Source: Carcharhinus amblyrhynchos (taxonomy: Eukaryota). Taken from it: a stretch of DNA of 64,000 bases. Of this stretch, positions 1 through 64,000 are shown in pieces. The position numbers and the translations under genes are program-made. The stretch's first letter is position 1. The number at the start of each line of letters is the position of its first letter. A model generated the notes under the pieces. The model made no database searches. It had not been told where the DNA came from and saw only the letters and a program-made list of their open reading frames with translations. The DNA is taken from positions 65,658,001-65,722,000 of the forward strand of contig OZ336885.1 in assembly GCA_965287045.1 (NCBI GenBank), read 5' to 3'.

Positions 1-1062
1 GTTAATGTATTGTGACCTCAAATGACCCAACGGTACCCGACGATTGGCTGACTGTCATGCATCATCATGTCACCATTGGCGCAGTTGTCATTTACCATTA
101 TCAATGTATAATGCAACTTCGGTCTCTTATTTATCTTAACTACGATGAACCATATAATTATGACTACGTTTATTTTACTCGGTAGAACTTACAAAGACAA
201 AGGATGGTACGGAAGGATATTTAATGATGTATTTGAATGTGTGCCTTGTCGAATATGACGTGTTGTTTCGTTCAACAATTCCACCACCTTCACAATCCAA
301 TTCAAAATAATTTGATGTGTCTATATAATAATTACTTGTGCAAGAAGAGGGGTGATGATCTTATATTCCCCCAAGGAATGTGAAGAAACTTTTAAATTTA
401 AAGGGCTGGAAAAAATAGCCCGGTGACATTCTGGTTGATGAGAAAATGCCAAATCTCTTTGAAGAGCTTACTTGCGTGGGGCAAGTTCAGTAGTGTGCCA
501 TGGAGACTAGGCAAAAATGTTAGAATTTTTAGATAAACAGTGATGCGTCAACTTTGATGGTGAGAGGTGTGGAGTGATATGGTTGGCTGGAGAACTTCCC
601 GTCAGGCTGGTAATACATGGTAATCAGGGTGCCAACAGTCGTTCTCCATTGTAAAACCTGTCGGCAGAGAGTCCAGCGAAAATTGATGATGTGGTGGCAG
701 GATTAATAGAGAAATGATATTGTCCAGGTGAACTGTTTATCTTGACTGGCGATACAGCTGGATCACAGGAGGGAGTGATCCCTGGTGTGGTTGAAAAAAC
801 TGTGGAAAATAAAACAATTGAGTTGTTAAATGACTCACATTTTGCGCTTGTTCCTGACTGTGTGATAGCAAAGAGTGAAGATGAAGGCGAAGTTCATTTT
901 GAGAATGCATTTCTGATCAGAGAGTTGGAAAAGGAGACAGGTGCAGGACGATGTGGACCTTTTTTTTATTTACAACAACTTAGAAGAAATACAAGATTAA
1001 CATATAGAGATAAAACGTCTATGTGCACACCGGAATGTTATTACCTTAAAATTATGTTTTAA
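1..1062 (+). pseudogene. Decayed Schlafen (group III)-like SF1 helicase C-terminal half, truncated by the window start
   Basis: Frame 1 reads through several stops as ...LFILTTMNHIIM..NDVFECVPCRI..HGNQG(29 aa)YCPGELFIL..VHFENAFLIRELEKETGAG..SMCTPECYYLKIMF*. This is colinear with recalled SLFN11 motifs LNLLTAQQYEIF / NVFHCEAHRI / QGVQG(28 aa)YSPKDVAVL / IVLDSVRRFSGLERSIVFG / CLASRAKQHLYIF. Multiple in-frame stops; Walker A not intact. By-eye alignment only. Confidence 0.5.
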
Positions 1063-2758
1063 TTAATACATTGAAACATTTCCACAGTTGGGCAGATGAG
1101 CAATCGGCCAACGTTCATTAAGTGATATTACTAGTGTGTTATGTTTCGCGGCTAGTCCCTTAGGTGGCAGTGAGAAGTCTTTTGGGAGTACGCATTCAAA
1201 CTAAAAATTATATTCGCCTTGGCTGCGTGAAGATGTGATTGATTTCCTTTCCATTCACAACATTCATACAAACTATTACAAAACCTCGAATCGTGGCAAA
1301 ATCTGTACACCTATTAGATATTCTAGTATTCGAGGAACCCTTTGAGCAAATTCTTATTTGGTTTTGTAGAAGAGCGCTCTGAAACAACGTGTGGAAATCA
1401 ATATCTACTGACCACGACGCAAGTATCTGCTAGAACTCCAAATGTTATTGCATTGCAATTGCACAGCTTTAATTAATTTCGAGGAGTTAATGGCCGGGTT
1501 TAATAAATTATGAGCCACAGTTACGTGTTGGTAATCAAGGAAGTTCTGGCGCATCTGTGCTGAAAGAACGCCAGTTCCGAACCTCTGAGGTTCTGAAAGC
1601 TGGAGGTCCTGAAATCCCAGCCACTGTCCTTACGTATTTACACTGTTGTGCTTTGGCCAGCTGCTGCTCATAGAGGTAGCAGAAATTATTTTGGGTGTTT
1701 TTTCTTGTGTGTGTGTATTATTTTAAAATTTGTTTCAGGTATATGTAAACAAAGATGAGATATTTTGCTTCAACTTTATCGTGACAACTAATTCTAGTAA
1801 AAAAAAGTTTGATCATGCGTATGATAGTCACAAGCGTCTGGGATGAATTAAAAAATGAGTTTGCACTATACATTAAGCGGTGTTAAACCCTTGTTTTGGA
1901 GCTACTCTACTGCAACTTTTATCCTTGTGTAATTTGGCTAGTTCAAATGCTTCAGGAAATTGTACCCTTAACGTGGCAATTGCAAGTCCCCTGAAAGCTG
2001 ACGTGAAACATGTGTTGCAGAGTGCAGTCAAGCTCGACAATCTCGAGGCATTGCCACCCACAGTTGCGACATCTCGCTTGCATCTGATTCTTAACGGAAG
2101 TTGCTTTTAATCCATTGAGGTCAGCATAAAGGGCCAGGCTACGTATAAAACCTAAACCCTTCGCTATTTATTTCCCAATCCGCATCCCATTCTTCCACCA
2201 ATTTTTCCTCTCGCCCCACACTCGCTTTCCGAACTTCACCTCATTACAACAATTCCTCTTCTCTCTGAGAACAAGGAAAATAACAGTAGAGCAGAAGAAC
2301 AGGCCATCTAACACCAAATCTGTTCCCTCGCAGATGTCTTACGAATCAAATATTTTCTTGCCTCTGTGGTGTCTATGTCCCTCTATTTCCCGGCTCATCA
2401 GACATCTATTTCGGTACGTCTTGAATATTGATATACAATCTGCTTCCAGCACCTCCGCTGGCAGCACATCCCAGGCAGCCACCACTTTCTGCTTGAAAAA
2501 AACCCCTCTTGCATCTTGTTCTAACTTTTTCATCGCGCTTTCAACCAAAGACCCGGGTAATTAACCTTCTTGTTTTGGAAAAATGAACTCTGACCGAACA
2601 TGTCATTAATATCAAACCTATAACAGGTCGCACTTCGGGCACGACGTTCCAATGAAACAACAACAACAACAAAATATAAGTTGTTCAGACCATCCTCACA
2701 CCATGCAACATGTTTTGAAAACTCTACTGAACTTTTTCCAATGTATTAGAAATCTTCC

Positions 2759-3019
2759 TGATGTGGGTATGCCGGCGTTGGACTCGCGTAAACACAGTAA
2801 AAAGTCTGACAACACCAGGTTTTAGTCCAACCTATTTATTTGATAATATTTTACTTGATGTCTGTGTCGATATGCTCTAAACTGTCTGTGCTTTATATGC
2901 TCTGTCTGAGGCCAGAACTCTCCATTCACCTGACGAAGAGGGTAACCCCTCGAAAGCTTGTGAGAATATTATCAAATAAATAGGTTGGACTAAAACCTGG
3001 TGTTGTCAGACTTTTTACT
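2759..3019. mobile_element. Short Penelope-like element (pLTR fragment with inverted arm) flanked by a 12-13 bp target-site duplication
   Basis: Perfect 55-bp inverted repeat (2796-2850 / 2965-3019); TTAGAAATCTTCC at 2746-2758 and 3019-3031; internal hammerhead core; similar to the pLTR at 16940-17390. Confidence 0.85.
2926..2963 (+). ncRNA. Minimal type I hammerhead ribozyme of Penelope pLTR
   Basis: tcac-CTGACGA-a-gaggg-taac-ccctc-GAAA-GCT-T-gtga: stem I tcac/gtga, stem II gaggg/ccctc, palindromic AGCT stem III. Confidence 0.75.
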
Positions 3020-4374
3020 TAGAAATCTTCCAGCAGCGTGCCAACCTAGAATTGTCCGCAATAGCCTACATGCGGAGAAGCGAAAGACTCACACTGTGTC
3101 ATGATTTTGTAATCCCAATCCTGAATGTTCCGATGAAGGTCAGCCACTTCCCTCCATTACCAGCTGCCCACATAATCTGAAATCTTTAGAGCATTGTTTG
3201 TCTGCGTGCTTGGATCGCTTTTTATGCTAATATTTCTAAGGCCTCCATCACTTAATGCTGACTTTCCTTCTGTGGTTGACTTTCCTAATCTCATTTGTGC
3301 AGGTCAAGTTCCATCTGTCGTCATTCGGCTTAATTCTCCAGCTAATTTATTTCATGGTGTATCTTCAAGCAATCATTCTCACTAACCCCTTCTCTCTCAA
3401 TTGTTATCATCTGCAAATTTACTAATCAGACCAATTACATTTCTGGTATGATGATACTAGTGTTGTATCCATCTTGCAAACTCACCTTGTATACCATCTG
3501 TATCAGTCTGCCAACAGGAACATGACAAAAGGCATTAACTGGGCCATGCACACCACATCCACTGCGCTGCCCTGGTCATTGTTTCTTGTCACGTCCTCAA
3601 CTATTTCAAGCTTTTTTTGTGATAAAAGACCTCCCTTTCAGGAAGCCATGCTGAATATCGCTGAAACTTCTGTTCCCTTCCAGATGTGCAGTTTTGAAGA
3701 ATTTTTTGAAGATTTTTTTTGAAGAATTTGCTTCAATAATTTCCCAACCACTTTCGTAATCCGAAATATCTCTTCTGTCCTTTTTAAACAGAGGAACGTT
3801 ATTAGCTAATCTTCAATAATCTGGGATCTCGCCCCTGGCAATGGTGAATGCAAAGATTTTGGACAAGGCCGTAGAAGTATATTGGCTCACCTCTTTTAGT
3901 ATACTTGGATCGACCTTATCTGGCCCCGTGGACTATTCCATTTTAACGCTTATTTTATCAAAACCGTCAATACATCCTTTGCTTTCATCTATACATTTCC
4001 TGAAAAGCCAGCGTCATACTTGCTTTACTCAGCATCCGATACATCCTTCTCATTTGTGAATACTTATGCAAGGTATTTTTTAAGGACCTCACACGCCTCA
4101 TCTCATTCCAAACATAATTCTACCACCCCGCCACCCCGCCTCCCTCACGCCAACTCCACCCCCCCACCCCCACCCACCTACTCTCTTGCAAAGATCTACC
4201 CGTTCCTCAGCTACCCTGTTCCTCACTATATGTGCATTAAAAACCTTAGGATTATCAATAATCGTGCCTGCCAGTGAGATTTCATTGTGCCTTTTGGCCT
4301 CTTAAGTCCCTCTTTAAGGTATTGTCTTCAATCTTCGTATCCTTTAAGAGTGTTTCCCGGATTCCGTTTTCTGA

Positions 4375-5297
4375 AATTTGTGCGGAGGGTGTGGAGAGTA
4401 TACAGAAGGATCTAGATAGGCTGGGCGAATGGGCCAGGAAATGGCAAGTGGAATTTAATGTTGGCAAGTGCGAGGTGGTCCACTTTGGTAGGAATAATGG
4501 CAGGAAGGATTATTACTTACGTGGCGAAAACTTGCAGCAGGCGACGGTGCAGAGGGACCTTGGGGTCCTTCTGCATGAGTCGCAAAAACCCAGCTTGCAG
4601 ATGCAGCAGGTGGTCAGGAAGGCAAATGGGATGCTGGCCTTCATAGCGAGGGGGATTGAATATAAAAGTAGGGAGGTCTTGCTGCGGCTGTATAGGGCAT
4701 TGGTGAGGCCGCAGCTGGATTACTGTGTGCAGTTTTGGGCGCCGTACTTACGCAAGGGTATTTTGGCCTTGGAGGGAGTGCAGAGGAGGTTTACAAGGCT
4801 GATGCCGGAGTTGAGGGGGTTGAGCTATGAGGAGAGGTTGAATAAACTAGGCTTGTACTCGTTAGAGTTTAGAAGAATGAGGGGAGATCTCATTGAGACG
4901 TATAAGATGATGAATGGGATGGATAGGATAGAGGTGGAGAGACTCTTCCCGCTCTGAACGGATAGTAGGACTCGGGGGCACAGCCTCAAGATAAGATGGG
5001 GGGGGGGGCTGTTTAGAACGGAGTTGAGGAGGAACTTCTTCACTCAAAGGGTGGTGAATCTCTGGAATTCTCTGCCCGTTGAAGTGGTAGAGGCTACCTC
5101 GCTAAATATTTTTAAGACGCGGGTTGATGGGTTTTTGATAAGAGAAGGGATTAAGGGTTATGGGGAGAGGGCGGGAAAGTGGAACTGAGCCACGACAGAT
5201 CAGCCATGATCATATTGAATGACGGGGCAGGCTCGAGGGGCTAGATGGCCTACTCCTGCTCCTATTTCTTAAGTTCTTATGTTCTTATTATGTTCTT
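4375..5297 (+). mobile_element. Young 5'-truncated CR1/HER1 LINE (RT C-terminal part plus 3' UTR)
   Basis: ORF 4274-4957 contains QKDLDRLGEWARKWQVEFNVGKC..RDLGV..LYRALVRPQLDYCVQFWAP; (TTCTTATG)n-like tail at about 5265-5297; near-identical to the copy at 28880-30372. Confidence 0.97.
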
Positions 5298-6149
5298 AAA
5301 CTCACAATTTCACTTGTAATCCATAATTTCCGTACCTTGCCATCTTTATCCTTCATTTTCGCATGGATATACTTGTCCTGAATTGTTTATAACCGGCTGT
5401 TCAAAGGTTACCCTTTATCGTATATAGATTTATCCTGAAACAGCCGACCACAGTTTACATTCCCTAATTCCTGCCGACGTCTGTCGTAGTCTGTATTTCC
5501 GCCAATGCAGTACTTTCAACTCGGACTACTGATATCGTTTGCAGCAATTATCTTGAAAAGGACACAATTGTAATCACTGCTCATAAAATGTCGCCACACC
5601 CAGATATCAATCACCTGTGCGGTCTTTTTTTCCCCAGAACCAGGTCAAAGATATCACATCCGAGGTTGTACGATCTGTCCAGCTGAAGAAACACTCTTGC
5701 ACACACTGAACAGTTTTTGACCCATCAATGCTCCTGGCAATAAAGGAATGCCAGTCTATGTTGGGGAAGTTAAAATCGCCTCTCCCAAGAGCCATATTGC
5801 TTCCTTCAATGAAAATCTCATGATGCACTCACATGCCAGCTCTGTCGCCTCACGGTAGCTGCTGAGAAGTCTGGAGCACAACCCGAGCAGTGTGGCTGTA
5901 CCGCTCCTGCTCCTGAGTTCATCCAATATGGTCTCCCAGCTTGTACTCCCGAACTTGTCCTCACTCTGCATAATTCTGACGTTCAGTAAAACAGCATACC
6001 TGCCTTTTCGGTCATGTGCAAGACGTGTGTTCGCCTACAGGTCCTGGTGTACCATTTGAAGCGGATGGATTCACTCTGGAGATTCTGTGATGGTGAGCTA
6101 GTTGTGAATATTACGGTGCGCGTGTTGGTCACGCCACATATAAAAAATA

Positions 6150-6600
6150 CTGACGGAGATAGGATTGGGTGAGCAGCAGATAGAGCAACAGTAAGAAGGC
6201 ATTGAAGTCGAGACCTGTGGTCCTCTTCCTCCAGAAATGATCTACCATTTCGGACAATGTTTGGGGGACTAGCTCACCACGGGAAGATAGCAGAAGCTTC
6301 TGATGCAATTGAGGACATGGAAAATTGTAGCAGAGCTATGGTGATAGGGTACTCTATTGTAAAGTGAATGGACAGGAGTTTTGGTGGACGAAAACAGGCT
6401 CCTAGGATAGTATGTTGCTTCCCTGATGCAAGGGTCCAGGATGTCTTGGCGAGGCTGCAGAGCCTTCAGGAGAGTAAGAGTGAACACCCAGCTGTTCTGA
6501 AGCATATCGCCATCAAAGATATGGTCAAAAATGGATCCAATCCAATCAGCTGCATTCAGAGGGTTAGGAGTTAAACTGAATTTTTTCGTCAATGTACACC
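6150..6600 (+). mobile_element. CR1 ORF1 (SGNH esterase-like) fragment
   Basis: DRSFGGRKQAPRIVCCFPDARVQDV matches the CR1 ORF1 motif VCCLPGARVxDV. Confidence 0.7.
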
Positions 6601-9600
6601 TAAATTGTTTTAAAAAGAGTTCCGCAGGGCACTGAGCAATCAATGAAGGAATCCATATTGCCTCAAGTCTGAAATTTTAAAACATTGAAAGGTAAGGGCA
6701 AAATATAATTCCCATTCATCAGTTATCCTTGTAATTCTAGCTAAATGATTGTCTGATTTGAAAGTTCCTGTCAAGAAGCTAAGCTGAAGTCCTGTACTAC
6801 ACCTTGAAAAATTAGAACCAATCATTAAGATACCTTGCAGAGGGAAATAAACAAAAAAAAACCTGAAATTCTTATCAAAATCTCATCAAGAGATATGTAG
6901 AAATAAGGTGGGAATTACTGCCACATTTCTACATGATAGAGATGTTATTTCTTGTTGACATAATATTCCCAGATTCGCAGGTGTCCAGAAGAGGAAGCTG
7001 CCAATTAATCGGTTTTAAATGCAGCAGCTGAAAATTTCCTTCGGTCATGTAAATCTGGTGTGGGTGGAGAAGAAGAAAGTGTTAATTAGCAATAAATGAA
7101 GAAAGGCATGAGCAAGTTTGGAGACACATACCTAATGGTTTTCCCGTCTGCTCTTGAATTGCTGAAATAACCCGGACATAAATAGAACGATTGTTAAACA
7201 CCTTGTTTTTAAATTGCTCCAAGATGTTATTCCACCCTTCCACTTTACTTTTCTCCAGCTCTACAGAACCATCTGAGGGAAGGAGTAGATAGATAAGTCA
7301 AATCATATGTACGATCTCAAAATGGAGATTGACGACTAGGTGTGCGCTACTCCGCCAGATCACAGAAAAAAAAAGACCAACAATATGAAAAAGTGATTGT
7401 TTGCCGAAACCGTACCATTATTTGAAGTAAAATGTCTGGAACATGGACCTGTTCGGTTTCTACAGACGTTAATGCCCACTGAAGCAGTACTACTCATGCG
7501 TGTGTTCTAGAAAATTCTGGTTGTTTCTGCAACAATAAGTGTGACAGTGGTCTCTATGCAGTGGGTTGCACCGCATGGCGACAACAACGACGACAATCTA
7601 CCATGCGTCTCTGAGAAGAACGTGCAGAATGCGGTTCTGCAGATCCAGAGCGATCAAATGAGTCAGACTTCATGACAATTCTTTAAGTGCAATTGACATA
7701 TATTATGGACTTGAGATTGTTACCTTCCTGAATGACCCTCACTAAAAATGTGAGATTATATCTTCCTTATCTCTTCCTTATCCAGCCTCGTTGTGTGAGT
7801 CCATTACCAGAGTTAATTAATGACCGCGACAACGGAAATGAGATTATATTTGGAATGAATACAGAATGAAGTTTAAAGGAACATTTTTGAACTGAACGAA
7901 GAATGAAGCTGAATAGTAGCGTGTCAAGGAAAGGAAGAAGAAAACTGGATAGCGGAAGACAAGGGCCGAAACGGACTTTACTGTCGTTATATTTGCATGT
8001 TTTGATGTTATAAAATGTGTCCATATCTATTGTAGATTATTAGTATTGTGAACAAAAAAGGTTTTGTAAGTAAGCGCCATTGTTGAATATTGATTGTTCT
8101 TTTTTTTCTTCTTCAGGAGTAAGGTGTGATGACACTATGCCCATAAGGAATGAGCTTAACCCATGCTTTTCTGCAGTCCTGATAATATTTTATCACAGTG
8201 TTCTATGAAGCCAACATACTTCTTTGCTGGTCAGGAAGTATAACTGGCTTCATATTTATTTGCAATGATAAATAACGTGGTGATCTCTGATTTTAATGTC
8301 TCCCTGGGATTGCTCAGTGGAACTTGATCGGAGTTGACTGACTGTTCTTGGCATGTGGCTTGGGGTACGTATGCTTCACAGAAAAGTTCAGTTTCTGGTA
8401 GTTCAGGTGAATGATACATTGAATGAAACTATTGAATCTTACCATTGACAAACTCAAATGTAGAACTGAATCTCGAGTCTAATTTCCCTCCGTACCGTGG
8501 TATTTATAACCTGTGCTCAACACTTCAGTATTTGCATTTAGTTCCATGCTTGAAATCATTTGTTGACTTATTCACGAAGCACATTTATTACTGGAAATTT
8601 GCAATAGGACAAAGCAATCAACTCAGTTTCAACATTGCGTACATGTTGTGATTGTTCAGTCACTCCATTTCGCAAATGTTTTCCTATAATCGTTCCGCTT
8701 GAGTAGATTACATACAAAAACAGACAGCCTCCTCATCCCCACGACGTAATGTATTATTCACTCACATATGGAGCAATGAAATTGAAGCCGTCAAGATGTC
8801 AATGTTTTGAAAGTTAACTAATGTGGTACTGGATGTCATCGCATGCCGAATTCCTTTGCTATGAAATGCTACATAGACCAGTACGTGCAGCATTTTTACT
8901 TTGTAATTTTGTCTCTTAATCTTGCTTGTAACGTGCCATCTTATTTACACGCCATCTTATTTCGTTTGACAGAACATAAAATGATGAATGATTCTGTTTC
9001 CACAAAAAGAACATTGGTTGTGAAGTGCAGCTTCTAGTCCCTGAATCAATAGCAGTTCTAAAACAATGTCGCTTGGTTGGCAAATTCCAGTTCAAAATCA
9101 GACACCAGGCTGAATGTACTGCAAAGCTGAATTTCACGCATCCTTGGTAAATTCATCACGTCCTCTGATCAGTTTTGAAATTCAAAGCCGAAACTTGTTT
9201 TCCCCTTTGATCATGTGGAAGTTAGTGCACTGGTAAAATGGCCGGTAAAAATTAAATCAGTGACGGTTCAACGTTTGAATTGACAATGGGATGGGAACGA
9301 CGATTTATTTCAGGCTATGAATTTTTCTAATATCTGGGGAATGAAATGTCATGTTACTCACAAATTGTCATCAATGTAGAGGACAATAGACACTGGCGAA
9401 ATTCAGGAAATGCATTTGGGCGGTGGATTTGACCAGGGATGCCGGCAAAAATATTGTTTTGAATGGGACATGCTTTGTAAACCACTGTTCGTACTCTGGA
9501 GATGGAAGGAAGAAGTAGATATAATTATTAATGTCAATGCGTTCAACAAGGAGACTACAAAATAGTTATGAACGTGTGACGATATAAAACATTTGAAGAC

Positions 9601-10180
9601 AAAATTCGAGAGCGAGTGCTCGGAATTTTCACAGTTACGTCTGGAAACAACTTGGTTTTACTAAAACGAAACTGGAGTCAGTGGTTCAAACTCATTTGAC
9701 TCCAAGACACAGCAAAGCTGTTAAGTCTGAACACCCCCATGTAATAGCAAAATGGGACCCGGTTTAATTCACCAGATCAGTGCAGGCAGAATAAAAATGT
9801 TCTGTAAATGCTGCTCTTATAGTCATCACATACATGCAATGGATGCACCAAACAAAATCACCGTAGCGATCCGCTCATTTTACGCAGCGAGTTTTCCCTG
9901 TGTTTCTTATACGACCAGTGTTTATCTCTTAAAATCCTTCACGAAATGACTCCACGTGAATAATACATTTTGACATGGAAAAAGTTAATTCCAATGTAAG
10001 GTAAGTAGAAATATTATAACAATTAATTCATAAGCAGTGCTCTCTGAAAAGAAAAAAATGCAAAAGAAAACATATTAGGACGTTTTCCCACTTTACACGC
10101 CCATGAAATGTGGCGTCCTTTTTTTTATCATTTATTTGCATTATACCATGAAACGTATGTGTTTTTTTTATATTAGTTAG

Positions 10181-10506
10181 CATTGCCTGAGCAGTGCTAC
10201 CACGTTGTAAATTCTGATATTTATATATACATATTTAACCAACTGCAATAATTCGGGCAGGGCAGCGGGACAATCGTATCACAAGTTTTAAAGTCAGTTT
10301 TACAGTCTGGACAATAACACGTTTCTTTGAGCGTGGAGTCCAGATGGAGTACCGACTTGCAATAAATAAGTCTGCCTCCTTCGTTATAGTCAGCCTGAGG
10401 GTTTATGTCTGCGAGATCAGTGCATCGAAAGGCCGTTCGTGTGAAGACGATAAGCAAACAGACGAATTAAGTCCCTGCCGGCAATGACAAGGAATGCTAT
10501 ATCCAG
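10181..10506 (+). pseudogene. Decayed VJ-type immunoglobulin V-set exon (NKp30/CD28-like architecture)
   Basis: One frame reads PTAIIRAGQ..FTVWT..EYRLAINKSASFVIVSLRVYVCEISASKG..CRQ*QGMLYP and ends at a phase-1 donor CCAG|GTCAGT (10506). YxC at 10404-10412; TGA at 10485 falls at the first Gly of a GxG J-like motif. B-strand Cys and DxG are missing. Confidence 0.4.
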
Positions 10507-10551
10507 GTCAGTTCATGTGAAAATATATATTTTGCAGAATTATTCCCTTTC

Positions 10552-10850
10552 TGTGACACAGTTTCACAGTGGGTTACCACTGCTGCTTCACAGCGCCAGG
10601 GACCCTGGTCCAATTCCCGGCCTGGTCACTGTCTATGTGGTACCTACGTGTGCTCTCCATGTCTGTGTGGGGCTGCTCCAATTTATTCCACAAGCCAAAC
10701 GACATGCTGCGTCCGTGCACTGGCCATGCTTAAATTTTCTCTTAGAGTACACGAACAGACGCTGGAGGGTGGCGACTGGAGGGATTGACAGTAAATTCAT
10801 TACAGCGTTTGTATGAGCCCACTTGTCACACTAATAAACAAACATTAAAC
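10552..10850 (+). mobile_element. HE1-like tRNA-derived V-SINE
   Basis: Head ...actgctgcttcacagcgccagggaccctggtccaattcccgg and V-domain-like gtctgtgtggg..., A-rich tail. Confidence 0.85.
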
Positions 10851-11243
10851 CTTAGTCACAAGTGACATATGTTTTTAATTCTGCATGTTCTTATGTTCTT
10901 ATGTACATGTTCAGCACTGCTGACATTTACGTATTTGTGTGCCTGCTGGAAACGATTCCGACACAGTGAAGTTTACACATATCAATCCTATTTATTTTAG
11001 TTTTTTTTAATATCCTGTGCATAACTTACCCTCCGAATATCTTTTTTTTGTTTATGTTTTCAATCATTCTGAATTTGAAACTGTTAATACCTTCACGTAA
11101 AGGACAGTTCACACCCTGTAAAATTGTTGTTAACCTATTTTGCAACTTCACATAAGTTTGTGCTCCACACTGGATTTCAAAATTCTTTCAAAATTATCTT
11201 TGGGCAGAGTGACACCAGAAACGTTAATTCATTATTGTCAAAG

Positions 11244-11340
11244 TTCAGGATGCGAACGCAGGACCAGCTCTGAAACTTATAATTCGCTATGGGTTGTTAG
11301 TCTTTGTGTTAAAATCAGATTGCTGTCCACGTCAACGTGG
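11244..11340 (+). pseudogene. Putative transmembrane exon with intramembrane Arg, frameshifted
   Basis: Phase-1 acceptor TTGTCAAAG| then (V)QDANAGPALKLIIRYGLLVFVL; resembles the recalled NKp30 TM LLLRAGF. 3' end uncertain. Confidence 0.3.
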
Positions 11341-12225
11341 AGAGAAGTCTCTTTTCATCTGCCATCATGGCAACTTGACAATTTGACCATTTTGTTTATG
11401 AGCAGTGGTCTATTAAATTTCGAAGCAAAGTTTAAATACAATGAAGAAAACAAAACGTTGTTTTTCTTGCGAGCAAGAATTTGAGAGCAACGTTTGTTTT
11501 GTAGGTAGTACCATTAAGGTAACCATAAATCCAAATGTTCATACTGTGCAACCCAGGCAAATTAAACATCGAAATTAGACACCAATCATATATTGCTTGT
11601 CAGCACTGGCTTTGGCAGTATTGCGAATTTCAGTGTGTTATCGTAAAATAAAGTGAGGAAACAACTCGCAGATGATGTTAAATAAGGTCTAAACAGATCG
11701 CAATCTGGCCGTTCATGGTGAAGTGCGCGATCTTATTTATACACCTTTGTAGTGCATGCCCAGTTGGGGGCCTAGATGTTTAAAAAAATGTTGAAGGTCT
11801 GATGAAGTTCTGAAGCAAGGCGAAGGGATTATTTCAACACAGGGCGGACATTGCCGTGCATGACTAATTCTGGCAGTCCGGGAAGATCGCCATGACAGTC
11901 ATCAAAAGTAAAGATTTGAGGCACTTTACAATAGAACAGAGTTCACGATTAACTTAAACTATTCAGATGATGAGTGTTGAGTCAAAAACGAATTAACGTT
12001 ATCGAATATTAATGGCAGAGGACAAGAGGTTCAAGAACATCACGATTCAAACAGTCATATTGAAGCAAAATTCTCAGGTGTAAATATGTGTGGTCTTCGT
12101 GATCCTGCAAGTAGTAGCGAAAGATTCACTTAATGACCACGTTTCCCATCGTGTTAGATAGTACTACTTTGATTTGTTGTAGACATGCTACGAGAGATAC
12201 TGCGCTAAGCAAATCATGGAAAACC

Positions 12226-12542
12226 TTAGAATCTTACAGTAATGAAGGAGGTCATCCGGCCCATCGGGTCTGCACCGACAACAATTGCACCATGCCCTAT
12301 CCCCATAACCCTATGCGTTTTCCCTAGCTAATCCCATTGACCTTGAGGGGACATTTAGTCTGGCCAATGCACGTAAACTACACATCTTTGGACTGAGGGA
12401 AACTGGAGCACCCACTGGAAAGCCACGCAAACACAAGGAGAATGTGCAAACTGCACACAGACAGTGACGCAAGCCGGGAATCGAACACGGGTCGTTGGTG
12501 CTGCGAGGTGGCACTGCTAACCGCTGTGCCACCATGCCGCCC
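12226..12542 (-). mobile_element. HE1 V-SINE
   Basis: Reverse complement gggcggcatggtggcacagcggttagcagtgcc..cacagtccaaagatgtg-like body, CR1-type tail. Confidence 0.9.
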
Positions 12543-14279
12543 ATCGTCCAATTGGTAAATCAGATGGTGATTTTCAAAAGGACTACAGGGCACTATTTTG
12601 AATCGTAACCATGTCAAACTGGAAGAGATGCATCATTGCACAGTAATCTGTGTGAACAGAGGCCCAACAGACGAGTGGCAGAGGAAGTGTGCAGTGACAA
12701 AACATGACTTTCTTTAGTGAAAAGGAAAAGTACTTCATTAGACTTGTCACAGTTGTAATCTAAATACTTTCCAAGCATTCCATTTTCAGGATACAAGCAA
12801 GGACAGTAATATAATTAAGTGTTTATTTCACAATTCTCGTGACAACTCAAACATGAACAGTTGCAACTCATTCACACTTTACTGAACATTAATAGTTAAA
12901 TAGCACTTTAACTTCAATTAAACATCAACGTTAACAGTTTTAACATAAAATAGATGCCACTGAGTTTCGGAAAACCTTCGCGACGAATATCGTCGATGTA
13001 GAATTTATCTTTTGTTTAATGGAGAATCCTTCATTGTGCACGCGTTTTCCTGCGATGATTGGTCTTTTTGCTTTATAGCTTTCATAATAAGAACATTCAT
13101 GCCTTTCTCGCCACAACTTTTCATTCGCTTCTGCAAAATTATACATCATCCAGCCAAGTGGATCACCGTAAACCGATCACATGGCTCCAACGTCCAGTGA
13201 AAATGCTTTTGAAAGATTCAATGACACTTAGATTGAACTGCATACTCCATACATAGCAGCCATGCATCGGAGATGCAAAGTCTGTATCAATGTGAAAAAA
13301 AAACCTGACAATTCAAAAATTTTCAGTTCCCAGACCACAGCCTCTTTATGACCTGCATCTGGTTTTAATCGAAAAGTTGACGACAAAACCCAATATGCTT
13401 ACCTGTCAACCAGAGCAGCCATTACAAAGTCGCTACTGCCATTATTGTTGCTAAATTATTGTTGCAGGCGTTCTTTTTCCTTCCACAGACTTGAAGCCAG
13501 TATGCGAGTTTTGATGTCCCAAAGCATCCCATGGTGACACCCAAGAATAAGTTTGAGAAGCAGAAAAATAATAAATAACAAGAGAGAGCCTAGTAGAATG
13601 TCATGAGCTGCGATTGTAGCCAACTGATTTCCGTCAGTCCCCATGGTACAGAATTTCATCTATTATGAACGATGATGTTGTCATCACACATAGTTAAGTT
13701 AATAGATTTTAACTCACCGCTCAAACTATAAATAAAAAGGTTAGTAATGAAGAATAAGAGAAACACATTTACTAGAAAAGGGCAAATGCCATGATTTTCT
13801 GTTAAAAGGAACTCGAAGTTGCAATGATATTGTTACTAGACTATTAGCTAAAGGCTCCAACTATTGACAGATATCGTAGAAATCATGTTCAAATAAATGA
13901 AAGTGCAGGATTCTATCACACTGATCTTGAACCAATAATACTCGTGCACCATACACGTAACCCCACATATTGGCCAATCCGCTTGGCTGTATGGGACAAT
14001 TTTGCATGGCCAACCACACCAAAGCCGGACATTTCTGACTGTCGAAGGAGCCTGGACCACCCTGAAAGAAATCACGCAGGCATGAGGAAAATGTTAAAAA
14101 TTCCGTCTGTGACCCAAAGCTGGAATGTTGTCTGGCCCCTGGACTTGAGAGTTGATAAAAAGCTTTGAATCTGCTCATGACAGATGATTACAAAAATATA
14201 TGTTAATGACCATCGAATTATTGCTGCTCAGCACTTCTGACTTCACTGATGCCGTTCAAGTACTATCATTCCCTGAAAG

Positions 14280-14630
14280 GACAGCGTGGTATCATCCTAG
14301 TTAGTAATGTCCTCTTTCAGCACCAGTGGCACATGCTCAATCTGCCCTTGAGTAGCTGTGGACTTTGCACATTATCCCCTAGTTTGCATGGGTTTGCTCT
14401 TGGTGGTCTCTTTTCCTCTCACCCTCCAATGATAAGAAGTCTAGGTTGATTGAGCATGCGTTTTGTCCTTTTCATGTCCCACGATGTATAGACTAAATGT
14501 ATCAGCTGTAGTAAATGGATAGTTTGACAAGTTTATGCCGGGAATGGCCCTGGCTAAAACATTCTGTCGGGGAGGCTTTAGAGAATCCACACGTTGAACG
14601 GCCTCTTTCTGGAATCATGCAATCCTGTGT
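14280..14630 (+). mobile_element. Degenerate HE1-like SINE
   Basis: ctgtggactttgcacattatccc..catgggtttgctcttggtggtctc V-domain remnant. Confidence 0.65.
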
Positions 14631-15880
14631 AGAACTTTCAGTATATGTCAGCGTGTCTGGTTATTAATTTCCTCCCGACTGACCAAGAAAGCTATTTAGT
14701 ACAACCGCAATTAGAGAAATGCAAATAAAGTTGACCAAGCCAATAATGTCAATATTTCATGAACGAACCAAGTTACCATTTAACGAATAAACTAATCAAT
14801 AAAATGTGCTTAATACGCGCAAGTAGATAGTGCAACCATTTACAGGAAGCAGTCTGTTGATCAACTGTTTTCGGGTACTGCAAGATAGAGCTGTCGTGTG
14901 AGGCTTGCAATGAGTCAGAACGAAAAGAGAATTGTTGTGGGCATGTATTTGTTCTCAAATGCCCTGGTGTTACTATCACAGGTATGTTTGCGCGTTCATA
15001 AGATCAAAAGTTTACAGAGGGCAACTAATCTGCAGACCATGTCACATTTTCAGATGAGTAACAACAACGACTTGTTCTATGTCACACCACTGTTACACTC
15101 AGCTGTATAGATTTAGAGGATATGTCGGACTTCAAGAATAACAATCAATGCCTTAATAGCAATGAAATGCAGCAGAAGTTTTTAAAAACAATTTGCGACT
15201 TAAATATCGGGCATATTTGTCAGTCTGCCATTCACTATTAAGAAACTCAACACCAACTGAGGCTGCCCAGAAAAATGAGTAGCGCAGCATCAGACATACC
15301 TATGAATGAGAGGACAAACAGGTAATAAGTCTACTTTCATTTTGAATACCAGTCACCGCATCGGATGAAAACAACACTGATGTAAAATACAATCCTCAGA
15401 TCTGTATATCTGCCTCAATGCAGTCACTTCAATCCCTCCAGCATTCTTGAGGACAAGACAATATAACTGGAATTTGCACCGGATGTTGACCAAGAACAAA
15501 TTTCTGCTGTAATAATAAAATGTTGCCTTGACAATCTATTAAATACTCGTACCAAATCCGACAGGGCAGATTCAAAAGTTTTGTTACAAGAGATTATGGA
15601 AAATGTTGCACCTGCACAAAAGTTGTATGAATCATTTCCGTCCCATTTGCTTACCCATGGCAAAGCAAGTGATGAAGCAGGTTGTCACATGAGTCCATTA
15701 ATAATCCGCAAAACACCAAGTCAAAGTCAAACGTGTTTATTTGGCAGCACGAGCTTTCAGATGACTGTCCCTTCATTAAGCTAGTGGAGAGTTGGCTTCA
15801 TAATCAGGGACTATATAGACATAGAATCAATTGGCATATAAAGGTTGGTATGCAAATCTCAACAGACAATCATTTTTTGC

Positions 15881-16860
15881 AGGTACAGTGAAGACACGGG
15901 GAAAGAGAGTTAAGCACAGGCTAAAGATATAAAGAGATGCAAACTGTGTCAAGGCAGATAGTGAGTGAGATTTGCAAGCCCAGACAAATCGTGGGAGTTA
16001 CAGGTAGTGTGACATGAACCCAAGGTCCCAGTTGAGGCCGACCTCATGTGTGCGGATCCTGGCTATGAGTTTCTGCTCAACGATTTTGTGTTGTCTTGAA
16101 GGCGAACTTGGACAATGCTTACCGAAAGATAAGACACAGAATGCCCTTGATTGCTGAAGTTTTCCCCGACAGGCAGGGAACAATCCTACCTGGAGGCTGT
16201 CGACTGGTGTTCATTCACCTGTTGTCATAGTGCTTACATGGACTCGCCGATGTGCCAAGCCTCGGGACATCCTTTCATGCAGAGAATCAGGTATACAACG
16301 TTGGCCGAATTGCATGAGTATGTAGCGTGTACCTGGTGGATGGTGTCCTCAGGTGGGGTGTTGGCATCCCTGCCGATGATCTGACACCTCTTGCAGAGGT
16401 TGTTGTGACAGCGTTGTGTGGTGTCGCTGCTGCCGTTCTTCTGAAGGCTAGGTGGTTTGTTGAGGTCAATAGTCTGCTGCAATTTGTGTGTTCGTTTGAT
16501 GGCAAGTACTAGGGGTGTGGGGAAGGCGTTGGTCGTATGTTCGTCTTCATTGCTGGTATTTTGAAGATTCCGAAGAAGATGTGTAGCTTCTCCACTCCAG
16601 GGAAGTAGTCAGCGACGATGTGTATTCTGTTGGTCGTGCCCCATCTTTCTATTATGAGGAGGCCAGTGCGGTTTTACGCGGTGTTCCTCAACAACTGTCG
16701 ACCGATAACACGAGAGCTATACCCTGTTCTTACGAGGGCATCTAACAGCGTCTGTAGTTTTGTGTTACGTTATTTTGCTTCTGAGCCGATCTCGTGTACA
16801 TGAAGGGCTCACGTCTAGAGTACGGCTTCTTTCGCGTGTTCAGGGTGTTAAGGAAAATGG
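15881..16860 (-). mobile_element. Penelope-like retroelement ORF 3' part with GIY-YIG endonuclease
   Basis: Minus ORFs: YSCNSANVVYLILCMKGCPEAWHIGESM (GIY-YIG) and EQKLIARIRTHEVGLNWDLGFMSHY (typical PLE C-terminus); frameshifted. Confidence 0.92.
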
Positions 16861-16934
16861 AGAAGTGAAGCACCCATTAAGGTTGTCATCTCAGGATTAC
16901 TGTCTGTGCGACATGCTAGTGTGCCTAGAAATAG

Positions 16935-17395
16935 CAACAAAAGGTTTATTTGGTAGAACAAGCCACAAGCTTTCAGAGCGCTGCTCCTTCATCAGGTGAG
17001 TGCGAGTTATGTTCACCAACAGGGCATATTAGCCACAAACTCAATTCACAAAATAATGGTTGGAATGCGAGTCTTTACAAGTAATCGAGTCTTAAACGTA
17101 CAGACAATGTGACTGCAGAGGGGGTTAAGCGCAGGTTAAGCACCCTCTCTTCACGTGCATTGTCTGTACCTTCAAAGCTTGATTACCTGAAAAGATTCGC
17201 ATTCCAACGATTGTTTTGTAAACTAAGTTTGGCCTTCATATGCCCTGTTTGTGATCAGAAATCTCATTCATTTGATAAAGGAACAGTGCTCTGAAAGTTT
17301 GTGACTTGTGCTACCAAATAAACCTGTTGGACTTTACCTGTTGTGAGAGTTTGTTCTCTGCTTACCCCATTCCAACACTGACATCTCCACACCTT
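16935..17395. mobile_element. Inverted pair of Penelope pLTRs forming a ~400-bp imperfect palindrome
   Basis: 16940-17128 is the reverse complement of 17136-17330 (e.g. ttggaatgcga/tcgcattccaa, aggtttatttggtag/ctaccaaataaacct). Confidence 0.85.
16963..16999 (-). ncRNA. Minimal type I hammerhead ribozyme of Penelope pLTR
   Basis: Reverse complement tcac-CTGATGA-a-ggagc-agc-gctct-GAAA-GCT-T-gtgg. The mirror copy at about 17267-17305 has a mutated core. Confidence 0.7.
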
Positions 17396-20300
17396 AGGAA
17401 TAAGGAGATAGTGCAATAATCACGTGGCTAAGGAGTTGGTGGAGGAGCGAGGGTTCAGCAGCAGCAATTATTGGGATCACTCTCTAGACTAGTGGGGGCT
17501 GTACAAGAAGGATGGGTCACATTTAAACTCGGGGAGGGGGGGGGGCGTGCACTAATATCCTGGCAAATACATTTACTAGAGTCACTCGGGATGGTTTAAA
17601 CTATTATGGAGGTGTGAATCTGTGCAGTAGTTCAGCAGGAGAAATAACTGAGCAAGGGCTACAAACTAAGGCCAACAGGTTTAAGTGGACGAGCAGACAG
17701 GGAATAGTTGTGGAACGCAGCAGGACTGGTGTTCTGAAGTGCATTTGATTCAACGTGAGGAGCATAACAGATGAAACAGATGAACATAGAGTTTGGATTA
17801 GTTCATGCAACTATAATGTCGTTACTCTTACTTTTTTCGAAAGTTGGTCATGATTTAACAACTAAACATTCCAGAATGTGGATGCTTCAGGGAGGATATA
17901 GCAGGATGTGAATGTGACGTAGGAGTTGCATTATTGGTTACAGAGAATATCACAGTTGTATGGAGGGGCGAACCTCGGAGGATTCCGGCAGCGAAGCTAT
18001 CTGGGTAAAACTCAGGAATAGAAAGGACGCATTCACAATGTTTTGGTTTTATTACTGGCCTCGCACCAGCCAGCGGGAGACAGAGGAGAGATATAGAGAC
18101 AGGTTTTGGTCAGAAGCAAAAAAAAAAGTTTAGGGTGGATTACTGATTTCAACTTGCCCTGAATTGACTGGGACTTAGTGCTAGGGGCTTGGATAGGACA
18201 GAATTAGTAAGGAGCGTCCAGAATGTTTTTTTTCTTACATCAGTATATGAATAGCTGAACTCGGGAAGAAGGCATATTACAAATCGTATTGTGGAATTAG
18301 GTGGCCAGTTGATCAAAGTTTTAGTACGAGATAATTCCGGGAAGAGTGATAAGAATCCCAGACGTTCTAAGGTGCTTGTGGATAAGGACAAAACTGGTTT
18401 CCTGGTAAAGTTGTTAAATTTATCGAAGACGAAAAATATTAGGCAGGATCTAGAGAAAGCAAATTGTGGGGAGGCAGGTTGAGGATAAATCATCATCCAA
18501 CATGTTGAAGTTTTCCAAATATCAGTTGATTGGAATTCAGAACTGTTATGTCCCCGTGAGCATAAAAAAAAGTGTGACGAGTACCGAGAAACCTAGATAA
18601 CGATGTATGTTATCAGACTTGTCAAAAAAGGAAGCATTCATAAAGTCTAAATGGCTTCAGACAGATGAAGGTCTTGAATAATATAAAGAACATTGAAAGG
18701 ATTTGAAGGAAGAAATTAGGAGGGCAAAAAGGGGTGTCATATATAGCCTTTGGGGTACAGGAATAAGGAACATCCTAAGGCGTTTTATAGGTATGCAAGA
18801 GCAAGAGCGTGGCCAGCGAAATGTTTGGTACACTCAGTGATAGTGTCGGAATTTATCCATTGAAACAAAGGAAATGGACCAGATGAAACGGTAATATTGT
18901 CTCAGTATTCACCAAAGAGGAAGGTTTCATGGGTGAGGAGACTAGGCAAGGTGTGTCGATGTTCTGATTCATGTCATAATCAAGCAAGAGGAGGTATTGG
19001 GCGGCTTAACAATCATGAAGTGAATATGTCACCAGGGCCTGATGGGATCCACACCAGAAAACTGAGGGAGTGAAGAGCAGGCATTGTTATTGCTTTGAGA
19101 GAGTTTTGTATCCTCATTAGCTGAAGTTTCAAAGGGCAGCAGGGATCATTCAGGAAATTATAGGTCAGTGAGCCTTACAGCGATGGTAGAAAAATCATTT
19201 GAAAATATCCCTAGGGGAAGGATTTACTCACATTTGCTGTCAAATTGACTTGGTAGTGATAGAAGTGTTTTGTGAAGAGGATTTCGTGCCTCACTAACTT
19301 GATCAAATTTTCCGAGGAAATGACGAAGATGATAGATGAGAGAAAGGCAGCGGATGGTGTCTACGTGAACTTCCGTAAAACCTTTGACATAGTAGTGTAA
19401 TGAAAAATGAAATGACACTGGATCAGAGGAGAGATGACAGGATGGGTACAGAACTGCCATAGCCATAGAAGACACAAGGTAGCAGACGAGGAGTGCTTTT
19501 CACAATGGAAGGAATCAGTAGTGTGACCTTTGCTATTCGCAGGGTATATAAATGATTTGGAGGACAAAGCAGTTTCCCTGATTAGTAAAGTCGCAGACGA
19601 CACAAATATTGATGGAGTTATGGATAGAGGAGAGGATTGTCAGAGGTTACAGGAAGATATAGACCGAATGGAGACATGGATGGAGAAATGGCGGATACAA
19701 TTTTTATCCGGACAAGCGTGAGATCTGTATTCAAAAAAAGAAATGCATATCGGAATTATACAGAAAATAGTGGAACAATTAGGAGTACTTACAGGCAGAG
19801 AGACCTGGGCGGACATGTCCACTGAGTATTGAATGTGACAATGCAGATAGCTAAGGTAATCAGGAGTGCACGGGATGCATGCCGTCATCGTTAGGGGCAT
19901 TTAATATAAAAAAAAGCAGGTCTTGCTGCAGCTGTGCAGAATCTTTTTTATGAACGATTCAGAATAGTGTGCACAGTTCTGGTTCCCACACTACCAGAAG
20001 GATGTTACTGTTTTGTTAGGAGTAGGAATATGTTTACCAGGATGTTGTTTGGTCTGGAGGGTATTAGCTTTGAAGAGAGGTTGAATAAACTCGGTTTGTT
20101 CTCACTGCAACGATGGAGATTGTAGGGTTGCTTGACAGCGTTCAACAGGTCATGAGTGGCATGGACAGAGTGAATCGTCTGATATTATTTCCTTCGGTGG
20201 AATCGCCAAGTGCTGGGGGATACAGATTTGAGTTGCGTGGGGAAAAGTTTGAAGGACCGGTGTGAGGCAGTTTTCCTTTTACACAGAGCTTGACGGATGT

Positions 20301-20490
20301 CTGGAAAACGCTGCCCGGGGAGGTGCTGGGAGCATGTACGATCGCGCCATTTAAATGGCAACTAAATTAAAAGATGAATAGGATGAGAATGGAATGATGC
20401 AGACTCTGTGCGTGCAGTTTTAAATTACGCAGGCATCATGCTCAGTGCAGGATTGGAGGGTCGAAGGACTTGGTCCTGTGCTGTATTTTT
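17396..20490 (+). mobile_element. Old near-full-length CR1 LINE (ORF1 end, endonuclease, RT, 3' UTR), heavily decayed
   Basis: Fragments YINDLEDKAVSLISKVADDTNI..DCQRLQEDIDRM, MFTRMLFGLEGISFEERLNKLGLFSL, and endonuclease remnants near 17740-18300. Confidence 0.92.
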
Positions 20491-21172
20491 CATTGTTATT
20501 GTTATTTCTACTAATAAAATTTAGCTTAAAACAAGTTGATGTGTTTCCCTGTATGCTGGAGGACCAAGAAATAACTGGTGTTATTTATCTTTCTTACCTT
20601 AATAATAGTGTTCAATTTTCGTTCTCCTGTATGACGAATAATCTGCAACAAATGTTTTTATTCTACTTCGTTTGATCCAATCTTTGTTTTTCGTTTTTTT
20701 TTGTGTTGCTACTATTGCCTGGACAGAAAAGTTGCTCTCCTATCCTCCTTAAATACGTATCGCCTGGTGGCACCAAAATATGCATATATGTCTGTTAGAA
20801 ACAAGTTATTTTAATTTGCACAATGGAGTTTATGGTGATTACCGACATCGAAATTTAAGGATATCAACAGCTAGATGGAAGTGAGTCGATGGTTTCTGCT
20901 TATTTTGCTAGCAGTAATGTCGAATGCTATGATTTTAAGTGGTGCAGTCTCAGTCGAGATCAATAGTAAAGAGTCTAACGTTTTCATATAGTGTTGGATG
21001 CGAATGCAAATTACACATATTAATTGGCATGAAAATGTTACAACTTCCTTCCATTGTGATCATTTTGCTATTCGACCCAGTTTCAGCTAAGAATTTGCTA
21101 ACAATCTCAACTATTGCTGAAGAAAAACATTGACATTGAGCGAACTGCAATATTTTATTTTCTGCTCGCCAG

Positions 21173-21208
21173 ATCTAAATGTCATGTCTGCTAACGTCAA
21201 AACCTATG
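21173..21208 (+). CDS. 36-nt phase-1 mini-exon (D)LNVMSANVKTY
   Basis: tattttattttctgctcgccag|...cctatg|gtgaga. Confidence 0.6.
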
Positions 21209-22289
21209 GTGAGAACAAACAAAAATCCTTGCTGAATTTAAGTTTAAAAAAGTGCACTAACCCGAACCCCTACGTTTTAATTCAACCAAATTCGTATTGT
21301 ATATTATTTTTTTCAGAGTCCTATTTCTTTTCTTTTTTGACATGTTATTTGTATTGAGAAGAGGGGGGAAACAAAGCGTTGCTTTGTTTCCCCTCGCATT
21401 GTCTGGTTGTCGCAATTTTGTTTTCTTTTTCGATTTAAATCGATAGGTCTTTGAAAACAAGTCAATATTGCGGTATTATTCAAGGAAACACAGAAACAAG
21501 TGACAAAATTACTCGACAGACATATATCTTAATGCAACTCTTAGGCTTGGGCGGGGAAGGGAATTGAAGTTAATAATAAAAAAAGATGTGCTGCAGGCAT
21601 TGAAGAGCTCTGGTTTGCTGAAGTTACGAATCCTAACAGTAGTGATTCATACTTTGAAAAATGCTCATTCGTCCAAATTAGAAATTCCACACTGAAATGC
21701 GGACTTGCGACAGATAAAAGTTCTTAAACCGAGTTTTGTCTGAATTCAATTGTAGTGATGCTGATTTGCCGAAACTCGGTCAGCAGAAGTGACAAGTTTC
21801 GGAAAAGTAACGAGCCAACATGTGATACAATTTGCGTTATGCAATTAACAAGATCTTAGAAATGAAAGGAATATCAAAAATTGTTCAATTCGCGCATGTT
21901 TTATTTGATGTGTTGCATCGCTTACAGCTTTCTAATCTATATTACTGCAAGTTAAATGAAAACTTCTCAAAATATTGTTTTGCATAATGTGTTACCTTGA
22001 AATGATAGGCATTGATATTTCGTCAATGCATTTGTGTTTTGTTATAACATATTCATGGCAGAAAAACTGGTCAAAGAGTTTGAAAAAGGTAATGTCAACC
22101 ATTCGTTTTCAGTGCACAATTCCATAACGGGTGTCGAGAAGTTGAGAGTCTTGGAATCTTACCTCACATTGAGAGCGGTTCTGTTTAGTTTCTCTTTACT
22201 TAATTGATGTCTGGTGTAATGTCATTTTCTGCACGTCTGGCATCACTGTCGTTCAACCTGTGCATTCCTGATTTAGTATTTTTCTTCAG

Positions 22290-22343
22290 CCCCTTCCCTC
22301 GTTTTCGTTCTGATGATCAAAGACCTGAACAAAAATATAACAG
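22290..22343 (+). CDS. 54-nt phase-1 exon (A)PSLVFVLMIKDLNKNIT
   Basis: atttttcttcag|...aacag|gtactc. Confidence 0.5.
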
Positions 22344-23224
22344 GTACTCAATTCCGCTAGCCTCAACAACTGGAGGTATTCACTCACCTAACAGTCTACC
22401 GAGGAATATACTTGAACATTATTTGTAATCGACCGGCATTTCAAAGATTTAACTGCAGTTCCGTCACCGCTGTTGCACATCTTGACTCCGACCATCCGCA
22501 ATAACGCATAGAGACTCTGCATACGTGGTCAATTTGCTGGCATGTCTATGTCTATGCAATACAAGTATCATGGGAAATTCCTTTGCTCGAATTGACGTGT
22601 GGTTGCACGGTGAAATCTTCTGTCCAATCGTGACGTCGTCGTTTTGCTTCAGAAGCTAAGAATATATGATAACCGAGGATTGTTACGCTGAATTCAAGGC
22701 AACTGAAATTAGCTGTGGTGTATATGTCAAATCGGTATGAGATTCCTCGTTCTTCTGTCATAGCATCTATGAACAAAATTCTTATTTGCTTCAAGAAAAA
22801 ATGTATGTTTTAATGGCGCCTAATCCAACATTGTATTTTAATAAATAGCATAACAACCAATGCAGCACACGCTTCATTTAAATATGCGCCCAACTTTGTT
22901 GTGCACCATTTTTGTGAGTCATTTTCTGCGTGGAATTGTGGCGCAATAATGCAAAATGTTTTTAATTTATTTAGTAATATGTTGCAGCATTATCTGATGA
23001 AGGCCATTCTCCTTTGCACGTCATCAATTGGACGTTAACTCCACTTGTCATTAGCAGAGAAGCCACACATCTGCCACGTTGCAAGTCCCTCAGATGAGCA
23101 CTGAAAGGTTTTGAGTTGCGGTGAAAATCATCGAACTGTATACCAAAACCAACCAGTTTCAGAAGATACACCTGGCGTGATTATCAAGATATTTTGAAAA
23201 AAAAAATCCCTGTCATTGACACAT

Positions 23225-23583
23225 ATGAGGCGATGGCCGAGTGCTCTTATCGCTTGACGATTACTGCAGAAATTCAACTAATGTTCAATGACTCAGTTTC
23301 GAATCCCACCGCAGCTGGTGGTGGAATTTGAATTACATTTAAAAAAAAACTATAATTAAGAATGCAATAATGGCGATGAACCCATTGTCTATTGACGGAA
23401 AAAAAATGTGGTTCACTGATGTACTTCTGTGGAGACAGGCTGTCATCCTTAACCGAAATGTCCTAGATGTGACTTCAGAAATATGATTGACTCTCAACTA
23501 CCTTTTAAGGTCAACAATGTGATTGGGCAAAAAAACATGGCTAGCCAGCTACAACCATGCAGAATGAACGAATTAAAAAAAAA
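23225..23583 (+). mobile_element. Degenerate tRNA-derived SINE of a second (non-HE1) shark family
   Basis: B-box-like gtttcgaatcccacc, body ggaatttgaatt..ggttcactgatgt, tail gattgggcaaaaaaacatggctagccagc..aatgaacgaattaaaaaa resembling the LINE end near 50620. Confidence 0.7.
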
Positions 23584-24985
23584 TCAAAGCTTGTTCAACA
23601 AACTACCTTGTTTTTGTTTTCCGTGCGGCTCTTCTCCTATCTAGTCTGAGATATGAAAAACTACTTACATCGTCTGTGCTATTTAACATGAACAATAACA
23701 TCGTCTGCAGCTGTACCGAAGCTCTGAATAATACAGCAGAAGCTTGAAAGATATAAATATATGTTTGATGGTATAACAGTGTTTCAAGATTAATTTCCTA
23801 AACGGGTAGATATTGCATGCCCGCTTTTAGGCGTACGTGAAAGTCCGCATGCAATATAATGGATAAGGCTGACATGGTGCCAGCATATTTAAAGTAATCG
23901 AAATAATGGCACGCAGGAAATAAATTAAAATTGGGGTTTTGATTTGCTGTTAAGCATTCTCCGAGAATATAACAAAACCTGCTGCAGCTTCAATTTGGTC
24001 CCGAGAAAAAAACTCGAACCTCAGATATGTCTTGTTTATCTTCACATTTCAGGCACTAGCGTTCCTTTCTCACGTGTCTTATTCCAATTTGTAAAGGAAT
24101 CTATTATTTCGTTAGCTTTCCTGAGTTCTGATGATAATTCGTCCAACTGAATAATAAACGCAGTTTGTCTCTTTCAAAGGAAGTCGCTTCGCTTGCTGAC
24201 CATTTGTATCCCTTTTGCCCTTGCACGGAATTGGGGAGAATCCTTGCAATTTTGTTACCTTTTTGAGCTGAAGTGAGGCAAAGTTGACTGCTCTACAATA
24301 CACCCTGATGTTCACTATTCTTTGACCATATGGGATTTGGATAGCAGATGAATTGGCAATAACTGTTCCAGGCCCAACCGAGCTATAAGTCTGTTTGGTG
24401 TCAAAGTGGGCATGCAAAAAGTCTGACATCATATGAGAGTATTTAAACTAATTTAAATGATAACTGAAGGAAGTAAAGAGTTTGTTTATATGTATACATA
24501 TATATACATGATACCTATATTGTTAAGCTTTCTCGGAAAGGATTGCAGAACCAGTCTACATACCAGGTTGCAAGTGACAAAATTTGCGGTTTTATCAATA
24601 ACATGGAGGCGTCTGAGGGGATTTAAATATTGTTGTTCATATTTTTCACAATGCATAGATTATTTGCTCTTTGCGCTTTAGTTGAAGAACAATGTTAACA
24701 TATTTTCTGGGAACTATACTTTACAGAAAAAGAACATTTTTTTAAGACGACTGGTAATTATCGAATTGCTATGTCATAAATTTGTGGGACAGATGTACCA
24801 TGTTCGATGCGACAGTGCAGGCAGTACAGAAAAAAATATCTGACCCTTGGCGTAAGATTTGAAATTTATCCTGAGATGCTATAAATTTGTTTTCGAATAC
24901 AACATGAATAGTTAATACAGACTTGTCTTGTTGGTCATAATTCACGCATCCTCTTGTGAATAATACTTTTGTCACTGAATTTCAG

Positions 24986-25012
24986 CGACTAAATATCTCG
25001 AAACACAGACCC
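24986..25012 (+). CDS. 27-nt phase-1 mini-exon TKYLETQT
   Basis: gaatttcag|...gaccc|gtaagt. Confidence 0.55.
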
Positions 25013-25982
25013 GTAAGTAAACTACAGCATGGTATTTTTACTCAAATTATTGAATAGAATGTCAGCACAGTGTGCAAATGAGCTGAGGGACATCCTCTGC
25101 TGATCAGGCAGAACTATATGAATCCAAACCTAAAATGCACAATGAAGCAGGAAAATCAAATGAATTTCAAATTTTGTTTGGTTTGTTGACAAATGGTAAT
25201 TTCGTACATTGTTTTCGTGCATGTAGATTTCGTTCCATCAACATAACGTTCTTTAGTTAGTTGAGTCTCGCAATGCAGTGTTCCAGTCATTACTTTAATC
25301 ATGATCATATCAAATTACATTCAAAATATTTTTGTTCATGAATTTGTGCAATTATGTTTGCTAACGTGCCTGATAACCCAATAATGATCTCTCTGGGCAC
25401 ATGTTAGTTTGAATTGAAAACAATGTTGAGGTCCACCAAGGGCTAATAATATGGGGGTAGTGATGTTGTATGTTGTCAACCAATCTTGCATCTTGAGCCC
25501 TACCTTCCTGCCTGAGTTTGCAAGCTGTTCATCTTACCAATAGGCAAGGTCAATGGCTCCAGTGTTAAATAGAGCCATTCTGACAAATGCCAAACAAGTA
25601 TGTGAAATGGTCATCCTTCGACACTCCTGCTCAACCAAAAGTTTCAGAAGTTTCAGGCAACCTTTTCAAACAGCATGTGCTGGCTGGCTGTGTGATTGAA
25701 ATAAAGCTGACACCGCGGATTCAGTTATCACAAAATGGATTAATACTAATCGATTGTCATTGGTTACCTTGAATATTTTCCCCCATCTGTCCCCATCGAA
25801 GCTTAATGGTACGGTCAGAAGTCCGTTTAATGATGGATACATGGAGGGAACTAATGAAAACCTTTTACACCTACGCGATCGTGAAGTATTTCGCTGTCAT
25901 CCACCAGAAACTCGCATTTGGAGGGAAGGGGACATCTATTTCAGTAACACATTTGAACTGCTCTGCGTTTTACGTGCAAATA

Positions 25983-26248
25983 AAGTAAAGTGACGTTTAT
26001 TAATCACAGTAAGAGTTACGCTAACATTGCAATGAAGTTACAATTGGACTCCTCTAGTCGGCACACTCCCGCACTCTGTTTGGCTCAATGCACCTAATCA
26101 GCACTCCTTTCCGTCTGGGGAAGGAAACCTGCGCAGACACGGGAGAACGTGCAATCTCCACCCAGAAGTGACCCTACCAGAGAATCGAATCCGGGTCTCT
26201 GGCACTGTGGGGTAGCAGTGGTAACCACGGTGCCAACGTGTCTCCCAC
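25983..26248 (-). mobile_element. HE1-like V-SINE
   Basis: Reverse complement cccacagtgccagagacccggattcgattctc..gcacgttctcccgtgtctgcg. Confidence 0.8.
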
Positions 26249-26909
26249 CTAATGCTCATGTAAATGTCGGCAAAAAAAAACAGCAGTACTGTTGCTCACA
26301 TTGATAGTGACCTCAAGCGTCAGTTGTGCTTCCCATGTTTCGTAATCTCTGAAGCTGTGGATTCAGTTGACTTTGTGAATACCTGACATCGTATAGCAGG
26401 CTGACTCAGCGAATGTTGCATTTTGGCGTTGCTAAACTTCAGGAGAAATATGAAACCATGGCCCTGTTAATCCACACGAGGTGAGCATGTGTGATTTATT
26501 GACAAGATTTCGAAAAGGAGCAAGAAAAGCCACCTTTGATTTTTTTTTCAAATATCTACCTCACAAACAACAATACTAAAACAAATTACCTAGCCATTAG
26601 CATACTTTCTAATGGTATCTTGCACTGCCCAACGTGTCTGCCATATTCAACATCACAACATTAGGAGCACTTTAAACTGCCTCATTGGCTGAAAAATATT
26701 TTGGAGGCTCCTGACATATTGGACACACAAATGCAAGTTATTTCTCTTTTTCTGGTACAAATTTGCTGGGTACTTCTCACGCTAGCTTGAATTGTCATTT
26801 TTTTCTTTCAACCAGGCTAATTTGAAATGCATCGGCCAATCTTCGCTACATGAAAATGCAGCTGCTTGTTAAGCCACTGAAAGACAGGGTGAAATTCCAC
26901 AGCTGGACA

Positions 26910-27222
26910 TCAGGGAGCACAATATTCAGTACCCCTGCCTGGGCCATCTAAGGAGCATTGTTCAGTTCCGAACTCGGATGACTGCCTGTGTCGATATCTG
27001 ACTTTCCCCTATGTCTGCAATGGTTTCCACCGTGTGTTCCATTCTCGCCTCCAGTCTAAAAGTTCACTAGTTAATGTCCATGCAAAATTGACCCGTTCGT
27101 GCCAGGAAGATTAGCAGATTAATTGTTTGAGATAACGGGGATAGGACCTGGGTAATGTAGTTGTCAATGTAGGATTAATGGGATGATGGCCTCCTCGTGA
27201 ACTTTGGAAATCCTATGATTTT
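26910..27222 (+). mobile_element. Degenerate HE1-like SINE
   Basis: atgtctgcaatggtttccaccgtgtgttcc..gatggcctcct..tcctatgatt. Confidence 0.65.
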
Positions 27223-27669
27223 ACTCGAAAAACGAATTTAATAAACTGATAAATACTTAGAAGGAGTGCATGATTGAACACGCGAACTTTTGTGAAGACA
27301 AACCAATGAAAAAGAATACGTACAATATTACTTGGGAAAACGGAACATGAATCGATTGTTCAGGTTTATCACCACGGATTATGTTTTTTTTTCTCTTTAC
27401 TTGTATTAAAGATTGTCCATTTAGTGAGCCACCAATCAATCATTTAGATGCCTTGTTCAAAAGTTCATTTCAGTAGCAGCAAACACTAAAAAAAAACTGT
27501 TATTGGGAATCGACTGAATAATCTATAGTTGTGATGCAAACGTCCTCGAATTCCTTTTATTCTCTTGGGTTTGTATTGCACTTCATCTGAGTATCATTTT
27601 CATTGCCCACATTGGACCACACGGGAAATCAAAGTGATGAATTCCATGATATAAATTTGCGTGGATTTG

Positions 27670-27693
27670 GTGTGTGTGTGTGTGTGTGTGTGT
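27670..27693. repeat. (TG)n microsatellite
   Basis: Direct reading. Confidence 0.95.
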
Positions 27694-28879
27694 GGTGTCT
27701 ATGCGTGTGATGGGGGAAGGGAAGAGGGCTGGATGGGGATGGATGACAGTGGGCTGGAGAGGGACGGCACTGAGGGTCCCACGGTTATGAAGCTTAAAGA
27801 ATAATTAGACTTCCTTTTCAAAACCTCTCCTTAATTACAAGTCGTCCAGGAAACCGCTGTTGATGTATTGGAGTGGATGAGGTCCCGTTCTGTCTTCCAA
27901 TTGCGTGTTTCAGGTGAATAATCTTTCCACGAAATAAGTACTTATCTTCTGCAATGAAATTTTCCAGCATCGTGCCGACGATATCACAGGATGGGCTTCA
28001 GTGGAACACAGCAAGGAAAGGAAAGGAATGTCTATATCTCCGGCTTCATTTCCTAACATGCTGAATTGAGGCCTGTGTAAGAAATTAAGTTTGCTGTTGT
28101 ATCCTAAGGTGTTAAACGATGAGGGTTAAGGATGTGCTGAAACAGATAGAAAAGACAAATCATGAGACTGGCTGATGCTGAAACATGCAGAAAAGAAAAA
28201 CATGAGACTAGCAGACATCCAAGGTCTCCAGCCCAAATAAGAAGCCACCTGGCCTTAAGAAAGATATGTAGCCTGACTAGCAATTCTATCAAGCGTAACC
28301 ACAGTAAATCATTAGGACGAAGAAATAATAAGATGCTGTTTAGACCAAGGACACATAAGATAAGTCCTGGATATATACATATAACTAATTTACTGGACAA
28401 TGATTAAAGCGTTAGCTGAGATAATGGAATAGTAGGGTGTATTGTATTAAGTACGAAACCTTGTTTGTTTCACTGTATAAATATAGCATGGATTTGCTCG
28501 GAAAGTCAGTGTTCAGTCTCGGTGTTGACTGGAGTGGACTCTCCGTGATATCACGAAAAATAAACTCTCCCGAAGCTTGACTCTGAAAGAATCTGCCTGA
28601 GTTATTCTGAGTTAAGGGTTTTTCGTCGACAAGGCCCAAAGCTACCTAAACCATCAGGCACACTTTCCACCACTTGCCGTTTATTACAACACATTCACCA
28701 GTTTTTCGAAGTCGTTTTTCGCGACACCTCTACATATTTTGTCCCTGCCGCCTTCGACACACTGGAAGTTCTTGCTCATTTCGGCGTCTTAGTAATTTAG
28801 GATTATGCTTTGAACTGAATGACCTTCCTCTGAACTGCAGGGATTCACTCAATTGATGGTTTGAGTCACTATTTTTTTT

Positions 28880-30372
28880 AAGAACATAAGAAATAGGAGC
28901 AGGAGTAGGCCATCTGGCCCTTCGAGCCTGCCCCGCCATTCAATAAGATCATGGCTGATCTGTCGTGGCTCAGTTCCACTTTCCGGCCCTCTCCCCATAA
29001 CCCGTAATCCCCTCTCCTATCAAAAACCCATCAACCCGCTTCTTGAAAATATTTAGCGAGGCAGCCTCCACCACTTCAACGGGTAGAGAATTCCAGAGAT
29101 TCACCACCCTTTGAGTGAAGAAGTTCCTCCTCAACTCCGTTCTAAAACGCCCCCCCCCCCTTTATCTTGAGGCTGTGCCCCCTAGTCCTACTGTCTTTTT
29201 TGAGCGGGAAGAGTCTCTCCACCTCTATCCTATCCATCCCATTCATCATCTCATACGTCTCAATGAGATCTCCCCTCATTCTTCTAAACTCCAACGAGTA
29301 CAAGCCTAGTTTATTCAGCCTCTCCTCATAGCCCAACCCCCTCAACTCCGGTATCAGCCTAGTAAACCTCCTCTGCACTCCCTCCAAGGCCAAAATATCT
29401 TTGCGCAGGTGCGGCGCCCAAAACTGCACACAGTACTCCAGCTGCGGCCTCACCAATGCCCTATACAGCTGCAGCAAGACCTCCCAACTTTTATATTCAA
29501 TCCCCTTCGCTATGAAGGCCAGCATCCCATTCGCCTTCCTGACCACCTGCTGCACCTGCAAGCTGGGTTTTTGCGACTCATGCACAAGGACCCCGAGGTT
29601 CCTCTGCACCGTCGCCTGCTGCAGTTTTTCGCCACGTAAGTAATAGTCCTTCCTACCATTCTTCCTACCAAAGTGGACCACCTCAAACTTGCCAACATTA
29701 AATTCCATTTGCCATTTCCTGGCCCATTCGCCCAGCCTATCTAGATCCTTCTGCAGACTCTCCACACACTCCGCACAATTTGCCGTTCCCCCAATCTTGC
29801 TGTCATCCGCAAATTTCGACACCCTACACTCGGTTCCCTCCTCCAGATCATCTATATAAATGGTAAAAAGCTGAGGCCCCAGCACCGACCCCTGGGGCAC
29901 TCCACCAGTCACCATCCGCCAATCCGAATAGCACCCGTTGACCCCCACTCTCTGCATCCTATTTGACAACCAATCCTCTATCCACACTAACACCCTACCC
30001 CCAACTCCAAGCCCCCTGACCTTCTGCAATAACCTCTTATGAGGTACTTTGTCAAACGCTTTCTGAAAATCCAGAAAGACCACATCCACCGGCTCTCCTC
30101 TATCCACCGCCCTAGACACATCCAACTAGAACTCCAGTAAATTTGTCAGACACGACTTCCCTTTAATGAAACCGTGCTGCGTCTGCTCTATCAAGCAATT
30201 CCCTTCATGATGCCTCGCAATTTCCTCCTTAATGACGGATTCTAACATTTTACCTACCACAGACGTTAAACTAACCGGCCTATAATTCCCTGCCTTTTGC
30301 CTGGCACCCTTCTTAAACAACGGCGTAACATTAGCCGTTTTCCAATCTTCCGGCACTTCCCCGGAATCCAGC
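28880..30372 (-). mobile_element. Young 5'-truncated CR1/HER1 LINE with nearly intact RT domain
   Basis: ORFs 30126-30356 and 29142-30125 lie in one frame separated by a single TAG: NYRPVSLTSVVGK..QHGF..FLDFQKAFDKVPH..GVPQGSVLGP..KFADDSK; AAGAACATAAGAA tail at 28880. Confidence 0.98.
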
Positions 30373-30577
30373 GATGAAATTCAGCAACACATTTTCTTCC
30401 CACACTATTCCGCTACTATTTTTGTTCCTACTGAATTCGAAATGCTTCGGGATCCTGAGCTCTATTTCATTCTCGTTTATGAAGTACTATCATCAAGTCA
30501 GAATGCCCAATGCGTTGAGCAATTCTGATACATGTTTTCAATATCACTGTGCTCAAAATGATTCCCCGCACTTTCAC

Positions 30578-30918
30578 ACAATAGAATTCTACAGTGCAGA
30601 AGGAGACGCAGTCGGCACATCGAGTTTACGCCAACCACAATCCCATCCAGACTCTTTTCCCGTAACCCCACACATTTACGCTATCCTGCACCCACCACCA
30701 CCCCCCCTCCTCCAACCCGCCGACACAGAGTGGCGGTTAGCATGGCAAATCTACCTTAACCGCGCACCTGTGACTGTGGGAGGAAACCGGGGTTCCCGAA
30801 GGAAACCCAAGCAGATACAAAGACAACGTGCAATTTCCACACAGACAATAACGCAAGTTTGAAATCGAATCCGAATACCAGGCGCTGTGAAACAGCAGTT
30901 CTACTACAGTGCCGCCCC
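30578..30918 (-). mobile_element. HE1 V-SINE
   Basis: gactgtgggaggaaaccgggg..ggaaaccca..caggcgctgtga..cagtgccgcccc on the + strand. Confidence 0.85.
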
Positions 30919-31254
30919 TGCTAAGTCCAAAGTACTCTTGTCCAATGAAATTAACCTTATGAGTAATGCTTTACTCAGACTGGAATTATGAACAATTAAC
31001 ATGCGCCGTCATTTTTTTATGGTTTGAATTGTTTTGCAGTGTCTATGATTTGAGGAATATCAACGGAATAAATTTTTAAAAAATGCTGGTTCAAATGAAA
31101 ACAGAAGAACACGAAATATGACACGCTAGTGTGATCAAATCTATGGAAGCATTTTGAATCCGACACCTTAAAAACGGGCCTTGGACGTGAAAGTTACATA
31201 AACACATTCATTTAATTTGCCTGTTCATTCCATACCATAAACGCAGAGCTGATG

Positions 31255-32950
31255 AATCACAGAGCACCACACGGCAGAAGAGGCTCTTCGGCCCATCGAG
31301 TAAGCACCACACACAAATACTCCGACCTGCACACCTTATTACAATTGCCAGCGCATTGCCTATAGTCTTGTGTGGTATGATGTGCCATGTACGCACCCAG
31401 GTGCTTTCTAAAGGATGTGAGGCATGCTGCCTCCTCCATCCTACCAGGTAGTGCATTCCAGTTGGTCACCACCGTTTTTCTTCAATCCACCTAAACCTCC
31501 CAGCCCTCACTTTCAACTTCTACCCCCTAGTAAATGGCCCTTCATCTAAGTGCAACAGTCGCTCATTGTCCATGACCCTCATAATCTTGAACACCTCAGT
31601 CATGTCGCCCATCAGTTTTCTCTGCTCCCAAGAAAACGACACAAACCTGTCCAACATCTCTTCATAAGTGAGACATTCCATCGCAGACAGCCTTCTGGTG
31701 AATCTCCAATGCACCTCCTTCAGTGCCTTCATGCCCTTCTTACAACGTGGCGGCCAGAAATGCACTTAGTACTTCCACTGTGGCCTCGTCAAAATACAAC
31801 TCCAACATGGCCTCTCTGCTTTTGCCATGGAAATCCCCACTGATAGAGGTGATTTTGCCGTATGTGTTTTTCACCACTCAATTTTCTTGCCTTTCCACTT
31901 TCAGAGATCTATGGACAAACATGCCAAGTCTCTTTGTTCTTCGGAATTTCCCAGTCTCAGGCCTTTTATAGAATACTTCCTTGTCAAATGACTCCTTCCA
32001 ATGTGCACGACCTCACACTTCTAAGGGTTAAATTCAACCGACCACTTATCCGCCCATTTAACCATCTTGTCTATATCTTCCTGTCACCCAAGACAATTAA
32101 TCACATACATAACCTCGCGGAAAATCATTGTGTTACCGGCAAATATAGTGATCCTAAGCTCCCCCCCACCCCACCCGTCCCCGTCCCCGACGCATAATCA
32201 TGTATGTCATTTATATAAAGACGATCAATAGGGGGCTCAACACGAATCCCTTTGGTACACCACTGGTCACTGGACTCCAGTCAATATAACAACTTCCTGT
32301 CATCACAATCTGTATCCTACCTTTAAGTCAACAGTATGTTTACCTTGTTAGATCAACCTGTATGTCATGTGAATTAGAATGCTTAATAAATCTCCCACGT
32401 GGTACTTTGTCAAAGGCTTTGCTGAAATCCATGCAAGCTGCATCGTCCAAACTACACTCGTCCATATATGAGATTGCATGCTCAAAAAAAATCACTGAGA
32501 TTTGTTAAGCATGGCCTCCTCGTGACAAAACCATGATGATTATCACTAATCAAACCTTGCCTCTCCAAATGGAGATGGATTCTCTCCTTCAGAATCTTTC
32601 CTAGTCATTTCTCAACCTCAGAAGTGAGACTAACTCGTCTGTAGTTCAATGGAGTGCGTCTACAACTTGTCTTAAATAGTGGGACAACATTACCTGAATG
32701 CCAGTTCTCTGGCATCTTCGCGGTCGCCAGGAAGGAATTAAAATTTTGGGTCAGGATCCCGGCAATTCCCTTCCTTGCCTCTGACAACAATCTGGAATAC
32801 AATACACCCGACCTAGAGATGTGTCGACATTTAATCCTGTCAATGTCGTGTCACTGCCTGCGAAAATCTTCTCTTGCACCTTACAATCTTTCTCCTCGAG
32901 TTCTATGATTACTTCTTCATTTTCTTGGGTAAAGACAGATGTGAGGCATG
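31255..32950 (-). mobile_element. Older CR1 LINE (RT to 3' UTR), decayed
   Basis: MPENWHSGNVVPLFK..NYRRVSLTS, HFWPPRCKKGMKALKEVHWRFTR, WNALPGRMEEA. Confidence 0.92.
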
Positions 32951-33408
32951 AGTCACCTTTGGTAGGTTTGTTACATTAACTTGATGGCATGATGTTACAA
33001 ATTCATTTCCAAATATTTAATAAATGAATGTTTGCATCATAATAGTCTTCCATTCATTTCACGCGACAGAGTATAAAATCAACAGTGATCAATCATGGCA
33101 GCCAAGTGCAATTATTGTTAGCTATCAGCTTAAGAAGGAGGCGTTCAAGCTTGTCGGAAAACTAACAACATTGCGGCAGTTTAGAATTCAGCAAATTGAG
33201 GTCATATGATTACCTAAGATTGGAAATATGTAATATGCAAGTAAACTTGCTGGAGACATAGTTAGAAAAAAAAGGAAAACATGCATTTATATGAAGAGGA
33301 TTAAAAATACATTTGTGGAAGACACAGTAAGATCCCGTGTATTACAAGGCGGGAGTTAAAATGGAAACACAGAGATGACAGATGACGTCAAACAAGGATT
33401 CAAGATTG

Positions 33409-33728
33409 GGATGGCACGGTGCAACAGAGGTGAGCACTGCTGCCATATATCGCCTGGGACCAGGGTTTGAACCCTAGATTCGGTCACTAGCAGTTTGGAG
33501 TTTGCACATTCTCCCCTGTCTGTGTGGGTTTCCACCGGGTGCTTCGGTCTCCTTCCACAGTCCAAATAGTCGTGAATTTGATTGTTCGGCCAAGCTAAAA
33601 TGACTCTAGTTTAAGATATTCCAAGGGTAAATATGCTGGTTTACAGGAATATTGCCTGATGGAATTGTTGTCGGTGCAGCTTCAATGGGCCGAATGCCCT
33701 CTTTCTGCATTGTTAGGATTACATCATA
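33409..33728 (+). mobile_element. HE1 V-SINE
   Basis: ggagtttgcacattctcccctgtctgtgtgggtttccaccgggtgcttcgg..ccacagtccaaa. Confidence 0.88.
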
Positions 33729-34974
33729 TGAAAATGTATACTTTACCAAAAATACAATACAAATAATCCTCACGGGAATTCGGGAAGCAAGATGACGTGA
33801 TCGTATTGTGTTAAAGGAAATTAATACACGGAACAGGGGAAACAATGGAGACGATAAAGGAACTGAAAGTGCATAGAGGACGATACTGAACAATTTATAT
33901 AACTAAAAGTGCATCATGAAAGGAATATATGTGCAAGTTGAACTACATGCAAAATTCAAATGATTCTGGAGCAATCCAAATAGCATTGGCAGCGGCATAC
34001 CCATCAATATATTTTTCTGTTTTCATGATTAAGGGAGAAGAATTAACATTTACAGACTTATTGGAGTAACATAAAGTGGAGAATAACCTTTAGCGTCTCT
34101 CATAAATATTGTGATAACTGAACCCTTAGAAAATTGCCATTACGTTCATGATAAATCATGTTAGTGAATGAAAGGAAAAAGTTGTCATTCATGTTCAAGA
34201 ATTTGAGCTTGCAAGTAAGTCATTACCTAACGGAAAACAAAGGTATATGTGAATTTTCAGAAAACATTTGCAAACTCCACGTGGACCGGCGTAATATATA
34301 GCGATTGAGCAGACGTGACCAGCGAAATCAAATTAGTTTCTTTTTTGGACGTGCACCTCAGGGATAAATAATTGTCTCTTGGGTTTTCACAATAAACATG
34401 AACTTTTCTGATGAGGAGATGATTTTATTTTCTAAGGTTGAGGACAGCCTAAACTAGGCAATTTAGGTAAACTGAGAGTTGGAAACGTCAATGGAAAATG
34501 TATATTTCAATGGTTGTGTGTGAAAAAATAATTGGCGTTCGACGATGAGAGTCATGTTGTATAGATTAGATGGTTGTATGTCGGAAAAATATATTCATTT
34601 GCAAAAGGGCCTGTGCTTTCAAACCAACTTCACTGGAGCAATGCATGCCAGTAGAATAACCATTTGAGAAGAATATTGAATTCTGGCTTTCATTGGACAC
34701 GATTAAAATCCAGGTGCAAGGCCTCGTAAAGAAAAACAGCCCAAGCATTCTGTAGAGATGTATTCTAATCCTACAGGACGTATAATTGCTGGAAAAGAAT
34801 TACAGCTGATTTTACCAGATCGCCCGCTGTGTTCTTAATTTGAGTATGGATAAGCGATGTCATGCCACGTTCTGCTTCCGTTTGAAATTTCAGAAAAAAA
34901 ATGCAGTATGGTCAATTTATTTTGTTTGACTCGGCTTGTTTGAGGGGAGTTCATAATAACTTCCATTGCATAAT

Positions 34975-35300
34975 GGGGAGACGCGGTGACACAGTCGATT
35001 GCAATGCTGCCCCGCAACGCCTGTGACCTGTGTTCAATTGCAACAATGGCTGACTGTGTGGAGTTTGCACATTCTCCCCGTGTATTTGAGGGTTTCCTTC
35101 GGAAGCTTGGTTTTCCTCCCGCATTCCAAACATGTGTGGGTTATGTTGATTGGCCAAAGTAAAATGTCCCTCATTTTCAGGGGGCTTAGCATGGTAAATA
35201 AATGGAGTCACGAGGATCGGGCCTGTGTGGGATTGTGCTCGGTGAGACTTGATAGGCTAAGTGACCTCCTTCTTCACTTCATGGATTCTAGAATTCTATA
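34975..35300 (+). mobile_element. HE1 V-SINE
   Basis: gactgtgtggagtttgcacattctccccgtg..gggtttccttcgg. Confidence 0.85.
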
Positions 35301-35654
35301 ATCATTCCAAAATGCGTGTGAACTGATTGGAATCTATAGTGTTCAGAAATGGCAAAATTGGTCAGATATAGGCTGGCTAATTCGAAGTGAGATGAGAGGA
35401 ATCGTTTGGCTGAAAGCCAGGAAAACTGTGGAATTCATAACTATGAAAAACTGTGGCGACAATGAAAGGTCGTCCTATTAATAGCCATGTTGATACTAGA
35501 AACTTAGGACACTGCTGGGACCATCTACCATGATCACGTTGAATATCGGAGCAAGCTCGATTGTGCAACTGACCTAAGATTGGAAACATGTAATATGCAA
35601 GTAAACTTGCTAAAGTCATACTTACATACAGAAACGCATTAATGTATATGAAGA

Positions 35655-36210
35655 ATAGAAATAAGAACATAAGAACATAAGAAATAGGTGCAGGAGTAGA
35701 CCGTGTAGCCCTTCGAGCCTGCCGCGCCATTCAATAAGATCATGGCTGATCTGAAGTGGCTCAGTTCCACTTTCACGCTTTCTCCCCATAACCCTTAATC
35801 CCCTTGCCTACAAAAGCCTATCTACTCGCGTCTTAAATTTATCTAGCGAGGTAGCCTCCACCACTTCAACGGACAGAGAATTCCAGAGATTCACCACCGT
35901 TTGAGTGAAGAAGTTCCGCCTCAACTCTGTTCTAAACTGCTCTCCCACCCCCCCCCCCCCCCCCCACTTATCTGGAGGCTGTGCCCTCTAGTCCTGCTGC
36001 CCTTTCTGAGCGGGAGGAACCTCTCCACCTCTACCCTATCCATCCCTTTCATCATCTTATACGTCTCAATGAGATTCCCCTCATCTTTCTAAACTCTAAC
36101 GAGTAGAAGCCCAGTCTATTCAGCCTCTCCTCATAGCTCAAACCTCTCAACTCCGGTATCAGCCCAGTGAACTTCCTCTGCACTCTCTCCAAGGCCAAAA
36201 TATCCTGGCG
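35655..36210 (-). mobile_element. Young short 5'-truncated CR1/HER1 LINE
   Basis: (AAGAACAT)n tail and 3' UTR closely matching 28880-29400. Confidence 0.95.
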
Positions 36211-37249
36211 ATACATTTATGGAAGACAAACCAAGATTCCTTGTCTTACAAGGCAGGAATTAAAATTGAAACACAGAGGTGACAGATGACTTCAAACAAG
36301 GATTCAAGATTGGGATGGCACGATGGCATAGATGGAAATGTACAAAAACTCACCCAGAACCATGAACTATTGAACATCGACCACATTAACTGTGATGTGA
36401 TTGCTCACGTGTGTTATCAAATTGAGGAGTTGGTCTTGAAAGTATCTCCAAACAGAACTGCCAAACAAAGATCCAACTCAGGGGATTTCAACTCACTGTT
36501 CAGGATTCCATTCCCTCAGATATATGAGTACGCATGAAATGTTCAATTCCTTAACTTTGGCCATGCCGAGAAGACGGCTAATGCATCAAATTTGAGAATT
36601 TCCCATTTTTGGCCAATGCCATGGCGTTTGGAATATTCATTTGTCTTCTCCAGGATGCCGTGACGTGATAAGTGCAATTCAACTGGCTTCTGCACAGAAA
36701 TCGCTTAAGTCGTAGCTTGCTGTTATGTTGCTTTTCTTCAACGGGATGTCCTGGCTACATCCTCCTGCAATCTTGGTAACTGCGTGTTAGTTTTTTCAAT
36801 GAGATTTTTTTACCCTCTCTCTCGCTATTCCCTCCACATTGCTCTTTATAAAGTAACTCAACAAGCTAATATTTAGAAATTCGATCATGTGATCTGATGT
36901 GTCCTCTCTCCTAATCCTGCGTGCAGTTGTGCAAAATAACTACCTTTGTGAGACTCGTTCCAGTTTAATGCATACTGGCACACGACTCTCTAGCAGACAT
37001 ATTCTCGAAAAATCAGTTGCTGAGTCTTCGACTTAAATCAATGTAATATTCACGCTACCTAACAATTTACTGCAATATTGATATATAATGAAAGTGTACA
37101 ATTAAATTTAGTATGTTGTGAAGTTCGATTACTTTTCAAAGGCCCGTTTCCATGATAAAACAAGAGCAATTATTGATAGACTGAACTGAATATAAGAAAA
37201 AAAACGAGGTTTATGATTTTTTATATTTTGTCGGTTCCTCCTTCTTCAG

Positions 37250-37285
37250 AAAAAGACGCATGGAAGATGGATTTGGACTCTTTAA
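37250..37285 (+). CDS. 36-nt phase-1 mini-exon KDAWKMDLDSL
   Basis: ttcctccttcttcag|...tttaa|gtgagt. Confidence 0.7.
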   Translation, partial: KKTHGRWIWTL

Positions 37286-38257
37286 GTGAGTATTTGTCAC
37301 AAAATTATTTAAAGTAGCTACCTATTCACGAACATTCAAAGTCATGCCCTTGTATGACATTCCTCTGGTGACAGTACAGGGCTAAAAATGAGACAGGGTC
37401 ATGCATTTTGTGTGCCCATCAGCAGCAAATCTTATTTTTGAATTCCATATCAGTCTTTCACTTCTGAATAGATGGTTTCGATTTTCACAGATTACGTGTC
37501 CAATACAGTTCAAATCGTCTGATCTAAAGCATACCACCCGATTTTGTGTACCGATTTATACCAACTGACAGCAGTCATCTTGCTCCCACCACAGCTTACG
37601 CAGGTTATGCGAAATTCAGTGTCGCTAATGTGCATTACTGATCAGGGAAGTGTTTGACTGGAAAATACATAATTTTATTCCAAGCAATTATCTTATGATT
37701 TTATGTGGTGTGAACATCAGTGACAAATGAATTACATGTTGCCAATCCAGCGATCGTTGTGAACAAAATGACTGGGCATATCATTTCTGAGCCCATGTTA
37801 AAATGTGGTCAGTGGTTTTCTCAATCGACATGTTGGGCAGATTATAATTTCCTTCAAGAAATTGTAATAACGATTCGGATTTCGTTTTCTTTATTTGATT
37901 TGTTTTTATGAACTTTAATGCTGCTGATGAACACATGAACTCAATTACGCCATTAAGTTGCGCCAGTTTCTGGGCGCTAAAACTTGGTAAAGTAGGGCAT
38001 GAGGCGAGTAGCACGAACTTATATTGACTTAAAGAGCTGCATGCCCACTTTAGTAGCATGCCGTCCTTTACCACTGTGTACGCCAATCCGGAATCGGTGG
38101 GAAACTGACATGCTCCATAGATGTCTGATTCGAATGTCCTATCAGCGAGGGTGAGTGAGGTGGTAAATGCTGAGCATCCGATAGTTCCTTGCTGCTCACG
38201 GGTGTCTTTTCGTTGCGTCCTCTTTCTTTCCAGGGTCTGTGGTGGCTCTGAAAAGGG

Positions 38258-38258
<1 letters not shown>

Positions 38259-38289
<31 letters not shown>
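38259..38289. repeat. (TG)n microsatellite, followed by a G-run at 38351-38365
   Basis: Direct reading. Confidence 0.95.
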
Positions 38290-38290
<1 letters not shown>

Positions 38291-38599
38291 TGCGCGTGCA
38301 CGGAGGGAGGTGGTGGGAGGGAAGGGGTGGGGAGAGAATGTGTGTGGTGTGGGGGGGGGGGGGGGCGAGGCGGGGAGGGCCGTTGCTCAGCAGGGTCTTC
38401 TTCGATGTCCAGCCTGCGGCACGGACCAGGGTCTCAGCACTGACCACGGATCCGCTAGGGCTGCTGGTTCCGACCACATATCGAACTCTTTTTCGTGATG
38501 GATGTGCACAACGCCCTTGCAAATTGCATTTTCGAGCCTCTCAACTTTTCAAGGAGTTGTGATTGTGAATTTTGAAACTCGTTCTTGGTAAGGTTTAAT

Positions 38600-41500
38600 G
38601 CCCCATTTGGTCATTGTCAATCAATCAAATCCCCCTTGATCCCCCTATCGACAGGAGCCCAATCAGGTGCAGTGATCCCTGATTTTGACCCTTACAGCCA
38701 TGGTTGTTGCTGGAGGCACACAGGTCACACATCTCCTTTCCATCTTGAATGTGAAGCATGATGGATCACAAACTCAGGACCAGGATCTGTCAGGAATTCC
38801 CCAGCCACTCAACAGTCAAGCAAGGCCTCGGCTTTATCATGCACAGTTATAATACATCCCTGCAACATATTGATATTCTAAAAGCTTCAGAAAACAACAC
38901 ACTACAAACACAAGTGATCACATATTCTAAATACTATTTTAGGTTCAGAATTATGCACAGGGCAATAATATATCCTTGATTAAATCGCAAAGGAAATAAC
39001 ATTCAAATTTGGGTATTGGAGGGTCAAGCACCCAAAAAGTGCTGAAGAGGTATGTATAACTCTCCAAAGCATACGTTTTTCTTTAAAAAAAATCAAAATT
39101 TGCAGAATAAACACATTTGTCACTGTTACCATTTTAGATTTAAATTCCACAGTAACAGCTCAAAATCCTTCACTTTCTGGCATACACATACTATATTCTT
39201 TTATGACCCAATTAACACAATGTAACCGAAGTATAAACTAAAAGTAATTCAAATGCTTTCCATCAGTTTAACTAATCATAGGGGAAACTCCCCCATCATT
39301 CTGTCCACTTTACCAATTTATTTATGAACAACATGATTTGAACAGTGTTGTATCCGTTCCTCCGTTAAACATGTTAGCTCCCATAACCCCAAATAACTAA
39401 ACACGAGGGAAAATCCTGTCATCTGTTGTATGGGAATAGACACTCTCCAAAGCCCTTAACTTTTCAGAAAAAAAACTCCCAAAATATAAGCATTTATACA
39501 CATTGAACAGAACAAACGTTTCATTTGAACATAAGGATTACATTTACTCAGTATAGGAAAGTCACAAAACAAACAGATATTATTCTGTAAAATTGTCTGA
39601 CATTCAAATGGATACATCATAAATGTTTCAATGCAATCGTCCATGAAACACAAAACCCATACAGACTCTCTTTCCATTACCCTTTATTTGTCAAAACTAA
39701 ACTTATTTACCTCTTCAGAATTAAGGCAACATCTCATTTATAAGTTGGTTCTTTTTACGCTCAATTTATTCTACCAATTAATGTCAGAAACTGTAACGCT
39801 TGAACATAACCAATCTCATATATTTGAAAGTTAACAATGAGAAAACCTGAACGACCCAAACTCTTGAAGTCTCAATTGTCACTACGTTTTGTTAAACAAT
39901 CATGGCATCTTGAAGCTATTAAACCTGTCATTCACGAAACATCTACTTAAAACAAAACACAAAAATACTTTCGGCCGGGAGCCAAATGAATTAATTTAGT
40001 CTCAAACAACGTCGTCAATATAAATGAAAAAGAATACAGCCCCAACCGAACAACATTTGAGCTCAGGATTATTCAAAATTCTAACTGGTTATTTCAAACT
40101 TCAATTTATTTACTTTGATTTTGATATTTCAATTCATGTTCCAATTTTTATTTAATCTCTGTATCAAACCCACTGTTATAAAATGGCAGTTAGGGAAATA
40201 ACATTATAACATTAAAAACATTCACACAACCACTTTATTAAACCCACACAGACACGCATGGAAGCTTCCAACATTTATTCCACGTTAGCCTTTATTCAAA
40301 TCCAACGTTCTAAACTGGGATGAAAATAGAACATTGAAGGAAAATAAAGAAAACAGATTAAGACAGTCACCTTCATTCTTTGTTTCTCCCAAACTGTAAT
40401 TAAACTCAAAAACAGAAGTTCAAGAAATTGTATACTTAAATTTTAACACTTCCTCAATCCCTTTAAAGTTAAAGCCAAAGTCTAAAGTATTGCATTCATT
40501 GCCCGCAATAATTAATCCACAAAAACAAATAGGCTTTAACAACTCTTTCTCGCGATCTAATACAACAACCACCTGCATTCATCAAGCAACCAGATCCCAC
40601 AAACACATTGAAATACAAAAATTAATATTTCTCCTTTGGGTTTCTCATGTGGTCCATCTTTAATTCCAGACACCCATTCTACCGACTCATCATTGTTATG
40701 AACACTATGGACTCCCATATTTAGGAGATTTGGTGAGCTGGCGAAATTCCATCTTTAAATGCTTGTAAAAAGGCGCTATCTGTTTGAGCAGATTTGGACA
40801 CTCCTGAACATTCTTTGCAAACTCTTAACAGTCGCTCCCCATATTCAAAGGCCCCTTCATCTCTTTGTTGTTTGTATTGGCAATTCTGGACCAGTTGGTT
40901 GATCTCTAAGACTCGTTGGACTTCTGCCTGAAAATGATTAAATGGTTCCACCATTGCATCGATCTTGGCAGTTTTTTTTTTCGATCGCATACATCCAACT
41001 TCCACCTCGGTAATTCAACCGAGCTCTTTTTGATGGTATTAGCCTTGTCCGCCCGGTCAGCCTTTAGCCCCCACGTGCCCTGTGGGCAAGCAGCCTGTAC
41101 CAACTGGTGTATATCCCGCAACTATAACTGATGTCCAACCCAAATGGTATCAAGTTCTGCCAAAATTTGCTATTGTTGCTCAGAGGCTGGAGCCTTCCCA
41201 GGGAAGCCAAAACTTGTTGTCTTTCTCCTGGGGTAAAGGGCTTATATCGGGCTAAAGGATTCTGTGATGTCCCACGCCGAGTTATGGGTGTGAGATCATA
41301 GGCCTTTTCCTCATTGGCGTCAACGTCTCCTCGGGGTACCATGGGCTTTAGGGCCGACCTATAGGAAGGCAAGGATCCCCAGCCGTTCTCCTCTACAAAT
41401 TGGTTTCTCTTTTCTAGTTCTCGAATGTGTGACTCCAACATTTTGATTTTTTTTTTGCGTTGTCGTCAGTCCATTTCTTATCCGAGATTGAGACTTGTTC

Positions 41501-41820
41501 AATTAATCCCTGCAATTGGTGAACTAAGAGAACTCCAATTTTCTTAGTTCAGACTTTCTTTTCATTTTCAAACCATTTTCGTTGTTGGCCTAACGGGTGA
41601 GAAGACTCCCATCCCCCTTTTCTTATCTGTTCAATGAATCTGTCTCTCTCAGTCATATACTCATTCGTCAGGGAGCCAAGAGTTCCCCAGTTCCCTTATC
41701 AACCCGCCATGACACAGCTAATTTTATGAAGTCGTGGACACCCGGCATCTCACTTTCCCTTGAGAGATCCAGTGTCCTCTCAACAAAGAATGTGAGGACC
41801 CAGTGGTGTGACTTACAACT
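38600..41820 (-). mobile_element. Non-autonomous LTR-retroelement/ERV-like relic: decayed gag, long T/G-rich spacer, integrase C-terminal remnant
   Basis: Minus ORFs 40721-41656 give Gag-like text with an MHR-like QQRDEGAFEYGERL and FLQAFKDGISP. RWKG..TTMAVRVK near 38680-38750 resembles the integrase GPY/F tail and is followed by purine-rich AGGGGGATCAAGGGGGA. No matched LTR pair found. Confidence 0.6.
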
Positions 41821-44427
41821 CCCTGTCTTCGCCTCTCACGGATATGTTGATCAGTCTGCTCCCGTGGAGACAGAAGGAGCTATGACAGAAATGAATGCGT
41901 AACTACTGCAGATTATCAGTTGGTGGCAGGTGGGGTTCGTGGGGACTATAGGAAGGACATGCGTGGAGACAAGTAGCTGAAAGCGTACAGGCTGTTGTGG
42001 ATGGAAGGAACTGGGGAGATTTGAGTGAAGATGCAAAATGGTGTTCAGTACAGCGCTCCCCCTCCCGCCCCCCTTTGATGCCTGGATTGATCTGCTGCCA
42101 TTGGCCTTTGTGCGGCACTGCTTCCCTTTTCAGGGCTCCTTTGGCTTGGCATTGGCCGAACGGGCGACTGCCTCCCATACCGCATTGTCATCCGCATCCT
42201 TAGGCCTGCGTCCTCCTGGGAGGAAGAGTGTGTCCACCTCGCCGATGCTGCATCCATTAGCCTGCTCAGATCGCCTTTAGGAGAATGGGGAGCTGGTCGT
42301 GCGTGCGTAGTCCTGCACTGTCTGCCCGAGCGTTGCTTTAGTTGAGCTGCCCCTCATTAGGGCAGATCAGCTGCAGGAAACTTGGCAGAGCCCTCCAGCA
42401 AGGTATTTGCAGTTTGTTTGTTCGCACTGACTGGGTTGGTAGTGAGCACTTGCAGTTGCGCTGATGGGGGTAGTGGTGGGGTGGACCAGAACCTTCATGA
42501 TTGTGGACATGGAGAAAGAAGGAAATGTCGCATGTTTATGGGAGTCTGGAGGAGTCCACGGTCTTGTGCGGTTGGGTCTGGGTTCGGGGTGACGGGGATC
42601 TCTCTTCCTGATATGTGAAGGGGAGAGGGGGATTTCTCTGCCCGAGGCCAGGGAGAGGGAAGGTGGGCCCGCTTCCACACTGCCTATGATCGGTTGACGT
42701 CCAGGAGTCCTGCTGCCATTCTGTCTGAGATCAGAGGGGTTGGGTGATCCGCTGCCACTCTGCATGAGACCACTAGGGAAAGGGGGAGGCACACGCGATC
42801 GGCCTGGCTGATGCGGGTGGTGGTAGGGTGGCGGGGGCTGGATCAGCCGGTTCATAATTTTGATGGGAATTAGTTAATGTTTTTGAGGACCATGGGAGGA
42901 ATTAACCAGCCCTGGAATGATGTTGTAGATTCCTGCAATTCTACATTTTTTTTCGCAATGCGCAGTTGGAGGTGCCAATTCGAGAGTGTTTTGCCTCGCC
43001 CGCGGACTTGTGTAGCGCGATTCGAACTCGCTGATACTTTCGCAGGCAGTGTGTGCACGGAGGTGCCTGAGGATGAGTCGCAAACTCGGATGTGAAACAC
43101 TGACAACTTCAATTCCGCCCAGCACTTCGAATAATAATGGTAAAATAGCGTCCAGGACCCTAACCGTTCGTTCCCAGCCGTTGTCTTAAATTTCAGTAAG
43201 TCCGGCGAAAACAGCACTTTGGACCACTTTGACACACACAATGTAATACTTCAAAAGGATGCTGACGAACAGCTTCCAAAGTAAAATTGAAGCTAGCAAA
43301 TAAATAATGCCAAACCAGGAAAACCCACGTAAATTACATTATAAAATTATCTGAGCCAGGGCTAATGAGAATATATTTTTCAATATTTGTATTAAATTAA
43401 CTTCAACCAGCACCCATATTTTTTTTTACCCGAATCCGCATTGCTCTAATCGGAAATAATGTACTGACTTGCCACTTAAGTGGCTTTCGCGAATTGCTCC
43501 TTCACTTTCATAGTCGGAATAAATATATATTAGCCTGAGATCACGTAGCAGCCGACTCGAGAACAACTTATTTGCTGCTGCCATCACGTATTTCCATACT
43601 ACGCACATTGATCTGAACTTTGTCTCCAACAAAGCTATGACTGTAATGCTGCGGTCTAGACCCGCTCCGTTCCTTCTCCCATACGTAATCTGCATATACC
43701 ATGTTTTGTGTTGCAAAGCACACAGCAACACGTGACAATAATAAGTAAAATGCATTATATTTTTATTGATTTGATATATCCATATTTGTAGCTATGTCAC
43801 TGCAGTGACATTCATTACTTCTTGATGCATTACAACATGACAAAATGTGGGCGTATGACATAGCAATGCGATAATGCGTGAAATTAATTTGGAGTTAATA
43901 CAAAAAAAATCAATAAGTCAGGAAATTCAGCAATCAACCTGTCTACCATGAGCAATATGCAGTTGGGAATTCGGAACTTTTCTAGAAAATCTAATAGTGT
44001 GTAAATGTATATGAAAAAAATGCACACCACCAATGGAAAAACCGTTATCCCAAAAGTAAGGAAAGTATAGGTATTCAGCATGATGTCCAGCAGGGCTTTA
44101 AATATATCATCATAACGCTTCTCCTGCTTTCAAATGTAGCGATTTTTTTTTCCGGGAATCAACAGTTCGAATTGATTGTGATGTCTACTACTTGATTTTG
44201 TGTATACAATTGTGTAGGTGGATATTTCAGATTAGTTCAGGTTCCATGTGACTCAATTATAAATTAGTTAGCAGTAGTCAAACAGATATCAATTTGCTCA
44301 ACGCTTAATAAACAGTTGCAGAATTTGTTTTGCCTTTTGAATTAATGTTCAGACTACAAATATTGAATATAATGTTTTGGTCCCTTTTTTTTCATTATGA
44401 ATTTATTTTTCGTGCACTTCATTTCAG

Positions 44428-44454
44428 ACGATCAATTGCAGGTTTGCTTAAGTG
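44428..44454 (+). CDS. 27-nt phase-1 mini-exon DQLQVCLS
   Basis: cacttcatttcag|...aagtg|gtaaat; continues the heptad register of the previous exon. Confidence 0.65.
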
Positions 44455-45209
44455 GTAAATACATAATCACATTTCCTTAATTTCTCGTGATACATTTCAG
44501 ATGTTTGCTTTAGATTACATAAGGTGTAATGCGCACGTTTTTTTGCCTTTCGTTTAAAGTTGCAAATGTTCCGTTTGTATGAGAGCCTAGCAATAGCTAT
44601 TGCACATGTGATATAATTAACGAAATGTGAATAGGGACAGGTGCGTGAGGAATATTATCCATGTGATCTACTGTTGGCTTCAGATCAGATATTTAAGCAG
44701 CTTCATTTGGAACAACTCCACTCGTTGCAAAACAAAATGAGGACGTGCATTTTCCCCAGAACGTGTGATAGTCCAGCCAAAATGTTGCAAAGTCTTTGTG
44801 TTCTAAGTTTTAGTTCACTGCTCATGTAGACTTAACAGAGAATTGAAAAGCACATTTTCTGTTGTAAATGCCTTTTCATGTCTAAAGACTGTTGCCTCTC
44901 TATTTGCTTCCCTCTGTGCATCATTGTGGTGATGCTGCCATGGATCCAAAGCAAAGGAATAAAAATCGATCCTAACATTATTTTCTTAATTATTGGCGTT
45001 TCCCACCACGTTGGTGATGTTGCGGCAAAAGCATTATGGGCTACCTGAATTACTGGAGTTAAAATACGTTTTTTTTTTAACAAAAACATTCTGAGTCAAC
45101 ATAAGCATTAATGTATTGCAATGTCTTGCAAAACACCTGAAAGGAAAGTGATCTACTTAATTGCGCATTAAAATAGTCAACTTCAAACCCTTTGTTCATT
45201 GCATTTCAG

Positions 45210-45251
45210 AGTTGAAACAATGCAAGCAAAATGAGAAAGACAAGGACAGAG
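45210..45251 (+). CDS. 42-nt phase-1 mini-exon (E)LKQCKQNEKDKDR
   Basis: tttgttcattgcatttcag|...cagag|gtcagt; exactly two heptads. Confidence 0.7.
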
Positions 45252-46737
45252 GTCAGTCAAAATTATTCAAGGGCCTTGAATTGGTGGGCAGGAAACAAGC
45301 TTATCATCAATATTGTTGTGACACCAGATAAAACACAAACACGCACTGTAGGAATTTCTGTACTCTAAAGGTGTTCAGTAGAGCAGGGAAAGCGACAACA
45401 GGCCAAGCCCTGAAAAAAGAAACATTAAGTTTCAACTGTCATCGCCCTTTAAAGGAACAGTAAGACGACATCCTTCACAATCTGATCGTTAGCTGAAGGA
45501 AGCAAGATCAATGTGGAGTAACAAATTGATAGGAAACGTGGAACGTCTACTTTGTTGTCAAATACAAGAAGAAAGATTTAGCTTAACAGTTGACAATCTT
45601 GAAACAAATCTCCATCTTGGCGGGGGGCTGCATATTTAAAATCGGTGCCAATGCAGGGAAAACAAATGTTGATGTGGCCAGAAGAGAAGTAAAGTGCCAA
45701 TAGTTGCAAGAAAAAACTAAATGTGTGCTTATTGTAACTAAATGGTGAGGAAGTCACGTTACGATCTAGTTTAATTTAGAACCAAGACATTATGAATACA
45801 GCGTTGAAGGATACGTCAGTTAACACAATGCAAACATCGGCGTCTTCAAATGGAATATAACCAATACAAAAAAAAATAAACTCACGAGTACAGCAAGGAG
45901 TAAAATAAGTTATACACGGAGGAAGTGACGTTGATGTGCACAGTAAGGAGAACAATGGGCTTTCTCTTACAAAGGAACTGCCTCCATGAGAGCATCCACG
46001 CTCGAAACAGCGGATAAAAAGGGTTTTCAGATAGGATAGTTGCAGATAATGGTGATACTTCCCCAAGATCGACTGAAAAGTACTTCATGGTACAGAGGAA
46101 ATAATGGACTGGAATTTCGGGTATACTGGCCTTTCAGTTAAAACAAAGCCGATACGGTAGCCATGCAGCAATACCTTAGTGGAGAATGATGGGCATAAAT
46201 TACGTCATTTTGAAACAAGGTTACCTTTTATTGAGAGAATTTGGAATGGGACAGTTTGAATGCATTCGAGCATAGTCATTGTATATACATGTAATTATCA
46301 ATTTTTCGATTAACACATAAAATTAGAGCCGAATTTTGTTTGGTAATGTCCGTACCATCAAAGAAGAGACAAAGCAATCAGATATCCATTATCACATGAA
46401 TGCCGCAAATGTGTTGAACACACATTTCGGGCTCCATTTTATAATTTTGATTCTAAGTACTGGGCGGATTTGAAACTGGGAGTGTTTCATATCGGCGTTT
46501 TTACACGTTCTCAGGCGGTCCCATACGCATTCTACCTGCAAAAATATCAGCGCGTCCGAACGCCCTACCCAAGCCCGCCCGCAACAGGCATGGTTCCACC
46601 ACCATAAAGTCCTAGACCAATTATCGTACGTCCCCCTCGCCACCCGTGCCGATCAAGGTCCGCTCTCCCCTTTCCCTCCACCGATGTCATGCAGATTGGC
46701 AGCGAAACCCACTTTCCCCCCCATTGACAAAGATGTA

Positions 46738-47152
46738 GAACAGAGAACATAGAACATTACAGCGCAGTACAGGCCCTTCGGCCCTCGATGTTGCGCCGAC
46801 CAGTGGAACCAATCTAACGACCCTCTAACCTAAATATGTTAACCATATGCCTATCCACTGACCATTTGAACGCCCTTAAATTTGGCGAGTCCACAACTGC
46901 TGCAGGCAGGGCATTCCACGACCTTACTACCCTCTGAGTAAAAAAACTACCTCTGACATCCGTCCTATAATTCCCACGCCTTAATTTAAAGCTATGTCCC
47001 CTTGTGTTAGCCATCACCATCCGAGGTAAACGGCTGTCACTCTCCACCCTATCCAATCCTTTGATCATTTTGTATGTGTCAATCAGGTCACCTCGTAAAC
47101 CTTTTCTCTCCAACGAAAACAACCTCAAGTCCCTCAGCCTTTCCTCATAAGG
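46738..47152 (-). mobile_element. CR1 LINE 3' fragment (different subfamily)
   Basis: LFSLERKGLRGDLIDTYKMIKGLDRV..TRGHSFKL..FFTQRVVRSWNALP; AGAACAT tail. Confidence 0.95.
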
Positions 47153-47289
47153 CCTGTAGTTGCAGGGGATTTTTTTTTTTAATTCGTGAAGTTCATACCA
47201 ATACTTTTAAGACATATCGTGAGTGGTGAGCAGTGCATTTTCTGCCCCTTGGCAGGGTGATGGAAGTCGTTGACCGCCTTGAATGCATA

Positions 47290-49325
47290 TTCGAGAGGGA
47301 GGTTGTGCCAAACTTCATAGGGAGAGTCGAAGAAAGTGGACATTTTGGGGGATTACGATGCGCTAGGAGTTAAACCAAAGAACACATCTTCAAAGGTTGA
47401 AATATCTGGAGTACAGCCCAAGCCAGGTGCAAATTGACATAGAGATGTGATATTTAGGGAACTAAACACCTGGCGATAAGAGTGATGTGGGAAGTAGGGT
47501 TTCCATTTCATGAGGCAGTGGCACCAGTACTGAAAGAAATCTGTTGGGTTGGTTTCAGCCGAACGGATCTGAGACTGGTTTTCGATCAAAAACGATGAAT
47601 GCTGTGGTCACAAAATATTTCAACTAACAAATGGGGTGTGTGCGTGTGTGTGTGTGTGGGGGACGGGAGGTGTGGCTTGTTACCGGTGGGGGTGCAAGGG
47701 TACAACTACGGGAAATATAATGGCTGATGGGAAGGGAACCAAAAGCTTAGCATGTAGTGAGGAGGATTTAATTAGACTGAATGATGAATAAGTAATAACA
47801 CTGAAAATGAAGTAAAATCCAGGTGATGTTCCGAATTCAAGTGTCAAGGTTCAGAAATAATGTATAAAAATTAGCATCAGAATACGTTAATTAAATATTC
47901 GTGGCATTCCAAACAGGGTAAATGAGTTGAAGGCACAAATCATCTTTTAGGAGACTGATTTATTGGTAATAAAATGACATGGTTGGAGGCCGGTGACGAC
48001 TGGAAATTAAATATCCAAGAGTATCAGACTATTCGGAAGCACAAACGTGAATATAAAGGAGGAGATGCAAATATGATATTTAAGGCCACCAAGACGGTTG
48101 TGAGAGATGAGGTAGTGAAATTTGAAATTGGGAACGTTACGAAGTAAAAACAAAACAAAGATATGCATTGGTTTTTGCCAGGAAATAACAACTTCATATT
48201 GGGGCGCTTGATCAAATAAAAACTAATGCATGCAAAATGGTAAGGCGATTATGGCAACTACCACCTTGATGTCGATTGGCCAGATCAAGTCAGCCATTTC
48301 AGCCTTAAAGTGAAGTTCAAGGAATGTTGCTGTGGAAATTACCTCGAACAGTATATAATGGAACTTATGATGAATCAATCTATCCTAGATGTAGTTCTGT
48401 GTAATGCGAATGGAATAATTAATGATCTCACAGTTAGGGATCCTCTTGAAGGGAGCGATCACAGTATGGCTGAATCCAAAATATAGATGTAGCGTGAGAA
48501 GATAAAATGTAACACCAATGTATTGTATCAGAACAAACGTTTCTACAATGAGATGAGCGACGAGTTGCCTCAATTCGACTGGGAGGGAAAGGTTAATCGG
48601 AGGTCAACTGACGAACAGTGGAGTGTTTTCAAAAGTTTTTGTCATATTTCTCATCAAATGCATATACCCGTGAATCGGAAGGCCCGTGGCAAAAAGATAT
48701 AAGCAGCCGTGTAAATCTAAGGGACAAAAGGAGGGTATCACATTGAGAGAAGGTGCATCCAGCTCCGCAAATTTCAGTGGGAAACTAGAGGATTGGAAAA
48801 TCATTGAACATAGTACAATGCCATGAAAAAAAAAATGCATAAAGTCAGTTAAGCTAGATGATGAGAGTAAACTAGCTCAGAATTTAAAAATAGAAGGCAA
48901 AAGCGTCAACCAATATATAAAAAGGGGGGAAATGGCAAAGATAAGCGGATGAGAAGGGGTTTAATAACGAAAAAAAAAAGGAAATGGCCGAGGCATTTAA
49001 CAATGATTTAGTGACTGTCTTCAGTGGAAAACACAAATTTAGGAGTTGATTTAGGACTGACACCGTGGAGAAATTCTTCAAATAAACTGTTATAAATCTA
49101 TGGCATTCCCAGCCAGTGAGCAAATTGAGGCTACTTCGTTGTTTTTTTTTTCATCTTGAGGCATGTATATATATTTTTTTTGAACGATAAAGGAATAAAG
49201 GGTTGTCATGAGCGGGTGCATAATGGAGCTTAGTTCACGGAAAAATGAGCCATGATTTTGTTGAATGACGGATCATGGTCGAGCTGCCAGATGACTAATT
49301 CCTGCTCATATTTATTATTTTCTTA
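47290..49325 (+). mobile_element. Old CR1 LINE (ORF1 end, endonuclease, internal deletion of most RT, 3' UTR)
   Basis: Endonuclease remnants (..acatggttggag..gactggaaattaaatatccaag; gggagcgatcacagtatg = SDH motif); 3' UTR at 49190-49325 resembles the young copies. Confidence 0.8.
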
Positions 49326-49794
49326 GAAGTGAGACATACAAATGATATGCTGAGCATATTGACTAGTTTCATATTCATAGAGGTCAATGCAAAATGGCTT
49401 ACATCTGAGAGGTATGCTATGCAGAGACGATCCGGGGTCAGGGAAAAAAAAAACTTGGTGCATATCCGAAATGCAAGGCGAGGGGAGACATGTAAGAGAG
49501 GATGTGTTCAATGTAAAATTAACATTAAATTCTACTCAAGCATATATTTTACAAAGCTGTGTTTGTTTACGTTTTCCTGTTTGCTAACTTGCGAAAAAAG
49601 GTGCTGTTGTGATCATTTGTCTTCTCACCCACGATAAACCAACCTAAAAACCAAGCAGACTATTATGGGAAACCAAGTCGTTCTTTCGAAAGTGCAAATA
49701 GTCAATCAAGCTTCGTTATAATTGCTTTTCTCTTTCGCATTCAGGTCGTATGCTATGGATTTGGAAAAATAGATGTGATGATGGTTCATCAAGC

Positions 49795-49818
49795 CCACAC
49801 ACACACGCACGCACACGC

Positions 49819-49858
<40 letters not shown>

Positions 49859-49895
49859 ATACACATACGCGCACACATGCACAGAGAAACACACA
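49795..49895. repeat. Compound (CA)n/(CACG)n microsatellite
   Basis: Direct reading. Confidence 0.95.
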
Positions 49896-50115
49896 AAATG
49901 AGGTAGCCCCGATCTAATCAGTTTAATTCAACGTGGTCTTACAGTGATGAATTGCATATGCTCTTGGTGTATCTTCAATTCTGCATACTATTAGTATTAT
50001 TGTTGAGCCAAATAATCTTCAGACCTCGATTATCTTGATTTTGCTAACCTGAGTTCAGAGACTTTGATGCTGATGCTTGTTTTACTGATAGTCTGAATGA
50101 AATGGTATCTTACAG

Positions 50116-50151
50116 AATTAATGACATGCAAACGCGAACTGAATGATATAG
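50116..50151 (+). CDS. 36-nt phase-1 mini-exon (E)LMTCKRELNDI
   Basis: tatcttacag|...tatag|gtaagc; shares ELxxCK with the 45210 exon. Confidence 0.72.
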
Positions 50152-50609
50152 GTAAGCAATCGAACAACACGATTCGAACACATCCTCAAGATAAACCCAG
50201 TGAAAGAAATATGTGGTCATTCGGTTTCAGACGCGATGTCTGAAACAGAAGAGATGTCCAGTTTCTCTTCATGATTTCATTTCATTTGATTATTTAGTTC
50301 GAGAGAGCGAGGCATCAATGTGGCGTAAATCAAAATTGAAAATCAGTTGCACACCAACCTGTGGAGAATTCAGCCGCGATAAGGACATCAATTATTGAGA
50401 AATTGTAGTTTACAACATGAAGACCTATTCACATAAATGTATGTCTCACAATGCATAGTTCTTCAACAGGCGAAATGTGTTATTTGATGAAAATGTTGGC
50501 AAAATTATCAACGTGTCATCATTCAGAACTGTTCACATTGACTCGTATTTTCCCATGTCTCCCACCCAGTCTCCGTTTAATGTACTTTGTCCTCAATTTC
50601 CCAGGCGTT

Positions 50610-51345
50610 TGCATCGCTGCCTAGACAAATATTTGTTGCTGATCCCTCATTGCCCTTCAAAATCTGGTAGTACACTGTCTTCCTGAACGCTTCCGATCCT
50701 GAGGTATGGTGAGGGATTTCACCGGGAATATCTGCTCTCGTCCTTCTTACTTTCGAAACTGGAAGCTAAGATTTGTCTTTTTTTCCCTCTGATTTAGAAA
50801 CGTGCATACCGTTAACGGTATACACTAGAGTGGTTGAATGTTTATTGATGGCATGTCAATCAAATTGGTTGCTCCACGCCCTGGGAATGTTTCAGCAGCA
50901 CACTTCCAGACAAATAGAAAATAAACACTTTCAAGAATTGACTTATAAATGATGGACAGACTCTGTGTTTGAGGAAACAACGCGCCACAGCTTGCCCAGC
51001 CTTTGATCTCCTGTACTAGCTATATCATTCATATGGCTAGACGCGTGTCAGTTTCTGGTCAATTGTAACATCGAGGATGCTGCAGCTCGGGGTTGAGTCT
51101 TCAGACACAATAATGCCGTTGCATTTCAGCGAACGATCACTTGACCCTCTATCATTGGGGATATAAATTCTCTGTCATTAGTGCGAAGCAAATGTCACAT
51201 GCCAATTGCGAGCGCTGTCCTGGGTATCTTCTAGGCCTTTCCATATTTGTAACATGGGCGTATGTTTTTGAGGAGAAGCGAATGCTGTTATATATTGTGT
51301 AGTCATGATTTAATTACCCCATTTCCGACCATTCGATGAAGCTTT
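50610..51345 (-). mobile_element. Highly decayed LINE fragments (L2/CR1-clade)
   Basis: atttgttgctgatccctcattgcccttc is the reverse complement of the SINE/LINE tail seen at 23520; gtcagtttctggtcaattgtaacatcgaggatg is a typical reverse RT C-terminal segment. Confidence 0.5.
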
Positions 51346-52498
51346 CTTCAGCATCCGCCAAAATGTAATATTAGTAGTTTTAAATAATCCATATTTTTTC
51401 GCCTCAAACTTCGAAGGCATTGAAAGTTAGTATAACTTGATGGTTGCTGAAACAAGGCAATCCATCAAATATTAGTCTTGCGCCGTCTTTTGATCGTGGA
51501 TTTAACCCTGTATTGACTTTAACTGATTTAATTTCCATTATTCATTGCTAAAAATGACTTAAATGGGCGTGTGCCCGTTGAAACCTGATGAAACATCATC
51601 ATCTCTATTATTCCAAATCCATAGCACACGAACTGGATGCAAAGGAGAAAGGCAAGTCTTACGAAACAAGTAATCGGTTTTTTTTTGAAAAATACTCGCT
51701 TGATAGTTTGACTATTTGCAGTTTCGAAGGAACAACTTGGATTCTTATAATGGTTCCAGGAGTCAAAAAATTAAGTGGAATTAGTATTTGATCGCGAGTA
51801 TCCTGAACATAAACAAGCACGACAGGATTGTTTGGACAACGTTTATAAAAATGTCAATTTCCTCTGAAATTTAAGAAAGAAAGAGTACCATGTTTAGTGT
51901 CTGTGCAGTTGATCAAAAGCAGGTACAAGTGGAAAGGTATTTAGAAACAGGGGAGAATGGTCATAAAGCCAATGGAAAAGTGAACAACGGTCCATTCTTT
52001 TCTTGCATGCAGAGCCAGAAATGCTGGTGATCGGGTGACAATAACATTTTGATAAAATCAAAATGGATCAATAAATTGGAACCAAACTTATTTTCCTTCT
52101 TCGGGAGACGAGTAAGGATATCGTTTCAAAAATGAACCGGAAAGAAACTAAAGAAATGCATGTAGCTGACCAAGTCCTGGGAGATTAAACATTATTTCTG
52201 CTTTTTTTTCTTGTTTAGCATTTCTGCAGGAAGATATTCCGTGTCTCTGACTGTACTTTCACGTATATATTATTAGTTTCTATAGAAGGATACTTGACAC
52301 AACCATGAACGTTGTTTTATACATTCTCGCAATTATTACCACCAGATAGTGAAGTGAAGGATAGTTGATTAGTGGAAATGAATACATACTTTCTGAAAGT
52401 AACAATAACTGATAACACAAAATTAAAGCATTTTAATCTATTTCCCGTTTCTTGTAAAACTAACATGTAATTCTTATACCACATTCACAGTAGAAAAA

Positions 52499-53120
52499 CG
52501 AGGCAAGCCAAACTTATTCAAGTCAGTTTGACGAATGTAGCATGAAACTACACGTTTAATTCAAATTGGTCATATCACTGTGAGAAAAGAAAAAAAAAAT
52601 ATTAGTTTACTTGAGTACCAATTTTACAAATTGAAAATTAGTCATTTATCTTCCGGAGGGAAATTCATGAGGGAAAAATAAGTTATATTTTTTCCAGTTT
52701 TGTTTTTAACTGTTTTACTATTGCTACGCACTTTTCATTCTACATTTCAAACTTAAGTTTATTAATGTTCTTCCATTCACACTGTTTTTGTCCCTCTGCC
52801 TCTGCCTTCACGAGGCAAGCCAGATTTATTCATGTCAGTTTGACGAACGTAGCATGAAACTACACTTTTAGTTCAAATCGGTCATATCACTGTGAGAAGG
52901 GGAAACATGCATTAGTTTACTTGAATGCCAATTTTGCAAATGGAAAATTAGTCATTTATCTCCCGGAGGGAATTTCATGCGACAAAAATAGGTTCTATTT
53001 TTCCAGTTTTGTTTTTAACTATTTTACCATTACTACGCGCTTTTCGTTCTACGTTTCAAATTTAAATGTATTAATATTCTTCCATTCACACTGTTTTTGT
53101 GTCTCTGCCTCCGTCTTCAC
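52499..53120. repeat. Tandem duplication, two ~311-bp units
   Basis: 52499-52810 and 52811-53120 both begin cgaggcaagcca and end ttccattcacactgtttttg..ctctgcctc..cttca; visibly high identity. Confidence 0.97.
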
Positions 53121-54604
53121 TCTTTCTTCAGTCCACGTCTTTATTGCTGCCATGTTCCATTTTCAGTCTTGTAGGAGGATTATTGAAAATTAAGTGATGC
53201 TGTAAAATTATAGTTGTTGAACGGCATTTGACAATATTATTTGTTGTGTGGTTTATTTTATTGGGCTGATGCGGTTCACTAGCTCATTTTTTTTTCTTTT
53301 TATATAATGAAAATTACTCGAGAAACATGGGGTCCATCGTCCCCTGTCTATGCAGTTCACCATTGGAAGGATTTGTTCCTCTGAGACACATTTAGTCATG
53401 CTCTACTCCGAGGTAACACTGTGCAAAACAACGGTCTTATGTTGAACCTGTAGCAGCCTGGCGTCACAACTCCGGAGATCTATACTTGAACTTGTGCTGT
53501 TCCTTGAAACATCCCGTTAGCTCACAGCTTAATTCGTTTAACGTTCTGGAGCTTCGTATCCTGGTACTCTTGTCTTTAACTCCCTCTCTTACCAAGAGTA
53601 TATGAACCAACCTTTCTGACGGCTAGGATATGATGGAAGCATGGGGAGTAAAATGAATACACTCGGCTAGTCATCAGCAAACGCAGATACATATTTTGTT
53701 GCCACGGTCTGCAACCAAAGGTTTAGAAATGATGAAATTTCGTATTTTATGCAAATGAATAAAGGTGGAGCTGTGACAAATAATATATAGTACAGGTTTC
53801 TTCACTGATAAACAAAACTAATGACTGATGATCCTTAAGTGAGGGCAGATGCTTTTATGTTCTTTAAGTCAAATGACGACAGATGCTGGGATCTGAACCT
53901 AAAAAGACAATACACTGGAAAATCTCAGCAGGCCTGTCAGCATCTGTGTGGAGTCAGAGATACTAAGATTTCTTTTTCACTCTCTCTTTTGGTGTCTTTA
54001 TGTCCATGTATGCCTGCATCTAATACCAAGACGATGGCAACGAAAATGATTTTCAATCATCCTATTTCTCTAAAGATAGCAAATCATAAATTTTGAAACA
54101 ACATACCATAATAATAAATACTACAAATGGTTAGGAAATGTGCAATTATGTTACTGAAGCACGCACATTTCTCGAAAAAAAAAGCACTTCTGGGTCGCAG
54201 CCTTCTTTGTGACAAATCTGCGGTGAACATCATCCTGTTAAAATACGGATTCATAAGGTCACGCGCTCGTTGCTCAAAGCTACTTATTGCTTCCTTTGTG
54301 TAGCTATCAGTTTGACGCAACTTATTGATACTTGCATTAAATGAGCAGGCTTAAATATGTATAGTAAGTGTGCTGTGCTGAAAAGGCTCAGAAGTTTATG
54401 TTCTTTTCTTCTAACGGGCGAAATGTTACATAGTTAAGTTGCTTTGTTATTCACATTCATTGAGAAACATCCTTATGCATTCACTGATGGAATCATTCAA
54501 TGTAGAATGTCGCACCTGGCCATAAATCAATGACAATAACGTTTGCGGACGATCAGAAGAAAATCATATAAATTCACATAATCCTTTTTGACATTTGTAT
54601 TTAG

Positions 54605-54640
54605 AACTCGATCAGATGGATCAAAGGGCGCAATCATTAG
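54605..54640 (+). CDS. 36-nt phase-1 mini-exon (E)LDQMDQRAQSL
   Basis: catttgtatttag|...attag|gtaagt. Confidence 0.72.
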   Translation, partial: NSIRWIKGRNH

Positions 54641-55364
54641 GTAAGTCTCAGTTGACCTGGGATATGAGATACAGCACGTATTAGTTGGAATACTCTTTTG
54701 TTTCTTTCTTCAAAGCTGAAATTTGGCTGTAGTTGGTTCATGTCATTGGGGATGGGGGGGGGGGAGGGGATGGTGGTGCATTGCAATCTACAGCAGTCGA
54801 CTCATATTCAACACATCAGCAATTATCGTCGCAAGAAAGTTGTTTTTGCTATGTGGAATTTCAAGTCAAACGTGATTTGAGTTATGTGATATTTCGAACT
54901 GAATTAATTTTCTTCGCATAATTTGTTATCTTCAAAATAAATGTTCAGGAAGCATTCCCATTTCCATTACATTCCAAATAATATTGGCGTTGAATTTGGA
55001 AAAAAAAGAAAAAAAAACGTGTTTCCTTTTGTACGTCACCCTCAGTGTTTCGTTGTCAATGGGAATGAATATTCGGAGGGCAAATTCCCAAGCATTAATT
55101 GCAGAACTGCATATTTAAACGTCATGATAACGCCTCGCATACAAATATTTGACTGCAACCTAATTTCTCCGCATTCGTGAATTGAAATTGAATTCTGCCA
55201 TGGCAGCAACTGTCCTCGTGATGGAGTTATTTAATCCAGCATCGGTTCCACTTATCTGGAACAATGTATCTGAGCTCAACGGTTCGGAGTTGCTACATAT
55301 GCAACACATTGGTGTAATATAATTGTCAAGGTAGTACATCCGGCCATAAACCTTCCCTTTATCC

Positions 55365-55389
55365 ACACAGACACACGCGGGTGCGCGCG

Positions 55390-55434
<45 letters not shown>
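55365..55434. repeat. Compound (CG)n/(CA)n microsatellite
   Basis: Direct reading; alternating purine-pyrimidine. Confidence 0.95.
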
Positions 55435-55438
<4 letters not shown>

Positions 55439-56542
55439 ACAAAGCCATTTTCGTGCTTCTATAGCTATGTTTTCAGCCTATGTTGACTTTTTTTTTACAA
55501 TTTTACTGTGAAACTCGTACATTACACTGCAACGGAAGCGACCTCAGCGCAAAATCCATGAATATTTTGTTTGATGTATGCTGAATGTTTCTCACTTTTG
55601 ATATTTGTACCGTGGTCCATTGCCTGAAATAAAGAAAACGACAATGTTTCCAATAAGATGATGTGCTCTTTCTCATGTTCGGAATAAGGTACCAGACAAA
55701 TAGTTCTCACAGCCGTGAATTAATTTGTTTTTGGAGTAGAATTCTACACTTTAATTGATAACAATGTTCTCTTTGTCTTATTATTAACGCATTGATTTGT
55801 ACCAAGTACACATGGGAATTTAGTTGATTTATTTTACTGGAATATTTTTTAAATTATTTGTGTGGATACTTCACAGAAGACAAGAACAAAAATCCACGCT
55901 GGTACAACTTCGAAATACCGTGTGATTTCACACATTTCTTCCAGCATTGTGGATCATAAAACTTTAAAAAAAAACGCCTTTTCAGTTTGTTCTTATTTCC
56001 CCGAGGGAATGAATCCAATTTGAACCGTAGCGTCACGCTTGAAGCATTTATTGGCCAGGACATATTGATCATAATTAAGCATTTTATGGTAATGATCATT
56101 TGTGCGATGCCATCTCGTTCAGAGATGGGGAAATCTCACAACTCATTCCAAATGAAATGTTTCTGATTTTATTCTCTTTTAATCTGCATGCCTAAAATGT
56201 AAGACATTACCTTTTTTTTAAAATGTTCAGTGACAGGCTGTAAGTACATTTGTGGAGTGCTCAATACATTTTTGAAAGGGCATTACGCCATTTGTATTAT
56301 TCCTGGAGTATTTCGGATTCCCTAATTAGTCTCCCTTGGAGAGTTTCAGTCATATTCACCACTGTCTGACTAGGTGTTATATATTCTGTGTCTTGCTAAC
56401 ATCCATGACATTCCTAATAGATGTTACTCTAATTATGCATTTTCGTGATTCCAGGACTTCTATTTTCACTTAGGAATTCTGTGTCATTCAATATATTGTC
56501 ACAATGAACCATAAAGTTAATGCTCTACATTACCTGCTGCAG

Positions 56543-56569
56543 AGAGACAACTGAAGGACGTGAGTGAAA
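56543..56569 (+). CDS. 27-nt phase-1 mini-exon (E)RQLKDVSE (alternative internal donor at 56560)
   Basis: cctgctgcag|...tgaaa|gtaaat; extends the heptad of the 54605 exon. Confidence 0.45.
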
Positions 56570-56721
56570 GTAAATAATTACTTATTTTGTGATATTCAGA
56601 ACAATCATGCGAACGACCCATATGCGTATCATGAAATTCCATTTCTAGATTGTGTGTCACGTCTAACAATGAAAAAGCTGACCACTTTGTCCCCAAAATC
56701 TTATAATTCTAGTGCTCACAG

Positions 56722-56739
56722 TGAAATGTGGAGACAAAG
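56722..56739 (+). CDS. 18-nt (or 27-nt from 56713) phase-1 mini-exon KCGDK
   Basis: ctcacag| or ttctag| ...caaag|gtaaga. Confidence 0.55.
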
Positions 56740-57229
56740 GTAAGATATCACATTTTAAAGAACAACTTATATGATGCTGCCCAGAAAATTATTACAGCTA
56801 CTCATTTTGACCTAAGCAGCTGAATATGAACGCATGCAATGGTAGATATAATGAGGAATGTTTTCTCCTACCCAAAAGAGCGTTTGCTGATAGATGCAAG
56901 TCATTTTTTTCACAGATATGGCAAGCCCCTGCAAGAAGCTACAAATCCTGATGAAACAAAATACTCAGTCCCTCAGTCCTTCATTCCAATGGTGTCTGTG
57001 AGGCACAAGTGAACAGAACGAACAAATCTTTTTTTTGCCTTATCTAAGTAACACTACACCCCGAATCCGAAACTTACCGGTCTGAGACTTGGAAAGGTTT
57101 AGTGACTGGTCAGAACAATGTTCTGCGGGAAGTAATTTCAAGGAAACACAACAGTTTCGGGGGAAAAAAGTAATTCTTCAAATCTGTCGTCAAGGACCAA
57201 TACTTAATTCTGTGACCGTGCCTTTTGGT

Positions 57230-57920
57230 GTGACCATCGAATTATTGGAAACATCCTCTGAACCTCTGCCCTAAGACCAGAAGAACGTCATATAATTCAA
57301 TCATATCATCTGAGTTCCAAATAACAACGGAACAACGTGTTTAATATTTCATAATATGGAAAGCCCTCCGAGAATCCATTGTCTGAAAGGCCTCCAATAA
57401 TAACGCATCATTCCTTAAAAAGAGGTGACCAAAAATGCACACAGTATTCTTACTTTGACATCATTATTACTCTGCATAGTTTCCGCAACACCTTGTTATT
57501 TTCTATCACAGTGACATTCAAAAAAAATACCAGCATACCATCTCCCTTGCCAATAAACTGCTGCAACACTTTTAGTTGATTTACGTTTCATGAACAAGAA
57601 CACCTACGTCACCTTAAGCAACTCCTTTCTGAAGTCTCTCTCCCTTTAAATTATAACCTGCTGTCTCATCATTTCCTCACTTCTAGTTAGAATCATGTGA
57701 TTTCATATTGGCAAACAAATATAGGGCTGGTCAGCTGAACAAATACATTGATTCTGTCTTAAAAAAATAAGCTACGTAACATTTTCGAACATTGCACTCT
57801 ATGTTTTTTCTTCAAAATGTTTGTCCATTCTCTCAACTGTTAAATGGTTCTCTGTAAAATACGTGCATTCTGTTTGCAGCGTCATTCTCACTTATCATGG
57901 TATGGTCCGCAAATTACGGC
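57230..57920 (-). mobile_element. Old CR1 fragment
   Basis: gaggtgaccaaaaatgcacacagtattct (reverse of EYCVxFWSP) and flanking remnants. Confidence 0.7.
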
Positions 57921-59520
57921 ACACTATAAGATTTCTTTATTTCTAATAATGTTTTTCCGTGGTAAGCGTTAAACACAGCGCTGATACTTTCGGCTTCCCC
58001 ACCAATGATCCTGCGACATTATTGTACAATCCAGAAAGCTTGTCTTTTGGTTCTCTAAAGCATGATTTCTGCTCCTCAAAGCTTCAGCAGGTTTCACTAT
58101 AATCACCAGGCGGGATTCCAGAAGTCTTTCCACTGGACTTTAATTGGCTTGTAAGGTTTTTTTTAGTATTTGGATTTATGTAACTATGCATTCTTAGGAG
58201 GGAAATAAGATCATGACGACAGCTCAAGTGATGAAAGTCCTTTCGTTATCAGCTGTAACCTTTAGGGTAGTTTAAAAAGGACATCAAGCTTCAAAATAAG
58301 TGATTACCTTCCTATTTATTATTTTGGAAATTCTGCTCGTAATCTCGAAGAAAGATCTTAACTTCCAGTAGTAAAGATTCCGCATTTGATGGCACCACCA
58401 GAGTGTCTGTCTCCGAAATTCTGAGAAGCTGCTTTCATTCCAACTTGTTTTGAGTTAATATGGAGAACTGCAGACTTCAACCAAATGATTCAACTTCCAG
58501 TATGACACATGCATTAGTCTTTTCTGTGCTGAATGTTCTGTCTCTGGAAGGGATTAGTTTTGATTGGAATATATTATGTATACTTCTTAAGGATCATGCA
58601 ATATGATGTTTGTTGTGTTTCTCTTGTTTAATTTATAATCATTTTTTACTAATTATCTGAATGTACGTGTTCTCTGTATACTTAACTAAACTTTTTTTGA
58701 TAAAGCTCCCTAGTGGATCATTACACATCCCTGAAGTCAAACATGTCATGCTTAACCTAGTCAACTTCAAGGGGCAAAATTTATGACCCATGTTGCTTCC
58801 AGTAAACACCTTGGAGTCTCTGATCTGAACCATAACACTCTTCAAAATTCCCTCGTCATTGGTCGTTAGTTCTTCATTGTTAACTAATACCCTATCCAGG
58901 CCAGGATACCAACAGCAGCACCATGAACTCCCATAATAGATTGTTGCGAGGCACATTTTTAAAAATGAAAATATGCAACATCGATTGGTTGCCCTTTATA
59001 ATTTCGTGCTGAACCATTCTGAAATAACAATTATAATTGTGTCACAAAATCGTGGAAGCATTTTTTGATGAGATTCTGGCTTTCTAAATTATACTTTATT
59101 ATTCTCTTTATAATCAATTTTTGATATGATTCAAATAGCTGCCTGGACTGTAGCTTCCTGTATGACGCATAAGCCTATTTGTGAATAACGTTATCAATTT
59201 GTGAGTTTCACAATTCATTCACATTCATCCTGAATACAATGAGTTTTGTGAAGTCGTGGCATTCGAGGGATGAGACCTACAGCTACCATTTTTATGATCC
59301 TGGGAGGAAACAATTAGTTCGAATGGAGGTGAAATCCTTCCCCACTAGTGTTTTTTTTCTAGAACTATTTATTCGATGATTTTTCCACATTTAATTCCAA
59401 CCTGATATTTCCTCCCGTTTTTCGAACTGTGTTGTCTTTCCAGGATGCTGATGGCATCTTCCATTGTAGCTAACGACGGCAAATTTCTACTCAACTCCTC
59501 TATAATTTACTTCTGTACAG

Positions 59521-59580
59521 GAAACGCCTCGTATCCAGCCAGCAAAAAAAATACTCAAGTGCAAAACACAGACCATCATC
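59521..59580 (+). CDS. 60-nt phase-1 exon (G)NASYPASKKNTQVQNTDHH
   Basis: tttacttctgtacag|...tcatc|gtaaac. Confidence 0.5.
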
Positions 59581-59614
59581 GTAAACGTTCATACTGTATC
59601 AAAATAAAACTAGT

Positions 59615-59825
59615 ATTATGGATGTTGGAATCGGAAAGAATTTAAGGAAAACATCATCAGGTCTGGCAGCATCCCTGCAGAGCCAAACGAACAATTATTT
59701 CGAATCGAGATGACAGCAGCGTCCCGGGCCACCTCTAACGAAGGGTTGTCATCCAGACGTGCTGAGATGTTATACATTTCCTGTTTTTGATTTCAAATCT
59801 CCATGTTCGCGTTTTTGGCGTGGCA
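59615..59825. mobile_element. Decayed palindromic Penelope-derived short element (a related half copy lies at 53878-53960)
   Basis: gatgttggaatc..caggtctggcagcatc..tctaacgaagggt..gctgag..catttcctgtttttgatttcaaatctcca. Confidence 0.55.
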
Positions 59826-59923
59826 ACTGTAAATGCTTATACTTCCAAATATTCGTATTGATATATTGTAAAACTAATACCTAATTTCAATAATTCAGGG
59901 AAAAATATCAAATTATTCTTTAG

Positions 59924-59956
59924 GTCCAGCGACTGTCGCTCTGAGGCAGATGGAAG
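59924..59956 (+). CDS. 33-nt phase-1 mini-exon PATVALRQME
   Basis: ttattctttag|...ggaag|gtaact. Confidence 0.62.
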
Positions 59957-60063
59957 GTAACTAATGTGAACTCGCCGTTTCAATTTAGAACTGAAATGCT
60001 TACAATATTGACAAGATTTATCTTAATGAAATTTAAAAAAAAAGACTTTGTGTTAATTTTCAG

Positions 60064-60089
60064 TGAATAGTCAGCTGGTTGCAGCATAG
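60064..60089 (+). CDS. Candidate terminal coding exon (V)NSQLVAA*
   Basis: tgttaattttcag| phase 1, TAG at 60087-60089; an AATAAA lies at 61201. Confidence 0.5.
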
Positions 60090-60244
60090 CCCTGAAGTTA
60101 AAATGAGTTTCAGTTGTTTCTATTTGTGGCATTTCACTCTGGAGATAAGATAATACTATTTTGAAGTTATATTCCAGTAAACTGAGTACTTACATACACG
60201 AATCAGCAAATTCATGGAAACGGAAGAAGGCCACAAGCATGTAG

Positions 60245-60990
60245 ACAACATGCATTACAGCAACATTTTCGCAAATACCTCTGTTCTGAAGTTTTCTGAA
60301 GGCACTACTATCGTCGGACGGATCTCAATCAACGATGAAATGGAGTGCCGGGAAGTGTTAGAAGAGCAGTGTATTGGTCCTCTGAAAATGATCACTCTGA
60401 AGTGCGAAAAGGAAGGAGATGGCCCTGGTTAGGAAGCGTAGGGATGGACATACGCCAATCCACATTAATAAGGATGATGAGGAAATGGTCAAGAAGTCCA
60501 TGTTCCTACGAATGCAAATCACCAGCAACCTGTCCCAGGCCCGCAACGCCAACAATATAGTTCAGGCAATCCACCAACGCCGCTAATTCCACAGGAAGCT
60601 GTGGGAATTTGGAACATCCGCTACGATTCTAATTTGCTTTTACACATGCAAAGTAGACACCATAATTCCCAGATATATCACAGTTTTGTACCGCGCCTGT
60701 TCTGACCAAGCCCGCAAGAAACTAGAAAAATGCTGTGACCATAGGTAATAATGCAAACCTGCCTTCCATCCAGTGACTCAGCCTAAACTCCCCAATGCCA
60801 AAGAAACATAGTCAGTATCACCAAGAACCACACTCATTCGTGATTCTCTCTTCTTTCGTCGGAAAAAAAATCTTAAAGTTTGAGGCCACCTACCAACCGA
60901 CTCAAGAGAGTTTTTTTTTGCGCCAAATTCAAACTTCGAATGGGCGTAACCTATGTTAAATTCATCTTTCTCTACACCCGAGCTATGTTT
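60245..60990 (+). mobile_element. Rex1/Babar-type LINE 3' fragment
   Basis: NTSVLKFSEGTTIVGRISINDEMECRE resembles the Rex1 RT motif SIIKFADDTTVVGLISNNDETAYRE. Confidence 0.8.
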
Positions 60991-61999
60991 ATATTTTAAG
61001 TTATGCTTAAGTGTTCATTTAATTTATTAGCAACACAAGTCGGCTTCAAATCACCAAAAAATGCAGTTACTGTGAAAAATCAACCAGTCAGCACACTCTG
61101 GTAGCTTTCTGAGTGATAATTTAGCATGACCAATGCAACTAAACAACATGTCTTTCAGATTCTGGTAGGAATCCGGAGCTCATGGTGGTAATGTGACAAG
61201 AATAAATTAAACCAAATCAGAAGGACCCAATTAGAAAAACGAATATCCAACGTCCGCATTGTGTACCTTAAGTAACTGTCAAAATTCTGATAAACATCTG
61301 AAAACAAAAAAAAACTAATGTGGCTGAACTGTGTTACTTTTTCATGGAATACCAAGAATGCAGAACGTTAGCCTATCCTGTCCGGATCAAATCTCTGAAA
61401 GTGCATTCCACCCACGCATTCTCTTGCATCTTACTGCAGAACCAATGCCATTTAACATGACTAATTCATTCGAAATACACATGAATGTAGATTCTGAAAC
61501 AAAATGTAAAACTGCATACAATATGCCAATTGAAATGCATAAAAAATCAAGCATAAAGGCAATTACAATTTAAATCCAACTCAAACACACATTGAATCTT
61601 AAATTGGTGACCATAATATTGTGGGAAGATCGAGGAGAACTCTGTCGATGCAAATCGCAAGTGCAGCAATTGCACGTTCGACCTGGTGCGGATTGCAGAT
61701 CACACAATTTGAGGCAACATTTCAATTAATTATTTATTTACTAAAATACTGGAGGAAGAAAACAAACACATATATGTGGACCTGATTTTTTTTAACTTTG
61801 TAGCGCTCCGTCACCAATCTAATCCCTGTTTGAATTTTGGGATACTATTTGATTCAAGTCGCGCGAAAGAACAGGTCTTCATCCCGCCCTGTGTATGTCA
61901 GACGTCAAATTGCAATCTAGGGCAATTCCAGTTACAAAAATGAGGCCAGTGGCGACAACATGTCTTCGATTTAAGAACTTATCCTTCTCAATTTAAATG

Positions 62000-63050
62000 T
62001 AGTGACGTTAACTGCCTCCAACAGTCTTTCAGGTAGCAGGTTCCATATCTACATCACAATTTGGGCCCTTTCATTTACACCCCCAAGACCCCTTTAAAAT
62101 TGCTCCATGTGATTAAACAATCATCATCTGCAAGGCATAATATAATCCTAAAGTCTGCCCTACCTATTCTTCTCATAACGTAGTATATCTGCATCAGAGA
62201 CACCTTCAGCTTCGAAACCGTCCAAAACACACAAAAAAAAAGCCCATCTGGTCGCCCCCGTAGCTGACTATGTCATTCAAAGGCAGCATCTAGGTGAATT
62301 TTCAATGCGTCATCTCCACTGCAGTCACATCCTTCCGACAGTTTGGAGAGGGAAAATGCAAAAAAAAAGCTCAATTTGTGGACTAACAATGCTTTGCAAA
62401 ATGTCCTGAGCCCTCCACACTGTCAAAATACAGGTCCGTGTTAAGGAAGGCAGACATTATTCATGCCTAATTCACCAGGAAATCAAAATATGCTGCGCTT
62501 TCAGCGCATTATGCACGTGCACCAAAGAGTCTGTTTGCCCGTCATTCCGCGCCCCCGCCCCCGCCCCCAACCCACCCGAATCCACTGTTCAGTTTATGTA
62601 TGCTCCCATTATTAGAGCATGCAAAATACATGTCCTCACACTTGTGAAAAAATGGAGTTCTGCATGCCATTGTTCTTTCCAATTTTAGCAGCTGATCAAT
62701 GTTGTTCTGTTTCTTGAGGCTCTCCTCCTTGTTTTAACCAACGCAAACACGTTACATATCGTCTGCAAACTTATTAAATATCCCTTCTTCATTCATATCC
62801 AATTCGTTAATGTATATAACAAACTGAAAACGTCGTATACAGATTCAAATATAGTACACGGTTTGTGGCAAGTTTCCAATCAACAAAAGGAACGATGATC
62901 TTCTGTCTCTCTTTGTCTTATTTTAACCTGCGTTTGGATCCAAATTTCTATCTATCCCCGACCTAACGTTTTTGACTAGCACTCCACGGCGGGTCCTTTT
63001 CAAACACATGACAGAAGTCCAGGAATAAAACTTCCACCGTGATAACAACA
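62000..63050 (-). mobile_element. Old CR1 LINE RT to 3' fragment
   Basis: ggtagcaggttccatatctacatcac, ggcagcatctaggtgaatt, atcgtctgcaaactt (reverse of KFADD). Confidence 0.8.
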
Positions 63051-64000
63051 TGAACAAAATGTTTAGTTATATCTTCAAATGTATCTCCAACAATCAAACC
63101 CGTGCTGTCGATCCCTGATCGACCTTGGGTTTTTGTTTTTCTGGTGTTGTTTAGTCTCGTCCTTCAGAATTGTTTGCAAAAACAAAACGCCATTGATTGC
63201 AGACAAATTAAACTGCAATAGCAGGCTTACCCACCCGGCCTTTCTGGAAGTAAGGTGCAACATTCGCTACCTTTCCTGCCAGCAGGTAACTCAATTGTGG
63301 CCAGCGAAAGTTCATATATCTCTGTCATGCAGTGAAACATTAGAGGTGTCTTTTACGAAGCAGGTGCCATGATTGAAGTTTTGCTGTGAGCTGAATGCGA
63401 CGCAAAAAAAAATAGCTTGCACGTATTCAGAACTGAAACAGGAAGCCTTCAGCCATACTCCAGTGACCTGACCCTCACTTCCGAAAAAAAAAGTCACAGG
63501 AATTAAAGAAGTCGCTTAACGACGTTGACATTATCATCATAGTTAAACCAGACATTAACGCATTAATGTTAGTCCCTTAAGTAAGTCAATGTTTTTTTTC
63601 ATAAATCAAGAATAAATCCAAGTGTATAGTGTGCATCAAAACAAATTGGTGTGTACCGCATGCACGTCTTGTTCTGGGATGGTGAGTATATGAACAATTT
63701 TGTTGATGGACAACACTAAATTTTGTGGGCTAAATCGTTGTAATTGCCCTGAGACTTATATCGAATTTTCATGGTACAAAGCCGGATCAAATGGTAGCAA
63801 GCACTTTAAAAAAAAATATTGCGTATTTGGTTATTCATAATTGATTTTGAAATTGACAATTGCATTATTTGAGATAGCTGGACTTTAATGTTTCGCATCC
63901 ATGTCAGTAATCGCGATATCTGAGCGACCAGTTGTTGATGGAAGGGAGCTCAGCAAATATTTTTTTTTCCCATCAATTTGGATTCTGTAACCGACTGTTT

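Follow-up and report, generated by a model that had tools for sequence, protein, structure and literature searches.

Does the 64,000-nucleotide stretch of the Carcharhinus amblyrhynchos genome studied here (the window; contig OZ336885.1, positions 65,658,001 to 65,722,000) hold a complete gene of 40 kb, as the initial annotation proposed, or a part of a larger one? That annotation had described 13 short segments between 20860 and 60089, symmetric phase-1 mini-exons encoding a Cys-containing coiled coil. AG precedes 13 of 13 segments and GT follows 12 of 12 internal ones, all 12 internal segments are multiples of three and open in phase 1, and the proposed heptad positions (L,L,L,E,L,L and L,C,C,K,C,I) were reproduced. 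At 60064, the reading frame reaches a TAG (stop at 60087-60089). As a whole, exons, phase and heptads stood, but the start at 20860/20875 and the end at 60064 did not. With a probability of roughly 0.6, judged from the DNA sequence, the window comprises about a dozen middle exons of a giant mini-exon coiled-coil B30.2 gene at about C16:65.53-66.44 Mb.

Table 1. Features of the window, with positions counted from its first nucleotide.
Feature	Position	Strand	Evidence
21-nt phase-1 heptad exon	186..206	+	outside-trained score 11.4
ATG-led hydrophobic ORF, signal-peptide-like	20875..20941	+	donors -4.6, -2.4, -2.5
36-nt phase-1 exon	21173..21208	+	score 14.4; paralogue counterpart not found
27-nt candidate exon, uncertain	22062..22088	+	score 8.9, inside antisense noise range
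54-nt candidate exon, uncertain and weak	22290..22343	+	score 5.5; paralogue counterpart not found
27-nt exon, opens block common to inverted paralogue	24986..25012	+	trained model and paralogue chain
36-nt exon	37250..37285	+	trained model and paralogue chain
27-nt exon, Cys retained in paralogue	44428..44454	+	trained model and paralogue chain
42-nt exon, Cys retained	45210..45251	+	top score 17.4; BLOSUM 32 with paralogue; rare length in both
36-nt exon with Cys	50116..50151	+	score 16.8; weak paralogue partner, BLOSUM 8
36-nt exon	54605..54640	+	trained model and paralogue chain
27-nt exon	56543..56569	+	paralogue match
27-nt exon (or 18-nt form from 56722)	56713..56739	+	Cys-Gly retained in paralogue
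60-nt candidate exon, doubtful	59521..59580	+	score 1.5, poor donor; no counterpart between matched neighbours
33-nt exon, rare length common to paralogue	59924..59956	+	BLOSUM 25
Likely intron leaving the window end	59957..64000	+	next exons beyond window and paralogue chain
Acceptor then stop, without donor	60064..60089	+	acceptor score 4.0 (best 2% of AGs); AATAAA at 61201

Exon 186..206 is the last in an upstream run of 21-nt exons that extends about 125 kb before the window. This exon, the candidate at 22062 and the continuation past the window end were absent from the initial annotation; the continuation consists of a 36-nt exon 85 bases beyond the end (64085; L006:85-120) and then a 27-nt exon (65723; L006:1723-1749). 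The exon proposed at 56722 is probably the 27-nt form starting at 56713 if judged by the paralogue, although the trained acceptor score favours 56722.

Scoring of AG..GT candidates showed the exons to exceed chance. In the window alone, a generic splice matrix ranked the 12 exons between 4 and 289 among 8336 pairs, which is not decisive, and 24 of 54 strong sense candidates had a length divisible by three versus 12 of 30 antisense ones. However, from -130 to +664 kb a length of 27 or 36 nt was found for 94 of 393 sense candidates compared to 10 of 260 antisense candidates, and 90 of those 94 open in phase 1. When an exon model was trained on 111 exons, all from outside the window, its top seven places in the window were seven of the previously proposed exons, with seven sense versus no antisense hits at a score of at least 10 and nine versus three at a score of at least 8.

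An inverted paralogue on the minus strand, 1.2 Mb away, matches exon for exon across the claimed terminal exon at 60064. The collinear chain of 29 pairs scored 473, compared to a mean of 262 and a maximum of 294 in 20 order shuffles and to 45 for the antisense. Since blastn between the copies yielded only repeat-like or short matches, one of them covering exon 56543, their introns have diverged. For the matched exon pairs, pN was 0.38 and pS 0.64, a ratio biased low because the pairs were selected by similarity. In six recent tandem exon duplicates, pN (0.119) was close to pS (0.106) and to the flanks (0.126; 22 changes only), so that no purifying selection is apparent there. An in-order alignment of the upstream 21-nt block with that of the paralogue scored 136 versus a shuffled mean of 135; the blocks are thus not alignable in order, and the upstream block is linked to the window by strand, phase and block order only. 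A pseudogene in decay or a chain arisen by chance, which the stop at 60087-60089, the neutral look of the recent duplicates and the lack of detected protein relatives would allow, is extremely improbable as an account of the array, given that open frames and splice sites are retained in both arms despite the diverged introns, that the B30.2 exon described below is intact and followed by polyadenylation words, and that the exons so consistently open in phase 1.

The paralogue also bears on the claimed ends. Its chain runs straight through 60064 and extends to 154,555, about 94 kb farther, and 60064 corresponds to an internal 27-nt exon in the paralogue; the segment would represent either an exon in decay or an alternative end that truncates the product, and the self-contained 40-kb gene is likely wrong. 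At the other end, the ORF at 20875..20941 is probably a chance occurrence or at most an alternative start, as its donors are weak and signal-like ATG segments in the same span are about equally common on both strands (13 sense versus 10 antisense). No second copy of it was found, nor, among 1.84 billion protein representatives, any relative of the signal-like ORF of 30 residues (a weak negative), nor, for the stretches 59480-60300 and 20560-21260, a recent retrocopy or a paralogue that is close at the DNA level. It is unlikely, then, that the array consists of several shorter tandem genes, of which the one in the window would encode a secreted protein of about 175 residues (signal exon at 20875 to stop at 60089) and only the last a B30.2 domain. 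Such an arrangement would fit the unbroken frame from the ATG to the stop, TATA-like and CCAAT-like words seen by eye upstream, the good acceptor at 60064 with AATAAA at 61201, and a second signal-like segment of 72 nt with usable splice sites at +169.9 kb, which could mark a second gene. Apart from the chance level of signal-like segments and the weak donors, it conflicts with the paralogue block, which is internal on both sides of the region matched by the window, with the matched chain, which resumes at 64085, and with the fact that no signal-like first exon was seen between 60089 and 64085. The same grounds (signal-like starts at chance level, weak donors and a paralogue chain crossing 60064) speak against several small secreted proteins encoded side by side.

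On the + strand, exons of the same type were found over a span that opens roughly 125 kb before the window start and closes roughly 775 kb after it, and exon calls with a score of at least 9 between -130 and +664 kb (794 kb; 1,524 codons) numbered 150 sense versus 6 antisense. A single B30.2/SPRY exon (C16:66436397-66436911) closes the array. SPRY (PF00622) matches of 47.9 bits, for this terminal exon, and 42.3 bits were obtained (curated cut-off 26.3), and a comparison with solved structures gave 80 matches, headed by TRIM58 (64.3 bits) and including BTN3A3 and BTN3A1 (60.6 and 60.3); its single-sequence fold was uninformative (pLDDT 34.7). Within the array as read, in a scan that left out 80 kb (66.322-66.362 and 66.372-66.412 Mb), this is the only B30.2 exon of the terminal subfamily on the + strand. 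From its strand, its phase 1 and its being the sole one in the array, we infer that it would join the window exons in one transcript. A second array shows the same ending order (21-nt exon, 27-nt exon, B30.2), at least six sister B30.2 exons exist, and a 27-nt exon pattern has six matches in the genome, each with a B30.2 exon downstream on the same strand, three on C16 and three on C9, the latter with a more distant kind of B30.2; the reversed control gave three matches. A pattern for the Cys-containing 27-nt exon found 10 matches, 2 of them inside the array (control, 3), and the 21-nt exon pattern found none. No protein relative of the B30.2 exon passed among 453 candidates from proteins of 297-2000 residues, a weak negative in which known BTN/TRIM proteins were also missed, and none was found for the 40-residue frame containing exon 59521, again a weak negative. 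Pfam searches around the window, with sets of 150, 80 and 60 ranked ORFs, gave only two domains over cut-off, apparently of one retroelement.

In the preferred reading, a gene of about 0.9 megabases would contain 150 or more symmetric phase-1 mini-exons, which would splice to encode a coiled-coil rod with a predicted length of about 2,000 residues, capped by a single B30.2/SPRY domain. That all array exons belong to one transcript, and hence to one gene rather than several, is likewise what we infer from their arrangement. Because every exon is a multiple of three and opens in phase 1, the skipping, duplication or loss of any of them leaves the reading frame intact, and stalk length could therefore vary among isoforms and paralogues. 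If used as an optional early end, 60064 would give a form lacking B30.2. The product, most likely a cytoplasmic protein, may be a dimer serving as a spacer or tether, with a pair of B30.2 ligand-binding heads on the tip of a rod that would measure some 250-300 nm if unbroken and would resemble an extreme butyrophilin/BG tail.

The peptide properties agree with a coiled coil: the hydrophobic period of the core was 3.6 (p=0.006, 500 shuffles), and 8 of 10 sampled stretches of the array had periods of 3.4-3.65. Cysteine is present in 64 of 274 exon peptides, which would also fit an extracellular protein. N-glycosylation sequons were not enriched (5 observed versus 9.5 expected), and secretion as judged by this count was unsupported. 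One giant gene could also encode a secreted or membrane-anchored product, an extracellular coiled-coil fibre stitched by disulfides and tipped with B30.2, whose leader exon is still to be found. We consider this improbable: cysteines are frequent at core positions, three of them retained in the paralogue, and a 120-nt phase-1 exon at -165.6 kb, which starts with a short hydrophobic stretch, might hold the last part of a split leader, but sequons are not in excess, a convincing leader or transmembrane exon was not found upstream, and the heptad tails of BG proteins are cytoplasmic with some carrying cysteines, as stated in passages of PMC5938342. Likewise, no convincing transmembrane exon supports the membrane protein that had been suggested.

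A motif search covering a contiguous 1.26 Mb, including 600 kb on the upstream side, revealed no Ig motif and, outside repeats, no RING or B-box motif, and no convincing transmembrane exon was found; on the exons located, the gene is thus by definition not a butyrophilin, BG or TRIM gene, though its tail is similarly built. A true butyrophilin or TRIM gene whose Ig/transmembrane or RING/B-box exons lie farther upstream or were missed would agree with the similar B30.2 scores against TRIM58 and BTN3A3/3A1. It is very unlikely, since, besides the motif search, no Ig, RING or B-box domain exceeded the cut-off when 60 ORFs, chosen from 1,065 upstream ones, were searched, none of 56 C2-set_3 matches lies on C16, the IgC-type matches of the genome being on other contigs, and an opposite-strand array that starts head to head at about -230 kb limits the room. 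TRIM and pyrin proteins share a coiled coil with a C-terminal PRY-SPRY; TRIM coiled coils, however, are short and encoded by few exons, and RING and B-box were not found in the array region. Tetherin and PLVAP also contain Cys-bearing coiled coils, but their exon structure differs, no transmembrane exon was found in the array, and this earlier lead is unsupported, as the PV-1 family PF06637 matches on contig C26 only. Of the earlier interpretation, symmetric phase-1 mini-exons coding for a Cys coiled coil persist, whereas the 40-kb gene, the membrane protein and the tetherin/PLVAP link are unsupported. Enterophilins are cytoplasmic proteins with an extended leucine zipper, about 30 heptads in mammals, and a B30.2 domain, without Ig or RING, and the array resembles them in this respect, by description only. 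Schistosome micro-exon genes share symmetric tiny exons that permit modular splicing, but encode unrelated small secreted proteins without heptad rod or B30.2. An enterophilin-1/SNX1 paper is cited in the review PMC13749957, and schistosome micro-exon genes are treated in PMC4350168.

The comparison with heptad exons of butyrophilins and BG antigens pointed to the right superfamily, as the array ends in B30.2. Excerpts of PMC4046983 and PMC8813856 describe heptad repeats followed by a B30.2 domain in butyrophilins, the order found in the array, and BTN3A is among the best solved-structure matches. In contrast, none of the IgV, IgC2 and transmembrane parts of butyrophilins was found in the array, and where butyrophilins have only a few heptads, it has about 150-200 heptad exons. 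According to sections of PMC5938342, chicken BG, or 'zipper protein', forms a long coiled coil from many 21-nt split-codon exons, varies in exon number and has truncated forms. The array shares 21-nt heptad exons (11 of 150 exon calls on the + strand, plus a block on the paralogue arm). BG genes, however, have IgV, a transmembrane region and 27-37 exons of 21 nt without B30.2, while the array has mostly 27- and 36-nt exons, several-fold more of them, a B30.2 exon and no Ig exon found.

In the literature searched, we found no published description of giant mini-exon coiled-coil B30.2 genes. On one chromosome, several megabases (62.6-66.44 Mb at the least, plus further sequence at 60.4-61.1 Mb) seem to be protein-coding, although they appear empty in ORF and domain scans. 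At somewhat less than even odds, cartilaginous fish possess a family of such megabase-scale genes, of which one chromosome holds six or more. Each would have about 100-250 interchangeable phase-1 mini-exons encoding B30.2-tipped adjustable rulers several hundred nanometres long, in which mass exon skipping and tandem gain would generate diversity in length and surface; such a family would parallel the micro-exon genes in vertebrates and form a branch of the butyrophilin/BG/TRIM group that lacks Ig. If the one-gene reading is true, the gene would be among the most exon-rich of vertebrates, would combine a BG-like long heptad-exon tail with a butyrophilin/TRIM B30.2 domain, Ig and RING being absent, and would inform the question of how butyrophilin/BG/TRIM-type tails arose.

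The mini-exons of the initial annotation are real. All 13 segments, from 21173 to 60064, lie where they had been placed: AG precedes each of them (13/13), GT follows every internal one (12/12), and the internal segments are all multiples of 3 that open in phase 1 (12/12). The quoted heptad positions were reproduced from the spliced core, and the hydrophobic period of this coiled-coil core is 3.6. In the window alone, these exons ranked 4 to 289 among 8336 AG-GT pairs scored with a generic splice matrix, which is only suggestive.

The window spans C16:65,658,001-65,722,000 of a 2.9-Gb genome, and its surroundings were studied in 1.26 Mb of gap-free sequence and in samples farther out (positions below 1 or above 64,000 continue the window numbering). 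On the plus strand, from -130 to +664 kb, exactly 27- and 36-nt exons made up 94 of 393 strong candidates, with phase 1 open in 90 of the 94, versus 10 of 260 of these lengths on the opposite strand of the same span. A splice and composition model was trained on 111 exons of the 27-/36-nt type, all from outside the window, and within the window span its ranks one to seven were all exons of the initial annotation, with 7 sense versus 0 antisense calls at a score of ≥10. At a score of 9, the model called 150 sense exons in 794 kb (1,524 codons; 27 nt long in 66 cases, 36 nt in 56 and 21 nt in 11), many of them its own training exons, versus 6 antisense. Because this threshold regains just 7 of the 12 internal exons exactly, plus a shortened form of an eighth, the true exon number is probably higher than 150. 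At +291 to +332 kb (L050-L054), a tandem unit of about 10 kb with 36- and 27-nt exons occurs in up to four copies, which diverge at about the neutral rate.

Coordinates of features in and around the mini-exon array (C16, contig of the window; C9, another contig)
Feature	Position	Strand	Remarks
21-nt exon block	~-125 kb to window position 186	+	splice-model calls
Terminal B30.2 exon	C16:66,436,397-66,436,911	+	~170 codons, phase 1, stop and polyadenylation words
Other mini-exon array	C16, ~65.43 Mb downward	-	
Other mini-exon array	C16, 62.6-63.07 Mb	+	
Sister B30.2 exons	C16 63.736(-), 63.149(-), 63.068(+), 61.084(-), 60.449(-) Mb; C9:106.38(-) Mb		38-58% identical to the terminal B30.2 exon
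Multi-copy repeats in introns	window 4375-5289, 28878-30374, 35572-36325, 46736-47156		most with reverse-transcriptase-like ORFs

A minus-strand array at 64.36-64.52 Mb pairs with the window exon by exon, down to the rare 42- and 33-nt lengths, and shares three cysteines with it. The best collinear chain comprised 29 pairs with a score of 473, compared to a mean of 262 and a maximum of 294 in 20 order shuffles and to 45 with antisense candidates. A few of its pairs, namely the first two, 50116 and 67101, are probably noise. Eight of the 12 internal exons lie inside this chain and the 27-nt form of a ninth, 56722, can be matched by eye, while 21173, 22290 and 59521 have no partner in the paralogue array; the order of 21-nt exons matches between the arms no better than shuffled. 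Frames and splice sites are conserved in both copies, and blastn between them gives repeat-like or short matches only. For the window-paralogue pairs, pN was 0.38 and pS 0.64, a relation biased low by the way in which pairs were chosen. Pointing the other way, six tandem duplicates of recent origin at other places in the arrays have similar values for pN, pS and the divergence of their flanks.

The gene boundaries as initially drawn are likely wrong. The chain passes 59924, resumes at 64085 and 65723, and extends to 154,555, the end of the fetched paralogue sequence. The proposed end at 60064 has a good acceptor, then a stop and no donor, and its counterpart position in the paralogue is an internal 27-nt exon. 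At the other end, the segment at 20875 is signal-peptide-like, with an open frame through to the stop after 60064. As the gene start it is doubtful, since its donors are weak and similar segments number 13 sense versus 10 antisense in the array's span. The search did not turn up the true first exon; a 120-nt exon at -165.6 kb may belong to the 5' region. Inside the array, a 72-nt phase-1 segment (L028:5941-6012, +169.9 kb) has usable splice sites, resembles a signal peptide or a short membrane segment in sequence, and might serve as a second start. No sequon enrichment was seen in 274 exon peptides and no convincing transmembrane exon in the array sequence searched; a secreted product is a less likely alternative to a cytoplasmic one.

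The plus-strand array closes with 36-, 21- and 27-nt exons followed by the long B30.2 exon, and a second array terminates in the same manner at 63.149 Mb. Both terminal exons exceed the SPRY cut-off; the top solved-structure matches, TRIM58 and BTN3A, are too close to tell apart. Scoring of 150 among 328 candidates showed seven close copies in the genome (six on C16, one on C9); with a local search added, only one of them is on the plus strand within the window's array. Mini-exon arrays precede several of the six sister exons, and the minus-strand one whose end is at 63.736 Mb may be as long as 1.7 Mb. A genome-wide search with a 27-nt exon pattern gave six matches, each upstream of a same-strand B30.2 exon. 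Ig, RING and B-box motifs were absent from the 1.26 Mb save for five isolated short matches, 60 upstream ORFs examined of 1,065 contained no domain above cut-off, and none of 56 genome matches to C2-set_3 fell on C16. Other B30.2 exons form large clusters, in some cases adjoining butyrophilin-type IgC matches, at C9:95-112 Mb and on C41, C46, C53 and C73, probably the BTN/TRIM region.

To the right of the array (C16:66.66-66.82 Mb; L134:7674-8372, L136:7189-7359, L137:3-857) lie a GPR15-like receptor, an exon of a cobalamin-binding protein (PF01122) and an ORF without Pfam match that, by eye, we take to resemble TMEM246/PGAP4. Antisense inside an array intron, an ATG-led 137-codon ORF (L018:3601-4014, minus strand) has a hydrophobic start, an acidic middle and a phase-1 donor; a search for relatives found none. 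The intronic repeats of the window are presumably CR1-type LINEs. LTR/retrovirus-like elements occur at L065:4624-6672, L143 and L153, the first two matching zinc knuckle, protease or integrase domains and the last with gag-like ORFs by eye.

Butyrophilins combine IgV, IgC2, a transmembrane region, a few heptads and B30.2 (PMC4046983, PMC8813856), BG proteins join IgV and a transmembrane region to a long tail encoded by 27-37 exons of 21 nt (PMC5938342), and TRIMs require RING and B-box (PMC4046983, PMC8813856, PMC5938342). The array is built like the heptad tails of these families, but the locus falls outside the definition of each. The portions available of a 2026 survey report ordinary butyrophilins in cartilaginous fish and describe nothing resembling a mini-exon/B30.2 array (PMC12841164). 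No description of a family of mini-exon coiled-coil and B30.2 genes was found in the literature searched, and the locus would be a variant of the coiled-coil plus B30.2 architecture.

These data are most simply read as one gene of ~0.9 Mb, an array of several genes being the less likely alternative. The mini-exons of this single gene would splice into a coiled coil of roughly 2,000 residues, predicted to form a dimer that carries B30.2 heads. Skipping, duplication or loss of its symmetric phase-1 exons would leave the frame intact, in agreement with the tandem duplicates and with the exons by which the arms differ. By analogy to BG tails and the butyrophilin B30.2, we favour a putative function as a cytoplasmic tether or spacer.
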